Under the pieces are notes generated by a model that did no database searches, had not been told where the DNA came from, and saw only the letters and a program-made list of their open reading frames with translations. From an uncultured Nitrospiraceae bacterium (GTDB taxonomy: Bacteria > Nitrospirota > Nitrospiria > Nitrospirales > Nitrospiraceae): a stretch of DNA of 64,000 nucleotides. The translations under genes and the position numbers were made by a program. Shown one piece after another: positions 1 through 64,000 of this stretch. The stretch covers positions 192,001-256,000 of the forward strand of contig CAVPLT010000007.1 of assembly GCA_963706325.1 (NCBI GenBank). Reading direction: 5' to 3'. The stretch's first letter is position 1. The number at the start of each line of letters is the position of its first letter.

Positions 1-687
1 CGTCCGAACCCTGCTCGACCATGAGCGTCTTGTGGGTCAAGCGCCCATCTTGTGCGATGTCGAATCGGTAGGTCTTTCCCGCGCCGATATCCGCCACGTA
101 GAGTCTTTTCCCGTCCGGCGTCCCAATGATGCCGTTGGGCTGTTCCAGATCATCGGTTACGCGCACAAGCTGTCGACGGTCAGCGGAGAGAAAGTAAACG
201 TGCTGACCATCCTGCGGCATCGTGTCGTGCGTCCACCAGGACCGAGGATAGAAGGGGTCGGTGAAGTAGAGCGCCCCGTCGGGCCGCACCCAGACATCAT
301 TCGGGCCATTAAGAGGTCTGCCGTTGTATTCCCTAAGGATCACGGTCACTGTACCGTCCGGCGTAATGGACCACAGCGCGTTCGTTTGATCGGCGCAGGC
401 GATCAGGTTACCCTTGTGGTCGAAATACATGCCGTTGGCGCGACCAGCCGGTTGCAGGAAGGTAGACAGTTGACCCTCCACGCTCCACTTCAAGATGCGA
501 TCATTGGGCTGGTCGGTGAAAAAGACGTTGCCCTCCGCATCACAGGTCGGTCCCTCGGTGAATTCAAAGCCGCCGGCCAGTTTCTCGACTTTTGCGCCGG
601 GCGCGACCACACCGTCGCCCGCGACGGACTGTGAGTGGTCCACGATCAATCCCAGCCCCAGCACATCGCAGTCAACGTTCGTCTCAT
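1..687 (-). CDS. SMP-30/gluconolactonase/LRE family protein (5' part; runs off the window start; possible 1-nt frameshift in the signal peptide)
   Basis: Manual minus-strand translation gives GFEFTEGPTCDAEGNVFFTDQPNDRILKW...GRANGMYFD...QPNGIIGTPDGKRLYVADI, the typical SGL beta-propeller motifs. The ATG at 687 (MRRTLTAM) is out of frame with VLGLGLIV; an in-frame GTG lies at 664. Confidence 0.85.
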
Positions 688-834
688 CAGACTGTCGCTT
701 CCATTGATTCGGGTCTCTGTCTACTATTGCGGCCCAGGAATGGTTTTTGAGCCAGAGACGGAGTCGTGAATGAGGCGGTGGTCGCTTCCCTCAGATAGGA
801 AATTCCGCAAAGCATCCGTCGACAATGCGACCAT

Positions 835-879
835 AAAAAACAACATCCCCGCAGGGACATCAGTCCCAGCGGGGATGTT
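835..879 (-). terminator. Rho-independent terminator of the 906-1589 gene
   Basis: Hairpin AACATCCCCGC...GCGGGGATGTT with an adjacent A-tract (U-tract on the minus strand), just downstream of the stop at 906. Confidence 0.7.
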
Positions 880-905
880 CATGACTCGGGCAGCGGACAG
901 CTGCT

Positions 906-1589
906 CTACGGTGCGACGTAACTGCCGTACTTCGGCACGGTGTCGCATGGCGCATCGGTTTTATTGGCAGCCTTGCAGAGATTCAATAATGCCCCCTGCG
1001 CCGCCAATCGGGCTTCTTTATGTTCTCCCGCCTTGCCATAATCGACGGCTAACTGAAGCAAATGCTGCGCGCGTTTGTCGCCGTTCCCTGGCATGCTCAG
1101 CGCCTGTTGCAGCTTTGCCGTCGCGGACTTGGTGACACCGACGTCCGAACCCCAGCGCCGGTTGGGATCAACGGTTGTCCGTTTGCCCAGCCCGGGGGGA
1201 TCGCTCAATTCCACGATCGCAGCATTCGTTAGATTAATCGCATCAGCCGTTCGAGCGTTCGCATCAGCCGTTCGAGCGTTCGCATCGGCCGTTCGAGCGT
1301 TCGCATCGGCCGTCTCGTTTAGTTCCTTGCGACTTCTACTCTGCGATACACCGGCAGCGGCGTCGGCCTTTCCCTCGGTAAGCTGTGTCTGACACATCGG
1401 TGAGAACTTGCGGATGTTGTCATCAAAACACTTTTGGATACGCCCGAAACCAGGCTCAACGAGCCCGCAGTATGTATCTACCTCGTCGATACACTTAGGA
1501 TCTACGCCCTGGGATTGTGCAGGCGGGACAGTCGTAAGCAGAGAAAGGAGAAATATTACCAGAACCATCGTCTTTGCTCGCATGCTCAA
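906..1589 (-). CDS. Secreted hypothetical protein with a Cys-rich repeat, an ADANART linker and a C-terminal SmbP-like helical segment
   Basis: Signal peptide, AGGAGG RBS, four-Cys EPGFGRIQKC module. The C-terminal HLLQLAVDYGKAGEHKEARLAAQGAL resembles small metal-binding protein SmbP helices. Confidence 0.75.
   Translation of the reverse strand: MSMRAKTMVLVIFLLSLLTTVPPAQSQGVDPKCIDEVDTYCGLVEPGFGRIQKCFDDNIRKFSPMCQTQLTEGKADAAAGVSQSRSRKELNETADANARTADANARTADANARTADAINLTNAAIVELSDPPGLGKRTTVDPNRRWGSDVGVTKSATAKLQQALSMPGNGDKRAQHLLQLAVDYGKAGEHKEARLAAQGALLNLCKAANKTDAPCDTVPKYGSYVAP
1240..1313. repeat. 21-bp in-frame tandem repeat, about 3.5 copies (encodes ADANART)
   Basis: GCATC(A/G)GCCGTTCGAGCGTTC at 1240, 1261 and 1282, with a partial copy at 1303. 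Confidence 0.95.
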
Positions 1590-2336
1590 CCTCCTGTTTG
1601 CAGTGAGTGTTTCCGCTTACGCGGGATATAGTGAGCCCATAGGTCAATCAATTGTCCCGTCGGCGGAGTGCTAGTCCGTGAGCCATCCTTCATCATCAGC
1701 CATGCCACATTGGACCATTCCGTCAAGGCCACAGCTTCCTCCGGGAAGGCGAGAGCGAGCAGGGCAAATTGGTCGGTCAGCCTTCTGCATCAGGAGGTAG
1801 CGTTCCGAGCTGCACTTCGAGGAGTCCGTTTCCTGAAGGGTAGGAAAGTAGGGTGACCGGTTCTTCTTTGAGATGGCAGCCATGCGTAGAATGCCATACT
1901 CTCTATACCTCTATATGTCAATAGCATTCCTCTGCCCAAGCGCGCTGTTCCCACGTCTTTAATTCGAAGAGGTGATTTGGAACAAACCGAAAAAGCGCAA
2001 ACCCTGGGTCATTCAACAGCAGGGAAAACGGCCTGAGAAGGATTGGGGGGAGGAATCTCCCTATCCCCACCAGAGATTATCTCCGAAGCCGACTGGAAAG
2101 CTGCCCACCGACCGCCTAAGCGCTACACGTGCCGTGCATCTGCAGGGGAGAAAGGGCGCCCAGGCTTTTTCTAGGGATGCAGGATCTACTACCAGAGGGA
2201 AGGTCGAGCAGCGCGCTCCAATCATCACCTGGCGTCAATGGAAGCGGCTAATGAGATCACCCGGCGCCCAGTGGGGCGCCGGGGTACTGCCAATAACCTA
2301 CTCCCAATTTAGCCAGTGAGTCCTTTCCATGGCAGA

Positions 2337-2918
2337 TCAGGTCTTATTCAGCTTCGTGAATTTTGATCCTTCGAGCGTCAGGTTGTACATCAACCCTTTT
2401 TGCCCGATGACAAACCCCACGATTGGGTCTTTGATCGTCGACGTATCTAGCGTAGCTCCGGCACCCAAGGTCACCAGTGCAATAGAACCGTCCACGCCTG
2501 CCTTCCACCCGTTGCTGTCACGGAACTGCTTCAGTGCGTTGTCATCCAAAAACACGATAATGATGGTTTTGACCTGTCCTCCCATTTGGAAGCCAAAGGA
2601 CGCCGCAGCGGTGTTGTAATAATCGACCGTCTTGCCACCGATTCGAAGCGCGCCCTCACCGTACTCTGCTCCAATGCCAAACCCCCCCTTGAGCACGCCC
2701 GGGAACACCAATGCGCCTTTGGCGCTGTCCACGAAACTCTTGCCGCCTTTCACCTCTTTCTCGAACTGAGCAAGCCCTTCATCGACGCTGGCATCAATTT
2801 CTTTGGCGGAAGCCGCCGAGACGGGGCTGGGGAGCCACGCATTCAACGCGATTATGCACACTGCAAGCGCCGCTATGAGCCCCACGCCATAGAATCGGCA
2901 AGGAATCTGTCTCGTCAT
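2337..2918 (-). CDS. Ysc84/SYLF lipid-binding domain protein (secreted)
   Basis: Signal peptide; KGGFGIGAEYGEGAL and ASFGFQMGGQ motifs, ending KGLMYNLTLEGSKFTK. Confidence 0.9.
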   Translation of the reverse strand: MTRQIPCRFYGVGLIAALAVCIIALNAWLPSPVSAASAKEIDASVDEGLAQFEKEVKGGKSFVDSAKGALVFPGVLKGGFGIGAEYGEGALRIGGKTVDYYNTAAASFGFQMGGQVKTIIIVFLDDNALKQFRDSNGWKAGVDGSIALVTLGAGATLDTSTIKDPIVGFVIGQKGLMYNLTLEGSKFTKLNKT

Positions 2919-3244
2919 GATGACCTCCTATTGTGAAGAGTTGGCACTGAGATGCCAGCTCAAAAAAAACCAGCCCTCCCGTAGGGTAGGCTCGGCACAC
3001 GCCACCTTCGGGTGTCAGATATCATCTCGTGTCTGGCGGACCCCGCAAGTCATTCGCCTGGCCCTTCTTGCCAGCTCCGACCAGTGAGAGCAACTCGGCC
3101 CGCGGTTTAACATCCATACTACCGACCGATTCAACCGAATGACGGTGAAGATATTTCTCGGCTGCCAGGACACGCTACAAGCGTTCTTACAATAGTCGAT
3201 AGCCGATTTCTTCTCCCTTGACCTGCACGACGGTTCGGCCAAGA

Positions 3245-4321
3245 TTAAAAGTGGAACGAGAGTCCCCCGACGACAGCATTCATCTGGTAATCGCCTCTGA
3301 GTCCTACTGTTCCACCCGCGGGGCCACTGGCTGAGGCATCTAACACCACGTAGTTGTATTTGTATTCACCGAACAGTGCGATATGTTCGTTGAAGTAAAA
3401 GCGTAAACCAGCCAAGGCATTGAGGCCCGGTACGGCATTGTTGGATACATTGGTGCCAGCGGTCGAGAAATCAGCAAAGAAGACGCCAAGTCCAACCCCC
3501 CCATAGGGTTGCAGCCGGCAGAACTCCCGCTCATATCGGGTTTCAATGCGTTTCTCTCCCTCCGTCCGCGTCTCCGTGCGGTCGGTGGTCGTCTTACAGG
3601 CAAATTTCAACCGACCGATGAGATTGAAGGCCAAGGTCGTCATGCGCAAATGGGCTCCAGGTACCGGTCCTTGCTGTTCCACATGGGGCGATGCGTTGAA
3701 CCCTTCAATCTCCACGCCCAGCCAATCCATGCGATTGCCAAAGAAATGGCCGAGCTTTGCGCCATAGATTCCCGAATCCGCAAGATCACGATCGTCGCGG
3801 TTGAATCCGGACAGGGGTCCAGTGCCTTCCAGACCGTTAATCTTACCGCCGAATGTGGAACCGCCGAATCCTGCTAGGTAGGTTTCGCTCGGGCGCACAC
3901 GTTTGCGTTCAATGATGGGCTCGGCTTCTTTCGCTGATGCCGCCGCCGCTGCCGCCGCAGGCGCCATAAGCAAAATGGAAGCGGCTTCCGATGGTCGCTC
4001 GTCCACCTGCTGGCGACATGACGGTGTGAGCGTGCCTTTGTTTTTGTCATAGCACGCTCGGACGCGACCGCTGCCGGGCTCAATGCCTTTGCAGGGGAGC
4101 TTCTCAAGTGCGGCGCGGCACTCAGGATCTATGCCTCCTGGTGGCACACCCCCCGGTTCCATCGGCACAGGCTCCTTGGGCTGCGGAACCCCCGGTTCCA
4201 CCGGCACAGGCTCCTTGGGCTGCGAATAGGCGGGCGGCAACATCATGGGCATAAAGCTCCATGTCAGCAACAGCATCGTTCCATAAGAAACCATTTTCCC
4301 GAATCGCAATGCGTCACTCAT
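3245..4321 (-). CDS. Outer-membrane beta-barrel protein with N-terminal Pro-rich repeat and Cys-rich module
   Basis: Signal peptide, OmpA/OMP_b-brl-like strands (QPYGGVGLG, LFGEYKYN), C-terminal SFHF; AGGAGG RBS. Confidence 0.85.
   Translation of the reverse strand: MSDALRFGKMVSYGTMLLLTWSFMPMMLPPAYSQPKEPVPVEPGVPQPKEPVPMEPGGVPPGGIDPECRAALEKLPCKGIEPGSGRVRACYDKNKGTLTPSCRQQVDERPSEAASILLMAPAAAAAAASAKEAEPIIERKRVRPSETYLAGFGGSTFGGKINGLEGTGPLSGFNRDDRDLADSGIYGAKLGHFFGNRMDWLGVEIEGFNASPHVEQQGPVPGAHLRMTTLAFNLIGRLKFACKTTTDRTETRTEGEKRIETRYEREFCRLQPYGGVGLGVFFADFSTAGTNVSNNAVPGLNALAGLRFYFNEHIALFGEYKYNYVVLDASASGPAGGTVGLRGDYQMNAVVGGLSFHF
4151..4224. repeat. 39-bp in-frame tandem duplication (QPKEPVP(V/M)EPG)
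   Basis: CCCCGGTTCCA(T/C)CGGCACAGGCTCCTTGGGCTGCG at 4151 and 4190. Confidence 0.9.
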
Positions 4322-4495
4322 CGTGAAACCTCCTTTTCTAATGAGCAGCCGCTTCTGATGAGCAGCCGCGAGGCAGTGCTGAATGAGTCATTCGAGACAA
4401 AAAGCAACCCATTATTCTCCACCTGCCGCAGAATCTAAGTAGGACTTGAGAGCTGTACCGTGTGCCAATGATATGCTCGCGGACAGAATGCGCAA

Positions 4496-4511
4496 CTGTA
4501 AAAAGTGACAG
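4496..4511 (-). promoter_or_regulatory. lux-box-like palindrome (1 mismatch) upstream of the 3245-4321 gene
   Basis: CTGTAAAAAGTGACAG; minus-strand TATCAT (4473-4468) starts about 30.5 bp from the box centre. Confidence 0.6.
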
Positions 4512-4700
4512 GTATTTGCTACAGAGGTATTGTTGCGTGCAATTCGATGATGACTACGGATGACTACTATTATGCGCCCATGTCACCGGAATTGTTTCTA
4601 CACACTGAAGTTGATGGCGCCGGCAGCCGAACCGATGATTTGCCAAGACTCGGATGAACCCATAACGGTCCATCGCTACTGAGCGCGCCTCCTTTTACCC

Positions 4701-4716
4701 CTGTCACTTTTGACAG
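4701..4716 (+). promoter_or_regulatory. lux-box-like palindrome (perfect) upstream of the GH13 gene
   Basis: CTGTCACTTTTGACAG; TGgTATGTA with the hexamer at 4740, 31.5 bp from the centre. Confidence 0.7.
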
Positions 4717-5048
4717 TAGGCGGAATGCTTGCCCAGTGGTATGTATCAACCGCCACGCTATGACACTCTTGATACATCGCGGCTACACCACTTGATAGAG
4801 GATGATGAACGAAAAAATGGCTCCAAAGCTAGCCCGGAATTTTCCGATCACACTCATGTGGAAGCTGCCCGCATCCGACGTTGCCAAGGTTCTACGCGCT
4901 ACCCGGCAGGGGCAGATGATGGGAATGGCACCTGAGTGAAGGAGGCCACTTCTGCCACCCGTGACTCATAAGTTGCTTATTTCACAGCCATAGGGCTTTC
5001 GCTCATCTGCGGCAAACTGGACGCCTTTCAGACTGCGGGAGGAAGATT

Positions 5049-6539
5049 ATGAAGTCCATGACCTCGTCGGTACATCCTGTGATCTATCAGATCAACACTC
5101 GAGTCTGGCTCACCGAATTATCCAAGTCTCTCGGCCGGCCAGCATCACTGGACGACATTCCGGATGCTGAACTCGACCGGCTGGTGAGGATGGGCTTCGA
5201 GTGGGTTTGGTTCCTGAGCGTGTGGCAGACGGGTGAGGTGGGCAAGCGAGTCTCCCGCGTCAATCCTGAATGGCGAAGAGAGTTTCAGGAAACCCTGCCG
5301 GATTTGCGCGAGGAGGATATTGCCGGATCTGGATTTGCCATTACCGACTACACCGTCCATTCAGAGCTGGGAGGCGATTCGGCGCTGGCGCGGCTCCGCG
5401 AACGCCTCCGCAAACGAGGTCTCAAGCTCTTGCTCGACTTCGTTCCCAATCACACGGGAGTCGATCACCCATGGGTGGAAAAGCACCCTGAGTATTACAT
5501 TCGTGGCACCGAACAGGATCTGGAGAATGCTCCACACAACTATACGTGGGTGAGGCGCAAAGCCGGCGACTCGATCTTCGCCTATGGGCGCGATCCGTAT
5601 TTTTCAGGCTGGCCCGATACACTCCAGCTCAATTACAGTACCTCCTCCCTGCAGGAGGCAATGATCGGAGAATTGCTCAAGATCGCCGGACAATGTGACG
5701 GCATACGCTGCGACATGGCCATGCTCATCTTACCCGATGTCTTCGAAAGAACATGGGGGCTTAAAGCGGAGCTGTTCTGGCCAAAGGCTACCGAACGAGT
5801 TCGCAAACAATCTCCAAACTTCCTGTTCATGGCTGAGGTCTATTGGGATCTCGAATGGACGTTACAGCAGCAGGGATTCGATTACACCTACGACAAACGC
5901 TTGTATGACCGGCTGCGCGAAGGCCATGCCAGGCCGGTCCGCGACCATTTGCGTGCCGACCCTGACTATCAATGCAAGATGGCCCGATTCTTGGAAAACC
6001 ACGATGAACCTCGATCCGCCGCGACGTTTTCACCCGGCATGCATGAGGCGGCGGCGGTGATCACATTTTTGTCTCAAGGGCTGCGTTTTTTCCATCAAGG
6101 ACAGTTTGAAGGGAGACGGAAACGCATATCGCCACATCTGGTCAGAGCGCCACTGGAAACGTCCGATAACACCCTCCGTCTCTTTTATGATGATCTCCTA
6201 GGGGTGCTCCGGCGACCGGTTGTTCGAGACGGCCGGTGGCAATTACTCGAATGTAAACCGGCTTGGGAAGGCAATTGGACATCGGATTGCTTCCTGGCTT
6301 TTGCGTGGCAAGGACGACACCCAGAACAGCTGCTCATAGCAGTCAACTACGCCGGCAATCAGAGCCAGTGTCGCATTCCTCTTCCTTTCTCCGATCTCAC
6401 GGGCCGCACGGTGCGATTCCAAGACCTGATGTCCGCCGCCTGCTATGAGCATCATGGAGATGGTCTCCAGTCACATGGGCTCTACCTCGATATGCCAGCC
6501 TGGGGATATCACGTCTTTGAGGTGAGCATGGCCAAGTAA
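5049..6539 (+). CDS. Alpha-amylase family glycoside hydrolase (GH13)
   Basis: GH13 motifs LDFVPNH, DGIRCDMA, AEVYW and FLENHDEPR. Confidence 0.92.
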   Translation: MKSMTSSVHPVIYQINTRVWLTELSKSLGRPASLDDIPDAELDRLVRMGFEWVWFLSVWQTGEVGKRVSRVNPEWRREFQETLPDLREEDIAGSGFAITDYTVHSELGGDSALARLRERLRKRGLKLLLDFVPNHTGVDHPWVEKHPEYYIRGTEQDLENAPHNYTWVRRKAGDSIFAYGRDPYFSGWPDTLQLNYSTSSLQEAMIGELLKIAGQCDGIRCDMAMLILPDVFERTWGLKAELFWPKATERVRKQSPNFLFMAEVYWDLEWTLQQQGFDYTYDKRLYDRLREGHARPVRDHLRADPDYQCKMARFLENHDEPRSAATFSPGMHEAAAVITFLSQGLRFFHQGQFEGRRKRISPHLVRAPLETSDNTLRLFYDDLLGVLRRPVVRDGRWQLLECKPAWEGNWTSDCFLAFAWQGRHPEQLLIAVNYAGNQSQCRIPLPFSDLTGRTVRFQDLMSAACYEHHGDGLQSHGLYLDMPAWGYHVFEVSMAK

Positions 6540-7316
6540 TGCGAAGGTGAATATGTTTTCTCTGAATAAAGTTCAGCTGTAATTGCCCGTCGCAATACAT
6601 GACCCTGGGAGGACTCGCCTTCCCGATCGTTCAGGGCGTCTTTACTGGCAATGAACGGATTGCCTCCGGCAGGGTCGATGTCGAACTCTTTTCGCCAGTC
6701 AGTTTCTGGCGTCGTGCATTAATTACTATCGAAGTACTACCTCTCGATCCGCGGCAAGCCGGGGCTGCAGGTTGCAGCCCTGATGTCGACACCGCTTTCA
6801 TTCAGTTCACACGTCCTACGGGCAATCACCACATGATCAACCGGGCGCTCACCCGACAAGCTCATGCAAAGAGACGATCCACACGGCTGCTATTAACGCC
6901 TCAGCCAAATATTCCGCATCGGTGTCGAGCCCGTACCTCAGGCAGAGGTGGGCTCCCTTTCATTTTGCCAGGCCTTGAGACTGGTAAGTATTTCAGATTG
7001 CCATATTGCGGGCCAACCCGGCATCAACTTGGTCCCCACTTGCACCCCCATAAAAACCCACACATCCGTGTGATGCCCAAGTGGGGGGCGATGGGAATGG
7101 TTTGTCCTGTCCTGGCAGTACTGAGGTAGCAGATTCCTGAGTTTTTCTGTCCGGCAGTCAGGCAATTCAGAGAGGGGAGGTTCGCAGACTCAGAGTTTTT
7201 CAACGGAGTGCCTGGGGGAATACCGCATTATCAATCGCACCGATCCGCATCTCCTCGTAACGATCGGCACTCTTCTCTTCTCTACAAATCACGCTCAGTC
7301 TCTGTAACCTCTCGTA

Positions 7317-7679
7317 TCACTCGCGCAGCCACGCAAGAGCGGACTCACGATCATTCGGGCTAAAGTTGCGGAATTCGGCCTTGACGAAATGCTTGGCGAT
7401 GTGTGGTGCGATCGAGAGGACTGCGTTGTCCGAGACCACCGCGATTTTGGTGATGAGTTTGTGGTGGTCATGGACGAATCGAAGGTGCGACACAAGCGCG
7501 GCAAAGCTGTCCCACCCTGGGAACGACGGTGCCTCAATCATGACACCACGGAGCCCTCCTGTCTGTTCGATGTAGGGGTCAACCAGTTTCGCGATTGACT
7601 CGAAATCACCAGCTTGAATTGGTCCTTGCGGCCGAAGCAGCAGAATGCCTCTGTCGTACAGAAGGTCGGGGGCTAGCAT
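7317..7679 (-). CDS. STAS/SEC14 (SpoIIAA-like) domain protein
   Basis: FPGWDSFAALVSHLRFVHDHHKLITKIAVVSD and terminal ALAWL are typical of the family. Confidence 0.85.
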   Translation of the reverse strand: MLAPDLLYDRGILLLRPQGPIQAGDFESIAKLVDPYIEQTGGLRGVMIEAPSFPGWDSFAALVSHLRFVHDHHKLITKIAVVSDNAVLSIAPHIAKHFVKAEFRNFSPNDRESALAWLRE

Positions 7680-8268
7680 GGTTGTTTCCTTGCGAAGAAG
7701 CGGCGATAGTGCCAGCAGCTTGTCAACGAAAGACTTACCAATAACAATTCTTCACCTAAAATGCGCCGATTTTCTTACGGACAAAGGAGAAAGATGGCAT
7801 GGCTCTTCACCATTCTGGGAGGGCGAGTTCCGATCTGGCGGCTAAGGAGTCGTAATCATAGAAGTCTAAATTGAGAGAAGTCAACGACCGGGGAACTTGG
7901 ATTTCGCCCTCCCGAGTAAGTCGAGGAAATCAGTGTGGTCGTCGCCTCTCTGGAAGACGGTCACTCCACCCTTCCCCCTATTCAGAGCATGATAGGCATC
8001 TCCAGCTACTTGTCAGCGTGGAACTCGGGGCACGCCGAAGGTAAGGTACGCGAACTAACAATACTGGCGCAAGAATAAGTTGCCTTGCATCTTTCCCCTG
8101 TCACTCCGCTTCACGCAGCAGACAGAGCGAGTTGCGCCTTGCATCGGTGATCCAGTTGCGCGACACTGATTTCCACAATGCCTGTGCAGTGTGATCATTC
8201 TCCCCATGTATCCGTGGCGCAACGCTAAGATGACAGACGGTGGCGACAATCCGATCCTGCGTCGCAGC

Positions 8269-9297
8269 ATGACCTACAACTCGCTGGCGTTCCGCTTGTT
8301 GATACTCCTTGGCCTGAATTGCCTCGTCCTCTCTTTCACAGTAGGTGCCGCACGTGCTGCGGAAGACACTCCTTCCGCGTCGTTGCAGAGCAATACGATG
8401 TGCAAGACGATTGAGTCGGATGAGGAACGATGGAAATGCTACGATAAGGTAGAACAACACGAAGCCGCGGTAGCAACAACGGATAGCATTCCAGCTTCAT
8501 CACTCATGGGGACGCGTTGGGAGCTCGACCCCAGCACCCGACACGATCTTTTCTCTATTCGCCCACACAAGCAGAGCTATCTACTTCCAGCACGCTATAC
8601 GAGCAACGTTAACAATCAGCCTTTCAGTCCCACCCAAGGAACCGTTCCCCAGTCGCTCGGCTATATCAACACAGAAGTGAAGTTTCAGTTTTCATTCAAG
8701 TTCAAAGCTTTGGAGATTCAAGATCGCTTCAATTTATGGATGGGGTATACGCAAGTCTCATTCTTTCAGATGTATAACAAGTCTAAGTCAGCTCCATTTC
8801 GTGAAAATAATTATGAGCCTGAAATCATGGGCGTGATCCGAACGGATTACGATCTTTTTGGATTGAAGGGACGGTTCATCAATCTCGGCCTTGTCCACCA
8901 ATCCAATGGGCGTGCTGATCCATTGTCGCGAAGCTGGAATCGGCTCTATGCGCAATTCGGTTTTGAGCGGGGCGGGTTCGGCCTCATGGTCCGACCCTGG
9001 TATCGGATCAGGGAAGACTGGACAAACGATAACAATCCTGACATCACGGACTACTTGGGGCATGGGGACATTGTCGCCACATATCAAGTGGGAGGCCACA
9101 TGTTTTCACTGCTGTTGCGAAGCAACCTCAACTTCAGCAACCTTCATGGAGCAGCTCAGGTTGATTGGAGTTTTCCTCTCCACCGGCAATTGAAAGGATA
9201 CGTGCAGGTCTTCACCGGCTACGGTGAAAGTCTGATCGATTACAACCATAGCCAGACGACGATCGGCGCGGGCGTCCTGCTCCTGAACTGGATGTGA
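8269..9297 (+). CDS. pldA: Outer membrane phospholipase A (OMPLA)
   Basis: KFQFSFK, PFRENNYEPE, catalytic HQSNG...SRSWNRLY and GYGESLIDYN. The ORF is open from 8191; 8269 gives a signal-peptide-like start. Confidence 0.92.
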   Translation: MTYNSLAFRLLILLGLNCLVLSFTVGAARAAEDTPSASLQSNTMCKTIESDEERWKCYDKVEQHEAAVATTDSIPASSLMGTRWELDPSTRHDLFSIRPHKQSYLLPARYTSNVNNQPFSPTQGTVPQSLGYINTEVKFQFSFKFKALEIQDRFNLWMGYTQVSFFQMYNKSKSAPFRENNYEPEIMGVIRTDYDLFGLKGRFINLGLVHQSNGRADPLSRSWNRLYAQFGFERGGFGLMVRPWYRIREDWTNDNNPDITDYLGHGDIVATYQVGGHMFSLLLRSNLNFSNLHGAAQVDWSFPLHRQLKGYVQVFTGYGESLIDYNHSQTTIGAGVLLLNWM

Positions 9298-9347
9298 GCG
9301 AGCTTCTCCATGTCGATGAGGCATTGCCACGATAGCCAGCCCTGAAG

Positions 9348-9881
9348 ATGCCACTTGTTCTCCGGATCGCTTTCATAGCATTCGCGTACGTCACCGCGTT
9401 CGACAGAGACGTGGTTCATGGTCAGATGGTGAGCACGGAGACCTGCGGGTCGAAAGGCTGCCACTCTGCTCATTCAGCCGCGTGGATCGGCCTGGCGCCT
9501 CCAGCGCCAGTGTCGTTGGCGGGTTCCGACGCTAGCTCCTCCGAGAGCATGCCACCGAATGAAACACGATGGTCCTCATTCTTGCCCTTGATGGCCGATG
9601 AAGACAAAAAACGCGGGGTGAATGGCCGCTGCCCTTCGGGGCCAGCACTGTCTTTACCGGCCTGGGGGAGAGAAAGGTTGACATCACGGATGTGCGGACC
9701 GGCCTGAACGGCGCCACTCCGCAATCGGGCAGCCAGTCGTGAATTGGCTCCACGAGCAGTGTGGTTAACATCAACCTGAACCAACATCGCGTTCGCCAAT
9801 TGGTTTGAAACCGTCATTGATTTTGGCACCGACTGGCACGGAGGGTACCTGCTTGTCGTGGCTCCGACCATTCGATTTTGA
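9348..9881 (+). pseudogene. Degraded outer-membrane protein gene (frameshifts, stop, probable internal deletion)
   Basis: Fragments in different frames: RWSSFLPLMADEDKKRG / WPLPFGASTVFTGLGERKVDITDVR...Q(S)* / FANWFETVIDFGTDWHGGYLLVVAPTIRF*, a barrel-type C-terminus. Confidence 0.5.
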
Positions 9882-10144
9882 GGGGCAACATCCTCAATCG
9901 TTGATATGGCGGAGGGGGAGAAATTTTCAGATTGCCCGAGGGCTCTCCGACCGACGGCGACCAACAACGACGGACAGGGAGCAATAGGCAAGAAAGTCAA
10001 TAACTCACGCACGCTCGTAGCGCTCTACTGCGACCGACGAGGATTCCTAATCGGGAGTAAAACCGGGACCAGGGTCTGTACATTGTGCGGAGTGTTCGAA
10101 GAACGAATCAGCTCCCTTGGCCAAGACTCGCAGCCTATCCACCG

Positions 10145-11239
10145 TCACTGCGAGAGGGGCGGCAAGAGGTACAACGTCATGGCGAAGATGAGATAAATCA
10201 TCAGCACTAACACCCCAATGAACCATGCCGAACGTCCGCTGTTGGTCACTAGCGCCACGGTCATCGTCGCGACCAGGACCATCAACACGGCGCCCGGCCA
10301 AAATTGCAGGTCCATTGGCGCGGGGCCGATCACGTAACTGAGCAAGACCAGCAGCGGGGCAACGAAGAGCGCGAGTTGTGACGCGCTCCCCAGGGCGATA
10401 CCCACGCTTAGGTCCAGCCGGTTCTTGCGCGCGCCGGAAAACGCCGCGCCCATCTCTGCCGCACTGCCCACCAGCGCCACGATGACGAAACCGACGAACG
10501 CCGGGGTCATCCCAAACGCTTCCGCCGCCTTCTGCACCGATTCGACAAAAATCTCGCTCACGAGCGCGACCAGCACGGTCACGCCGGCCAATGTGGCCAG
10601 TGCCAGACCGATCGTTAAGGGGGCTTCATTAGCCTCGCCGGATTCCGCACCGGAAAAGAATTCGCGATGTGTCTTGAGCGAAAAGACCATGCCCAGTCCG
10701 TACGCGACCAGCAGCAACACTGCCAGCCCCAGGCTCAGTTTTTGAGTGAAGGCCGCGCTTGCCACGGTACTGCTCTGAGCAACTGCCGAAGGAATCACCA
10801 GCGAGACCGTAGCCAGGAAAAGGAGGCCCGCTTGAAGGCGTGCATTACCCCGGTTGAATTCTTGGACATGATGTTTGAGTCCACCCAGCAGAAACGACGC
10901 CCCCAGCACGAACAGTGCGTCGGTGACGATGGCGCCGACAATGGAGGCCTTCACCAGCATAGATTGACCGGCGCGCAAGGCGGAGATCGCGATGACCAGT
11001 TCCGTCAAGTTTCCCAGCGTTGCGTTGAGCAGTCCGCCGATCGTATCACCCGTCTTGGCTGCTACGGATTCGGTGGCATGACTCAGTAACGCAGCCAGGG
11101 GCACGATGGACAGTAGGGACAGCACGAAGAGCAGCGTGTGCGCGTGAGATTGGAGCTGCGAGGCGGCAAACACCATGGGCACGAACGCCAGGAGCCAGAG
11201 CAGCGGATTGTGAAGGATTTCTTTGAGCAGGGGATTCAT
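10145..11239 (-). CDS. cax: Calcium/proton exchanger (CaCA family)
   Basis: Alpha-repeats GGLLNATLGNLTELVI and ALVGSAAE...SVGIALGSASQLALFVAP; about 11 TM segments. Confidence 0.92.
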   Translation of the reverse strand: MNPLLKEILHNPLLWLLAFVPMVFAASQLQSHAHTLLFVLSLLSIVPLAALLSHATESVAAKTGDTIGGLLNATLGNLTELVIAISALRAGQSMLVKASIVGAIVTDALFVLGASFLLGGLKHHVQEFNRGNARLQAGLLFLATVSLVIPSAVAQSSTVASAAFTQKLSLGLAVLLLVAYGLGMVFSLKTHREFFSGAESGEANEAPLTIGLALATLAGVTVLVALVSEIFVESVQKAAEAFGMTPAFVGFVIVALVGSAAEMGAAFSGARKNRLDLSVGIALGSASQLALFVAPLLVLLSYVIGPAPMDLQFWPGAVLMVLVATMTVALVTNSGRSAWFIGVLVLMIYLIFAMTLYLLPPLSQ

Positions 11240-11335
11240 AGGAGTTGATTCACGTGCCTTGGGCATACTCTTGGCTGAATTGGGAAGGGGAATGTGCAAC
11301 TTCACTCGTGTGTGAATTCAGCATGTGTCACCCGT

Positions 11336-11368
11336 ACAGGCCCCCAGCGCCATTGCCGGGGGCCTGTA
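11336..11368 (-). terminator. GC-rich hairpin downstream of the SYLF gene
   Basis: ACAGGCCCCC...GGGGGCCTGT inverted repeat about 10 bp after the stop at 11379; U-tract weak. Confidence 0.5.
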
Positions 11369-11378
11369 GTCGGCGGTT

Positions 11379-12098
11379 CTACTTCATTAACTTGTCTGCC
11401 GCATTCCTCAGTTCTGTGGATTTCGGATTGCTAACGCTCTGCTTGGCGATAATATCTGTCGGTCTCACGGCTTTGCCGTAGTAGGCACGATTGGACTCAT
11501 CCGATACGGCAATCATGGAACCGTCCGCTGAAATTCCGGCAAAGGCTCCCTTTTTTTTGGCATAGGCGACGAGGTCCCCTGCAATTCCTTTTGCGGACGT
11601 GCCTTCCCCGGTCGGTCCCACCGCTACGCTGACATCACCACCGAGTTTGAAATCACTGCGATAGAACTCTTCCAAGCCTTTCTGATTCCTGACCGCAAAG
11701 ACCATCTCCGATATGTCGCCTCCGATTTGCAGGCCGAAGCTGGCGGAGCCGATGGTATAGAACACGGGTTCGGACCATTTCTTGGTCCTTTCGTCGCGGA
11801 CAATCAGTACGCCGCTGCCGCCGGCGCCGCCGAACACGAGCGCGCCCCGTAGAAATTGCGGCACGATGAAAAGGCCTTTCGCCTCACTCTTCAACTCCCG
11901 GATGGGATTCCCGACGTTTGGATCAGCCGCGAAGGCGTCCAGCGTCATCTTGGCTTTTTCCAGAAGCTGCTGCTGTTCTATCCCCTCGGCTGCCCTGATC
12001 GGCGTGAGACCGACCAGCGTCATCGTCCCGGACAATCCCGCGACCATGAACGCCAGTCGCGGGGTGATAAAAAAAGAGCTCGACAGTATAGAAGTCAT
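11379..12098 (-). CDS. Lipid-binding SYLF (Ysc84) domain protein
   Basis: FGGAGGSGVL, WSEPVF, SFGLQIG, KGAFAGIS...N.AYYG. Confidence 0.92.
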   Translation of the reverse strand: MTSILSSSFFITPRLAFMVAGLSGTMTLVGLTPIRAAEGIEQQQLLEKAKMTLDAFAADPNVGNPIRELKSEAKGLFIVPQFLRGALVFGGAGGSGVLIVRDERTKKWSEPVFYTIGSASFGLQIGGDISEMVFAVRNQKGLEEFYRSDFKLGGDVSVAVGPTGEGTSAKGIAGDLVAYAKKKGAFAGISADGSMIAVSDESNRAYYGKAVRPTDIIAKQSVSNPKSTELRNAADKLMK

Positions 12099-12303
12099 GG
12101 ATTCTTCTCATGATTGACTCGGGTTTTCTTGCGTAGACACAGTCGTCATCACCAATGACGCTCGCGTTAAGACTGAAGGGACCTTAATTGGTCATGCACA
12201 CTCCTTTCAGGCGCTGACTGCTCGAGTCTGATTTGTGCGGCGATGCTGCAGCCAGCACAGCGTCTATCTCCCTGTGCTCAAGCGGACAGGCGTAGATTCT
12301 CGG

Positions 12304-12780
12304 CTAGCTGACGGTATAGCCCCGGCCGGTCATGCAGGCCGAGAAGGCTCTCTTATACCCGGCCAGGCTGCCTTCATAGTTCGCCTTAGCTTGCTGCTGA
12401 GCGGCATCCGCTTGTCTGGCCTGACCTCTTCGACGCATGGCGCCCGCCCCTCCGCCGACAGCGGCCCCGATCGCGGCGCCCTTCCCGGCATTGCCGCCGA
12501 TCGCTCCGCCGATCGCGCCGAGCGCGGCGCCTCTGGCCGCCCCACTGACGACCTGGCCCTGCTGCTGAGGCGGAGCGACCTGTTGTACGCTTTGAGTCGG
12601 ATCGAATCCCGTTTGTTCCTTGCCCCACTTGTAACAGGAAAACTCATCTTGCTCCTGCTGTTCCTTCGTCTGACCCTTGGTCGGATACACGAAGACGTCT
12701 AGTCCTGCCAGGGCGTCGTCCACCAAAAACACGAACCCAGTGACGGTGAGTATGGCCAGAAGTGTATATCGCAATCGCAT
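12304..12780 (-). CDS. Glycine-zipper family secreted protein
   Basis: Signal peptide; YPTKGQT.EQQ..D...C; GAALGAIGGAIGGNAGKGAAIG; C-terminal ACMTGRGYTVS. Confidence 0.88.
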   Translation of the reverse strand: MRLRYTLLAILTVTGFVFLVDDALAGLDVFVYPTKGQTKEQQEQDEFSCYKWGKEQTGFDPTQSVQQVAPPQQQGQVVSGAARGAALGAIGGAIGGNAGKGAAIGAAVGGGAGAMRRRGQARQADAAQQQAKANYEGSLAGYKRAFSACMTGRGYTVS

Positions 12781-12823
12781 TACGTCCTCCTTACAGTGGT
12801 TCCATCCTTAGTGGATGCGCACT

Positions 12824-13405
12824 TTATTTTTCCGATGCTCCGGGAACCGGCTCCGGCGAATGGGCCGGTTCCGGAGAAGGAGCAGGCTGGCCGGCTGCCT
12901 CGGCACCCCCCGTTATCAGCGGGACATTTCCCAGGATGGCCAACCGGAGTACCATCCCGACGAGGTCATCCAGTTGAACAAACCGAGCAGCGACGACCGG
13001 GTTCAGTTTCTTGCTCAAGATCTTGAAATATTTCTGGCGCAAGGCGAGATCCGCCTGCTGATTTTCTCCGGACGCCTTGACCAGTTTGGTGGCTTCCTCA
13101 TTCGTCAGCCTCGCGTTCCTGCTGACGAATGTCCCCAGCAATCGTAGTCGTTTGGCATCCAACTGCTCCCGGTCTTTTGCGTAATCATCAAAGACATTCC
13201 AAAAAGCATCCAATTGGTTGGACGCCAACGGCATGCCGCGTTCGAATACGTCTTTCCGTTCATGGGACATGATAAATTGGATTTGATCCAGATCTAATGA
13301 CGGAGTCACGCGCACGACGGTAATATCGGTATCTGCTGTATGCCCGGTGGAAGGGAATAGCACCAGACACATCACGATCGCAGTAAACAAAGGTATTGGT
13401 CTCAT
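12824..13405 (-). CDS. Secreted hypothetical helical protein
   Basis: Signal peptide after an AAAGGAG RBS; FWNVFDDY...AARFVQLD. Same family as 31019-31564. Confidence 0.75.
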   Translation of the reverse strand: MRPIPLFTAIVMCLVLFPSTGHTADTDITVVRVTPSLDLDQIQFIMSHERKDVFERGMPLASNQLDAFWNVFDDYAKDREQLDAKRLRLLGTFVSRNARLTNEEATKLVKASGENQQADLALRQKYFKILSKKLNPVVAARFVQLDDLVGMVLRLAILGNVPLITGGAEAAGQPAPSPEPAHSPEPVPGASEK

Positions 13406-13687
13406 GAAAGCTCCTTTCACAACGTCTGATGGCGGCGGTAACGATCGGCTACTGCGCCGTCTGAGGGGAACTCTCGAATCGTCACCCCTCCCAAGGCAAG
13501 GCCCATCACCACAAAAGTCAGAACCGGCTTTTCCTTTCAAAAATACTGTGTCGAACTGTGGGCAGTGCAGGACACTTTCCTGTAGAGATAGTAGTCCACG
13601 GAGATGACCATTCCGTTCTGCTGAGCGGCATTACGGGGTTATTGAACCGGGACGCATGATAGAGGTCACGCTGTACCGCCTGAGAGA

Positions 13688-15172
13688 CTACGATCCGCTT
13701 CTCGCTGTTTGACCAACCGGTGGAATAGGCGCGTTGCCGGCAGGCTTCGCGGGAAGCCACCCCCCGCCCAGCGCTTTGTAGAGTTGAACCATGGAGACCA
13801 GTTGCCCGCGTCGGGTCTTGGCGAGGGACAATTCCGCATCGAACAGGTTGCGTTGCGCGGTCAGGACATCGAGGTAATTGGCCCTCCCTCCCTGATAACG
13901 CTGGGTCGCGAAGTTTGATGCAGATTGTAACGCTTTGACTTGCTGCTCCTGAGCGTCCCGTCTTTCCCTCGTCTTTTGCACCGCAATCAGCCCGTCCTCC
14001 ACTTCCTTGAACGCGACCAGAATCGCTTTTTCATACTGTGCTAAGGCTTGCCGGGCTTGCGCTTCGGACGCCTGCACTTGATAGCCCAGGGCGGTCGCGT
14101 TGAGAAGCGGGCCGGTTAAGGTCGCGGATGCCCCTATCGTCGCAAAAGGCCCCGCTGCCAAGGAGTTGAACTGGAACCCGGCTCCGCCGGCCGCGCCGGT
14201 GAGGGAGAGCTGCGGAAAGCGTTGGGCCTGGGCGACTCCGATCGTGGCCGTCGCTGCAGCGAATTGCTGTTCGGCCTGGAGAATATCGGGGCGGCGTTGG
14301 AGTAACGCCGAAGGAAGACCGGGCGGTACATCCGGTGGCATGGGTTGCTCGATGAGAGCAAGACCGCGGGTAATCGCGCTCGGTCTGCGTCCCAGCAATA
14401 GACTGAGTTGGTTCTCTTTCTGAGTGACCTGTTGCTCCAGTTCGGCGAGTTGCGCGGCGGTTCCGGCCCGTTCTGCCTCGAAGCGATCCAGATCGAGTTT
14501 CGGTATATCCCCGTGATCGAAGCGCAGCCGAGAAATCCTGACGCTCTCTTCCCACGATTTCAGGGTCCGCTTGGCGATGTCGACCTGCAGATCGAGCGCG
14601 CGAAGATCGAAATAAGCTTCGGCGACGTTTCCAACCAATCCAATGATCACTGCCCGCTGGTTCTCTTCTTGGGACAACAGTTGGGCTCGCGACGCCTCGA
14701 TGGAGCGACGGATACGGCCCCAGAGATCAAGCTCCCATTTCAGGCCGACGACACCATATTCCCTTGAAAAGTCTGTCCCTCCTGACGATCCCACGGCGGG
14801 GCTTGGGATGATCGCGCCTGATCCAAAGGCCAACGCTTGATTATTCGTATTGTGATATGTCGAGGCCTCGGCCGTATAGCCGAGCGAGGGCGCCAGGTCG
14901 AATTTGGAGATCAGGAGCTGGGCGCGAAACTGTTCGACACTGGCCACGGCCACTCGCAGGTCTTGGTTTTCTTCGAGCGCGATGCGGATCAATCCCTGAA
15001 GTTCTTGGTCTTTAAGGAGGTCCCACCAGGGCAGATTGGCGAGGGATTCCGCGGTTGCTGGTGTCAGGCGCCAGGCGTCCCCGGCCGGCGTCTCCGGTTT
15101 CTTGTAGTCCGGGCCCATCATGCAGGAGCTGAGCGACAGGACGGACACCGTGGCGAGCATCCAGCGATACAT
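13688..15172 (-). CDS. RND efflux outer-membrane lipoprotein (NodT/OprM family)
   Basis: Lipobox LSSC, WWDLLKD, WELDLWGR, LLQRRPDI, LYKALGGGW. Confidence 0.95.
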   Translation of the reverse strand: MYRWMLATVSVLSLSSCMMGPDYKKPETPAGDAWRLTPATAESLANLPWWDLLKDQELQGLIRIALEENQDLRVAVASVEQFRAQLLISKFDLAPSLGYTAEASTYHNTNNQALAFGSGAIIPSPAVGSSGGTDFSREYGVVGLKWELDLWGRIRRSIEASRAQLLSQEENQRAVIIGLVGNVAEAYFDLRALDLQVDIAKRTLKSWEESVRISRLRFDHGDIPKLDLDRFEAERAGTAAQLAELEQQVTQKENQLSLLLGRRPSAITRGLALIEQPMPPDVPPGLPSALLQRRPDILQAEQQFAAATATIGVAQAQRFPQLSLTGAAGGAGFQFNSLAAGPFATIGASATLTGPLLNATALGYQVQASEAQARQALAQYEKAILVAFKEVEDGLIAVQKTRERRDAQEQQVKALQSASNFATQRYQGGRANYLDVLTAQRNLFDAELSLAKTRRGQLVSMVQLYKALGGGWLPAKPAGNAPIPPVGQTARSGS

Positions 15173-15173
15173 G

Positions 15174-18100
15174 TCAGTGAGCTCCTTGTGTCCGCGCATG
15201 CGCGGGAATCTCGGTCGGATCAGAAGCCGGGAGATGCGCCTCTTCATTTCCTGAAGGGATGGGCGCCTTGGGCCTTGGACGATCATGACGATGCACCAGG
15301 GTTTCCACAAAGGTGTAGGCAACCGGAATCAAGAAGATCGCAATAACACTCGCCGCCAGCATCCCACCTAGGACGGCAATGCCGAGCAGGATCCTTCCTT
15401 GCGCGCCTGCTCCGGAAGACAGGACCAGCGGAACAACCCCGAGGATAAATGCGAATGACGTCATCAGAATGGGCCGCAGCCGCAAGCGGGCGGCAATGAG
15501 AGCTGCCTCCGCGACGCCCTTGCCCTTTTCGTATTCCACCTTCGCGAACTCCACGATGAGGATCGCATTCTTGGCCGAAAGTCCGATCAGCATGACGAGA
15601 CCGATTTGGGTAAAGACGTTATTCTCCAGACCAAGGACCCAGAGTGCGCCGAATGCGCCGAACACCGCAATCGGTGTGCAGAGTAAGACGCTGAACGGCA
15701 ATGCCCAACTCTCATACTGCGCTGCGAGGATGAGAAAGACGAACAGCAGCGAGAAGCCGAAGATCACACTCGCCGGTACCCCTTCCGCCGCAGCCTTCTC
15801 CTGAAAAGACATTCCGGAATAGTCATAGCCCATTTCGCGCGGCATCGTCTCGGCGAAGACTTCTTCGAGCGCCGCCATGGCCTGCCCGGAACTGTAGCCG
15901 GGCTTCGCGGAGACAAACAACTGGGCGGAGCGGTAGGCATTAAAGCGCATCGTGAATTCCGGGCCCGACATGGGCTCCATCGACACCAGCGCCGAGAGAG
16001 GTACCATATCGTTGGACGCGTTGCGGACATAAAACTGACCCACGTTGTCCGCACGGGTGCGAAAATCGCCGTCGGCCTGCACGTAGACCTGCCATACCCG
16101 CCCAAAGCGGTTGAAGTAGTTCACCATGACTCCGCCCATGAACGTCTGCAGCGTCTGATACACGTCTCCGAGGTTCACTCCCTGTTTCAGTACCTTATCC
16201 CGGTCCACCTTTGCGGAAACCTGGGGAACGCTGGGGATGAAGGTCGTGTTGACGGCTGCGATTTCTGGACGTTGACGGGCGGCCTCGATGAACTTCTGGG
16301 TATGCTCAGCCAGAAAGGCGACGTTCTTGCCGGCGCGGTCTTCGAGAACGAACGACACGCCCCCCGAGGTGCCGACGCCGGGAATCGCCGGCGGAGGGAA
16401 AAGGAACGCTTGAGCTTCAGGTAACTCAGCCAATTGCTGGTTGACGTTCTTGAAGATCGCCATGATTTTCTCATCAGGGTGCTTCCGTTCGTCCCATGGA
16501 GCCAGCGTCACGAAGAAAAACGTGTTGTAGGTGGTATTCACGGTGCTCAGGAGACTGAATCCGATGATGGCGGACGCATATTGGACACCGGGTGTGCGGC
16601 TCAGGATCTCTTCAATTCTTTTGGTGACCTCATCGGTCCTCTGGAGGGACGAGGCGGCCGGCAGTTGGACGTTCAAATATAGGTACCCTTGGTCCTCCAT
16701 CGGCAAGAACCCGTTCGGGAGCCGGCTGCCGAAGAATCCAGCGGCCACTGCAAACAAAACCAGGAGCATCATCGAACGCCCGCCTTTGCGAATCAAGTAT
16801 CCGCAGATTCCGACATATCCGTCGGTCGCCCGATCGAACCATCGGTTGAACCAGCCGAAGAAGAGACCCAGGGGACCTCTGGCTGGTTTCTTCGGGCGCA
16901 ACAGGAGGCTCGAGAGGGCGGGGCTGAGCGTGAGCGCGTTGAACGCTGAGATCACCACGGAGAGCGCAATCGTGATGGCGAACTGCTGGTACAGCCGTCC
17001 GGTAATCCCAGGGATGAAGGCGGTCGGTACAAAGACCGCGGCCAGGATAAGCGCGATTGCGATCACCGGTCCTGAGACCTCTTCCATCGCTTTGAAGGTG
17101 GCATCCTTCGGTGTCATGCCATGCTCAATGTGGTGTTCGACCGCCTCAACCACCACAATCGCGTCGTCCACGACCAACCCGATGGCTAACACCAGGCCTA
17201 ACAACGAGAGGGTATTGATCGAGAAGCCGAGCATGGGGAAGAGCATGAAGGTGCCGACAAGAGAGACCGGCACGGCCAGCAGGGGAATCAAGGTGGCACG
17301 CCAGCCCTGCAGGAAGATGAAGACGACCAGAATCACGAGCACCAACGCTTCCCCTAGGGTATGGACTATCTCATTGATCCCTTCCCTGACCGACAGTGTC
17401 GTGTCAAGCGAAACCACGTAGTCCAGGTCCGCCGGGAACCGAGCCTTCATCTCCTCCATCAGTTTCTTGGCCTGGTCCATGGTGTTGATTGCGTTCGATC
17501 CCGGAAGCTGGTACACCGCCACGATGGCCGCAGGTTTACCATTGAGCCGGCCCTTGTTCCCATAGCTTTGGGAACCCAACTCGATCCGGGCCACATCCTT
17601 GAGCCGCACGATCGACCCATCGCTATTGGCTCGGACCACGATCTGTTCAAATTCTTCCGGGCTGACCAGCCGGCCCTGCGCTCTGACGGTATAGGTAAAT
17701 TCCTGCCCCGTGGGAACGGGTTCCGCGCCGATTTGCCCTGCCGGGTTCACGGTATTCTGTTTCTTGATCGCCTCGAGAATCTCGGGGATCGTAATTTCGA
17801 GTTTGGCCAACCTGTCCGGGCGCACCCAGAACCGCATGGCGTATTGACCGGCGCCGAAGATCGTCACCTGTCCGATACCCGGCACACGGCTCATGGGATC
17901 ATTGATATTGATGTAGGCGTAATTGGTCAACCACAGGTCGTTGTAGGTCCCATTTGGCGAGGTGAGTGAAAAGAGAGCTAGAGGGCTGGTCGTCGATTTT
18001 TTGATATTGACGCCGTAGTTCCTGACTTCCTGCGGCAGTTGCGACTCGGCCTGCAGGTAGCGCATCTGCGTCAGAATTTGATCGTCATTCGGCTTGGTGG

Positions 18101-18389
18101 TGATGTCGAAGTTGACGCGCAACGTCATCGCTCCGTTGTTCGCATTCACGGAGTACATGTAGAGCATGTTATCCACCCCGCTCACCTGCTGCTCGATGGG
18201 GGTGGCAACGGACTGTTCGAGGGTCACCGCATCCGCGCCGACATAAGTGGCTGTCAGCATGATTTCAGGCGGAGCGATGTTAGGAAACTGCGCGATCGGG
18301 AGTTGAATCATCGCGACGACACCGAGAATCGTCATGATGATCGAGATGACCATCGCAACGATTGGGCGGTTGATGAAGAATTTTGCCAT
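15174..18389 (-). CDS. RND efflux permease (HAE1/AcrB family)
   Basis: 1071 aa; MAKFFINRPI, GLVVDDAIVVVE, AKNAILIVEFA, RLRPILMTSFAF. Confidence 0.97.
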   Translation of the reverse strand: MAKFFINRPIVAMVISIIMTILGVVAMIQLPIAQFPNIAPPEIMLTATYVGADAVTLEQSVATPIEQQVSGVDNMLYMYSVNANNGAMTLRVNFDITTKPNDDQILTQMRYLQAESQLPQEVRNYGVNIKKSTTSPLALFSLTSPNGTYNDLWLTNYAYININDPMSRVPGIGQVTIFGAGQYAMRFWVRPDRLAKLEITIPEILEAIKKQNTVNPAGQIGAEPVPTGQEFTYTVRAQGRLVSPEEFEQIVVRANSDGSIVRLKDVARIELGSQSYGNKGRLNGKPAAIVAVYQLPGSNAINTMDQAKKLMEEMKARFPADLDYVVSLDTTLSVREGINEIVHTLGEALVLVILVVFIFLQGWRATLIPLLAVPVSLVGTFMLFPMLGFSINTLSLLGLVLAIGLVVDDAIVVVEAVEHHIEHGMTPKDATFKAMEEVSGPVIAIALILAAVFVPTAFIPGITGRLYQQFAITIALSVVISAFNALTLSPALSSLLLRPKKPARGPLGLFFGWFNRWFDRATDGYVGICGYLIRKGGRSMMLLVLFAVAAGFFGSRLPNGFLPMEDQGYLYLNVQLPAASSLQRTDEVTKRIEEILSRTPGVQYASAIIGFSLLSTVNTTYNTFFFVTLAPWDERKHPDEKIMAIFKNVNQQLAELPEAQAFLFPPPAIPGVGTSGGVSFVLEDRAGKNVAFLAEHTQKFIEAARQRPEIAAVNTTFIPSVPQVSAKVDRDKVLKQGVNLGDVYQTLQTFMGGVMVNYFNRFGRVWQVYVQADGDFRTRADNVGQFYVRNASNDMVPLSALVSMEPMSGPEFTMRFNAYRSAQLFVSAKPGYSSGQAMAALEEVFAETMPREMGYDYSGMSFQEKAAAEGVPASVIFGFSLLFVFLILAAQYESWALPFSVLLCTPIAVFGAFGALWVLGLENNVFTQIGLVMLIGLSAKNAILIVEFAKVEYEKGKGVAEAALIAARLRLRPILMTSFAFILGVVPLVLSSGAGAQGRILLGIAVLGGMLAASVIAIFLIPVAYTFVETLVHRHDRPRPKAPIPSGNEEAHLPASDPTEIPAHARTQGAH

Positions 18390-18449
18390 GCTGCTTAGTG
18401 TGTTTCTCGGCGTATGGTGAATGGAGAGAGCGGCTTACCGGACAGGCGC

Positions 18450-19601
18450 CTAGCTCTTCTGATCTTCCGACGCCGGGGTGGAAGATTTCGGAGTCACGGT
18501 CATGCCTTCCTTGATTTTTTGCAGTCCTTCTGCTACCACTCGCTCGCCCGGTTTGAGCCCCTCGTCAACGACCCACAAGTTGCCCGTTCGCTCTCCCACC
18601 TTGATCGGACGGACCTCTACCTTGTTATCGGGAGTCACGACGGCAATCTGATGGCCGCCTTGCAACTCCGTGACGGCGCGTTGGGGAACCAGAATCGCTC
18701 TCTCTTTGATCTGTGCAATGGCCCGCACTCGCCCGAACTGTCCGGGGCGAAGCAGATTGTCAGGGTTGGGAAATCGCGCTCCAACGCGAATGGTTCCCGT
18801 TTTCACATCGACCTGCCGGTCCGCAAGGAAGAAACTGCCCTTGTGCGGATACACCGATCCGTCGCTAAGGAAGAGCTCAAGGGTAGGCGTTCGCTTTCCA
18901 TATTCGCCGCTTTCTTGATAGGCGTGCCGAACTTTTTCCGCCACCTTGAGGTATTCCTGCTCGCTGACATTGATGTAGACTCGGATCGGATTGAGCGTGG
19001 ACATCGACGCCATCTCATCTCCAGGGCCAACCAGATCTCCGATTTGCGCTTTGGCAATGCCCACGACGCCGTCGATCGGCGCGGTGATTTTTGAAAAGGT
19101 AAGGTTGAGTTCCGCCTGCTCGACCGCCGCCTTCGCGGATGCCATCGAAGCCTTCGCGCCGAAATTGGCCTGTATCGAGTCGTCCAGTTCCTTCTGACTG
19201 ATCGCCCCTCCTTTGGCAAGCGGTGTATCGCGCTTGACGTCCAGTTCCGTTTTTACAAACTGTGCCCGGGCTTTTTCCCATTCACTTTTTGCTTGATTCA
19301 GCGCCGCTCGAAACCTCCGGGGATCAATCTCGAACAGGACGTGGCCCTTTTTTACGAATGCGCCTTCTTCGTAATTCTGCTTTATCAGGTATCCGCTCAC
19401 CTGAGCCTTGATGACCGCGTTGACCATACCGTCAGTCGATCCGACCCACTCGGCATACACCGGTACATCCTTCACTGCCACATCGGCCACCACCACTTCC
19501 GGAATGAGATGCACGGGTGTGGAAGAGGCATCCTGTTTGCACCCGCTATCGGTCACCGCCATGAGGCACAGCAACAGAGCTGCCGGTAGTGTTCTTAACA
19601 T
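18450..19601 (-). CDS. RND efflux periplasmic adaptor subunit
   Basis: AQVSGYL, LFEIDP, ITAPIDG, LRPGQF, GLKPGERVVAEG. ATG at 19601 has an AGGGG RBS and a lipoprotein-like signal. Confidence 0.93.
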   Translation of the reverse strand: MLRTLPAALLLCLMAVTDSGCKQDASSTPVHLIPEVVVADVAVKDVPVYAEWVGSTDGMVNAVIKAQVSGYLIKQNYEEGAFVKKGHVLFEIDPRRFRAALNQAKSEWEKARAQFVKTELDVKRDTPLAKGGAISQKELDDSIQANFGAKASMASAKAAVEQAELNLTFSKITAPIDGVVGIAKAQIGDLVGPGDEMASMSTLNPIRVYINVSEQEYLKVAEKVRHAYQESGEYGKRTPTLELFLSDGSVYPHKGSFFLADRQVDVKTGTIRVGARFPNPDNLLRPGQFGRVRAIAQIKERAILVPQRAVTELQGGHQIAVVTPDNKVEVRPIKVGERTGNLWVVDEGLKPGERVVAEGLQKIKEGMTVTPKSSTPASEDQKS

Positions 19602-19779
19602 TCCCCTGCGGTAGGCTATCTGAGGAGTGGCAGTGTGACCACGCGGTAGCATGCTTCGTCTCCATGGACCATGGTATTCGAACGGCTTAATGCTGACGAT
19701 CATCGCTGGGCAAAAACCGTGAGTGCTGAGGCGCGCACGATGCGTCATCTTTATTACTAGGAGGGATGCGGAAGAGCAA

Positions 19780-19795
19780 CTGTCAAAAGATACAG
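19780..19795 (-). promoter_or_regulatory. lux-box-like palindrome (2 mismatches) upstream of the RND operon
   Basis: CTGTCAAAAGATACAG; minus-strand TAATAA at 19756-19751, 31.5 bp from the centre. Confidence 0.55.
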
Positions 19796-20085
19796 GTCTG
19801 CTTGATTACAATTGTTTATCGGCGGCAGTGCTATCAGATGGTTCGAAGGATGTCAACCGCGATATCACCCACTCTCGCCCAGCAGGTCCTTGCACGCGCC
19901 GCCGGGACAATTCTCTGTTCTGGGCGTCTTCAATCCTGGTTCGCTTGTCAGGATCAGGTTATGCTCGAAGTTGATCGAGGTTCCAACCAGCCTTGGCCAC
20001 ACCGGTGACCGGTACGTTGAGGTGGCCGCGGTTCACCCTCGCAAAAAGGCACCCTCACTCGTGAGTCGCTCAGTTAAGTCGCCGT

Positions 20086-20265
20086 CTAGGAGCCCGTCCG
20101 ACTAATCCTTCGTAGCGAGGCGAAGGAGTTGCCGGCGGATGCGAGGCCGCGGGCTCGGAAAAAACGGAAGCGCGTTCGCTGAATACGTTGATGATTTTTG
20201 CGGGCCGAGAACGACGCAGATGCCGGCAGTGCAGCAGAGTGGCATGACTCGGGGCAGGCTCCTAG
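20086..20265. mobile_element. MITE-like non-autonomous element (180 bp)
   Basis: Imperfect terminal inverted repeats CTAGGAGCCCGTCCGA...TCGGGGCAGGCTCCTAG, CTAG at both ends, no coding capacity. Confidence 0.65.
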
Positions 20266-20480
20266 TTCGACCGTGGCATAATGATTGACGTAAGACCTGT
20301 CGCCTGCAGCTTTGACAGGCTCGACTCAGGTGGAACGACCTGCAGATCGCTGTCCACAGTCCGGTCACAGCCCCCTGCTCCAGAGGGATTCGGCGACATC
20401 CCGGCACAGCCGACCTGGCAATGAGAGCTTTGCCGTCACTGGCCCTCGGTCGGCTGGTCGGTAGCCTAGGTTCCTTATTG

Positions 20481-21197
20481 TTACTTCATCAACTTGTCCG
20501 CCGCGTTGCGCAGATCGGTGGATTGCGGATTGCTGACGCTATGTTTGAGGATGATGTCCGTGGGCCTCACCGACTTTCCATAGTAGGCATGCTGAGAGTC
20601 GTCCGATACGGCAATCATGGAGCCGTCCAGTGACATTCCGGCAAACGCCCCCTTTGATCTGGCGTAGCCGACGAGGTCCGCGGTGATTCCTTTTGCTGAG
20701 CCGCCTTCGCCAACCGGTCCCACCGCCATGCTTACGTCACCGCCGAGTTTGAAATCGGTGCGATAAAACTTTTCCAAGCCTTTCTGATTTCTAACCACGA
20801 AGATCATCTCCGACACGTCGGCTCCGATTTGCAGGCCGAAAGTGGCGGAACCAATGGTATAAAACACTGGTTCAGACCATTTCTTGGACGCTTGGTCGCG
20901 CACGATCAGCACGCCGCTGCCGCCGGCGCCACCGAATACGAATGCACCCCGCAAGAACTGCGGCACGATGAACAGGGCTTTGGTCTCGCCCTTCAACTCG
21001 CGTATCACGCTACGAAGCCCCGGATCCGCGGCAAACGCGTCCAACGTCAGCTTCGCTTTCTCTACGAGTTGCTGCTGTTCCGAATCGGCCGCCCGGGTGG
21101 CCGTAGGGCCAACCACGACCATCGCACTGAGCAGCGCTGCGGCCATGAGTGCCCGCCGTGAATTGGCAACAAAAGGTTCTGACAAGATAGAAATCAT
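20481..21197 (-). CDS. Lipid-binding SYLF (Ysc84) domain protein, close paralog of 11379-12098
   Basis: Near-identical blocks, e.g. IVPQFLRGA.VFGGAGGSGVLIVRD, KKWSEPVFYTIGSA and LRNAADKLMK. Confidence 0.92.
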   Translation of the reverse strand: MISILSEPFVANSRRALMAAALLSAMVVVGPTATRAADSEQQQLVEKAKLTLDAFAADPGLRSVIRELKGETKALFIVPQFLRGAFVFGGAGGSGVLIVRDQASKKWSEPVFYTIGSATFGLQIGADVSEMIFVVRNQKGLEKFYRTDFKLGGDVSMAVGPVGEGGSAKGITADLVGYARSKGAFAGMSLDGSMIAVSDDSQHAYYGKSVRPTDIILKHSVSNPQSTDLRNAADKLMK

Positions 21198-21280
21198 GAG
21201 GTTCCTCCCTGGAATTAGATGCATGGTGCATGTGCAGAAAGCATCGACGGCAGTATCACCGTTAGTTCATTCAAAATGAA

Positions 21281-21296
21281 CTGTCAAAAGTAACAG
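21281..21296 (-). promoter_or_regulatory. lux-box-like palindrome (1 mismatch) upstream of the SYLF gene
   Basis: CTGTCAAAAGTAACAG; minus-strand GATACT at 21257-21252, 31.5 bp from the centre. Confidence 0.65.
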
Positions 21297-21660
21297 TGAG
21301 TCTATTGTGGGTCGACACCGAATGTTACCGATACGAGGGACGCAACGAGTGTCGTCGAGGATCACGACGTTGGCGATGTTAAGAGTCCGACAGGCAATAT
21401 GCAATCTAAAATCTTCCTGCAGGCGATCCTTGACACTCTGAAGACTCCTGTGCGGCCTCCTGCGAGCGCTCGCTTCGTGATCAGACCCGGCGCGGACGGA
21501 GTTGATAAAGTAACATGTGTGAGGCTATTGGCCGCAGTGATCGGCATATTTGTTCGCCCATTAACAGTTTGCCTGTCCCGGGATCTCGCTCCACGCTTCT
21601 CGTCTATGCCAATGTCACATCACTTCCAGCTCCCGAGACGAGAGAGAGGCCGAGGTGGAC

Positions 21661-21676
21661 CTGTCAGTTTTGAAAG
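21661..21676. promoter_or_regulatory. lux-box-like palindrome (1 mismatch) next to a glycine-zipper remnant
   Basis: CTGTCAGTTTTGAAAG; no clear -10 element at the usual spacing. Confidence 0.45.
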
Positions 21677-21686
21677 TGTTTTCGTT

Positions 21687-21886
21687 TTGGGTGTGATCGG
21701 CGGTGCCACTGACGGCAATGCCGGGGAAGGCGCGGCCATCCGCGCTGGAATGATGAGACGAGGATAACCACGACGGCAAGCCGAAGCCGCTGAGCGGCAA
21801 GGCGAGCAGAAGTACGAAGTCAGCCTTAACGGATAAGCGGGCCGTTTCTGGCCTGTATGACCAATCATGGGTACAACGTCAGTTAA
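21687..21886 (+). pseudogene. C-terminal remnant of a glycine-zipper gene (paralog of 12304-12780)
   Basis: LGVIGGATDGNAGEGAAI...MRRG*PRRQAEAAERQGEQKYEVSLNG*, then CMTNHGYNVS* after frameshifts; aligns with the 12304 protein C-terminus. Confidence 0.75.
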
Positions 21887-22305
21887 ATTCGGAGAGAGGA
21901 ATCGCAACGAACAGACCGTGAAGGGGGACATCATGAACGTCGAACGGGAATGGGCCTATGATTGCGAGTCGCATATCGGCAGTTGGGCAAAGCTCGATGA
22001 AGGCAATGTAACAGGCCGGACGTCGTGGATATGAACAATGACCGTGAGAAGGTGTTTCCGTTTGAGAAATAGGGAAAGGGAGACGGTTCGTGGACAAAAG
22101 TGATGGGAAGCTGTATGCACAAATGAAAATGATGCGATAACACAGGCTCACGTTTCTAGATGAGATAACCCAATGAGCGTGACAGGGGGAGCACACGCAT
22201 CTTCTGAATGCCGTGGACCGTGATTTTTGTAGTGACTACGAGATGTCGACGCATGCATCTTGGCCCACCGAGCTGGTTGAGCCGCCAGAATCCTGCGAAC
22301 AAGCT

Positions 22306-23769
22306 CTACCTGAATTGTTCGCCGGCCGCCTTTCGCATCTCCAGCGTGCCCAGTTGCAGCCGGTAGGCGATGTAGTACTTGTAAATATTCCGCACATATT
22401 GGACCGTTTCCTGACCGATACGCCGTGCCGCCACAAGTTCGACATTGTTAAACCACACGTTAGGATCAAGTCCCCGGAGTTGCGCTTCCCGTCGCAGCTT
22501 GGCGATCCGGCCGGGACCGGCATTGTAGCTGGCGAACGCGAACAGCGTGCGGTTCTGTTCATCGAAATCCGCGTCGCGGAAGTAATCGTCGATCAGGTGA
22601 CGCATGTACTTGACCCCGCCGTGCACATTCGGTTCCGCCAGGCTGATGTCGCCCACCGCGAGTTCACTGCCGGTTGCCGGCATGATTTGCATGATGCCGA
22701 TGGCTCCGACGGGACTACGAGCGCTCTGGTCGAGCCGAGACTCCTGGTAGCCCTGGGCCGCGACCATGAGGTAATCGAAGCCGTACCGGTCGCCATACTT
22801 TTTAAACAGGGCGATAGTTTTCTCGAACTTCTTCCATTCATCGCTAACGGTGACGTTCTTCATCTGCTTGAACCGGCGGTGATAGGCAGCAAGACGCTGA
22901 ACCACAGTTTTGTTTCCGCGCGCGGAGGCAAGGAATTCATTCACCACCTGCGCAAGCTTTGGCGTGCCCTCCCGCATGGCCCACCCCACCTTGATGCCGG
23001 TGCGCACGGCAATTATCCGATGCACCTTCATCTTGTGGAGGACCTGTGCCCACAGGTCGGCTTTCCACTGGTCCACGACCATGATCCGAATAAGTCCGGC
23101 GTTCAGCATCTCCATCATGTCCTCGTCCTCGAGTGCGTCGGGCACGAGGCTGATGACCATGACCGGCTTTCCTTCACCGTTGAACCGCTCATTGAGAGCG
23201 ACCAGACTCTCATAGTAGCTGCTCGATCGGCGAACATGAACCTCTTGACCGGCGAGATCGCCCAGACTCTCCAGGCGCGGAGATGCAGGCCCTGTCGCCA
23301 CCACTTCTGAAAGGCGCTCCGCGATGGGCATTGAGAAGTTGACCTGGCCCCGCCGATCATCGGTGATGGTAAGATTACCCGCGACAAGGTCGCCATAGCC
23401 GGCGAGAAGTCTGGGAAACAGCTGGTCACGTGTAAGGGGAATAGCGAGGACCGTGATAGGGCGGTTGCCGGTCTTGTACTTTTCGTTCAGCCACCGCTCG
23501 AACTCGCGGAGAATGTCGGCGGTGAGTCCACGCTGGGTACCCCCATCATTGAAGAACAGGGTTCGGCTATAGGGCACCAACACGCGCACAATACGGCGCT
23601 CGAGCATGCGATCGAAGTCACCCAGCAAGGATTGGCCCTGAAGATCCAGCGCGGTGGCTTTTGACTGTGACATAGGTTGGCTGGCCATCGCCGGCCATGC
23701 GATCGTACCCAGCATCAGCGAACTCAACCCCGCCACAATCAGATGTGAGATGTAGGTTCTGGTTTTCAT
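22306..23769 (-). CDS. mltF: Membrane-bound lytic murein transglycosylase F-like (SBP + SLT domains)
   Basis: SBP_bac_3-like N-half; SLT motifs QESRL...GAIGIMQIMP and ASYNAGPGR, ETVQYV. Confidence 0.88.
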   Translation of the reverse strand: MKTRTYISHLIVAGLSSLMLGTIAWPAMASQPMSQSKATALDLQGQSLLGDFDRMLERRIVRVLVPYSRTLFFNDGGTQRGLTADILREFERWLNEKYKTGNRPITVLAIPLTRDQLFPRLLAGYGDLVAGNLTITDDRRGQVNFSMPIAERLSEVVATGPASPRLESLGDLAGQEVHVRRSSSYYESLVALNERFNGEGKPVMVISLVPDALEDEDMMEMLNAGLIRIMVVDQWKADLWAQVLHKMKVHRIIAVRTGIKVGWAMREGTPKLAQVVNEFLASARGNKTVVQRLAAYHRRFKQMKNVTVSDEWKKFEKTIALFKKYGDRYGFDYLMVAAQGYQESRLDQSARSPVGAIGIMQIMPATGSELAVGDISLAEPNVHGGVKYMRHLIDDYFRDADFDEQNRTLFAFASYNAGPGRIAKLRREAQLRGLDPNVWFNNVELVAARRIGQETVQYVRNIYKYYIAYRLQLGTLEMRKAAGEQFR

Positions 23770-24116
23770 CTTGATAGTTCCTTTCCCGCTGTCCCGCATC
23801 ATCCTCCTTACATGCGGCAGGTAACCCAACGGGTTCCGGGGATCCGCTAGAACAGGTGGAGAATTCCAGAGAGATAACCAACTCCAAGCGAGGGGAAACT
23901 CATACCCGTCAAGCGCGGTTGATCACGTGGAGTTGGAAGAGCCGGCAGGGAGCATCGCGTCGTCGTCATCGCCTAACCCGGACAAAAGTCGCGCTAGAGT
24001 GAAACGGAGGGGGTGAGTCAGGGGCACCGGGCTTGATGGCCTCGCACGATTTTGATGGATCTAGGAACCAGCAAGCGTGCCATGACTTTCGCCGAGATGG
24101 CTTCACGACAGTCAGA

Positions 24117-24716
24117 TTACCTCATATCGAGCTTAATAAACTTAGAGCCCTCGAGCGTGAGGTTGTACATGAGGCCCTTTTGACCGAATACGAATCCGAC
24201 AATCGGATCGTTGATTTTGGTGGTATCGATCGAGCCTCCGGCGCCGGCCGTGACCAGCGCGACCGACCCGTCAACTCCGGCTTTCCAGCCCTCGCTCCTC
24301 CGAAATGCCTTGAGGCTTTCTTCCTGCATGAAAACCAGCACCACCGTTTTTTCCTGAGCGCCGAACTGAAATCCAAACGATGCTGAGGCCATACTGTAAT
24401 AGTCGACAGATTTCCCCTCGATGCGCAGTGCCCCCTCGCCGTACTCGCCGCCGAAACCGAACCCTGCCTTCAGAACATGCGGAAGTATAAGCATCCCTTT
24501 GCCGCTTGCCAGAAATTCTTTTCCGCCGGGGACTTCCTGTTGCAACTGCTCCAAGGCTACATCGACGCTCACGTCGATCTCTTTGGCGGTTTTGGCCTGA
24601 CAGATCTGGGCGACCGACAATGTCAGAAGCAACGCCATCCCGACAGGCCACAGCCCCGCGGCGGATGGCCAAGACTTCTGACGACTCCATCCGATCTTTT
24701 TTCTCACATCACTCAT
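24117..24716 (-). CDS. Ysc84/SYLF domain protein, paralog of 2337-2918
   Basis: AKEIDVSVD, KAGFGFGGEYGEGAL, GWKAGVDGS, QKGLMYNLTLEGSKF. Confidence 0.9.
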   Translation of the reverse strand: MSDVRKKIGWSRQKSWPSAAGLWPVGMALLLTLSVAQICQAKTAKEIDVSVDVALEQLQQEVPGGKEFLASGKGMLILPHVLKAGFGFGGEYGEGALRIEGKSVDYYSMASASFGFQFGAQEKTVVLVFMQEESLKAFRRSEGWKAGVDGSVALVTAGAGGSIDTTKINDPIVGFVFGQKGLMYNLTLEGSKFIKLDMR

Positions 24717-25265
24717 CGAATCACCTCGGCTCCAGACTGACCGGTTTGCTTCACCTTGGTCGAATAAAAGATTTTGCCCGTTGCAGGATCGTTTGTCTGG
24801 TAGTAGTTGCTACAGCCAGCGGCCAGGAGTGCTAAGCCGAGTCCGCACCTCGTCATCGCCGTCATGTAGATAGTTGCGCATAATATTCTCTTTCATTTCA
24901 TTGAGGTTGTGCTGTCTTCGATCCGTCGAGTGCAGACCTACCGGATTTGGCGCTTAATATACAAGGGGAAAAATTGCGCAGCAAGCTGCGCCCTCGCCTC
25001 GACTCGAATTTGTTTTAGAGCCGGAGGTAGCGCGATCTGCGTTGCGGTCAGCATCCCGCCGATCGTCTTAATCGGATGACCGCTTCAGGGTCACCGCCGC
25101 CTCTAGCGATCGCCTCGTCGAGAATGTCACATCGACGGATGATTTTCTTGCAGCGATGGAAGGGGTCTTTATGGTACATGAAGGCGGCTTTAGAGAACCT
25201 ACAGCTTGAAAGGGGTGGCTATGATGCGGTGTGAAGGTCTCAGCTGGTTGATGCGCAGAGAACAC

Positions 25266-26339
25266 ATGTGCTCTCTTGCAAGAGTCTCCAGCTGGTCGGT
25301 TGCCTTGGTCCTGGTGGTTGGCCTGCTCCTTGTTGTACCTTCCCTAACAGCGGCACAAGACGTACAGCCCGCGGTACCGATGGAAGGGCCAAAAGCGGTC
25401 GAACCGCAGGCAGATACCCCAAAACCAGAGCCTCAGGTAGAAGGCCCAAAGGCCCAGCCGCAGGCAGAACCTTCACAGACTCCGACTCAAGCAGAAACCA
25501 CCAAGGTGGAGGTCCAGGCAGAGGGAAAAAAGCCCGAAACGCGGGCCATCAACCCCAAAACCGGCGAACCGTTTCCCGAAAAGTTCATGATCCGAGGCGG
25601 ATACAATTATATCTTCAACGCGGATACGAAATTCAGCATTAATGGCCCCAGGAATATTGGAGCGACGGTTAATTACGCCGATCAGTTGGGCGGCCAGCGC
25701 GAAGATAGCTTGTACAAGATCGATTCGCTTTACCGCTTCAATCCCCGGCACAGCATCGGCTTCAGCTTCTACGACGTGAGGCGAAAAGGGAATCGCGCCC
25801 TGGATCGGGACGTCACGATCGATGACGTCACCTATGCCGCAGGCGGCAACATCCAGAGCGAGCTGAATTTCAAGATGTATCGATTTCTGTACAACTACTC
25901 GTTTCACCATGATGAGAAGGTCGAGTTGGGGCTTTCCGGCGGCATCTATCTCGCCGACATTCAAGCGAAATTCAATTCGAGCCTGACCTGCACCGGCGGA
26001 GCGACGTGCGGAGCAGGGACGACATTTACTCCCAATGGCACGTCTAGCAGCTTCACCATTCCACTTCCGACGATCGGGCTGTTCTTCAATTACAACATCA
26101 CTCCCCGGCTCCAGAGCCAAGTCCGCTTTGATTGGTTTTACATAGAGACGGCGCAATTCAAGGGCGCGATGACGGAAGCCTACCTCGGCTTGGAATACCG
26201 GCTGTTCAAGAATTTCGGGCTCGGTGCAGCGTTTGACCGTCTCAGCGTCCAGACGGACATCGATAGGAAAAAAGGCGGAGGATACAGCTTCGACAACGAT
26301 TGGAACACCGTATTTCTTTACGGCTCATTGTACTTTTGA
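25266..26339 (+). CDS. Outer-membrane beta-barrel protein with a P/Q/E-rich N-terminal linker
   Basis: Signal peptide, amphipathic strands, C-terminal YGSLYF. Confidence 0.8.
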   Translation: MCSLARVSSWSVALVLVVGLLLVVPSLTAAQDVQPAVPMEGPKAVEPQADTPKPEPQVEGPKAQPQAEPSQTPTQAETTKVEVQAEGKKPETRAINPKTGEPFPEKFMIRGGYNYIFNADTKFSINGPRNIGATVNYADQLGGQREDSLYKIDSLYRFNPRHSIGFSFYDVRRKGNRALDRDVTIDDVTYAAGGNIQSELNFKMYRFLYNYSFHHDEKVELGLSGGIYLADIQAKFNSSLTCTGGATCGAGTTFTPNGTSSSFTIPLPTIGLFFNYNITPRLQSQVRFDWFYIETAQFKGAMTEAYLGLEYRLFKNFGLGAAFDRLSVQTDIDRKKGGGYSFDNDWNTVFLYGSLYF

Positions 26340-26443
26340 CCTGGCGAGCGGGCTCCCCTGTGGGACCGTCTCCAGGCATGCGAGTTTGGCGAGATCCTTG
26401 TAAGTGACCTCTGAAGGAGTTGGGACCGTAGGCGAAAGGATTT

Positions 26444-27544
26444 TTGAGGAAGGCTCAGAATGTGCCATCTCTGCTCAGCGTTTCTTGGCGCGGGCCGGGT
26501 CGCTCGCCGAGATCGAACAGCAAACAGTCTCCGCAGCTTGGTCCGTGCGTAGTCAAGCGGTCACGAGCCGGACCGACATTAGCATTGGCCTGGCTTCTGG
26601 GTGCAGTGATGCTCTCGCCGGCTTTTACGCTCTTGGCCATCGGACAGGAGGTGCAACCTGAAACATCTGTGGATGACGGGCAGTCTGAGGATGACCAGCC
26701 ACCTAAGGATGAACCAGCAGAGGTAGACGAGTCCACTTCTGGTGTTGATGACTCGGCTCCCAGGCGTCGGTTTCTAAAAAGACTTGGTCCACAGCCGGTG
26801 ACTCCGGAACAGCGGGAGGAAGCCGAGCGCATCAGAAAATTAGCGGCCAAGTATGGAACGGATCCGACGGCGATCGTAAGCCGGATGCAGCTCTCTTCCC
26901 AACATGCCGATTTGGTTCGTGGTGCGCAGGCCACGGATACCGTGGCTCGAGTAGACCTCGCGCTCAAAGGGAATTTTTTGCTCCGTGTCGATACGCCGTT
27001 CCGCCGAACGCTCGATCTCAATCGTCCCGGCGCATCCAGTCCCCAAGGACTGGGCGACCTTTCCGCCCTCATTGGCTGGCGGGTCTATAACACACCTGAA
27101 TATGCCGTCCTCATCGGTGCTGCCTCCACGTTTCCAACCGCCGAGGAGCGCGGCTTGGGATTCGGAAAGTACACCACTGGCCCCTTCGTGGCCACGGCAC
27201 GGTTTCTCCCTCGATGGGACTCCTTTCTCTTCGGAGTATTTCAGCACCTCACCTCGGTCGGCGGCGACCCCGCTCGCCCGGCCGTTGCGCTCACACGCGC
27301 CGTCGGGCAGGTGAATACGATCTGGGCCGAGCGATGGTGGACCATCGTACAGGCGGTCTGGCAAGTTGATTGGGAACGAAGCGGAAAAAGCAGCATGGCG
27401 CTCGAATTCGAGGTAGGGCGAAGTCTGGTGGGACGATTCGGTGTGTTCGTGCGTCCGGGTGTCGGGATCTGGGGACGCGATATGATCGGCGCCTACGACT
27501 GGAACATCGAGGGAGGCGTTCGCTACATGTTCCCGAGTTTTTGA
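26444..27544 (+). CDS. Hypothetical outer-membrane/transporter-like beta-barrel protein (start uncertain)
   Basis: GTDPTA, GLGDL and FPTA...LG.GKY..GP motifs resembling MetA-pathway/transporter barrels; ends GVRYMFPSF. Confidence 0.7.
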   Translation: MRKAQNVPSLLSVSWRGPGRSPRSNSKQSPQLGPCVVKRSRAGPTLALAWLLGAVMLSPAFTLLAIGQEVQPETSVDDGQSEDDQPPKDEPAEVDESTSGVDDSAPRRRFLKRLGPQPVTPEQREEAERIRKLAAKYGTDPTAIVSRMQLSSQHADLVRGAQATDTVARVDLALKGNFLLRVDTPFRRTLDLNRPGASSPQGLGDLSALIGWRVYNTPEYAVLIGAASTFPTAEERGLGFGKYTTGPFVATARFLPRWDSFLFGVFQHLTSVGGDPARPAVALTRAVGQVNTIWAERWWTIVQAVWQVDWERSGKSSMALEFEVGRSLVGRFGVFVRPGVGIWGRDMIGAYDWNIEGGVRYMFPSF

Positions 27545-27607
27545 GGTGTCGGAGCCACACACACATCGTAAGTGAACATAGCGGCGAGTGTTCCGAAGAT
27601 GTTGCCG

Positions 27608-28060
27608 CTACTTCTGCCTAGCATGAGGTCCCATGCCGGAGGCCTGTAGGCTACTGTGATGGCTAGCGTCGTTCGTGATGTCTTCGATTACTTGAGGCAA
27701 GCTGGAGGCGCGGTGCTTCGGAACGAATGCCGACGCCCCTGCCGCCCGCATCGCATTATGTATCATGCGGTCATCCATGGCGGACAAACCAATCACGGAG
27801 ACCTGTGGAAGCCTGGCTTTGATGCGTCGAGTGGCTTCAATCCCGTTCAGCCCAGGCATCTGCACATCCATAACAATAATATCGGGACAGAGAGCGATGG
27901 CCATCTCAACGGCGGAGAGCCCATCGACGGCCTCTCCGACAAGGTGGAAGGACGGAAATGTCTTGAGCATCCGCTGTACGATCCTCCGGAAGAGATCGGA
28001 ATCGTCCACGAGTAAAATGCGCACCGGTGGCACCGTTTCTAGCAAGACCTCGGCTTCCAT
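27608..28060 (-). CDS. Single-domain response regulator (receiver only, NarL-type REC)
   Basis: ILLVDD, PDIIVMDVQMPGLNGIEATR, GASAFVPK; no HTH. AAAGGA RBS before the ATG at 28060. Confidence 0.88.
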   Translation of the reverse strand: MEAEVLLETVPPVRILLVDDSDLFRRIVQRMLKTFPSFHLVGEAVDGLSAVEMAIALCPDIIVMDVQMPGLNGIEATRRIKARLPQVSVIGLSAMDDRMIHNAMRAAGASAFVPKHRASSLPQVIEDITNDASHHSSLQASGMGPHARQK

Positions 28061-28338
28061 GGTTGTATCCTTTCGTTCAAGGTTGTATTGGTACGTAAGA
28101 GTCAAGGCCGGGTCTGGCGAGAACATTGACCCAGACCACACCAAATCGCATTGGAGGCAGCCCATGCCGCCGAACTCCTCACATCCGAACTTATGGTCGA
28201 CCACGAAGAATAAGAATAAGTTGTCGTATCGAACCGGTCTTCCAGGAAGAGATCACCGGGCATCAACGACCTCCATAAATTTGTGCACCTGGAGTCGCCG
28301 GACCCCACGCGACACCTTATCGGAGACAATTGGAAAGT

Positions 28339-28367
28339 GACATCTGGCAAAAGAGGAGGTATCCTCT
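28339..28367. repeat. 29-bp regulatory-like direct repeat, copy 1
   Basis: GACATCTGGCAAAAGAGGAGGTATCCTCT; 27/29 identical to 29800-29828; contains the palindrome AGAGGA-N4-TCCTCT. Confidence 0.8.
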
Positions 28368-28390
28368 AGCGGCATAAAAGGAGGCAAGGG

Positions 28391-29221
28391 ATGGACTCCA
28401 GAGCTTTCTCACCGGGCTCGACCGCCACGCGACGTCGTCAGCTGAGCTCCCGGTCGAAGGAGGGTCGAACGGGAGTTGCGCACTCCTCTCAAGACACCGC
28501 CTCTCTCCGTGAGCTGAAAACCCTTGCGTCTCGATGTGGCACTCCGAAACAGTTTCGTGATCTCCTCTCTTCGCTGAAGAACCTCCTCCCTTACCGAAAT
28601 CTCATCTGCGGATGGGGATACCCTTCGAGTGCAACCATCGGGTTTATCTTCAATCACAGTTATCCCACCGAGCTTGTGCGCTGGTTTTTCGCAAATGGCA
28701 TGCTGTGGAGGAGTCCGGTCTTCAAGGAATGGCTCCGGACGAATAAGACTCAAGTCTGGCTCGATGTCGCAAAGCGCCTGAGAAAAGACTTCGACCCTGA
28801 ACTCCTCCTGCGGCTCCAACAGCAGAAGCTGGAGTATGCCTTCTCTGGCGGCATACTCAATGAGGACCTTTGGGTCCATTTCTCCATCAACATGGAGTCG
28901 GAAGAGAGCTGCCGCGCCCACTTGAGGCGATTTGAGACCATCGTACCGGTACTGGCAGAAGCGCTCATGCGGGCTTGCCCTCGGCCGCTGCTCACGGATC
29001 GCGAAAGAGCCATTTTAGAGCGCCGCGCGATGGGGGAGCTCATCAAGCAGATTGCTTCCGCACAGGGTATCAGCGAGCGTACCGTGCGGATGCACCTGCA
29101 GCGCATCAAAAAGAAGCTCTACACCGATGACCTCGTGAATGCCGTTGTGATCGCGGTTAGAAGCGGAATGCTTGCACCATTATGGAAGGAGTGGCGCTGG
29201 CGAAGCCGTCACCGACGTTAG
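28391..29221 (+). CDS. LuxR-family transcriptional regulator with an autoinducer-binding-like N-domain (LuxR solo)
   Basis: C-terminal LTDRERAIL...GELIKQIA...ISERTVRMHLQRIKKKL HTH; N-domain SYPTELVRWF...SPV...QVW; AGGAGG RBS. Confidence 0.88.
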   Translation: MDSRAFSPGSTATRRRQLSSRSKEGRTGVAHSSQDTASLRELKTLASRCGTPKQFRDLLSSLKNLLPYRNLICGWGYPSSATIGFIFNHSYPTELVRWFFANGMLWRSPVFKEWLRTNKTQVWLDVAKRLRKDFDPELLLRLQQQKLEYAFSGGILNEDLWVHFSINMESEESCRAHLRRFETIVPVLAEALMRACPRPLLTDRERAILERRAMGELIKQIASAQGISERTVRMHLQRIKKKLYTDDLVNAVVIAVRSGMLAPLWKEWRWRSRHRR

Positions 29222-29342
29222 GAGCCGGGCGAAACCTTTGCCATCGAGGGCAGATAAGGGCTGCCGCCGATGCCCAAAAGGAGACGTTCATGCATCGGAT
29301 GCGTACCTCATTGTCGAGCCCCTCCATGATGCGAAGGGGAAG

Positions 29343-29723
29343 CTACGGTGTCTCCTCTCTCGCCTGGAAATGTCGAAGGCATTTCTCCCGTAAGAGATCG
29401 GTATCCGCAGGCATCGAAATATAGTCCCGTGCGCCTTTTCGAATAGTTTCTTCCAAGCGCTCGTGGGTTGAAAAGGAAGACAATACAATGACAGGGGTCT
29501 CGACACGCAGCTTCTGAAGGCTATCCAGCACGGCCATTCCGTTATGGTTCTGCATGTCAAAATTCAAAATGACGCCGTCGAATTTGGATGTCTTCGCCCA
29601 TTGATTTCCTAGGATTGTGACAGCATGTACCCAGACAACGTTGAACCCTATCGTATTCAGCCGAGTGCGCAGCACTCCCTGCTCCTCGAAATCATCACCG
29701 ATCATCAGAATGAGACCGCGCAT
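29343..29723 (-). CDS. Degenerate single-domain response regulator receiver
   Basis: ILMIGDD, DGVILNFDMQNHNG (phospho-Asp position is Asn), KGARDYISMP (conserved Lys is Met); AGGAGG RBS. Confidence 0.75.
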   Translation of the reverse strand: MRGLILMIGDDFEEQGVLRTRLNTIGFNVVWVHAVTILGNQWAKTSKFDGVILNFDMQNHNGMAVLDSLQKLRVETPVIVLSSFSTHERLEETIRKGARDYISMPADTDLLREKCLRHFQAREETP

Positions 29724-29799
29724 TGCCGCTCCTCCTAGACGAAGTTCTAGGGCATCCGTTCGGCCCTGGATGACACCCTATAGGAGAAGAAACGCAAAG

Positions 29800-29828
29800 G
29801 ACATCTGTCAAAACAGGAGGTATCCTCT
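29800..29828. repeat. 29-bp regulatory-like direct repeat, copy 2
   Basis: GACATCTGTCAAAACAGGAGGTATCCTCT. Confidence 0.8.
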
Positions 29829-30095
29829 CCGGTGCGTCTCGCCTGTCTCCTCCCAGATCTCTTCTGCGGATAGGGTATCCCGGAATGATCAAGGCTCGGG
29901 GTTTCACTGCAGGTTGCCCAGAAGGTGCAAGGGGCTTAGCGGTAAATTATATCGAGGTCGTCGCTGAATCTTCCGGCGGTATTCTTTGTCGGATCTCTGC
30001 ACGGATTCTCTGTCTTCGCCTCTAAATGTGGCGATCAATTGTGACGCAATCTTGCAGGTGGTTGCAGTGTCTTGACTGCGTCGATCTGTCCCAAC

Positions 30096-30111
30096 CTGTC
30101 AATTCTGACAG
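30096..30111 (+). promoter_or_regulatory. lux-box-like palindrome (perfect) upstream of the 30279-34461 gene run
   Basis: acCTGTCAATTCTGACAGta; TATTCT at 30135, 31.5 bp from the centre. Confidence 0.75.
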
Positions 30112-30278
30112 TATACGAAAATTGTCGTTCACAATATTCTTCAGTCTGCGCCGTTCAGTCGAAAATCAAGACGGCAATTCATACGCGTGAGGCATAGGAG
30201 ACTCGCCATGTTGCCTGTTTGCCTGCTGTGATGCGGTAGAGACATGGTGTTGACATGGGTACAGTAGAAGGAGTGTGT

Positions 30279-30971
30279 ATGAGAAGGTATGTTGGAAAGA
30301 TCGGCGGCTCAATATTTTCGCTCTTGGCGCTTCAGTTAATGATACCTTCCTTCGGTGCTTCGGCGCAGGAAACGGAATCCACCAGGAAGGGTCATTGGGA
30401 AGTCATGCTGTCTCCTCAATATACGCTGGCAAAGAATCTCGGTTTCGAAGGGGGAACGACCGCCAAGATTGAGGATACCTTCGGCTTCGGGCTTCAGATA
30501 GGCTACAACCTCAATGACCATTGGAATTTGGCGGGGTTGTTCTCTTGGAGCCAGCCCGATTACCATGCGCTGGTCCAGCCGTCAGCGGGCAATCCTTTGC
30601 CGGCTCGGTCGACTAGCGGAACGCTCCAAACTAATACATTCGCCTTTGCGGTGACATATCATTTTTTGAAAGGTCCGTTGACTCCGTATGTCGACGCGAA
30701 TCTGGGTGGCTCTCACGTGAATACCGATATCGCTTCCGGTCCTCCCGTGGTCGGGTGTTATTGGGATCCATGGTACGGACAGATATGCGGTGGGTCTCAA
30801 CCGACTAAGTCCGACACCTTTCTCAGCTATGGCATCGGCGGAGGTCTGCGGTGGGACGTTAATCAAGTTTTTTTCTTGCGTGGAGGGGTGAGACAGCAAT
30901 GGGTAGACCTTTCCCATACGGGCACCCCCAGTTTCACGATGGTCAAACTGGATTTCGGGTTTAAATTCTAA
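30279..30971 (+). CDS. Outer-membrane beta-barrel protein (OmpW/OMP_b-brl-like)
   Basis: Signal peptide, TPYV..., CYWDPWYGQIC loop, C-terminal FGFKF. Confidence 0.85.
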   Translation: MRRYVGKIGGSIFSLLALQLMIPSFGASAQETESTRKGHWEVMLSPQYTLAKNLGFEGGTTAKIEDTFGFGLQIGYNLNDHWNLAGLFSWSQPDYHALVQPSAGNPLPARSTSGTLQTNTFAFAVTYHFLKGPLTPYVDANLGGSHVNTDIASGPPVVGCYWDPWYGQICGGSQPTKSDTFLSYGIGGGLRWDVNQVFFLRGGVRQQWVDLSHTGTPSFTMVKLDFGFKF

Positions 30972-31018
30972 CGTAAGATTCAGACCAACTGGCATTCGAT
31001 TGTAAAACCAAGGAGGCA

Positions 31019-31564
31019 GTGATGCATGTGACCAAATTTGCCCTGATCTTGATGAGTGGTGTCTTGTGCCAGGCCTGTGCCTCAGATCCACAGCAGGCCA
31101 AGCCGAGCAGTGCCGCGACAACGGCGAGCCGTCCCAGTGCGACTGCGACAAAACAGCGCACGGACAGTACGAACATGCAGATCTTGTGGGACAAGGTGAA
31201 AGCAGATAAGAAGCTGCTCGTTGCGCAGAACATGGACCTCACGGAGGCCGAAGCCGCCAAGTTCTGGCCGCTGTACAAGGAGTACCAACGGGAGCTGGAT
31301 CTCATCAATCAGCGCATGGCTGGAACGATCTCCGATTACGCAGATGCCTACAGGAGTGGCCCTGTCGAGGACGAAACTGCATCGAAACTGCTCGGGGAAG
31401 CGTTGGCTGTGGAAGAGTCGGAGGTGGCATTGAAAAAATCGTATGCCGACAAGGTCAGCGAGGTGTTGCCGGCAGCCAAGGCGGCGCGCTATATCCAAAT
31501 CGAAACAAAGATCCGATCGCTGCTGCGACTCGAGCTGGCACGAGCGATTCCATTGGTCTCGTGA
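31019..31564 (+). CDS. Hypothetical lipoprotein (helical; paralog family of 12824-13405)
   Basis: Lipobox-like CQAC; DKKLLV..NMDLT..E...FWPLY..YQ, KAARYIQIE.K. Confidence 0.8.
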   Translation: MMHVTKFALILMSGVLCQACASDPQQAKPSSAATTASRPSATATKQRTDSTNMQILWDKVKADKKLLVAQNMDLTEAEAAKFWPLYKEYQRELDLINQRMAGTISDYADAYRSGPVEDETASKLLGEALAVEESEVALKKSYADKVSEVLPAAKAARYIQIETKIRSLLRLELARAIPLVS

Positions 31565-31935
31565 AGCCTGTGCGGCCACAGCGTTTTCTTGGCACGGAGG
31601 TTATGGCGAGTGGATCAGAGCGACGCATGAGAAGCAGCGATTCGCCGCTACTGGGTCCATCCGGACGAACCGGAGGGCCACCGAGAGATGCGATTGATCT
31701 GCGCGCTGAATGCAGTAGCCCGAATCGCGCCTGTCATCGTGCAGCTGCTGGAAGTTGAATTCGTTGCCCGAGTGGGAGGTGATCTCGGGTTGAGTGAAAG
31801 CAAGCCAAGATACGCAATGAGGTCACATCCCTCATTCGATAATATTGCCGAATTCGACGTCAGCTGTGGCGACCATGCCGGACATCCCTGATTGAATGCA
31901 ACGCAAGTAATTGAAGGCGAGATCTCCGTAGAAGT

Positions 31936-32850
31936 ATGTCGAGCCCGTCAGACAGGTCATCCGGGCCAGAAACGCGCCAGATTGTTTCACCTCGAGCAGA
32001 AGCCGAATGCAATGGTCGAAGCCGGTTGAGTCGCATGTCCTGTCGCCGGTGGCGCCAAGCGCGCTTCAGGACAACGCATTGTCTGGTCAAATGGGCCGGG
32101 TTGTGGGGGATCGTCCTATTGCTGAGCGGTTGCGCCAGTTCGCTCTACGGCTGGCAATCCCGCACCAATTCAACCCCTGTCGGCTCGTCCTTTCATGCCG
32201 ATTTGCTGAAAGATCGAGCGGTGGCGCTGTTTCCCGCGGTGACGAGTCCGGGTCTTCGCGGCAACGAGGCGGCGATTCCCTTTTACCTCTGGGATGTTGT
32301 TCGGAAACTGGCTCCGACATGGAAGACGATAACTGCAAGAGAGACAGTGTCACGCATCAATGGCCAAGGGTTGGCAGACGACTATATTAAGTTGATGCTG
32401 GATTATGAGCCAACCTCTATCCTCAATCGGGATCTGTTAAGGAAAATCGCTGGTGCCCTCGGCGTGCGGTACGTCTTTCAGCCTCGTCTGATCTTCTTCG
32501 TGCAGACGATGACGGATCGTTGGAAAGTGCCCGCTTTCGATGTGCGGATTGCGCAGACTCGTTCGAGCATTATGCGACTGTCACTGCAATTGTGGGACGT
32601 GGAAAACGGTGAGCTGGTATGGGTCTCGGTTGCCGAAACAAACATGGCGAACGAAGCGGTCTCGCAGGACCCCGTGTATCTGGAGGATATTGCCCGAGCC
32701 ACCCTGGGCAGCATGATGGCCGATCTCATGACAGGCAAGACCGCTTCACGATATACCCCACTAAATGAATTAGTTAATAATCTCATTCAGGAAGCCATGC
32801 CCAAAGAAAAGTCAGGTCAAGAAGTCCAAAGCCAAACGACACATGAGTGA
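31936..32850 (+). CDS. Hypothetical lipoprotein (start uncertain)
   Basis: Internal lipobox LLSGC; LQLWD...GELVW motif; overlaps the next gene. Confidence 0.72.
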   Translation: MSSPSDRSSGPETRQIVSPRAEAECNGRSRLSRMSCRRWRQARFRTTHCLVKWAGLWGIVLLLSGCASSLYGWQSRTNSTPVGSSFHADLLKDRAVALFPAVTSPGLRGNEAAIPFYLWDVVRKLAPTWKTITARETVSRINGQGLADDYIKLMLDYEPTSILNRDLLRKIAGALGVRYVFQPRLIFFVQTMTDRWKVPAFDVRIAQTRSSIMRLSLQLWDVENGELVWVSVAETNMANEAVSQDPVYLEDIARATLGSMMADLMTGKTASRYTPLNELVNNLIQEAMPKEKSGQEVQSQTTHE

Positions 32851-33274
32851 TCGAAGCGAGTTCAACCAACAAACAACGGAGGTTGTCATGTCATACCACG
32901 CAAAGACATTGCTACGTATCATCGGTCTTCCGTTGATGATCGTCTGTCTCAATGGCTGCTCGACTACGGAAACCATCAATGATTTTTTGTCTTCGACAAC
33001 CCCCGGTGATTGGTATAACCGCGATGGGATGCCCAAAGCGGAACATAAAGTCGACGTATTCGTCGCGATCAATATCGATAATCTAAAAGCCGATTTGGCG
33101 AGAGGACAGGGCGAATATCTTGAAGCGCTGAGCGTGCTCCTTACGGTAGCCATTGATCGCCGGCAGGAGTTTTCGATGCGTGCGCAGAACGAATACAGCC
33201 GGCTTGCAAATCAGGATAGGGCTGCGGTTACGGAGGCCTTGGTCGCGCTCTCGCAGGGATTGCGTGACGCCTGA
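32843..33274 (+). CDS. DUF3015-family lipoprotein
   Basis: LNGC lipobox; NLKADLARGQGEYLEAL motif. Confidence 0.8.
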   Translation: MSDRSEFNQQTTEVVMSYHAKTLLRIIGLPLMIVCLNGCSTTETINDFLSSTTPGDWYNRDGMPKAEHKVDVFVAINIDNLKADLARGQGEYLEALSVLLTVAIDRRQEFSMRAQNEYSRLANQDRAAVTEALVALSQGLRDA

Positions 33275-33467
33275 TTTGCCGAGCCGCGTTTGATAGCGCG
33301 TTCAGCCTAGCGGGAATGGCGGGATGTGCCATGCCGATTGGAACCCGCCACCTGTTAGGCCCGCACATGGTGGGCCGCGTCCTCATTTTCAACAGGCACA
33401 GACCGAGAGAGATGCGGATGAACAGACGTTTCGATTCATCGAGCGCAGCAACGAGGATGGAAATGCC

Positions 33468-33899
33468 ATGCTGAACAAATTGTTTCTGATATCCACAGTG
33501 CTCTTCTCGACACTCCTCATGGCCGGTTGCGCTGAGATGCAGTCGATGGGCGGTTCAGATGTATTGATGAAAATGCTCACGAGTCAACTGGGCGTGACGA
33601 GTGATCAAGCGAAGGGTGGGGTCGGGTCTGAACTCACCCTGGCGAAGGAAAAGTTGCCGAGCACGGATTTCAATGCACTGGCCAAGGCTATTCCGGGGTC
33701 CGATACCTATATGAAAGCAGCGAAGGACCTCGGTGCGGTGACTGGCCCCCTTGGAGATAAGGCAGGGTTACAGTCCGCTTTTCAGCGCTTGGGAATGCAG
33801 TCGGGAATGGTGGACAAGTTTTCGGGTCTCCTGTCGGACTTTGCCGGGAAGATGGGAGGGGAGCCAGTCAAGAATGCTTTGGCCGCGGTACTGAAGTAA
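33468..33899 (+). CDS. DUF2780-family lipoprotein
   Basis: MAGC lipobox; LTSQLGVT..QA.GG.G..L..AK, F..LG....MV.KF. Confidence 0.8.
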   Translation: MLNKLFLISTVLFSTLLMAGCAEMQSMGGSDVLMKMLTSQLGVTSDQAKGGVGSELTLAKEKLPSTDFNALAKAIPGSDTYMKAAKDLGAVTGPLGDKAGLQSAFQRLGMQSGMVDKFSGLLSDFAGKMGGEPVKNALAAVLK

Positions 33900-33960
33900 G
33901 CAACCGCTACAGCGGCGGCCGGATGATGTCTCCACATGACAGCCTAAAAAGGCGGCAAAA

Positions 33961-34461
33961 ATGAACACCTCTTCATTGGCAAACATGTCCGTTGGGTGGT
34001 CCATCCTGGTGGCCGGGATCTTTTCCGCAACGTGCGCGACAGTCCCACCCGGCATCGAGCCACCGAAGATATCCATTGCGAACATTGCGCCCAAGGACGT
34101 CGCCTTTTTTGAACAGCGCTTTGACGTCCAACTCCGAATCCAAAATCCCAATGAGAAGGAACTGAGCCTAACCGGAATGCGATTCGAGATCGACCTGAAC
34201 GAAAAAGAATTTGCCTACGGCATGACCGGGGAGAAGGTGATCGTGCCTCGCTTTGGCTCACAGGTCGTCAACGTCGAGGTCATCACCGGCCTCAGCAGTT
34301 TTCTCCGTCAGATACAGGAATTGAATAAGACGGGTACCGGTAAGATTCGCTATCGCATCAAAGGCACAGCGTTTGTGGACAGCCCTGGCATTTTCAAGCT
34401 GCCGTTCGATGAAAAGGATGAAATCGATCTTGGCTTCGCCCAGGCGTCTGAGCAGCAATAG
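33961..34461 (+). CDS. LEA type 2 (WHy) family protein
   Basis: EQRF.V.LRIQNPN motif, YRIKGT. Confidence 0.85.
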   Translation: MNTSSLANMSVGWSILVAGIFSATCATVPPGIEPPKISIANIAPKDVAFFEQRFDVQLRIQNPNEKELSLTGMRFEIDLNEKEFAYGMTGEKVIVPRFGSQVVNVEVITGLSSFLRQIQELNKTGTGKIRYRIKGTAFVDSPGIFKLPFDEKDEIDLGFAQASEQQ

Positions 34462-34627
34462 CTCCTCAAGAGGCACACGTCATGACCGGCGGAACAAGGA
34501 TGAGTCCGGCAGGTGCGGCCGCACTCATGTCGGTATTGGGCAATATACTGAATACTGATGATCGCAGCTGGTCGGACATGACGTTCATACAAAGGGATTC
34601 TCAGGATAAAATTCTCCTGACGCTCAG

Positions 34628-34657
34628 ACACGGATTCAAATCCCGTTGGGGCCACTA
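34628..34657 (+). other. tRNA 3'-end fragment (Glu-like); probable att-site scar
   Basis: ACACGGATTCAAATCCCGTTGGGGCCACTA resembles a T-arm plus acceptor 3' strand. No 5' half upstream; adjacent to an integrase remnant. Confidence 0.65.
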
Positions 34658-34730
34658 ACTTTTTCCCTGCAGTTGGCAACGACCGCCGATTCACATCCCG
34701 CCATTGCGCCAAATTTGTGATAGTCACCTT

Positions 34731-35000
34731 TTAAAACCTGTACGCTTCCCGCACATTCTCCGGCGCGAGGTGCGCATATCGCTGGATCATCCGTCCGTCA
34801 CGATGGCCAAGCAACCGTTGCACCCTGTAGAGATCCACTCCTCGCTGCAGGAGCGCAGGGGCGAAGGTGTGCCGTAGGTCGTGAAAGCGGAAGTTCGTCA
34901 CCACCAACGGACTCACAGGCTTGCCGAAAGGCCGTCGTCACCATGTCCGGTGTGACCGGTTCCCTGTCCGGAGTGGTTTGAAGAAACACGGAACCGATCG
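34731..35000 (-). pseudogene. Tyrosine recombinase/integrase C-terminal remnant (frameshifted)
   Basis: FRFHDLRHTFA...VQRLLGH...MIQRYAHL; the preceding VTTAFRQAC is in another frame; no N-terminus. Confidence 0.85.
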
Positions 35001-35066
35001 CTAACGGTCGACAGGGTTTTAGGACTTCCATGGGCTCCTTCGCGGGATTGCATGGGGAATGCCCAC

Positions 35067-35082
35067 CTGTCAATTGTGACAG
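35067..35082 (+). promoter_or_regulatory. lux-box-like palindrome (perfect) upstream of the DcaP/sda/pta/ack/pfl run
   Basis: acCTGTCAATTGTGACAGtt; TAACAT at 35105, 30.5 bp from the centre. Confidence 0.72.
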
Positions 35083-35327
35083 TTCCTTTTTTTTTCTGCC
35101 TTAGTAACATCCCCACCGACATTTACCTCGCTTAAGTACAATTCAATCCGCGTTGCGCGCGCGATGGAGAATATCGGTGAGAAGTTGGGTCTGAACCCGT
35201 TTAGCCCGGCCAATTGAGGTTCATCCTTACGCTTGTCCGAGGCTAGCCGGGAGGTGACTGATGCAGTGGTTGGTAGAGACGCTTCAAGGTGACCCCGCGA
35301 TCGCCATCTTCCCCGCTCTAGCTCTGG

Positions 35328-35516
35328 GTTGCTGTTGTTCGCTCGTCTCGCACCGGCAGTGTGGTCACCGCTCGGAACGTCGAACTGAATGACGACGAAC
35401 TTGGCTTCGTTGCCTCGATGGAGCTGAATGCCCAGAAGGCAAGGATACCCCTCATGCTGGGCCTGACCAAGACCAGCGACGCAGGGGAGTCGCAGAAACT
35501 GTTCAATACATACTGA
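35328..35516 (+). pseudogene. ansB: C-terminal remnant of a type II L-asparaginase/glutaminase
   Basis: Manual translation VAVVRSSRTGSVVTARNVELNDDELGFVASMELNAQKARIPLMLGLTKTSDAGESQKLFNTY*; no N-terminal catalytic domain. Confidence 0.8.
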
Positions 35517-35539
35517 TTCGAACGGTGGACAGATCCCTC

Positions 35540-35734
35540 ATGAAGGAACCAGGACGAAGGTCTCTCCTCGCAAGCTATGCCGCGGTCTGCGTAAGTTTGG
35601 GCGCCTGCGCGTATGACCCGTCGTCTAGGGACGACTATGAGGTTCCAAAGCACATTCGAGAACGTCAGACATTGCGGCAAGACCCCTACGCCGATCCAAG
35701 ACCGAACAATGCGCCAGTCGATCCTCATTACTAG
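35540..35734 (+). CDS. Small lipoprotein (64 aa) sharing a 29-aa motif with the downstream DcaP protein
   Basis: Lipobox SLGAC; EVPKHIRERQTLRQDPYADPRPNNAPVDP. Confidence 0.6.
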   Translation: MKEPGRRSLLASYAAVCVSLGACAYDPSSRDDYEVPKHIRERQTLRQDPYADPRPNNAPVDPHY

Positions 35735-35800
35735 GATTTCTCAATGGGCCGGTGTCTCGTGTAGATCGACATGGGGGACAGGGGGAAAGGGAGGGCAACT

Positions 35801-37351
35801 ATGAGCGGAATAGACCGAGTTTATCCCTCGGTGAATGTGGGCCAAGCACGGACTAGCAATTCAGCGGGACAGGGGTTCGCTCAATTTCTTGCGCTCAGTC
35901 TTATGGTGATTGCGGTCAACGGCAGCCTACTGATCTTGCCAAAAGCGGTTCATTCGCAGGTAGAAGGCCCCGAACGCTCAGCCGAGTCCGATGAAGTGTT
36001 AAAAGAACGGGTGAGATCGCTGGAACGGACGGTGGAAGAGCTGAAGAAAGATCGTGGCTCACCTAAGGTCGGGGAGAGTAACGTCAAGCCCGATGAGGGG
36101 TATCAGGCTCCTACGGCGGGCACGAGCACTGAAGTTCCTGAACATCAACGTGAACGCGGAATGCTGCGTCAAGATAATTATGCTGGGCCTCGAGTCGACA
36201 ATGCTCCGTTCGATCCAAAAATGAGAGGGTTTTTTAGACTCCCCGGCACGAGCACCATGTTGCGCGTCGGAGGCTTTGCGAGAACGGACCTCATCCACGA
36301 CTTTTCACCGGCCGGAAACACTTCGAAGTTCATTCCGTCGTCCATTCCGACCGGACCGAATCCAGGAAACGACAATACGAGCCTGAGCGTAGCTCCCTCC
36401 AGGCTTAGTTTGGAACTGCGGAACAACACGAATTATGGTCCTCTGCGTATTTATTTTGAGAATGACTTCAACAACGGCCCGAACACAACAAACAGCTTCC
36501 GGCTGCGCCATTTCTATGGCCAATGGCAAAACATTCTTATCGGGCAGACGTGGTCGGCCTGGGAAGACGCGGATGTGATTCCCGACACGGTGGATTTCGA
36601 AGGGCCGAACTCATGGATTTTTAGACTCCAACCCCAAATCCGGTACACCTACGCCATGAATAAAGAGAACATTCTTGCGGCTTCTGTCGAGCAACCGAAC
36701 ACGGAGCTACCCAGCGCAGTGACTCTCCCCGGCGGCTCTGTCAACCTGAATGCGACCAGCCCGATCCCTGACTTTGTCGTCCGATACCGGCACGAGCAGG
36801 ACAAATTCCACATTCAAAATGCCTGGTTGGTTCGCTCTCTCGGGGGATTTGTCGGCGGGTCGGGAGAAAAGCAGGTCCTTGGGTGGGGCGGCATGCTGTC
36901 GGCTGCGGCCACGGTGTATGGCAAGGACAACGTGATGCTCCAAGGTATCATCGGGGAAGGGATTGCCCGCTACATCAATGACCTTGGCTCGGGTACCGCA
37001 CTCGACGTTGGCATCAGGCCGGACGGATCGATCATCGCCTTGCCGGCTTATGGAGCCTACGCCGCATATCAGCATTTTTGGGCTGAAAAATGGCGTTCGA
37101 CAGTCACCTATGGATATTTGCACGTCAATACGACCAACGTCGCAGGCCCCTCAGTCACCGGCAACTCCAACACTGCGTTCAAAAGCAGTCAGTATGCAGA
37201 AGGCAACCTGATGTACAGTCCTGGCGCAGGCTTCACAGTCGGGGCAGGGTTGCTGTGGGGGCAACACGTTGAAAAGGACGGTTCCCGCGGCGATGCGTTC
37301 CGCCTGAACTTTGTCTTGCAGTACGACCTTGTGAATCTTGGGAACTGGTGA
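35801..37351 (+). CDS. DcaP-family trimeric outer-membrane porin
   Basis: Coiled-coil N-terminus, F.LPGT.T.LR.GG, FRLRHFYG, GQTWS.F/W.D, DFEGP, PDFV.RYR. Confidence 0.87.
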   Translation: MSGIDRVYPSVNVGQARTSNSAGQGFAQFLALSLMVIAVNGSLLILPKAVHSQVEGPERSAESDEVLKERVRSLERTVEELKKDRGSPKVGESNVKPDEGYQAPTAGTSTEVPEHQRERGMLRQDNYAGPRVDNAPFDPKMRGFFRLPGTSTMLRVGGFARTDLIHDFSPAGNTSKFIPSSIPTGPNPGNDNTSLSVAPSRLSLELRNNTNYGPLRIYFENDFNNGPNTTNSFRLRHFYGQWQNILIGQTWSAWEDADVIPDTVDFEGPNSWIFRLQPQIRYTYAMNKENILAASVEQPNTELPSAVTLPGGSVNLNATSPIPDFVVRYRHEQDKFHIQNAWLVRSLGGFVGGSGEKQVLGWGGMLSAAATVYGKDNVMLQGIIGEGIARYINDLGSGTALDVGIRPDGSIIALPAYGAYAAYQHFWAEKWRSTVTYGYLHVNTTNVAGPSVTGNSNTAFKSSQYAEGNLMYSPGAGFTVGAGLLWGQHVEKDGSRGDAFRLNFVLQYDLVNLGNW

Positions 37352-37604
37352 CCGCTTGTCGATGTTGGGCGCCGAATCCACAGTCAGCAGGTCCACCACC
37401 GTTCATACGGGCATCGAATATTGAATTGAAACAGGCGTCGCGCCTGCCCCCTGCTCGCAGAACAGTCCTCAGGCGGTCCTGTACGAGCGCGATGGCCAGA
37501 AGGGCGCGAGCAGCTATGACGAAATACAACAGGGTAAAACCTCAATCACCTCAGTCGATGAGTTTTCCGAACCTGATTACATTGTTCAAAAAAGGGGGGC
37601 CGAC

Positions 37605-39248
37605 ATGAGCGACCATGAAAAGACGCATGCCGTTGATCTGCATTTTGGAAACCAAACACGTGAAGCCGACCGGGAAGATCCGCTTGGCCGCACGGACCGG
37701 TTAATTTCAGGTGAGATCCCACCTGGTGTCGATCGCCGCACATTCTTGATGCGGAGCGCGCTGATCGGGGCAACTGCGGTGATGTTAGGTCGCTCTGTCA
37801 GCGCCGAGGAGAGGACAGAGCGGTCCACCGCGGAGCCACCGCCGCTTTCCAAAGATCTGAACGTCGTAAAGAAGGAGAAGGGCCCCGTGATGACGACGGT
37901 GGACGAGTTTTACAAAGTCGGGCCCGGCCCATCGAGTTCACACACGATCGGCCCGATGCGCATTACCTATGATTTCTACCAACGTTGTACCAAACTGCCG
38001 GTGGACAAGCTTGAGAAGGCAACCGCGCTCAAGGTTCATTTGTATGGCAGCCTCAGCGCAACGGGCAAAGGGCATGGCACGGAACGGGCCTCGCTTGCGG
38101 GGTTGGTCGGGAAGGAGCCGGCAACCGTTGACCCCGCGTTTCTCGACAGCCTGCGCGATCAGCCTGACCAGTCGTTTCCGGTGAAGCTCGGCAGCAAGAC
38201 CCTGGATGTAAACCTCAAGGACATCGTCTATGACGCTCCCAAAGGCGACTTCCCGCATCCGAACACCATGACCTGCAAGCTCATGGCGGGTAAGGATGCA
38301 TTACTGGAGCAAGAGTACTACTCTGTGGGCGGCGGATTCATTGAATGGAAAGGATACCAGCCTCCGAAGAAAAACCCGCCGAAGTACCCGTTCTCAACCA
38401 TGAAAGAACTCCGGCACCATGCCGAGACAAACGACTTGACGATTGCCCAAGTCATCCTGGCCAACGAGATGTCCATCACTGGGAGAAGCGAGGCAGAGGT
38501 CTACGCCTTTATTGATAAAATCACGAATGCCATGGTGGCCACCGTCAAGTCAGGACTCAATGCACCGGAAGACGATGTGCTGCCTGGTCCGATTAAGCTG
38601 CATAGTAAAGCGGCAGTCGTGTACAAACGCGCCATGAATGATGAGTATCAGACGGATCGCGCCATTGGCGTCGTGTCCGCGTGGGCGCTGGCGGCGTCCG
38701 AGGAAAACGGCCGGGGGCATCTCGTCATCACCGCGCCGACAGGAGGGTCCGCGGGAGTCATGCCAGCCCTTGTCTATGGACTAAGCGAACAGCGCAAGCT
38801 TCCGGCAGAAAAGATCCGCCAGGGCATGCTTGCGGCGGCGGCGATTGGTTACCTGTGCAAACACAATGCGACGCTATCTGCAGCCGAGGGCGGCTGCCAG
38901 GCCGAAATCGGCGTTGCGTCAGCGATGGCCGCGGCCTTCCTCACGACCGCATACGATGCAAGTGCCCATGTCGTCGAGAACGCGGCGGAGTCCGCACTGG
39001 AACATCACCTGGGAATGACCTGCGACCCGGTTGCAGGATTCGTTCAGGTCCCATGCATTGAGCGATGCGCGTTCGGCGCCGTCAAGGCCTGGACCGCTTA
39101 CGCGATCGCCACCAATGAGATCGCAAGCAGACATCGGGTTGATTTGGACGCAACGATCACGGCGATGGCTCAGACCGCGAAGGAGATGAACAGCAAGTAC
39201 AAGGAAACGAGCGAAGCCGGATTAGCTCTCTCCGTGACGCTCTGCTAA
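37605..39248 (+). CDS. sdaA: L-serine ammonia-lyase (Fe-S, single chain) with a twin-arginine N-terminal extension
   Basis: GPGPSSSHTIGPM, YGSLSATGKGHGT, TAPTGGSAG, GGCQAEIG, LGMTCDPV.G.VQVPCIER, KYKETS. Confidence 0.93.
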   Translation: MSDHEKTHAVDLHFGNQTREADREDPLGRTDRLISGEIPPGVDRRTFLMRSALIGATAVMLGRSVSAEERTERSTAEPPPLSKDLNVVKKEKGPVMTTVDEFYKVGPGPSSSHTIGPMRITYDFYQRCTKLPVDKLEKATALKVHLYGSLSATGKGHGTERASLAGLVGKEPATVDPAFLDSLRDQPDQSFPVKLGSKTLDVNLKDIVYDAPKGDFPHPNTMTCKLMAGKDALLEQEYYSVGGGFIEWKGYQPPKKNPPKYPFSTMKELRHHAETNDLTIAQVILANEMSITGRSEAEVYAFIDKITNAMVATVKSGLNAPEDDVLPGPIKLHSKAAVVYKRAMNDEYQTDRAIGVVSAWALAASEENGRGHLVITAPTGGSAGVMPALVYGLSEQRKLPAEKIRQGMLAAAAIGYLCKHNATLSAAEGGCQAEIGVASAMAAAFLTTAYDASAHVVENAAESALEHHLGMTCDPVAGFVQVPCIERCAFGAVKAWTAYAIATNEIASRHRVDLDATITAMAQTAKEMNSKYKETSEAGLALSVTLC

Positions 39249-39276
39249 ATCGAGCCGTGCGACCGATGAAGAATAG

Positions 39277-40578
39277 GTGGAAACGGGAGCAACGATCGAA
39301 GTGACAGGCAAGGAAGAACTACATAAGAGCGTGCGCATTGCTGTTATTGCCTGGATGTTGGCGGCGATTTACTATTTCTACCAGTACGCTCTTCGCTCAG
39401 CTCCAGCGGTGATGATGCCCGAACTGAGCAATGCATTCGGAATCAGCCCGCTCGCTGTCGCTTCCATTGTCGGTCTGTTCTATTACGGATACTCGCCCTT
39501 CAGTTTGGTCGCTGGAGCGGCGATGGATCGACTAGGGCCGCGTCGACTGCTGCCAGGGGCGGCGGTCATCGTCGGTATGGGGGCATTGCTGTTCGCGACA
39601 GGCAATCACAATCTCGCGAGCATCGGGAGGCTCATGCAGGGCGCAGGCGGCGTCTTTGCGCTTGTAGGCGCGATCTATATCGCGACCACAAACTTTGCGC
39701 CGTCGCGCGCCGCCACTTTGATTGGCGTCACCCAAATGTTTGGAATGGCGGGCGGATCGGCCGGACAATTCCTCGTTGGGCCACTGATTGGCAACGGGGT
39801 ACCCTGGAATGTCTTTTGGACGGCCATGGGAGTCGGCGGCTTGGTGATTGGCGCAATCTTGTTCGTGCTCCTCCCGAAAGACGAACCACCCAAACTGCCC
39901 GGGAGTGGATTCAAAAGCACCGCCAGAGGTTTCAAAACCGTGTTCAAGAACCCGCAGTCGATTTTGTGTGGCCTGATTGCCGGGTTACTGTTCATCCCGA
40001 CAACGATCTTCGACATGATTTGGGGCGTCCGTTATCTCCAGGAGGCGCATGGTCTGGAGTACGGATCGGCGGTCATGCGCTCGGCCGCGGTTCCCTTCGG
40101 TTGGATCATTGGTTGCCCCCTGCTTGGATTTATTTCCGATCGGATCGGACGGCGCAAACCGGTGATCCTCGGTGCCGCTCTCGTGCTGCTCGCCTGTCTG
40201 GCTTGGATTCTCTACGGCGAAACTGGCGTTTTCCCGCCTTATTCTGTAGGCCTCGTCGCCGGTGTCGCATCGGGCGCAGCCATGTTGCCATACACCATAA
40301 TCAAGGAGGCCAACCCGCCGCAGTTTGGTGGCACCGCCACAGGTGTGATCAATTTTTTGAATTTCACCTTTAGCGCATTGCTCGGGCCGGTCTTTACTTG
40401 GGTCCTGCAGAGTGTTTCTCGCGGAGCCCCACGAATGGAACTGGAGCATTATCAGTCCTCGTTTAGCTTGCTTCTCTACGGTGTTGCTATGGCAATCGTA
40501 TTGACCTTGTTGTTGAGAGAGACCGGACCGGCTATACGCACGGAGGCGACGAAACCCGCAAAGGGAGGCGAGAAATGA
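39277..40578 (+). CDS. MFS transporter
   Basis: 12-TM pattern; motif A-like DRLGPRR and SDRIGRRKP. Confidence 0.92.
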   Translation: METGATIEVTGKEELHKSVRIAVIAWMLAAIYYFYQYALRSAPAVMMPELSNAFGISPLAVASIVGLFYYGYSPFSLVAGAAMDRLGPRRLLPGAAVIVGMGALLFATGNHNLASIGRLMQGAGGVFALVGAIYIATTNFAPSRAATLIGVTQMFGMAGGSAGQFLVGPLIGNGVPWNVFWTAMGVGGLVIGAILFVLLPKDEPPKLPGSGFKSTARGFKTVFKNPQSILCGLIAGLLFIPTTIFDMIWGVRYLQEAHGLEYGSAVMRSAAVPFGWIIGCPLLGFISDRIGRRKPVILGAALVLLACLAWILYGETGVFPPYSVGLVAGVASGAAMLPYTIIKEANPPQFGGTATGVINFLNFTFSALLGPVFTWVLQSVSRGAPRMELEHYQSSFSLLLYGVAMAIVLTLLLRETGPAIRTEATKPAKGGEK

Positions 40579-41507
40579 CACGGACAACCGGATCTGGAAA
40601 GTATGAACAGCTCCTTGTGCGGTGCGAAAATTTGGAGCCGGTTCCAACCGCGGTGGCACATCCCTGTGAGGCAACGGCATTGTCTGGCGCTGTCGAAGCT
40701 TTCAAGCAAAGATTGATTGTGCCACTTTTGGTTGGACCAGCCGCCAGCATCGCAAAGACAGCTGCATCAGCCGGGATCGATCTGGGCAACCTGGAAATCA
40801 TTGATGTGCCGCATAGCCATGCGGCAGCGGAGAAGGCAGTTGCGCTCATTCGAGAAGGTCGCGCTGAAATACTGATGAAGGGAAGCCTGCACACGGATGA
40901 GTTAATGGGGGCGGCTATCTCACGCGAGGGTGGACTGCGCACAGGACGTCGAATCAGCCACGTGTTCATCATGGATGTTCCGACCTATCACAAGCCTCTG
41001 CTCATTACGGATGGCGCAATCAATATTGCTCCAACTTTGGAAGACAAAGTTGATATTTGTCAGAACGCCATCGATCTTGCAATCTCGCTTGGACGGGATA
41101 GACCAAAAGTCGCGATTCTCGCCGCGGTTGAAACTGTGACGTCGAAAATGCCGGCGACGATTGACGCCGCCGCGCTCTGCAAGATGGCGGAACGCGGACA
41201 GATCAAGAACGGCTTGTTAGATGGGCCGCTGGCGTTCGACAATGCCATCAGCAAGGAAGCAGCCGAGACGAAAGGCATTCAATCCGAGGTTGCAGGCGAT
41301 CCCGACATCTTGCTCGCCCCTGATTTGGAAGCCGGCAATATGCTCGCCAAGCAATTGAGCTTTCTCGCCAATGCCGATAGTGCTGGCATGGTTCTGGGTG
41401 CGAAGGTGCCCATCATTCTCACCAGTCGTGCCGACAGTGTGCGTTCCAGAATCGCCAGTTGTGCCGTTGCGGTATTAGTGGCTCATGCACGGCGGAAGAA
41501 GCCCTAA
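40575..41507 (+). CDS. pta: Phosphate acetyl/butyryltransferase
   Basis: LMKGSLHTDE, RRISHVF, DGPLAFDNAIS, PDLEAGN, ILTSRAD. Confidence 0.92.
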   Translation: MTRTTGSGKYEQLLVRCENLEPVPTAVAHPCEATALSGAVEAFKQRLIVPLLVGPAASIAKTAASAGIDLGNLEIIDVPHSHAAAEKAVALIREGRAEILMKGSLHTDELMGAAISREGGLRTGRRISHVFIMDVPTYHKPLLITDGAINIAPTLEDKVDICQNAIDLAISLGRDRPKVAILAAVETVTSKMPATIDAAALCKMAERGQIKNGLLDGPLAFDNAISKEAAETKGIQSEVAGDPDILLAPDLEAGNMLAKQLSFLANADSAGMVLGAKVPIILTSRADSVRSRIASCAVAVLVAHARRKKP

Positions 41508-41517
41508 AGGTAGGACG

Positions 41518-42695
41518 ATGGACGACTACGCGCTCGTACTCAACGCCGGCTCGTCGAGTCTGAAATTCTGCGTTTTTCAGCGACCGGCTCTCCAAGCCTG
41601 GCGCCTCGAAGCACGAGGTCAAGTCGAAGGAATCGGTACGTCGCCTCGACTATCCGTCAAGGACGCCCACGGTAGTTCGCTCGTAAATCAGGATGTCGCC
41701 GTGCGTGACGGACGCGGAGCCATCGATGCGGTCGCAGTGTGGCTGAAATCGAAGTATGGTGGCTCGCACGTGGCTGCAGTCGGTCATCGCGTCGTCCATG
41801 GCGGGACACGTTTCAGCGGACCGATAGTCGTGAATCCCGAAGTTCTCGCAGCGTTGCGCGAGTTGGTTCCACTGGCACCCCTGCATCAGCCTCACAACCT
41901 GGCGGCCATCGAAGCTGTCTCTGAACGATTGCCCAACGTGCCGCAGGTTGCCTGTTTCGATACCAGCTTCCATTGTGGACACCCCGCCGTCGCCGACCTG
42001 ATCCCCCTGCCGCATGACCTTCGGCGGTTAGGCATTCAGAGATACGGCTTTCATGGTTTGTCTTACGAATATATCGCTTCGGTCCTGCCGGAGGTCGCGC
42101 CTGAGATTGCGCACGGACGCGTCATCGTCGCACATCTCGGAAGCGGCGCCAGCTTGTGCGCGCTCCAAAATGGCAGAAGTGTCGACAGCACGCTCGGATT
42201 CACCGCATTGGATGGCCTCTGTATGGGTACGAGACCCGGCGCGCTCGACCCTGGCGTCGTATTGCATCTCTTTCAAGGTCTGAAACTCTCAGCGAAAGAA
42301 GTAGAAGCAGTGCTGTACAAAAAGTCAGGTCTTCTCGGCATCTCAGGAATCAGTAACGACATGCGCGACCTCCTGGGACGACAGGAGCCGGAGGCACGGC
42401 TTGCGGTGGACTACTTCGTCTATCGCGCTGCGAAGGAAATTGGCGCGCTCGCGGCTGTTCTACGTGGCGTCGATGCCCTGGTGTTTACCGCCGGTATCGG
42501 AGAAAACTCGCCGGAGATTCGCCAGCGAATCTGTGAGGCGTCGGCGTGGCTGGGCATCGCACTCGATGCGGGGGCAAATGCCCAAAGGTCCAAGGATTTC
42601 GACAGCCGCAGAGCAAGGTTTCTGTGTGGGTGATCCCGACCAATGAAGAACTAATGATTGCCCGACATACCGCGTCTCTGCTTGGATTGCGCTAA
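41518..42695 (+). CDS. ackA: Acetate/propionate kinase, with two frameshifts near the 3' end (pseudogene or sequencing error)
   Basis: [54 protein letters not shown]. The C-terminal GPRIST and [16 protein letters not shown] are in two other frames; stop at 42693-42695. Confidence 0.88.
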
Positions 42696-42712
42696 CGAAA
42701 GGAGAGAGGGCG

Positions 42713-44979
42713 ATGGCTACATCAGTTCCGGCAAAACTCGAATCCAAGGGCGCCAAGGCAACTCGGGCTGGGAGGGGTTCAATCTAGGGCTCTGGCAAAA
42801 GGAAATCAACGTTCGCAACTTTATCCAGCAGAATTACAAACCGTATGAAGGGAATCACTCCTTTCTCGCCCCAGCAACCGACCGTACCAAGAGGATCTGG
42901 AAAATCCTCACGGACCTTTTTGTAGAAGAACGTAAAAAGGGTGTTCTGGATGTATCCCAGATTCCCAGCTCCATCACTGCACACCGTCCAGGGTACATCG
43001 ATCGTGATAATGAAGTCATCGTTGGTCTGCAAACCGAGGCGCCCCTCAAGCGCGCAATCATGCCGAATGGCGGCTTCCGCATGGTGGTCAATGCGCTCAA
43101 AACGTACGGGTACGAACCAGAGCCACATCTGGTCGAGACTTTTACCAAATACCGAAAGACTCATAACGAGGCCGTGTTCGATGCGTATACGGCAGCCGTC
43201 AAGCTGTGTCGCAGTTCGCATATCCTGACTGGACTCCCCGACGCGTACGGTCGGGGTCGAATCATCGGCGACTACCGGCGCGTCGCCCTTTACGGTGTCG
43301 CGCGTCTGATCGAGCGCAAGCAGGAGGAGAAACGCAGCATCGATGACATGATGTCGACTGACGAGATCATTCGCGACCGCGAAGAACTCAGTGAACAGAT
43401 TCGCGCGCTCGAGGAACTGCAGAAAATGGCGGCCGCTTACGGATTCGATATTTCCATTCCGGCTCGCACGTCGCGCGAGGCTGTGCAGTGGCTCTACTTC
43501 GCATACTTGGCCGCGGTGAAAGAGCAAAACGGCGCGGCGATGTCCTTGGGACGGACCTCAACGTTTCTGGACATCTATTTCGAGCGTGACCTCGCAACAG
43601 GCGCGATCACCGAACAACAGGCGCAGGAAATCATCGATGACTTCGTCATCAAACTGCGCATTGTCCGTTTTTTGCGCACGCCGGAATACGATGAACTATT
43701 CGCGGGCGACCCAACGTGGGTCACCGAATCGATTGCCGGTATGGGAGATGATGGTCGGTCGCTCGTCACCAAGACGAGCTTTCGGTATCTACAGACGCTC
43801 TACAATCTCGGTCCGGCGCCGGAACCAAATCTGACGATATGGTATTCCCCGCGACTGCCCGATGATTTTCGTAGTTTCGCGGCAAAGGTAGCGATCGATA
43901 CGAGTTCAATTCAATTCGAAAACGACGAGATCATGCGAAGTACCTGGGGAGATGATGGTGCCATCGCGTGCTGTGTCTCGCCGATGCTGGTCGGCAAGCA
44001 AATGCAGTTTTTCGGGGCTCGAGCCAACATGGCAAAGTGTTTTTTGTACGCGATCAATGGCGGTCGAGATGAACTCACCGGGAAGCAGGTGGGTCCGGCG
44101 ACCGAGCCCGTCAAGGGAGAGTATCTCGATATCGAGGACGTGATAGATCGCTTCGAAGCGACGATGGACTGGCTCGCCGGTGTCTATGTCAACGCCATGA
44201 ATATCATCCACTACATGCACGACAAATATGCCTATGAGCGGATTGAAATGGCGCTTCACGATTATGCGCCGTTGCGAACCATGGCGTTTGGCATGGCGGG
44301 TATGTCCGTGGTTGCCGACAGCCTCTCTGCTATCCGTTATGCGAAGGTCCGCGTGGTCCGCGATCAGACAGGTCTCATTACCGACTATCAAACCGAAGGC
44401 GAGTTTCCTCAGTTTGGGAACAACGACAACCGCGTCGATCAGCTCGCGACCTGGATCGTGAGCACGTTCATGAAGAAACTGAGGAAATATCCGACATACC
44501 GACAGGCACTGCACACGCAATCGATCCTGACGATCACGTCAAATGTCGTCTATGGCAAGAACACCGGCAACACGCCCGATGGGAGGCGACAGGGACAGCC
44601 GTTCGCTCCCGGCGCCAATCCAATGCATGGACGGGATAAGCATGGCGTTCATGCGTCGGCTGCATCGGTCGCCAAAATTCCCTACCGGGACGCCGCCGAC
44701 GGCATTTCACTCACGACATCGTTGGTGCCGCAGGGCCTGGGAAGAGTGGAGGAGGATCGGATCAAGAATCTGCGGGGCATGCTTGACGCGTTTTTCGGCT
44801 CGACGGGCTATCACATGAACGTCAATGTATTGAACCGTGAAACCCTGCTTGACGCCATGGACCATCCCGAGAAGTATCCAAGTTTGACGATCCGGGTCTC
44901 GGGCTATGCCGTAAACTTTGTGCGCTTGTCCCGGGAGCAACAATTGGATGTCATCAATCGCACCTTCCACGGGTCGTGA
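42713..44979 (+). CDS. pflB: Formate C-acetyltransferase (pyruvate formate-lyase), probable 5' frameshift
   Basis: [22 protein letters not shown] active-site Cys pair, glycyl-radical IRVSGYAV. The RBS-linked ATG at 42713 is out of frame with the main ORF (42658-44979). Confidence 0.93.
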
Positions 44980-45063
44980 CGGACGCGCTAATCAGCTTTA
45001 GAGGGGATAAACGAGAACTGGGGCTCTTGCTTCACAAACCGCCGTTGAAATAGGAGACGGTCT

Positions 45064-45909
45064 ATGCCTCCTGGTGAGACACATGAGTCTGGGTCGCTCG
45101 AGGCAAACAGCCCGTTCGAGCTTCGGGTGGACAAAGGCAGTCATGTCCCCGAGTCGACTATCAAACAAGCGCTCGAGAGCGGAGATATCGGATTCATCCA
45201 CTCATTTACCACGGGATCGGCTGTCGATGGACCGGGAATGCGGGTCGTAGCATGGCTGTCGGGATGCCAGTTCCGGTGCCTGTACTGCCACAACCCTGAC
45301 ACGTGGAGCCTAAGTAACGGCATGCCTGTGCCGTTGGCACGCGCGATCGAGGAGCTTCGCAAATATCGTCACGGGCTGAAGGTGATGTCCGGCGGGTTCA
45401 CCATCAGTGGTGGCGAGCCACTCATGCAGGATCGGTTTGTCGTCAAGTTATTCACCGCTACGCATGAAATGGGGATCCACACCGCGTTGGACACCAACGG
45501 TTTTCTCGGCGATCGCCTCAGCGACGGCGAGTTGGAAAAGATCAACCTCGTGCTGCTCGATATCAAAACCTGGGACGCCCAGCGACACCGACACCTGACC
45601 GGAAAGGATGTCGGCCCGACCATCGATTTCGCGCGCCGGCTGGCTGCCCGCAAACGGCCATGTTGGCTTCGTTTCGTCCTGGTGCCGGCATTAACCGACG
45701 ACCCGCAGGACATTTCGCGAATTGCCAAGTTCGCGGCTGGGCTGGGAAATATTGAACGCGTGGATGTACTGCCTTTTCATCAGTTGGGCCAATTCAAATG
45801 GAAAGAACTGGGTCTTGATTACACTCTGGAAAATACAGCGCCCCCGTCCCATGAACTGGTTCAACGCGTGTGCGCTCAATTCGCGGCGGAAGGCCTGAAG
45901 GTATACTGA
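45064..45909 (+). CDS. pflA: Pyruvate formate-lyase activating enzyme (radical SAM)
   Basis: VDGPG, GCQFRCLYCHNPDTW, SGGEP, LDTNG, LPFHQLG..KW. Confidence 0.95.
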   Translation: MPPGETHESGSLEANSPFELRVDKGSHVPESTIKQALESGDIGFIHSFTTGSAVDGPGMRVVAWLSGCQFRCLYCHNPDTWSLSNGMPVPLARAIEELRKYRHGLKVMSGGFTISGGEPLMQDRFVVKLFTATHEMGIHTALDTNGFLGDRLSDGELEKINLVLLDIKTWDAQRHRHLTGKDVGPTIDFARRLAARKRPCWLRFVLVPALTDDPQDISRIAKFAAGLGNIERVDVLPFHQLGQFKWKELGLDYTLENTAPPSHELVQRVCAQFAAEGLKVY

Positions 45910-46189
45910 TAGGCTGAATTGCACCCCGACACCCGGAGCAGCGGAGAACCATCACGAATTGGTTGGAATGTCAGGGAGTAGTCTGGAGTTGGCAAGAGAT
46001 GAAGTATAAAAAAATGGAAAACCTCGCAAAATCAAGTCATTGTTAAAAATATTCTGAATCGACTCTCCTAGAACACACCTGAACGATAAGCCGTCAGCCC
46101 GTCGCCGATCCTTCCCAAAATAGCCGTCATCGCCGCTATCGCACAGGCGCAGGCGATCGGCCGTTGCGGTCGTTCCCCCTTTGCTGAAC

Positions 46190-46205
46190 CTGTCAAATCT
46201 GACAG
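46190..46205 (+). promoter_or_regulatory. lux-box-like palindrome (perfect) upstream of the GH63 gene run
   Basis: acCTGTCAAATCTGACAGta; TGcTACCTA with the hexamer at 46229, 31.5 bp from the centre. Confidence 0.72.
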
Positions 46206-46295
46206 TATCCGACGTCACCTCTCCATGCTACCTAATGACCGGATACACTTGGTCTACTTTTGCGTGAGAACGCAATGACGAAGGAGGTTCGGGGC

Positions 46296-49028
<2,733 letters not shown>

Positions 49029-49047
49029 AGAGGGGGTGCTATATAGT

Positions 49048-49410
49048 ATGGTCTTCACACCCGCATCTATGAGATCAACACGTGAGTTTGGCTCAAGGAG
49101 CTGAGCCGTAAGTACAATCGTTCCGTCGCACTTGAGACGGTGCCCAAGGAGGAGTGGAATACGAGAGCGGACGCGCGTGCCGACGCGGTCTGGTTCATGG
49201 GGGTGTGGGCGCGAAGTCCAGCCGGTGACGATCGCGCGGACCAATCCGTCCTTCATGAGCGATTGTACCCCGCGCTCTCACCGGTCGTACGGATCGTGAC
49301 ATCGTCGGCCCCCCCTACTGCGTCCGCCGCTATGTGGTGGATGCAGTATTAGGAGGACAGGAGGGCTTGGCCGAGGCGAGGAAGCAGCTTGCAAGGCGAG
49401 CGGTGAGCAT
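49048..49410 (+). pseudogene. N-terminal remnant of a GH13 alpha-amylase gene
   Basis: IYEINT*VWLKELSRKY...ADAVWFMGVWARSPAG, then a shifted PYCVRRYVVDAVLGGQEGLAEARKQL; parallels the N-terminus of 5049-6539. Confidence 0.8.
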
Positions 49411-49494
49411 GTGCATGATGGGGATGAATTCAGGCGATCCCTCGCTTGTACTACAACAGATTAACCGATCGTCACCAGTGCCCAGATCAGAAAG

Positions 49495-50955
49495 GTGAGA
49501 ATGACGAGGGACAGTGCTCAGGGTTTCGTGACTCGATGTTCTGTCCGCATCCCAACCATCGGAAAGCTTTTCTATCTTTCCATCATTCTCTTGTGCGTCG
49601 GATGTCGTGCAACCCCTGTCTTCTCTGTTCCAACCACGAATACACCCGCCACGTGCATCACACCGGCCGGCGATAAGAAACTACTCGTCGGTCTCGCGGT
49701 GTCGGGCGGAGGTAGTCGCGCAGCACTATTTGCGGCAGGAGCTTTCGAGGCGTTGGGCCGAATCGCCATTGGTCCTCAGAAGCAATCGTTGCTCGAGCAG
49801 GTCTCCTACATATCAAGCGTATCGGGCGGCAGCATGGCCTCGTCCTATTTTGCGCTCAAGAAACCGTCGCGGGACGTTTCAGTTCTGAATCAAACCGGAG
49901 AGATCAGCGCTGATTATCAACGGTTTTTTAAGAGTTTCAAAGAAAGCATGGGCAAAGACTATGAGGGGTTGTTGCTGTGGCGACAACTCGCCTATTTCCG
50001 TTGGTTCAACCCCTCTTGGACCGCCCAATCTCTTGCGGAAGGCCTCAGTGAAAATTATTTGGGCGAGGCCAAGTTTACAGACCTGGCTCAGCGGGAGACA
50101 CGAGGAGATAGCCCACGCCTTCTCATCAATACCACACTTTACAATGATGGACGGCGGTTTCTTTTGAGTACGCTTCCGCGGGAGAATTCTCAGTTCGACC
50201 TGATAGGCGACCTCGAGCATTTTCCGAAGATCATGTCGCTGGAGAAGCAGGCTCTCGACCTGATGCGCGTGAAGTGGGACAGTCTCATTTCCATGGTCCC
50301 GGAGGATTTAGGGATCAATGCCTGTCCGGTCCGAATTGCCGGCGCGGTCGCCGCCTCCATGTCTTTCCCGCCGATTATCGGCCCCATTACGCTTGGTGAC
50401 GCCAAGAGAGAACGCTATTGGCACATCGGAGATGGGGGATTGTCCGATAACACCGGCGGGGAATCATTGCTGATGGTGTTTTTGAAACAACTCCAGGAAG
50501 ATCCTAACCGGCGGGCCATCATGATACTCATCGATAGCTCGTTCCCCTTTTCCGTGGGGGGAGAAGTACTAGACCATCGGAAAGAAGGTTTTAGCCTGCT
50601 TAATTACGACTACTCGAGAATTCCTTCCATTATGGAAGAACGATCCCTGGCCTATCGAGGCTTGTTTCTTTCCATAGGGCAAAGCATAGGACTGCTGCCG
50701 GGCCCGGAGCGAATTCGAGTGATCCGCTTGCGACACACCGATGCTGTATGGAATGACAATCTGAATGACCTCCCGGACTCATGCAAAAAACAGCGAATCG
50801 ACTGGAAGTCCCCGAAGGACGTCGGCAAGCACCTTTCGGGAATCGTGACCCGATTGTGGCTCGAGTCGACCTGCGATCAGGATTTGATTCTCGCCGCCGC
50901 TGCCAAAGTGGTCGCTGCAAGTGAGAGCAATATCAGGACCTTCCTGGAGAGATGA
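49495..50955 (+). CDS. Patatin-like phospholipase family lipoprotein
   Basis: SGGGSRAA oxyanion loop, SSVSGGS nucleophile, DGGLSDN; CVGC lipobox. Confidence 0.88.
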   Translation: MRMTRDSAQGFVTRCSVRIPTIGKLFYLSIILLCVGCRATPVFSVPTTNTPATCITPAGDKKLLVGLAVSGGGSRAALFAAGAFEALGRIAIGPQKQSLLEQVSYISSVSGGSMASSYFALKKPSRDVSVLNQTGEISADYQRFFKSFKESMGKDYEGLLLWRQLAYFRWFNPSWTAQSLAEGLSENYLGEAKFTDLAQRETRGDSPRLLINTTLYNDGRRFLLSTLPRENSQFDLIGDLEHFPKIMSLEKQALDLMRVKWDSLISMVPEDLGINACPVRIAGAVAASMSFPPIIGPITLGDAKRERYWHIGDGGLSDNTGGESLLMVFLKQLQEDPNRRAIMILIDSSFPFSVGGEVLDHRKEGFSLLNYDYSRIPSIMEERSLAYRGLFLSIGQSIGLLPGPERIRVIRLRHTDAVWNDNLNDLPDSCKKQRIDWKSPKDVGKHLSGIVTRLWLESTCDQDLILAAAAKVVAASESNIRTFLER

Positions 50956-50982
50956 TCCTGGACATGGCTTCATCACAGTCAG

Positions 50983-52077
50983 ATGGGAGTTCCCATTTAC
51001 CAGGAGATCATGAACAGGAGCCATCGGGGAACTGAATCGGCTAAGGTGGGCAAACGGCCGCGAGTGGCGCTGATGGCCTTCATCGTGATCGTGTCGGCCT
51101 GTGCGCTCTTAACGGCATATGTGCTGGACAGCGGGTTGACGGCGGGTCGGTCCGTGCCCGCCGGGATGAAGTGGATCGCCGGTGGGGAATTCGACATGGG
51201 CTCAGACGAGCCGATGTTCGGAGATGCGCAGCCAATCCATCGAGTGTCTGTCGACGGATTTTGGATCGATGAGACCGAGGTCACGAATGCCCAATTCGCC
51301 GAGTTTGTGAAGACGACCGGTTATCTCACTGCGGCCGAACGGATCCCGAACGCGAAAGACTATCCGGGCGCTAAGCCCGAGATGTTATTTGCCGGATCGG
51401 TGGTCTTCTCTCCCTCTGATCAGGCGGTATCGCTCCACGACCATTTTCAGTGGTGGAACTACGTGAAGGGCGCCGATTGGCGGCATCCCGAGGGGAGCGG
51501 CAGTTCCATCGAGCGACGCATGGACCATCCGGTCGTGCATATCGCGTATGAAGACGCCGAGGCCTATGCCAAGTGGGCTGCGAAACGGCTTCCCACCGAG
51601 GCGGAGTGGGAGTTTGCGGCGCGCGGTGGTCTCGCGAGGAAGAAATTTGTCTGGGGCGATTCATTCCTGCCGGACGGCCATGCCATGGCAAATACCTTCC
51701 AGGGCCACTTCCCCGATCGCAACACGCAGGAAGACGGGTACATCTCCACGTCGCCCGTGAAAGGTTTTCCCCATAACGGATATGGTCTCTATGGCATGGC
51801 CGGGAATGTCTGGGAATGGACCGCCGACTGGTACCGCCACGATACCTATATCCGTCGTGGGGCTACCCATGAACCAGTCCGCAATCCGAAAGGTCCGACC
51901 GTACAGGACAGTTTCGATCCATCCGAGCCTGGTGTCGCCAAACGAGTTCATAAAGGCGGCTCGTTCCTTTGCACCGATCAATACTGCGCGCGTTATATGC
52001 CGGGAGGACGGGGCAAGGGCGCACCCGATACCGGCACGAATCATCTGGGGTTTCGGTTGGTGCGCGATGCCGCATAA
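50983..52077 (+). CDS. Formylglycine-generating enzyme (SUMF1/FGE) family protein
   Basis: EVTNAQF, RLPTEAEWEFAARGG, GMAGNVWEW, GGSFLC....C.RY, HLGFR. Confidence 0.92.
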   Translation: MGVPIYQEIMNRSHRGTESAKVGKRPRVALMAFIVIVSACALLTAYVLDSGLTAGRSVPAGMKWIAGGEFDMGSDEPMFGDAQPIHRVSVDGFWIDETEVTNAQFAEFVKTTGYLTAAERIPNAKDYPGAKPEMLFAGSVVFSPSDQAVSLHDHFQWWNYVKGADWRHPEGSGSSIERRMDHPVVHIAYEDAEAYAKWAAKRLPTEAEWEFAARGGLARKKFVWGDSFLPDGHAMANTFQGHFPDRNTQEDGYISTSPVKGFPHNGYGLYGMAGNVWEWTADWYRHDTYIRRGATHEPVRNPKGPTVQDSFDPSEPGVAKRVHKGGSFLCTDQYCARYMPGGRGKGAPDTGTNHLGFRLVRDAA

Positions 52078-53529
52078 ATGAACACCTCGCATGGGGGAAG
52101 AATCGCAATGAGCTTGAACCGTTCCTGGCCTATTCCTGTTGTTTTGGGGCTTCTGCTTACTTGGATGCCAGGCTGCGGTGGTACTCAGCTTGAAATTCCC
52201 AGACCGACCGACGCGCTCAAGCCCCCTCCACCCGCACAGCCCGTCGAACCTTCAGTGGTGAATATCAAAGTCAGTGTTCCCCTCAGTGAGTTGGCCACGG
52301 TGGCAGATGGCGCGGTGCCCCGATCGTCGGGACGAGAAGATTCATGGCAGGAAGGTGGACCGCTGCCGGATCGGGGCGCTATACAATATCAATACTGGGT
52401 TGTTCGCGGGCCGCTTAATGTGACCGCCGACGAAGACCGTCTGGTCAGTGATTTTCCAGGGATGCAGTATCGTGCTGCATTCCGGATGCTCCTGCCTGAG
52501 GGCATGACATTTGAGGGGCGGTGCGGATACGGGAATGATCCGCCCAAACGACTACGGCTGATCGCGCGCTCTCGATTGAGTTGGACGGACCAATGGACCG
52601 TGAAATCCGATACTGCGTTTGATCCTCCTGAATTCCGCGATGCCTGTCGGATCGCCGGAATGGATGCAGATGTCACACCATTCGTTCAATCCATTGTGGA
52701 GAGCCGTCTTCCGTCGTTGGCGGCGGCGATCGACGCGAAGGTCAAGGAACGGAGTGAATCGAGACAACGAGCGCAAAAAGTATGGAGCAATCTCCACAAA
52801 CCACGGGAACTCGGTCCTGGACGATGGCTCATGTTGAATCCGAAAAACGTCCAGGTTAGTCCGATCGCGTCCAATGGACAGATCATTCAATCATCGGTGA
52901 ATCTCATTCTTCAGCCTGAGCTTCGCATGGGCACGATGCCGTCTATCCAGGAACAACCGCTTCCTCCTTTGCGACTGGCGCCGGCTTCTCTCGAGGGGTT
53001 CCATCTCGTTGTCCCGATTGTCGCCGATTATGCGCTGGTCAATCAACGCATGCAGCAGCGGTTGATTGGGCAGGAGTTCCAACCGCCGATCGGAGACTCC
53101 ATCCAGATCACCTCCGCGCAATTGTACGGGAGCGGTGAGAGTCTTATTGTGGAGTTGGGCGTCACGGGAGGGATGAAGGGCAAGCTGTATGCCACGGGAA
53201 AGCCCACATACGACAGCGAAACCAAGACTCTACGGTTTCAGCACTTCGACTACACGACGGACACAAGGAACGTGGTCGTCCACTCAGCCGATTCCCTTTT
53301 TCACCAGGATTTCCTCGCACGGATCGAACCGGAAACGCGCATCGACCTGTCTGATCGGATAGAAGGGTTGCGCTCACGGCTCTCGTCCCTGTTGACGCGC
53401 GAGGTAGAGCCCGGTCTGTGGCTTGAAGGGACCGTGAACAAACTGGATGCCCTGGGAATCTATCCAGTGCCCGGCGGGGTTGAGGTTCAGGTCGTTGCTG
53501 ACGGTATTCTACAACTCTCCACCCACTAG
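52078..53529 (+). CDS. DUF4403-family lipoprotein
   Basis: MPGC lipobox; W.ML.P and G.LY..GKP.YD motifs typical of DUF4403. Confidence 0.7.
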   Translation: MNTSHGGRIAMSLNRSWPIPVVLGLLLTWMPGCGGTQLEIPRPTDALKPPPPAQPVEPSVVNIKVSVPLSELATVADGAVPRSSGREDSWQEGGPLPDRGAIQYQYWVVRGPLNVTADEDRLVSDFPGMQYRAAFRMLLPEGMTFEGRCGYGNDPPKRLRLIARSRLSWTDQWTVKSDTAFDPPEFRDACRIAGMDADVTPFVQSIVESRLPSLAAAIDAKVKERSESRQRAQKVWSNLHKPRELGPGRWLMLNPKNVQVSPIASNGQIIQSSVNLILQPELRMGTMPSIQEQPLPPLRLAPASLEGFHLVVPIVADYALVNQRMQQRLIGQEFQPPIGDSIQITSAQLYGSGESLIVELGVTGGMKGKLYATGKPTYDSETKTLRFQHFDYTTDTRNVVVHSADSLFHQDFLARIEPETRIDLSDRIEGLRSRLSSLLTREVEPGLWLEGTVNKLDALGIYPVPGGVEVQVVADGILQLSTH

Positions 53530-53666
53530 GTCTCCATTTCCGTTGGGCGTGTCTTCATTCACATGGGATAGCATTCCGTTGGAGAAACCGGTAGAACAGC
53601 GACGCGTCTGCCTCACACCGGTATTCAGATGCATAGGGTTAACCTGGGCGAGAGAGGAGCGGACAG

Positions 53667-55166
53667 ATGGACGATGAGTGTAGTGTATATCGGGGCGCGG
53701 TGAAAATCCTGGGCTTGGTGCTGCTGGTCTGGACGGCATTCTTCGGTTGCGCGAGGAATCCGGTGAGCGGCATGCCGGAGATTACGATGGTTTCCGTGGA
53801 ACAGGAGAAAAAGATCGGAGCCGAAGAGGCGAAAAATGTGGAACAACAGATGGGACTTCTCGATGACCTGCAACTGACCAGCTATCTTGAAGAGCTGGGA
53901 CAGCGCCTTGTCAAAGAATCGCCGCGCCAGGACATTGCCTATCAGTTTCGTGTGGCAGACCAGATCGAGCCAAATGCCTTTGCCTTGCCTGGAGGCTATG
54001 TCTATGTGACCCGGGGCCTCCTGGTTCTGACGAACTCTGAGGAGGAGTTGGCGGGCGTCGTCGGACATGAAATCGGTCACGTGGCAGCCCGTCACAGCGT
54101 GCAAAAAATCTCCAAACAAGGACCCTTTGCCGTGGTGTTCGGGGTTGCGTCCGGGCTCACCGGTCTCATCAGCCCGCTGGTCGGCAATATCATCGGCGGA
54201 ATCGGAGATGTGACGCAGAGCCTCATCTTTTCTCCATACAGCCGCAGCCAGGAGACGCAGGCGGACCGTATTGGGCAGGACATGGCCGCAAAAGCCGGTT
54301 GGGATCCTGCAGGTTTGACGGCCTTTCTTACCACCCTGGAGCGTGAAGTCGAATTCGTGACAAAAGGACCGGAACGCCATAGTTTCTTCGATTCTCATCC
54401 GGCCACTCCGGATCGGGTCGCCAAAACCCGGGAACATGCGAAAGAACTCACACAGGTGAAGCGCGCTCCCATTAGTCCGTCGCGCGATGCGTTTCTCGCC
54501 CGATTGGACGGTCTGGCTGTCGGTCAGCGTGCGGCCAATGGGATCGTCCGAGGCAGCACGTTCATTCACCCGGACTCCAATTTCTTCATCGAATTCCCGC
54601 AGAAATCACACGTGGCGAATTCTCCACGCCATATCGTTGCCGTGACGGCGGACGGAGATGCCGCGATCGCCGTCAGCGTCGTGGCGGAGGGAAACGACCC
54701 TATGGATGGCGCCAGAGCAGTGGAACGGTCGACAAAATCACCCGTCGTCGATCAGACAAGGGCCCTTACAATCAATGGGCTTCCAGCTGCCGAAACCCAT
54801 CTGAATGCCAGCGCCAAGGTGGGTATCGACATGATCTGGATTGCCTATCGCGGCCAGATCTATCAGGTGGCCGGAGTCGCACCAGTTGAACGGTCGGACG
54901 CATTCCACGGACTCTTCCTTGCCACTGCCAGGAGCTTCCGTCCGTTAGCGGCTGACGACCGGGCCGGATTGACCGAGACCAGGATCCGATTGGTGCGGGC
55001 GCATGCGGACGATACGCTCGATGCGCTCGCTGCCCGTTCACATTCGGCCTGGACGAAGGACGAAATCGCGGTGGCCAATGGACTTTCTGTTGACCAGCGA
55101 TTGAAGAAAGACCTGCTGGTCAAAGTGTCGATTGCAGAACCATATGAGCAGAAGAGGCTTCGGTAA
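53667..55166 (+). CDS. M48 family zinc metalloprotease lipoprotein (C-terminal LysM-like segment)
   Basis: FGC lipobox, PNAFALPGG, HEIGH, YSRSQE.QAD, SHP...DR. Confidence 0.9.
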   Translation: MDDECSVYRGAVKILGLVLLVWTAFFGCARNPVSGMPEITMVSVEQEKKIGAEEAKNVEQQMGLLDDLQLTSYLEELGQRLVKESPRQDIAYQFRVADQIEPNAFALPGGYVYVTRGLLVLTNSEEELAGVVGHEIGHVAARHSVQKISKQGPFAVVFGVASGLTGLISPLVGNIIGGIGDVTQSLIFSPYSRSQETQADRIGQDMAAKAGWDPAGLTAFLTTLEREVEFVTKGPERHSFFDSHPATPDRVAKTREHAKELTQVKRAPISPSRDAFLARLDGLAVGQRAANGIVRGSTFIHPDSNFFIEFPQKSHVANSPRHIVAVTADGDAAIAVSVVAEGNDPMDGARAVERSTKSPVVDQTRALTINGLPAAETHLNASAKVGIDMIWIAYRGQIYQVAGVAPVERSDAFHGLFLATARSFRPLAADDRAGLTETRIRLVRAHADDTLDALAARSHSAWTKDEIAVANGLSVDQRLKKDLLVKVSIAEPYEQKRLR

Positions 55167-55309
55167 TGCGCTAGCGACCAGCCGCTTATGGAGCTGCAGT
55201 CTGGCCGACCAACAAATGGACGATCCTTGACGGCCCGCTTCTTGGGAGGGGACTCTTGGAATATCTGCAAGGGCTTCGTTTCGATTGTGTGCTGCTGACG
55301 CTAGGCATG

Positions 55310-55619
55310 TTCGCATCGAGCTGCGGTCGTATCGTCAACATCGCGTCGAGCCGACTAACTCCTTTAAGGGACAGGGAACGGTGACGGTCGTACCGTTCCG
55401 CTACGAAGCATACGAAGACCATCGAGTGCGGCCTCGCGAAGTCGAAAAGTATGGAGCCGCGCGGACCGGACTCTTCCTATCGCAGGAGATCGGGGGGGTT
55501 TTATACTGAAGCCTTGAAACGTGAGCTGACGCGTTCCTGGTATACCGTGGAGGAGGCCGGTCTCGCCACCGTTACCGGTTCCGTGGCGCGGTTCTTTGTC
55601 GATTGGCGGCAGACTTAAA
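55310..55619 (+). pseudogene. Possible frameshifted remnant of an exported protein gene
   Basis: Protein-like reading ...FKGQGTVTVVPFRYE...LFLSQEIGG continues after a G7 run as FYTEALKRELTRS...VTGSVARFFVDW. Confidence 0.3.
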
Positions 55620-55992
55620 GAGTATTTGAACTACGCGCGGTGTATACCATAGCAAAAAGCGGCTTCACGTGGGACTGTTCGTCCATTCAGCGTGGGCCTA
55701 ACAAGTTGGTCTAAGACGGCGTGCTGATTCGAAAGGGATCGGCGGACTGTATGCATCGTTTTATTCAAGCGGCGCAGAATGCGCACATCTTGTAGCTTTT
55801 TCACTATCGCACGGCAGGTGAATCGCCGCACAGTTTTTTCTCTCCCGTTCTTTCGCAGGACCTATCGCGACCTACTTTGATTGGAGGAAGGTATTCCCCT
55901 TCGAGCAGTAAACGATGTCGTGAAACTCCATCACCTGGACCCACGCGCTGCCATTACGGTAGCACAAAGACGTTGCCAGAAAATCTACGCGT

Positions 55993-56277
55993 ATGCTGGA
56001 GGCCGCCATGTCATTAGAAGAATTCATCGGTTTCTTGGCTGGATTCGGAACAACCTTTGCCTCGTTGCCGGATTTGATTGCGATGCTTCGGCGGCGGTCC
56101 TGCGAAGGCATGAATCCCACCATGGCCACGATCATGGGCACCTTCCAGATCGTATGGGTCTATTACGGGTTCTTGATCCATTCCAACCCGGTGATCGTCT
56201 GGAATATGATCGCCGTCGTGATCAATTCCCTCATGGTCGGCGCCTATTTCTATTTTGCATGTTCAAAGCGGGAATAA
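55993..56277 (+). CDS. SemiSWEET/PQ-loop family small transporter
   Basis: 3 TM; GFLAGFGTTFASLPD, WVYYG...PVIVWN. Confidence 0.85.
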   Translation: MLEAAMSLEEFIGFLAGFGTTFASLPDLIAMLRRRSCEGMNPTMATIMGTFQIVWVYYGFLIHSNPVIVWNMIAVVINSLMVGAYFYFACSKRE

Positions 56278-57832
56278 TAGCTCATGTGGATCTATGACAC
56301 CGTTCGTTTGGCAAGGTAGCGCTCGGCTACCGACGTATCTTTTCTGCATAATTGTCTTTTCTTTGATCTTGGCCGGCACAGGCCTTGCCGATGAAACTCC
56401 TTCTCACGCAAGGGCAATGCAGGGTCCCCCTTCACCCTTCGAGCCGTTGCCCGTCAATGAGCCGGTCGGGGGCAGGCCGGAATCGGGCACATTCCCGGGC
56501 ATCTCTCGTTGGCAGAATGACGTGCTGTCCTGGGAGACCGGCGCGGGCCGCAGCTATGTCTTACCGGCCGTAGAAATCCTTGCCTACGAGTTCCTTCTGA
56601 ATCGATTCAATCGCAATTTTGTCGAGCCGAAGGAGGAGTACCAGACAAATGGCGACACGATTTGGAAGAACCTCACTGATTCGAAGTGGGTCATTGACAA
56701 TGACCAGTTTAAGGTCAACCAGTTCCTTCACCCCTATGGTGGCAGCGTCTATTATGGTATTGCGCGATCGGCCGGTTTGAATTTTTGGGAATCTTTTTTG
56801 TACAGCGTCGCCGGAAGTTTTGTATGGGAGATTGCCGGGGAAACAACGAATCCTTCTATAAATGACATGATTTCGACACCTTTCGGCGGTACCTTCCTGG
56901 GCGAGCCTTTCTTTCGAATGGCGAGTTTGTTGCTCGAGAATAGCGACGGAGAGCCAGGCTTTTGGCGAGAACTCGGCGCAGCCGTGATCTCACCTCCAAC
57001 CGGATTCAATCGTCTGGTATTCGGCAACAAATTTGACACCCTTTTTCCGAGTCATAAGCCGGCCACGTTCATGCGCTTGCAGGTGGGAGGAACCCTCTCT
57101 TCCAGTAGCCGCAATGTTTCGTCTGGCGTCGAAGAGAACGGCGCCGTGGCAGATTTCACATTTACTTATGGTTTGCCTGGGCAGCCGAACTATTCGTATC
57201 AGCGCCCGTTTGATTATTTCGACTTTCAGATGCGGGCTGTTACGGCCAACTTTTTGGAAAGCGTCACCAGCCGGGGGCTCCTCTTAGGCACGACGTACGG
57301 GTCCGGTGAATCGACGCGGGGAATATGGGGACTCTACGGAAGTTACGACTACATTTCTCCCCAGGTGTTTCGAGTTTCCAGCACCGCCCTGTCGGTGGGA
57401 ACCACGTGGCAGACGTGGCTCTCGCGCACCGTGGCACTTCAGGGCACCGCTCTCGCCGGGACCGGCTACGGAGCGGCTGGTAGTATCGAGGCAACGGGGC
57501 TACGAGATTATCATTATGGGATGACGCCTCAAGGCTTACTCTCGCTTCGCCTAATCTTCGGCGATCGAGTGATGGTCGACCTTTCCGGACGTGAATATTA
57601 TGTCAGCGACGTGCTGTCCCCCGAGCAGGGCGGATGGGAAAATATTGTGCGCGGTGAGACGTCGGTGACGCTACGGGTCGCCGACCGCCACGGGTTGGCG
57701 CTACGATATCTGTTCTCGCATCGGGACGCCCACTATCCCGATATCGATTATCGGGGCCAGACGGTGGGAACAATTAGTCTCATGTACGTACTCCTCGGAG
57801 AGACCGGATTCGGTGCGGTGGACTGGCGTTAG
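56255..57832 (+). CDS. DUF3943 domain outer-membrane protein (start probably about 56294)
   Basis: W..D.D.F.VNQF.HPY.G..YY..ARS.G, WE..GE...PSIND...T..GG..LGE. Confidence 0.82.
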   Translation: MHVQSGNNSSCGSMTPFVWQGSARLPTYLFCIIVFSLILAGTGLADETPSHARAMQGPPSPFEPLPVNEPVGGRPESGTFPGISRWQNDVLSWETGAGRSYVLPAVEILAYEFLLNRFNRNFVEPKEEYQTNGDTIWKNLTDSKWVIDNDQFKVNQFLHPYGGSVYYGIARSAGLNFWESFLYSVAGSFVWEIAGETTNPSINDMISTPFGGTFLGEPFFRMASLLLENSDGEPGFWRELGAAVISPPTGFNRLVFGNKFDTLFPSHKPATFMRLQVGGTLSSSSRNVSSGVEENGAVADFTFTYGLPGQPNYSYQRPFDYFDFQMRAVTANFLESVTSRGLLLGTTYGSGESTRGIWGLYGSYDYISPQVFRVSSTALSVGTTWQTWLSRTVALQGTALAGTGYGAAGSIEATGLRDYHYGMTPQGLLSLRLIFGDRVMVDLSGREYYVSDVLSPEQGGWENIVRGETSVTLRVADRHGLALRYLFSHRDAHYPDIDYRGQTVGTISLMYVLLGETGFGAVDWR

Positions 57833-57874
57833 TATTCCGGCCAGCCTTTTTGTATCATTCCCCTTTTTAAGGCC

Positions 57875-57890
57875 CTGTCATTTCAGACGG
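57875..57890. promoter_or_regulatory. Degenerate lux-box-like palindrome (2 mismatches)
   Basis: CTGTCATTTCAGACGG, intergenic, upstream of the EEP gene. Confidence 0.35.
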
Positions 57891-58300
57891 GTCCCGTTTC
57901 CTCTGACGTAGGAAGCTAGATTATATCGCCGCAGTCCCACGGCCGGCGTCTATCGTCGATTTCGAGCTTGGTGGCAGAGCAGAACATATTGAAGGTTCCC
58001 GTATTGGTGCGGCAGGCAGAGGCTGCATTGCGGGTGAAGGAGTCGAATGATAGGCGTTCGTCCCAATCGTTCACGACTTCCATAGGCTCCGCGATTTGAC
58101 AAATGGCAAGTGGCACGCGGATGCTCAGGCTGAGGTAGCAGCCAAGGTAGGCGAAATGGGCGTGGCAGGAAGCGGCGAGACAAGTGATCTTACAAAAAAA
58201 ATGGCGATTCCTTATAGGTGCTGACGGATGCGGGAGCTTCCGCCACCGCGACGATTGCCATATAACGGGCGCAACCCTATTCAATGGAATAGCTCGAACA

Positions 58301-59545
58301 ATGCGATTAAAGAATCTATCCAGATCTTGGCGACCGAGAGGTATACGCGGTTGTAGGCAAGCTGTGGCCGCTGTCGCGCTGTTATGTTCGTTCGGAACAG
58401 GATGCGTCGAGTCCGTCCACCCGTCAAAGTTCACGAGCGACAAACGGATGCAGCGTGTCACGGTCCTGACATACAATACCCTGCATGGGCTCGAACCCAG
58501 CGGCTGGACGGTCAAACCGAGTGAGTCACAAGCCGTTCGCGAAGCGCGCCTTAATCGGCAATTCGCGGAGTTGTCCCTGGTTCAACCGGACTTGCTTCTC
58601 CTTCAGGAAGTCAATCCATTGCCTGCGATGGCCGAACGCTATGTCACGGCCCTCAAGCGCCCCGGTGTGGATTACCGTGAAGTGCACCAGGTCGATGCGT
58701 GCGGTGTCCGTCTGGCTCCCGGGCTTGCCGTCGTTCCCGATTTGAACAATGGCTTGGCCGTTCTCGTCAAAGCCCCCCTGACGGTGCGGAAGATTGTCGG
58801 GCTCAAGCTCAGCGGAGGAATGGGAGGTTGTCGGGATCTCATAGGCTTTCAGACAGGCGAGCTTCGATATGCGCTGATCGCTGAGGTCGCAAATCCAGAG
58901 TCCGGCAGAAAACTTCTTGCGGTCAGTCTCCACTTGCATTCAGGCATTGAGCGGGATGCGTTCTTTATTCAGAAGATCGCCGAGGCCGAGGAACAGGGCC
59001 GTGTCCAGCGGGACGACCTCCGCGAGCTGGTGACCTCGCTTCGCCAGAATCAGGATCGACGAATCAGCGAAGTGCGCGTGTTGATCAAGGAGATCGTCAG
59101 GCTTCTGGCTGACGGCGCCTATCTCGGTGCGATTATCGGAGGCGACCTCAACTTTGAAGCAGATTCTCCCGAGTATCGAGAGCTCGAGCAGGCAGGGCTA
59201 CGAGATACCTACATGGTGTCCACTCACCGCGACAACATCTACAGCTACGATCCCCAACAAAACATGATTGCTGCTCAGGAAGAAGCGGAGGTTCCGTCGG
59301 CGCTCCGCGACGCGGTGAGGCATCTTCCGCAGGAGCAACAAGAGAAGGTTTTTGAGGGGTACCGAAATGGCATCGGCCAGGGGAGACGGATCGACTTTCT
59401 GTTTCTTATGCAAACCTCGGCACAGGCTCTCCAAGGGTGCCTGAAGCAGGAACTGTTCGGAGCGCCGACGGTGGTGGATTCCCAGCCTGGATCCGACCAC
59501 TATGGCGTGCTCGATACTTACATTGCCGATCCGTCGCAGTGTTGA
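58301..59545 (+). CDS. Endonuclease/exonuclease/phosphatase family protein (probable lipoprotein)
   Basis: VLTYN, LLQEV, HLH, GGDLN, RIDFLF, SDHYGV. Confidence 0.87.
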   Translation: MRLKNLSRSWRPRGIRGCRQAVAAVALLCSFGTGCVESVHPSKFTSDKRMQRVTVLTYNTLHGLEPSGWTVKPSESQAVREARLNRQFAELSLVQPDLLLLQEVNPLPAMAERYVTALKRPGVDYREVHQVDACGVRLAPGLAVVPDLNNGLAVLVKAPLTVRKIVGLKLSGGMGGCRDLIGFQTGELRYALIAEVANPESGRKLLAVSLHLHSGIERDAFFIQKIAEAEEQGRVQRDDLRELVTSLRQNQDRRISEVRVLIKEIVRLLADGAYLGAIIGGDLNFEADSPEYRELEQAGLRDTYMVSTHRDNIYSYDPQQNMIAAQEEAEVPSALRDAVRHLPQEQQEKVFEGYRNGIGQGRRIDFLFLMQTSAQALQGCLKQELFGAPTVVDSQPGSDHYGVLDTYIADPSQC

Positions 59546-60070
59546 GATTCTCTGCAGGGGGATGGACGAGTCATGAAATGATTGGCTGGCATTGGGATGA
59601 TGTGGTTCGAGCGTCATCCTCGTCGCTGGTGTTCAAGGAATCGCCGCCGGCGAGCATGAGCCGCTCCTTCGTGGAATGACGGCTCAGCAAAGTAGGCCAT
59701 CGTTGAATTCGTGGGCAAAAGTTACCAAGGAAAGCTCTCCTGATTTCGTGCCATAAGCTCAACGCAGCGCAGTATTCGATAACGACGACCCGCTATGGGC
59801 CGAACAGCCGAGCTACTTCCTCGTGCAGTTCCCGTTCGACCGGGTGAGGCATTGACTCCCGGCCCTCGCGGTCTCCGGGCGCCTATTCGCTAGGCGCGCG
59901 CACAGCATTGTCAGGAACTTTCATGAATGACGGGGCCTACCCAGGCCGGAAGGATCGAGTAGGCCTATCGGTTCGATGGGGCCTGGCATCTCATCAGGTA
60001 TGGGGGGCGCCGCGATCCGTTGAATCCCCTCCGACTTGAGCTTGCCGCTGCTGGTGCGTAAAGTGAGAGC

Positions 60071-63000
60071 ATGATAGAGGTAAGAGACCAATCTACAGCC
60101 GCTCCATCGGGAAGGAAGCCGAAAGGTCGCCTCGCGCTTGTCCTGCTTGGATTGGCGATATTGTGTGTCGGCGGGTTACTGGCATTGCCTTGGATCCTCA
60201 ATCGTCCAGTGGTTATGGAGATTCTGAGGACAGACCTCGAACAACGCACGGGTCTCAGTCTATCGGTCGAGGCGTGGCATATCCGGATCTTTCCCTCCAT
60301 CGGGCTGGAATTGTTGCAGCTTCAGGCTCACGATCCCGGCTCACCGACACCGCTGTTCGTGGCCGAACGTCTGGAGATGGCCCTGCAGTGGTTACCGTTG
60401 TGGGAAGGACGGGTTGTCGGCAACGATCTGGTCATCGATCGGCCGCGTCTGACTATCCGCCGATCGGCCGATGGAAGCTGGTCGCTCGAAGGTCGAAAAC
60501 GCGACGTCTCTTCTGATGATCCGGCTCAGCCGTTCGCATTCTTACAGACGGTACGGAATCTGCTGGTGACCGATGGGATGGTGACGGTTGTTGATGACTC
60601 CGGCCTCAGTCCGCGCATTCCCCTGCACATCCTCATAGCGCAAGGCACTCTATCGAGTGAGATGTCGGGTCGCCATGCAAAACTTCAAATCTCGGGTGGG
60701 GTTCCGCAGGAACGAGATCGGGCGGCCTTCACGTGGGACGGTTCGTTGACGCAGAATCAGGAGGGAGGGAGATTACAAGTCGAGGGAGATCTCAGACTTC
60801 ACCACATCGACGTGCGACATGTTCTTTCGTCCTGGGTCGGGGGCGCTGCAGTGCCGGATGGGTCAATCGGGCCGGCGCAACTCACCGCGCATCTTCGAGG
60901 GTCGCCCAGAGGAGAGGATTATGATCTGATCGCCGATGAATGGAGAGCTCAGCTATCGGACATTTCCATGCAAGGGACCGGAGCAGTGGCCTGGCTTGGA
61001 GCCGCTCATCCGCGCTTTTCAATGACCATGTCAGCGGCTCCCATGATGCTGACGCGTCTGCTCATCCAACTGCCCTCCGCCTGGATTCCCGTCGAGGTTC
61101 GAGCGCAACTCGATGGGCATGACGTCGATGGTCTGGTGACCCTGCAGTCCTTGTCGCTGTCCGGCAGGGTCGGGGCTGACACGCCTCCGACTCTCAGTGG
61201 GAGTATCGGATTACGAAATGGCCACATCACCGTTGGTTCTCACTATCCCTCCGTTGAAGCCCTTTCCGCCACTCTCTCGTTCGATGCCGAGCAGATTCGG
61301 CTGACGGATCTTCGCGCCCAGTATGGTCCCATGCATCTGACTGGACAGGAGATCGTCATCACGCAGTGGTTGGATGATCCGCACATCGATGTCAAACTTA
61401 TCGGCGCGGGTTCCCTCAGGGGATTGGTCGAGGCCGCGCGGCGAATTGAGGAAGTATCGTTGGTGCAGGAAGTATTTGCCCGGATGCAGGAAACGACAGG
61501 CGATGTTGAGATGGTCGTCCATCTGGCTGGACAGCCGGCCAGGGGGACCGGACTAGCGCTCGTTGAGGCCGATTTCAGCCTCTACCACGCCGGCTTCCGG
61601 AGTGCTGTGCTTCAGCTCTTTGTCGAACAGGTACAGGCGCGTCTGCACGCCACGCCCAATCTTGTGAGGATCGAGCATCTGGAAGGGCGGGTCGGCCCGG
61701 CCACGCTGGAGGCTCGAGGGGACATGACCTGGATGGGAACCGAAGTCTATTCCGATGTGAGATTGAACATGCGCGCGGATTCCTCCAACGTCTTGTCATG
61801 GCTGGCGGAGGATGCCGACATCGGTTTCCGACCTGGGGTGGAGGGGCACATCGACCTGCGCGCCGCCGTCACCGGTACCGTGGAACATCCGCGTTTCGCA
61901 GGGAGGATTGAACTCGAGTCGGCCGGTCTGCACATACCTGAGCTCCTGACCAAGCCGCTCCACGCTCCAGCGGCCATCGAGTTCGATAGCCGTCTGTCCG
62001 AAGGCGGTCTTCTGACCATCCGCCATATCGGACTGTCGTTCTCACCCATTAAAATTGTGGGCGACGGAACTATCCGATTGTTGGAGGATATGGCCTTTGC
62101 GGTGAATGTCTCGTCGGACGCGATATCTCTGAGCGACTTGCCGGTCGGAATTGCGCTTGGGCCGATCAAAGCGGGGATGATGAGCACGCACCTGCACATG
62201 GAAGGTCTCGTGAAGGATCGTGCGTCATGGCGCACATCCGGTCAGGTTCGATTCGACCAAGGCACCATTGCCGTGGAGAGCTTGGACGAGCCGATCCGGG
62301 ATGCGTTCGTGGTTCTGCGATTTGATCAAGACAAAGTCAAGATCGAGCGGATGGCATTTCGTGTGGGCGCGAGCGACTTGCGGGTATCCGGCTCAATCGC
62401 GCATTGGGCGGAGTCTCCGCAAGCGCGATTAGTGGTCGAATCGTCGCAGATCGATGTGAGCGCATTCGGCTCATCACGCCGTAAATCGTCGAAGTCCGCT
62501 CGAAACCGATCCTCCGGAAGCGCCTGGTGGTCTGGCGGCACGGTGAGCGCATTTTTCTTTGCCGACCACGTCTATTATAAAAGGGTTTTGTTGACCGATC
62601 TGTCCGGCCGCATCTCATGGGATCATGGTCTTTTGACGGTCGAGCGGATCAGCGGGGATACCAATGAGGGGCATGTGGGGGGGCAGGTCAAGGCCCGGGC
62701 CGGTCCGCGACGGATCGAGCAGGCACGAGGCACGTTTCACCTGAATGGTATGCCCGCTGAGCATCTTCTGGACCTGATTCAGGAGAAACCGTTCCTGAGG
62801 GGGTGGCTCAGGACGTCGGGGACAGTGCAGGTAGAATTTGAGCGGGAGGGGATTGTGCTGAGCTCATTGACCAGCCGCCGGCCGATCCAAGTTATGATCG
62901 AGAACGGAACCATGCATAACGTGCCGGTGATCGCCACACTTCTGTCGGTCATGAATCTGCCCGCCCTGCTGCAGGGTCAAGTCAACCTTGACAAGGACGG

Positions 63001-63430
63001 CTTGCCGGTCGACCGGTTCAAGCTGGTATTTTCCCTGGAAAACGGCGTGATCGAGGCGACAGAACTTCTGGTCGACAGCCCCATTCTCAAGATCAGTGGG
63101 ACGGGTAAGTATGACATCATTGCGGACCAATTCGACATGGTCCTGGCTACCAGTCCCCTTGGGTCTTATTCAGCCACGCTGAAGCGCATCCCCTTGTTTG
63201 GACATCTTCTAGCCGGGGATCGGCAAGGATTCGATACCGCGGTGTTCGAGCTGAGGGGGAGCGCGAATCACCCCGATTTGCGGTATTTGCCCAGCGAATC
63301 GCTCAAGACGGGCGTGAAGGGGACAGCCCAACTGGCCTTCGATATTCTGGTCAATGCCATCACGCTACCACACAAGGCGTATTCAATGGTCGAGGCGGGG
63401 GTAACGGGGCGTGAGGACGAAGAGTTCTGA
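60071..63430 (+). CDS. AsmA-like (DUF748/AsmA_2) bridge-type protein
   Basis: N-terminal TM anchor, long beta-taenia-like body, C-terminal SPLGSY...IPLFG.LL.G...F.LRG....P. Confidence 0.85.
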   Translation: MIEVRDQSTAAPSGRKPKGRLALVLLGLAILCVGGLLALPWILNRPVVMEILRTDLEQRTGLSLSVEAWHIRIFPSIGLELLQLQAHDPGSPTPLFVAERLEMALQWLPLWEGRVVGNDLVIDRPRLTIRRSADGSWSLEGRKRDVSSDDPAQPFAFLQTVRNLLVTDGMVTVVDDSGLSPRIPLHILIAQGTLSSEMSGRHAKLQISGGVPQERDRAAFTWDGSLTQNQEGGRLQVEGDLRLHHIDVRHVLSSWVGGAAVPDGSIGPAQLTAHLRGSPRGEDYDLIADEWRAQLSDISMQGTGAVAWLGAAHPRFSMTMSAAPMMLTRLLIQLPSAWIPVEVRAQLDGHDVDGLVTLQSLSLSGRVGADTPPTLSGSIGLRNGHITVGSHYPSVEALSATLSFDAEQIRLTDLRAQYGPMHLTGQEIVITQWLDDPHIDVKLIGAGSLRGLVEAARRIEEVSLVQEVFARMQETTGDVEMVVHLAGQPARGTGLALVEADFSLYHAGFRSAVLQLFVEQVQARLHATPNLVRIEHLEGRVGPATLEARGDMTWMGTEVYSDVRLNMRADSSNVLSWLAEDADIGFRPGVEGHIDLRAAVTGTVEHPRFAGRIELESAGLHIPELLTKPLHAPAAIEFDSRLSEGGLLTIRHIGLSFSPIKIVGDGTIRLLEDMAFAVNVSSDAISLSDLPVGIALGPIKAGMMSTHLHMEGLVKDRASWRTSGQVRFDQGTIAVESLDEPIRDAFVVLRFDQDKVKIERMAFRVGASDLRVSGSIAHWAESPQARLVVESSQIDVSAFGSSRRKSSKSARNRSSGSAWWSGGTVSAFFFADHVYYKRVLLTDLSGRISWDHGLLTVERISGDTNEGHVGGQVKARAGPRRIEQARGTFHLNGMPAEHLLDLIQEKPFLRGWLRTSGTVQVEFEREGIVLSSLTSRRPIQVMIENGTMHNVPVIATLLSVMNLPALLQGQVNLDKDGLPVDRFKLVFSLENGVIEATELLVDSPILKISGTGKYDIIADQFDMVLATSPLGSYSATLKRIPLFGHLLAGDRQGFDTAVFELRGSANHPDLRYLPSESLKTGVKGTAQLAFDILVNAITLPHKAYSMVEAGVTGREDEEF

Positions 63431-63453
63431 AAGGGCAGTGGCGCACGGAACTA

Positions 63454-63771
63454 TTACGGAGAGACGTCGGCGCGAATCTCGAGATCGTTCTTCACCCGCT
63501 TCACACCCTTCACCTGTCGAGCCAATTCAGCGGCCCTGGCCTTGCGTTCTGCCTTGGGAACTGTCCCCATGAGAGTGACTGTGCCATCTTCGGTGGCGAC
63601 GAGAATCTCCGAGAATCCCCCGGAGGGTTCCCCGGCCAGTTGAGCTTCCACGTTTGAGGAAATCACGCTGTCCCGTGGCGTGTCCAATTGCTGACTGTTG
63701 GCGGACCAGCGGCATCCAGAAGCACAAATCAAGGCGAGCAAAACACAAGCCATCAAGTGTAATGGGCGCAT
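63454..63771 (-). CDS. BON domain lipoprotein
   Basis: ASGC lipobox; D..I...V...L, GTVTLMG, A..VKGVKRVKNDL. Confidence 0.88.
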   Translation of the reverse strand: MRPLHLMACVLLALICASGCRWSANSQQLDTPRDSVISSNVEAQLAGEPSGGFSEILVATEDGTVTLMGTVPKAERKARAAELARQVKGVKRVKNDLEIRADVSP

Positions 63772-63921
63772 AGAACTCCAAAGGTCAGGTCATGAATACT
63801 GATCCGTAAGGATCTTTGCACAGGCAAAAGGCGCTTTTCCAGGTAAGAGTTAAGTGTGGCACACGGAACCTACTAGGCAGCACGCGGCAGCGGCGCGCGT
63901 GATGAGATGAAGCGAGGGGTT

Positions 63922-64000
63922 ATGACGGAGCCGTTGGTGGATCTCTGTGTCATTGGAGCGGGAGCTGCGGGATTGGCAGCCAGTATTTTTGCCGCAGAAC
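63922..64000 (+). CDS. FAD-dependent oxidoreductase, N-terminal fragment (runs off the window end)
   Basis: MTEPLVDLCVIGAGAAGLAASIFAAE: Rossmann GxGxxG motif; GAGGGG RBS. Confidence 0.75.
   Translation, partial: MTEPLVDLCVIGAGAAGLAASIFAAE

Follow-up and report, generated by a model that had tools for sequence, protein, structure and literature searches.

The CTGTCA-N4-TGACAG repeat of a Nitrospiraceae genomic island: a promoter-attached operator, most likely read by a NarL/FixJ-type response regulator

Introduction

What is the palindrome CTGTCA-N4-TGACAG, which recurs along a 64,000-nucleotide stretch (the window) of a soil Nitrospiraceae genome (G000), and which protein reads it? The preliminary description took it for a lux-box-like operator through which one activator, with the LuxR-type product of the gene at 28391 as a candidate, co-induces seven units in a quorum-sensing-type regulon. 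What stood is the shared box ahead of all seven, i.e., the Cys-rich barrel gene, GH13, the RND pump, the SYLF gene, the OMP/lipoprotein run, the porin–serine dehydratase–PFL run, and GH63; a quorum-sensing circuit under the 28391 LuxR was not supported. We consider it likely that the repeat is a promoter-attached operator, bound most probably by a NarL/FixJ-type regulator of the same island that would activate about twenty promoters.

Results

A non-random, intergenic box clustered on an insertion

A motif search of the window recovered the four perfect, three one-mismatch, and two two-mismatch boxes exactly at the positions and with the mismatch counts first reported (Table 1), and added two further two-mismatch matches, at 24394 (within a SYLF gene) and 59918, that look like chance. 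The four perfect boxes compare with none in any of 100 dinucleotide shuffles, and with up to two mismatches, 11 window matches were found vs. 2.0 expected and a shuffle maximum of 6. The whole genome holds 8 perfect and 17 one-mismatch boxes, and six control patterns (reversed, half-sites swapped, and gaps of 2, 3, 5, and 6) gave no perfect copy and 5–8 one-mismatch copies each. The intergenic placement first noticed by eye holds genome-wide for 8/8 perfect and 11/17 one-mismatch boxes by our own crude gene calls, in a genome that is 81% coding; box 21661 lies inside a 122-aa ORF that our codon model passed over as non-genic.

Six of the eight perfect boxes fall in an insertion of ~124 kb (C7:~132,000–256,000), whose right half is the window and which is missing in congeners, five of them having the same flanks 4–9 kb apart. 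This island is rich in internal paralogues, and it encodes PPK2, a universal stress protein, and functions for the catabolism of reserves. Among congeners, the boxes are all-or-none, being present in 3 of the 39 genomes of the genus.

Table 1. Boxes, adjoining genes, and candidate regulators (window coordinates unless prefixed C7)
Feature	Coordinates	Strand	Remark
Cys-rich outer-membrane barrel gene	3245-4321	-	downstream of box 4496
Box, 1 mismatch (CTGTAAAAAGTGACAG)	4496..4511	-	-10 TATCAT 4468-4473
Perfect box	4701..4716	+	-10 TATGTA 4740-4745
GH13 alpha-amylase-family gene	5049-6539	+	downstream of box 4701
RND efflux operon	MFP 18450-19748, AcrB-type 15174-18389, OEP 13688-15322	-	downstream of box 19780
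Box, 2 mismatches	19780..19795	-	-10 TAATAA 19751-19756
SYLF/Ysc84-domain gene	20481-21224	-	downstream of box 21281
Box, 1 mismatch	21281..21296	-	-10-like GATACT 21252-21257
Box, 1 mismatch	21661..21676	.	usual-distance -10 absent both ways; function doubtful
Receiver-domain gene beside LuxR gene	27608..28204	-	without DNA-binding domain
LuxR-solo-like gene (P0001, 276 aa)	28391..29221	+	GerE HTH residues 201-255, divergent CviR-like N-terminal domain
Single-domain receiver gene beside LuxR gene	29343..29723	-	
Perfect box	30096..30111	+	-10 TATTCT 30135-30140
OMP beta-barrel gene, then small envelope genes	30255-30971, to 34461	+	downstream of box 30096
Perfect box	35067..35082	+	-10 TAACAT 35105-35110
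Porin	35771-37351	+	downstream of box 35067
Serine dehydratase, MFS, Pta, AckA, PFL, PFL activase	37605-45909	+	after porin
Perfect box	46190..46205	+	-10 TACCTA 46229-46234
GH63/MGH-like hydrolase and following genes	46260-49028 (hydrolase)	+	downstream of box 46190
Box, 2 mismatches	57875..57890	.	-10 at 22-23 nt not clear-cut; uncertain member
PAS/HisKA_3 kinase, proposed partner	C7:152843-154735	+	on island, outside window
NarL/FixJ-type response regulator, proposed reader	C7:154677-155396	+	on island, outside window

A directional promoter element

All seven -10 hexamers originally named are present (Table 1), 22–23 nt past the box edge or 30.5–31.5 nt from its centre, which places that centre at about -42/-43; the single activator-type box with class-II geometry that had been ascribed to the named genes is common to them. 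TAnnnT peaks 22–23 nt beyond the box, being found there at 10 of the 20 G000 sites and 12 of the 32 sites from other genomes, over a background of ~0.5 per other offset. The box is also directional: the flank pair C..T accompanies 44 of 64 distinct perfect boxes, and when these are oriented by their flanks alone, TAnnnT stands 22/23 nt downstream in 17/44 and in the opposite direction in 0/44, with TG and TA columns enriched downstream. The full element reads (A/C)C-box-T(A/T), followed 22–23 nt on by an extended -10, TGnTAnnnT, and a -35 hexamer at normal spacing is absent from these promoters. The run from the porin to the PFL activase after box 35067 is probably one transcript.

Conservation in the Nitrospiraceae

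Among 371 Nitrospiraceae genomes, whose related members are non-independent samples, 43 are box-rich (at least three perfect boxes; 3–16 each), 6 have two, 47 have one, and 275 have none, and the reversed control pattern never occurs more than once per genome. The half-sites are constant across seven genera, and the orthologous genes retain the box, in support of the regulon that was first read from the window: among matches in other genomes, a box lies upstream of GH63 in 8/9, GH13 in 5/6, the RND MFP in 3/3, and PPK2 in 2/2. Two of four other genomes carry a perfect box 118–152 bp upstream of the OMP gene orthologue, one keeping even the ATTC spacer, and in the remaining two it lies ~1 kb upstream; DUF4136 orthologues had no upstream box in the four matches away from a locus edge in the loci examined. 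Altogether, 43 of the 371 genomes conserve the box together with its promoter layout and several of the targets. PFL was found in just 1 of 14 other genomes checked, and fermentation is therefore not a core output.

A response regulator travels with the boxes

The proposed reader and its kinase are encoded 37 kb to the left of the window. A single-protein search with the regulator matched 22 genomes at E<=1e-58, all having at least two boxes and 21 at least four. A clade profile, with its threshold calibrated on the orthologue at 343 bits vs. paralogues at no more than 263, matched 39 genomes (at least three boxes in 36, two in two, and one in one), i.e., 36 of the 43 box-rich vs. 3 of the 328 box-poor genomes; given that it was trained on regulators from box-rich genomes, 21 of these 39 matches are training genomes, and 16 of the 18 others have at least three boxes. 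The seven box-rich genomes without a match are G139, G144, and G147, at 59–76% completeness, and G173, G233, G263, and G290, at 90–97%.

At 18/18 regulator loci in 18 genomes, a box with at most one mismatch lies within ~2.5 kb of the regulator; in at least 12 genomes, it sits 30–60 bp past the regulator stop codon, ahead of a receiver gene, and the kinase is co-conserved at 14/18 loci. All 23 box-linked regulators have the helix RTVAFHKY, in place of which seven G000 paralogues carry T(V/I/A)E(F/T)H(K/R)x, and the phospho-acceptor pocket (D33, D76, T104, and K126) is invariant. The boxes are accompanied by the RTVAFHKY regulator clade, by its PAS/HisKA_3 kinase, and by a single-domain receiver gene driven from a box. 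The kinase-regulator operon of G000 itself has no upstream box. In G000 and genus g16, a single island carries the boxes along with both the response regulator and the LuxR gene, and linkage there cannot tell the two regulators apart.

Discussion

A plausible mechanism

Most likely, the phosphorylated regulator would bind the box as a dimer and recruit RNA polymerase, switching on some twenty promoters from a site that overlaps their -35 region. The cytoplasmic PAS kinase may sense a redox, oxygen, or energy cue; its N-terminal sensor part is unconserved across the clade, and one common signal is therefore not supported. The output would be a survival programme of envelope remodelling with glycogen and polyphosphate mobilisation, to which the G000 strain might add serine/pyruvate fermentation to acetate and formate.

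Other readings of the box

The preliminary description had itself named a non-LuxR reader as the alternative that would speak against quorum sensing and leave the regulon standing, and it is this alternative that is favoured, given that the response regulator tracks the boxes far better. It is improbable that the 28391 protein binds the box, by itself or jointly with the response regulator, and links the island to a small-molecule signal other than an AHL, despite its GerE HTH, the full-length alignment of its family with CviR (E 1e-13), a confident AlphaFold model over residues 40–240, and a gene lying mid-window among the boxes, with its closest orthologues (61–79% identity) within box-rich islands of genus g16. 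The CviR site, which we take to be CTGNCCNNNNGGNCAG, matches the island box in its 16-bp layout. The box core is also that of the afe-box, which belongs to a true AHL-LuxR (PMC3759942), making a LuxR-type reader chemically plausible. However, the family (E<=1e-40) occurs in 25 genomes, 16 of them box-poor and 9 among the 43 box-rich, 34 of which lack it; one genome (G062/G045) encodes five homologues, of up to 66% identity, with a recognition helix, RTVRMHLQRIKKKL, identical to that of P0001, yet its 3.3 Mb (82% complete) hold 0 boxes. Moreover, this protein is missing from all 18 regulator-centred box loci, and no box lies upstream of the P0001 gene itself. P0001 probably does not read the box.

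We likewise find it unlikely that the reader is a core-genome regulator, whether of the CRP/FNR family or another, that uses the TGTCA-N4-TGACA dyad in FNR class-II fashion. FNR class-II sites, centred at -41.5, control anaerobic genes, and pfl, pta-ackA, and serine dehydratase, all among the G000 targets, are FNR-controlled in E. coli; the 5-N4-5 dyad with its centre at -42/-43 would suit such sites, and G000 has five CRP/FNR-family genes. No CRP/FNR-family gene, however, lies on the G000 island, nor does one occur within the box clusters of five further box-rich genomes, and a core regulator fails to explain boxes that are all-or-none among congeners.

Very unlikely is a classical AHL regulon, in which a LuxI signal would let a LuxR activate lux-box promoters, as the CT-N12-AG dyad shape, the centre near -42.5, the afe-box core, and the existence of AHL systems in Nitrospira (PMC8553950 and PMC12342949) might suggest. 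A search for synthases of the LuxI (Autoind_synth) type found none in G000, G118, and G074, while the identical search was positive in the related genomes G148 and G124, whose canonical LuxR/LuxI genes lie megabases from the box clusters. No protein of G000, G149, or G292 scored above the Autoind_bind cut-off (P0001 reached 18.5 bits vs. the 23-bit cut-off), and the AHL-contact residues are replaced in 33/33 aligned members of its family (CviR W84 by L/F, and D97 by S/G/A/N). Without LuxI in G000, without the contact Trp and Asp, and without the LuxR family in most box-rich genomes, the earlier quorum-sensing reading is disfavoured, and the proven Nitrospira box of NspR1 differs as well.

Finally, an RNA hairpin, REP, or MITE is scarcely credible, even though the two arms could pair as a 6-bp stem around a 4-nt loop and the island has many internal paralogues, since flanks beyond 18–20 bp are unrelated, one-mismatch variants break pairing without compensating change, the half-sites are constant where an RNA-selected stem would be free to co-vary, and the repeat lies upstream of genes at a fixed distance from the -10.

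Comparison with known systems

The afe-box of Acidithiobacillus ferrooxidans, bound by the AHL-type LuxR AfeR, does have this core, as the preliminary description stated: GCTGTCAA-NN-TTGACAGC contains CTGTCA-N4-TGACAG, and the two systems share the -35 overlap in a sigma-70 promoter and a GerE-family HTH reader (PMC3759942). The afe-box forms the middle of a 30-bp palindrome whose one proven target is afeI, whereas the island has ~20 stand-alone boxes, its genome lacks LuxI and a canonical autoinducer-binding LuxR, and what covaries with the boxes is a phospho-regulated response regulator. NspR1/NspI of Nitrospira, in the same bacterial family, similarly joins a GerE-HTH activator to a 20-bp dyad with ACCTG...CAGGT-like ends; its proven box, ACCTGGCGGTTCCGCCAGGT, serves two or three targets and requires C8-HSL (PMC8553950), while G000 has no NspI-type or NspR-type genes.

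DosR/DevR of Mycobacterium (DosS/DosT-DosR) is alike in its NarL-type regulator, HisKA_3 kinases, and 16–20-bp palindrome before many dispersed operons, and the island cargo (universal stress protein, PPK2, and reserve catabolism) looks like survival without growth. The Dev box differs in sequence from the island box, the DosR/DevR sensors are GAF-haem rather than PAS, and much of the island cargo is envelope proteins; judging from gene content, hypoxia may control the island regulon.

The NarL/FixJ-family regulons (NarL 7-2-7, the FixJ/StyR/TodT boxes, and the RcsB box) likewise combine a regulator built from a receiver and a GerE HTH, a neighbouring HisKA_3 kinase that carries cytoplasmic PAS domains, a 16–20-bp palindrome near -42, and -35-less promoters. 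The island regulator matched none of the curated NCBIfam equivalogs (best 134, 124, and 108 bits vs. cut-offs of 242, 300, and 250). Unlike those regulons, the island has its own box sequence and its own helix RTVAFHKY, and copies of the operator are dispersed along 124 kb of horizontally acquired DNA. Given the likely two-component reader, this regulon is most likely new but of a familiar type.

The Box and Its Promoters

The box CTGTCA-N4-TGACAG occurs four times without mismatch in the window and not once in 100 dinucleotide-preserving shuffles of it, and copies with at most two mismatches number 11 against 2.0 expected. A pattern search recovered every box coordinate and mismatch count of the preliminary description, together with two further copies of at most two mismatches that look like chance. 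In the whole studied genome (4.24 Mb in 8 contigs), the box has 8 perfect copies and 17 with one mismatch, against no perfect and 5–8 one-mismatch copies for each of six control patterns (reversed, swapped half-sites, and gaps of 2, 3, 5, and 6), and, judged by our own crude gene calls with 81% coding, all 8 perfect and 11 of the 17 one-mismatch copies are intergenic. Of these 25 copies, 16 fall within C7:138-238 kb, three belong to a stretch of contig C4 flanked by integrase genes, and one is on contig C5.

Oriented to the nearer gene, the sites share the consensus (A/C)C-CTGTCA-N4-TGACAG-T(A/T), followed 22–23 nt on by a TAnnnT-like hexamer, and the seven −10-like hexamers listed earlier were all found at the computed coordinates. 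Counting TAnnnT in both directions and at all offsets, with no orientation chosen beforehand, gave a peak at 22–23 nt in 10 of 20 sites of the studied genome and in 12 of 32 distinct sites of other genomes, over a background of about 0.5 per offset. An asymmetric flank pair, C..T, is found in 44 of 64 distinct perfect boxes, and when these are oriented by their flanks only, TAnnnT stands 22/23 nt downstream in 17/44 and in the opposite direction in 0/44. The column counts of the same 44 boxes give TA in 30 and 33, preceded by TG in 26 and 24, that is, an extended −10, and a −35 hexamer at 17-bp spacing is absent from them. Judged from the −10 distance, the box spans about −51 to −36 with its centre near −42/−43, which bears out the class-II activator geometry first proposed; in layout the dyad resembles a lux box, being a CT-N12-AG element of 16–20 bp centred near −42.5 and overlapping the −35 position. 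Where the spacer is T-rich (30105-30110 and other boxes), the half-site nearer the promoter is TTGACA and matches the −35 hexamer perfectly, but its distance of 24 nt to the −10 is too large for sigma-70.

Conservation across the Nitrospiraceae

The box counts of 371 family genomes are bimodal: 43 genomes contain 3–16 perfect boxes (box-rich), 6 contain two, 47 contain one, and 275 contain none, and the reversed control pattern never exceeded one per genome. Box-rich genomes make up 6/6 of genus g16, 4/4 of g38, and 23/33 of g36, the others being scattered (3/39 in the window's own genus, five in g37, and one each in g23 and g39). The box also stands upstream of the orthologues of GH63 (8/9), GH13 (5/6), the RND membrane-fusion gene (3/3), PPK2 (2/2), and the sulfatase (1/1), and of none of the DUF4136 orthologues in the loci examined. 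Retention of the box by orthologous targets is good evidence that the regulon is functional and under selection.

The Island and Its Cargo

The two 20-kb flanks of the box-rich region are collinear and only 4–9 kb apart in five congeners, namely the box-free G001, G004, G007, and G009 and the box-rich G118; the studied genome therefore carries an insertion of about 124 kb, and the window, at C7:192001-256000, is the right half of it. No tRNA gene was found within C7:100-300 kb and no integrase among the scanned island genes. Within the flanks, stretches of 75–150 nt match dozens of congener sites at 80–92% identity and represent a repeat, REP- or MITE-like, that is dispersed in the genus.

By Pfam assignment, the envelope cargo comprises many SYLF/Ysc84 proteins and DUF4136 lipoproteins, OMP barrels, porins, glycine-zipper, BON, and LEA_2 proteins, besides PLA1, patatin, AsmA-like proteins, and an RND pump. 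MscS and a universal stress protein represent stress and channel functions, a Rieske/multicopper oxidase-cytochrome c/cytochrome b set represents respiration, and two PPK2 genes represent polyphosphate metabolism. Carbohydrate catabolism is covered by glycogen phosphorylase, isoamylase, GH13, two GH63 genes, PGI, class-I aldolase, phosphoketolase, transketolase, and a G6PD fragment, and fermentation by a serine dehydratase-MFS-Pta-AckA-PFL-PFL activase run. Some island genes are duplicated: PPK2 (with identical Pfam scores), GH63, patatin, and DUF3943 are each present twice and SYLF at least seven times. Two neighbouring genes just upstream of the receiver/LuxR cluster, encoding 377 and 366 aa, are without any Pfam or NCBIfam match, the second having homologues 59–68% identical in four other box-rich loci.

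The fermentation module has a counterpart in G089, a genome of another genus, with 87% DNA identity over the module and 93% identity of the PFL protein; upstream of this counterpart stands a box with two mismatches that has the expected flanks and is followed by a −10 after 23 nt. The serine dehydratase-to-PFL-activase module was not found in 13 other genomes checked, seven of them congeners. This distribution suggests, from sequence comparison, a recent horizontal transfer of the cassette among relatives of the nitrite oxidisers, and, given that G089 shares both module and box promoter, cargo has apparently been exchanged and put under box promoters. As PFL was found in just one of the 14 other genomes checked, fermentation is not a core output. 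On C4, a stretch with two phage-type integrase genes has a one-mismatch box before DUF4136 and SYLF genes that are paralogues of the island's, and on C5 a perfect box lies amid transposase and resolvase genes; in these contexts, box-promoter cassettes seem to be mobile.

Coordinates of the features discussed (window positions unless a contig, C4, C5, or C7, or an extracted locus, L###, is given)
Feature	Position	Remark
Perfect box	4701
Perfect box	30096
Perfect box	35067
Perfect box	46190
Additional copy, at most two mismatches	24394	inside gene
Additional copy, at most two mismatches	59918
Perfect box on C5	C5:59277
Integrase-flanked stretch	C4:898600-904200	L082:1676-7179
PAS-PAS_3-HisKA_3 kinase, soluble	C7:152843-154735	~37 kb left of window
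Receiver-GerE response regulator	C7:154677-155396	~37 kb left of window
Single-domain receiver gene	C7:155471-155927	L080:3471-3927; ORFs 3471-3836 and 3733-3927
LuxR-type gene (protein P0001)	28391-29221	+ strand
Receiver/LuxR cluster	27608-29723	like clusters in L035-L041, L055
Genes of 377 and 366 aa	25206-27544
Fermentation module	37591-45909	8.3 kb; counterpart L111:8585-16903 (G089:C8)
Duplicated genes	C7:165014-165829; C7:182972-183787
Duplicated genes	46260-49028; C7:173458-176250
Duplicated genes	49495-50955; C7:184774-186252
Left flank of island	C7:112001-132000
Right flank of island	C7:256001-276000
Repeat stretches in flanks	L109:420-570, 4795-4915; L110:8489-8617, 11523-11630

A Two-Component Regulator Covaries with the Box

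The favoured candidate for reading the box is a NarL/FixJ-type response regulator of the island (Response_reg, 4.6e-22; GerE, 3.6e-14), whose gene adjoins that of a kinase with PAS, PAS_3, HisKA_3, and HATPase_c domains. A search with this single protein found it at E<=1e-58 in 22/371 genomes, each with at least two boxes. A clade profile made from 21 box-adjacent regulators, its threshold calibrated on the studied genome, where the orthologue scores 343 bits and the paralogues at most 263, matched 39 genomes, of which 36 contain at least three boxes, two contain two, and one contains one; the clade is thus present in 36/43 box-rich and 3/328 box-poor genomes. The 21 training genomes were chosen as box-rich, and among the 18 other profile matches 16 have at least three boxes; the 325 box-poor genomes without a match are not an artefact of that choice. 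Among the seven box-rich genomes lacking a regulator match, three are at most 76% complete.

Linkage goes together with this covariation. All 18 regulator loci, taken from 18 genomes, have a box no more than about 2.5 kb from the regulator; the kinase is co-conserved in 14 of these loci, and none of the 18 encodes a P0001 homologue. In at least 12 genomes, a box stands between the regulator gene, which ends 30–60 bp before it, and a receiver gene, and in the studied genome a one-mismatch box overlaps the regulator stop codon, with the single-domain receiver gene next and a perfect box further on, before the Rieske operon. This receiver gene is split over two frames in the studied genome and intact in others, which is a frameshift or an assembly error.

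The helix RTVAFHKY is common to 23/23 box-linked regulators, with overall identity down to 44%, and seven paralogues in the studied genome have T(V/I/A)E(F/T)H(K/R)x in its place; the phospho-acceptor residues D33, D76, T104, and K126 are invariant in 21 orthologues. In the kinase, the PAS_3 and catalytic parts are shared clade-wide, and the N-terminal PAS part is common to close orthologues only. Its first PAS domain has four cysteines, and we make no claim of an Fe-S sensor, given that only two of them are conserved in five full-length orthologues and that distant orthologues are without this part. The regulator shares 70% identity with its counterpart in genus g16 and only 44–45% with those of the box-rich congeners G113 and G118; this, with the empty island site of G118, points to separate acquisitions.

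Alternative Readers of the Box

A core regulator of the CRP/FNR type, a family with five genes in the studied genome, might read the box instead, and we give this a modest probability, although neither the island nor the box clusters of five other box-rich genomes hold such a gene.

The preliminary description had proposed a quorum-sensing-type regulon, with the LuxR-solo-like protein P0001 as the candidate for box binding. P0001 has a GerE HTH and the only Autoind_bind (PF03472) match of the genome, at 18.5 bits against a cut-off of 23, so that no protein of this genome exceeds the curated cut-off. Over its full length, a profile of 33 P0001 homologues can be aligned to CviR (E 1.1e-13), and the AlphaFold model has high confidence for residues 40–240; from both, the N-terminal fold is probably related to that of CviR. 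Y80, W84, and D97 of CviR (Y53, W57, and D70 of TraR) are what we take to be the AHL-contact residues; in a sequence-profile alignment, as distinct from a structural superposition, the W84 position is L/F and that of D97 is S/G/A/N in 33/33 family members, with P98 kept, and hence the family does not appear to conserve the W84 and D97 contacts. A LuxI-family synthase was not found in the studied genome (96% complete) by a search that was positive in two other family genomes, G148 and G124. Canonical LuxR/LuxI pairs were absent from G149 and G292 and, in the genomes having them, are far from the box clusters.

At E<=1e-40, the P0001 family occurs in 25/371 genomes, that is, in 9/43 box-rich and 16/328 box-poor ones, and is missing from 34 of the box-rich genomes. 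G062 (the same record as G045) contains five P0001 homologues of at most 66% identity, whose recognition helix, RTVRMHLQRIKKKL, is identical to that of P0001, and no box. This phyletic pattern speaks decisively against P0001 as the box reader. The quorum-sensing label should therefore be dropped, as no LuxI was found, the AHL-contact W84 and D97 appear to be replaced, and the LuxR family does not track the boxes; we suggest keeping in mind that a perfect lux-box look-alike beside a LuxR gene is insufficient for calling quorum sensing. The P0001-type gene is flanked by two receiver-domain genes in an order conserved throughout its family, even in a box-free genome, and P0001-like proteins may have these receivers, instead of a small ligand, as their partners. 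A palindrome near the LuxR genes, GAAATG-N7-CATTTC, was rejected as a family-specific operator, because the flanking receiver genes contain it in their conserved 3' ends, which makes it a coding feature.

A structural RNA hairpin or a mobile repeat is an unlikely nature for the box, because its flanks are unrelated, its mismatches show no compensation, seven genera share one and the same half-site word, and the −10 distance is fixed.

Proposed Mechanism and Meaning

The box with its direction, promoter geometry, and conservation, the island, and the covariation and linkage with the kinase-regulator-receiver trio are the observations on which a mechanism can be built. In it, the kinase would phosphorylate the regulator, a dimer of which is predicted to bind the dyad and activate the extended −10 promoters from about −42.5, and the box-driven receiver gene would provide feedback, perhaps as a phosphate sink. 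Going by the cargo, the cue could be redox, oxygen, or energy limitation, and the output survival.

It is conceivable, if rather doubtful, that this is a self-contained survival island moving horizontally: the kinase and regulator, a feedback receiver, a single operator word, and twenty-odd promoters would pass as a unit from one Nitrospiraceae genus to another and gain cargo, such as the fermentation module, by way of box promoters. If so, these supposedly obligately aerobic nitrite oxidisers would gain a switchable anoxic or starvation maintenance mode fed by glycogen and polyphosphate.

Very little is known of how Nitrospira-like nitrite oxidisers regulate their genes, as only a few strains can be grown in pure culture. 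The present finding gives testable items, namely an operator word with its promoter layout, a candidate regulator pair, and a target list conserved in 43/371 genomes. The cargo (envelope, glycogen and polyphosphate mobilisation, phosphoketolase, an extra Rieske/cytochrome b complex, and here PFL with acetate kinase) hints at how soil nitrifiers may outlast a lack of oxygen or substrate, which is relevant to nitrification dynamics in wet soils.

Comparison with Known Systems

The afe-box of Acidithiobacillus, named for its core in the preliminary description, indeed has the same core (PMC3759942), and the proven Nitrospira lux box is different from CTGTCA-N4-TGACAG (PMC8553950). A literature search found no published account of this box, regulator, or island in the text covered, nor of a Nitrospira island with PFL, phosphoketolase, glycogen, or an anoxic link; the box words combined with "response regulator" returned only the afe-box paper and unrelated matches, and PMC12342949 does not mention formate lyase, phosphoketolase, fermentation, or glycogen. 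No curated equivalog matched the regulator system, and the kinase has a weak FixL-like match (E 4e-7).

In summary, we regard the box system as a real and conserved regulon, familiar in its kind of mechanism but apparently undescribed so far. The sensors of DosR/DevR are haem-GAF kinases for hypoxia, NO, or CO, whereas the island kinase has PAS domains only and no GAF; in its logic, the island system is nevertheless like the DosR regulon. With a receiver-GerE regulator having an intact pocket, an adjacent HisKA_3 kinase, and co-occurrence of regulator and operator, it would work in the same way as NarL/FixJ-type regulons with class-II dyads.
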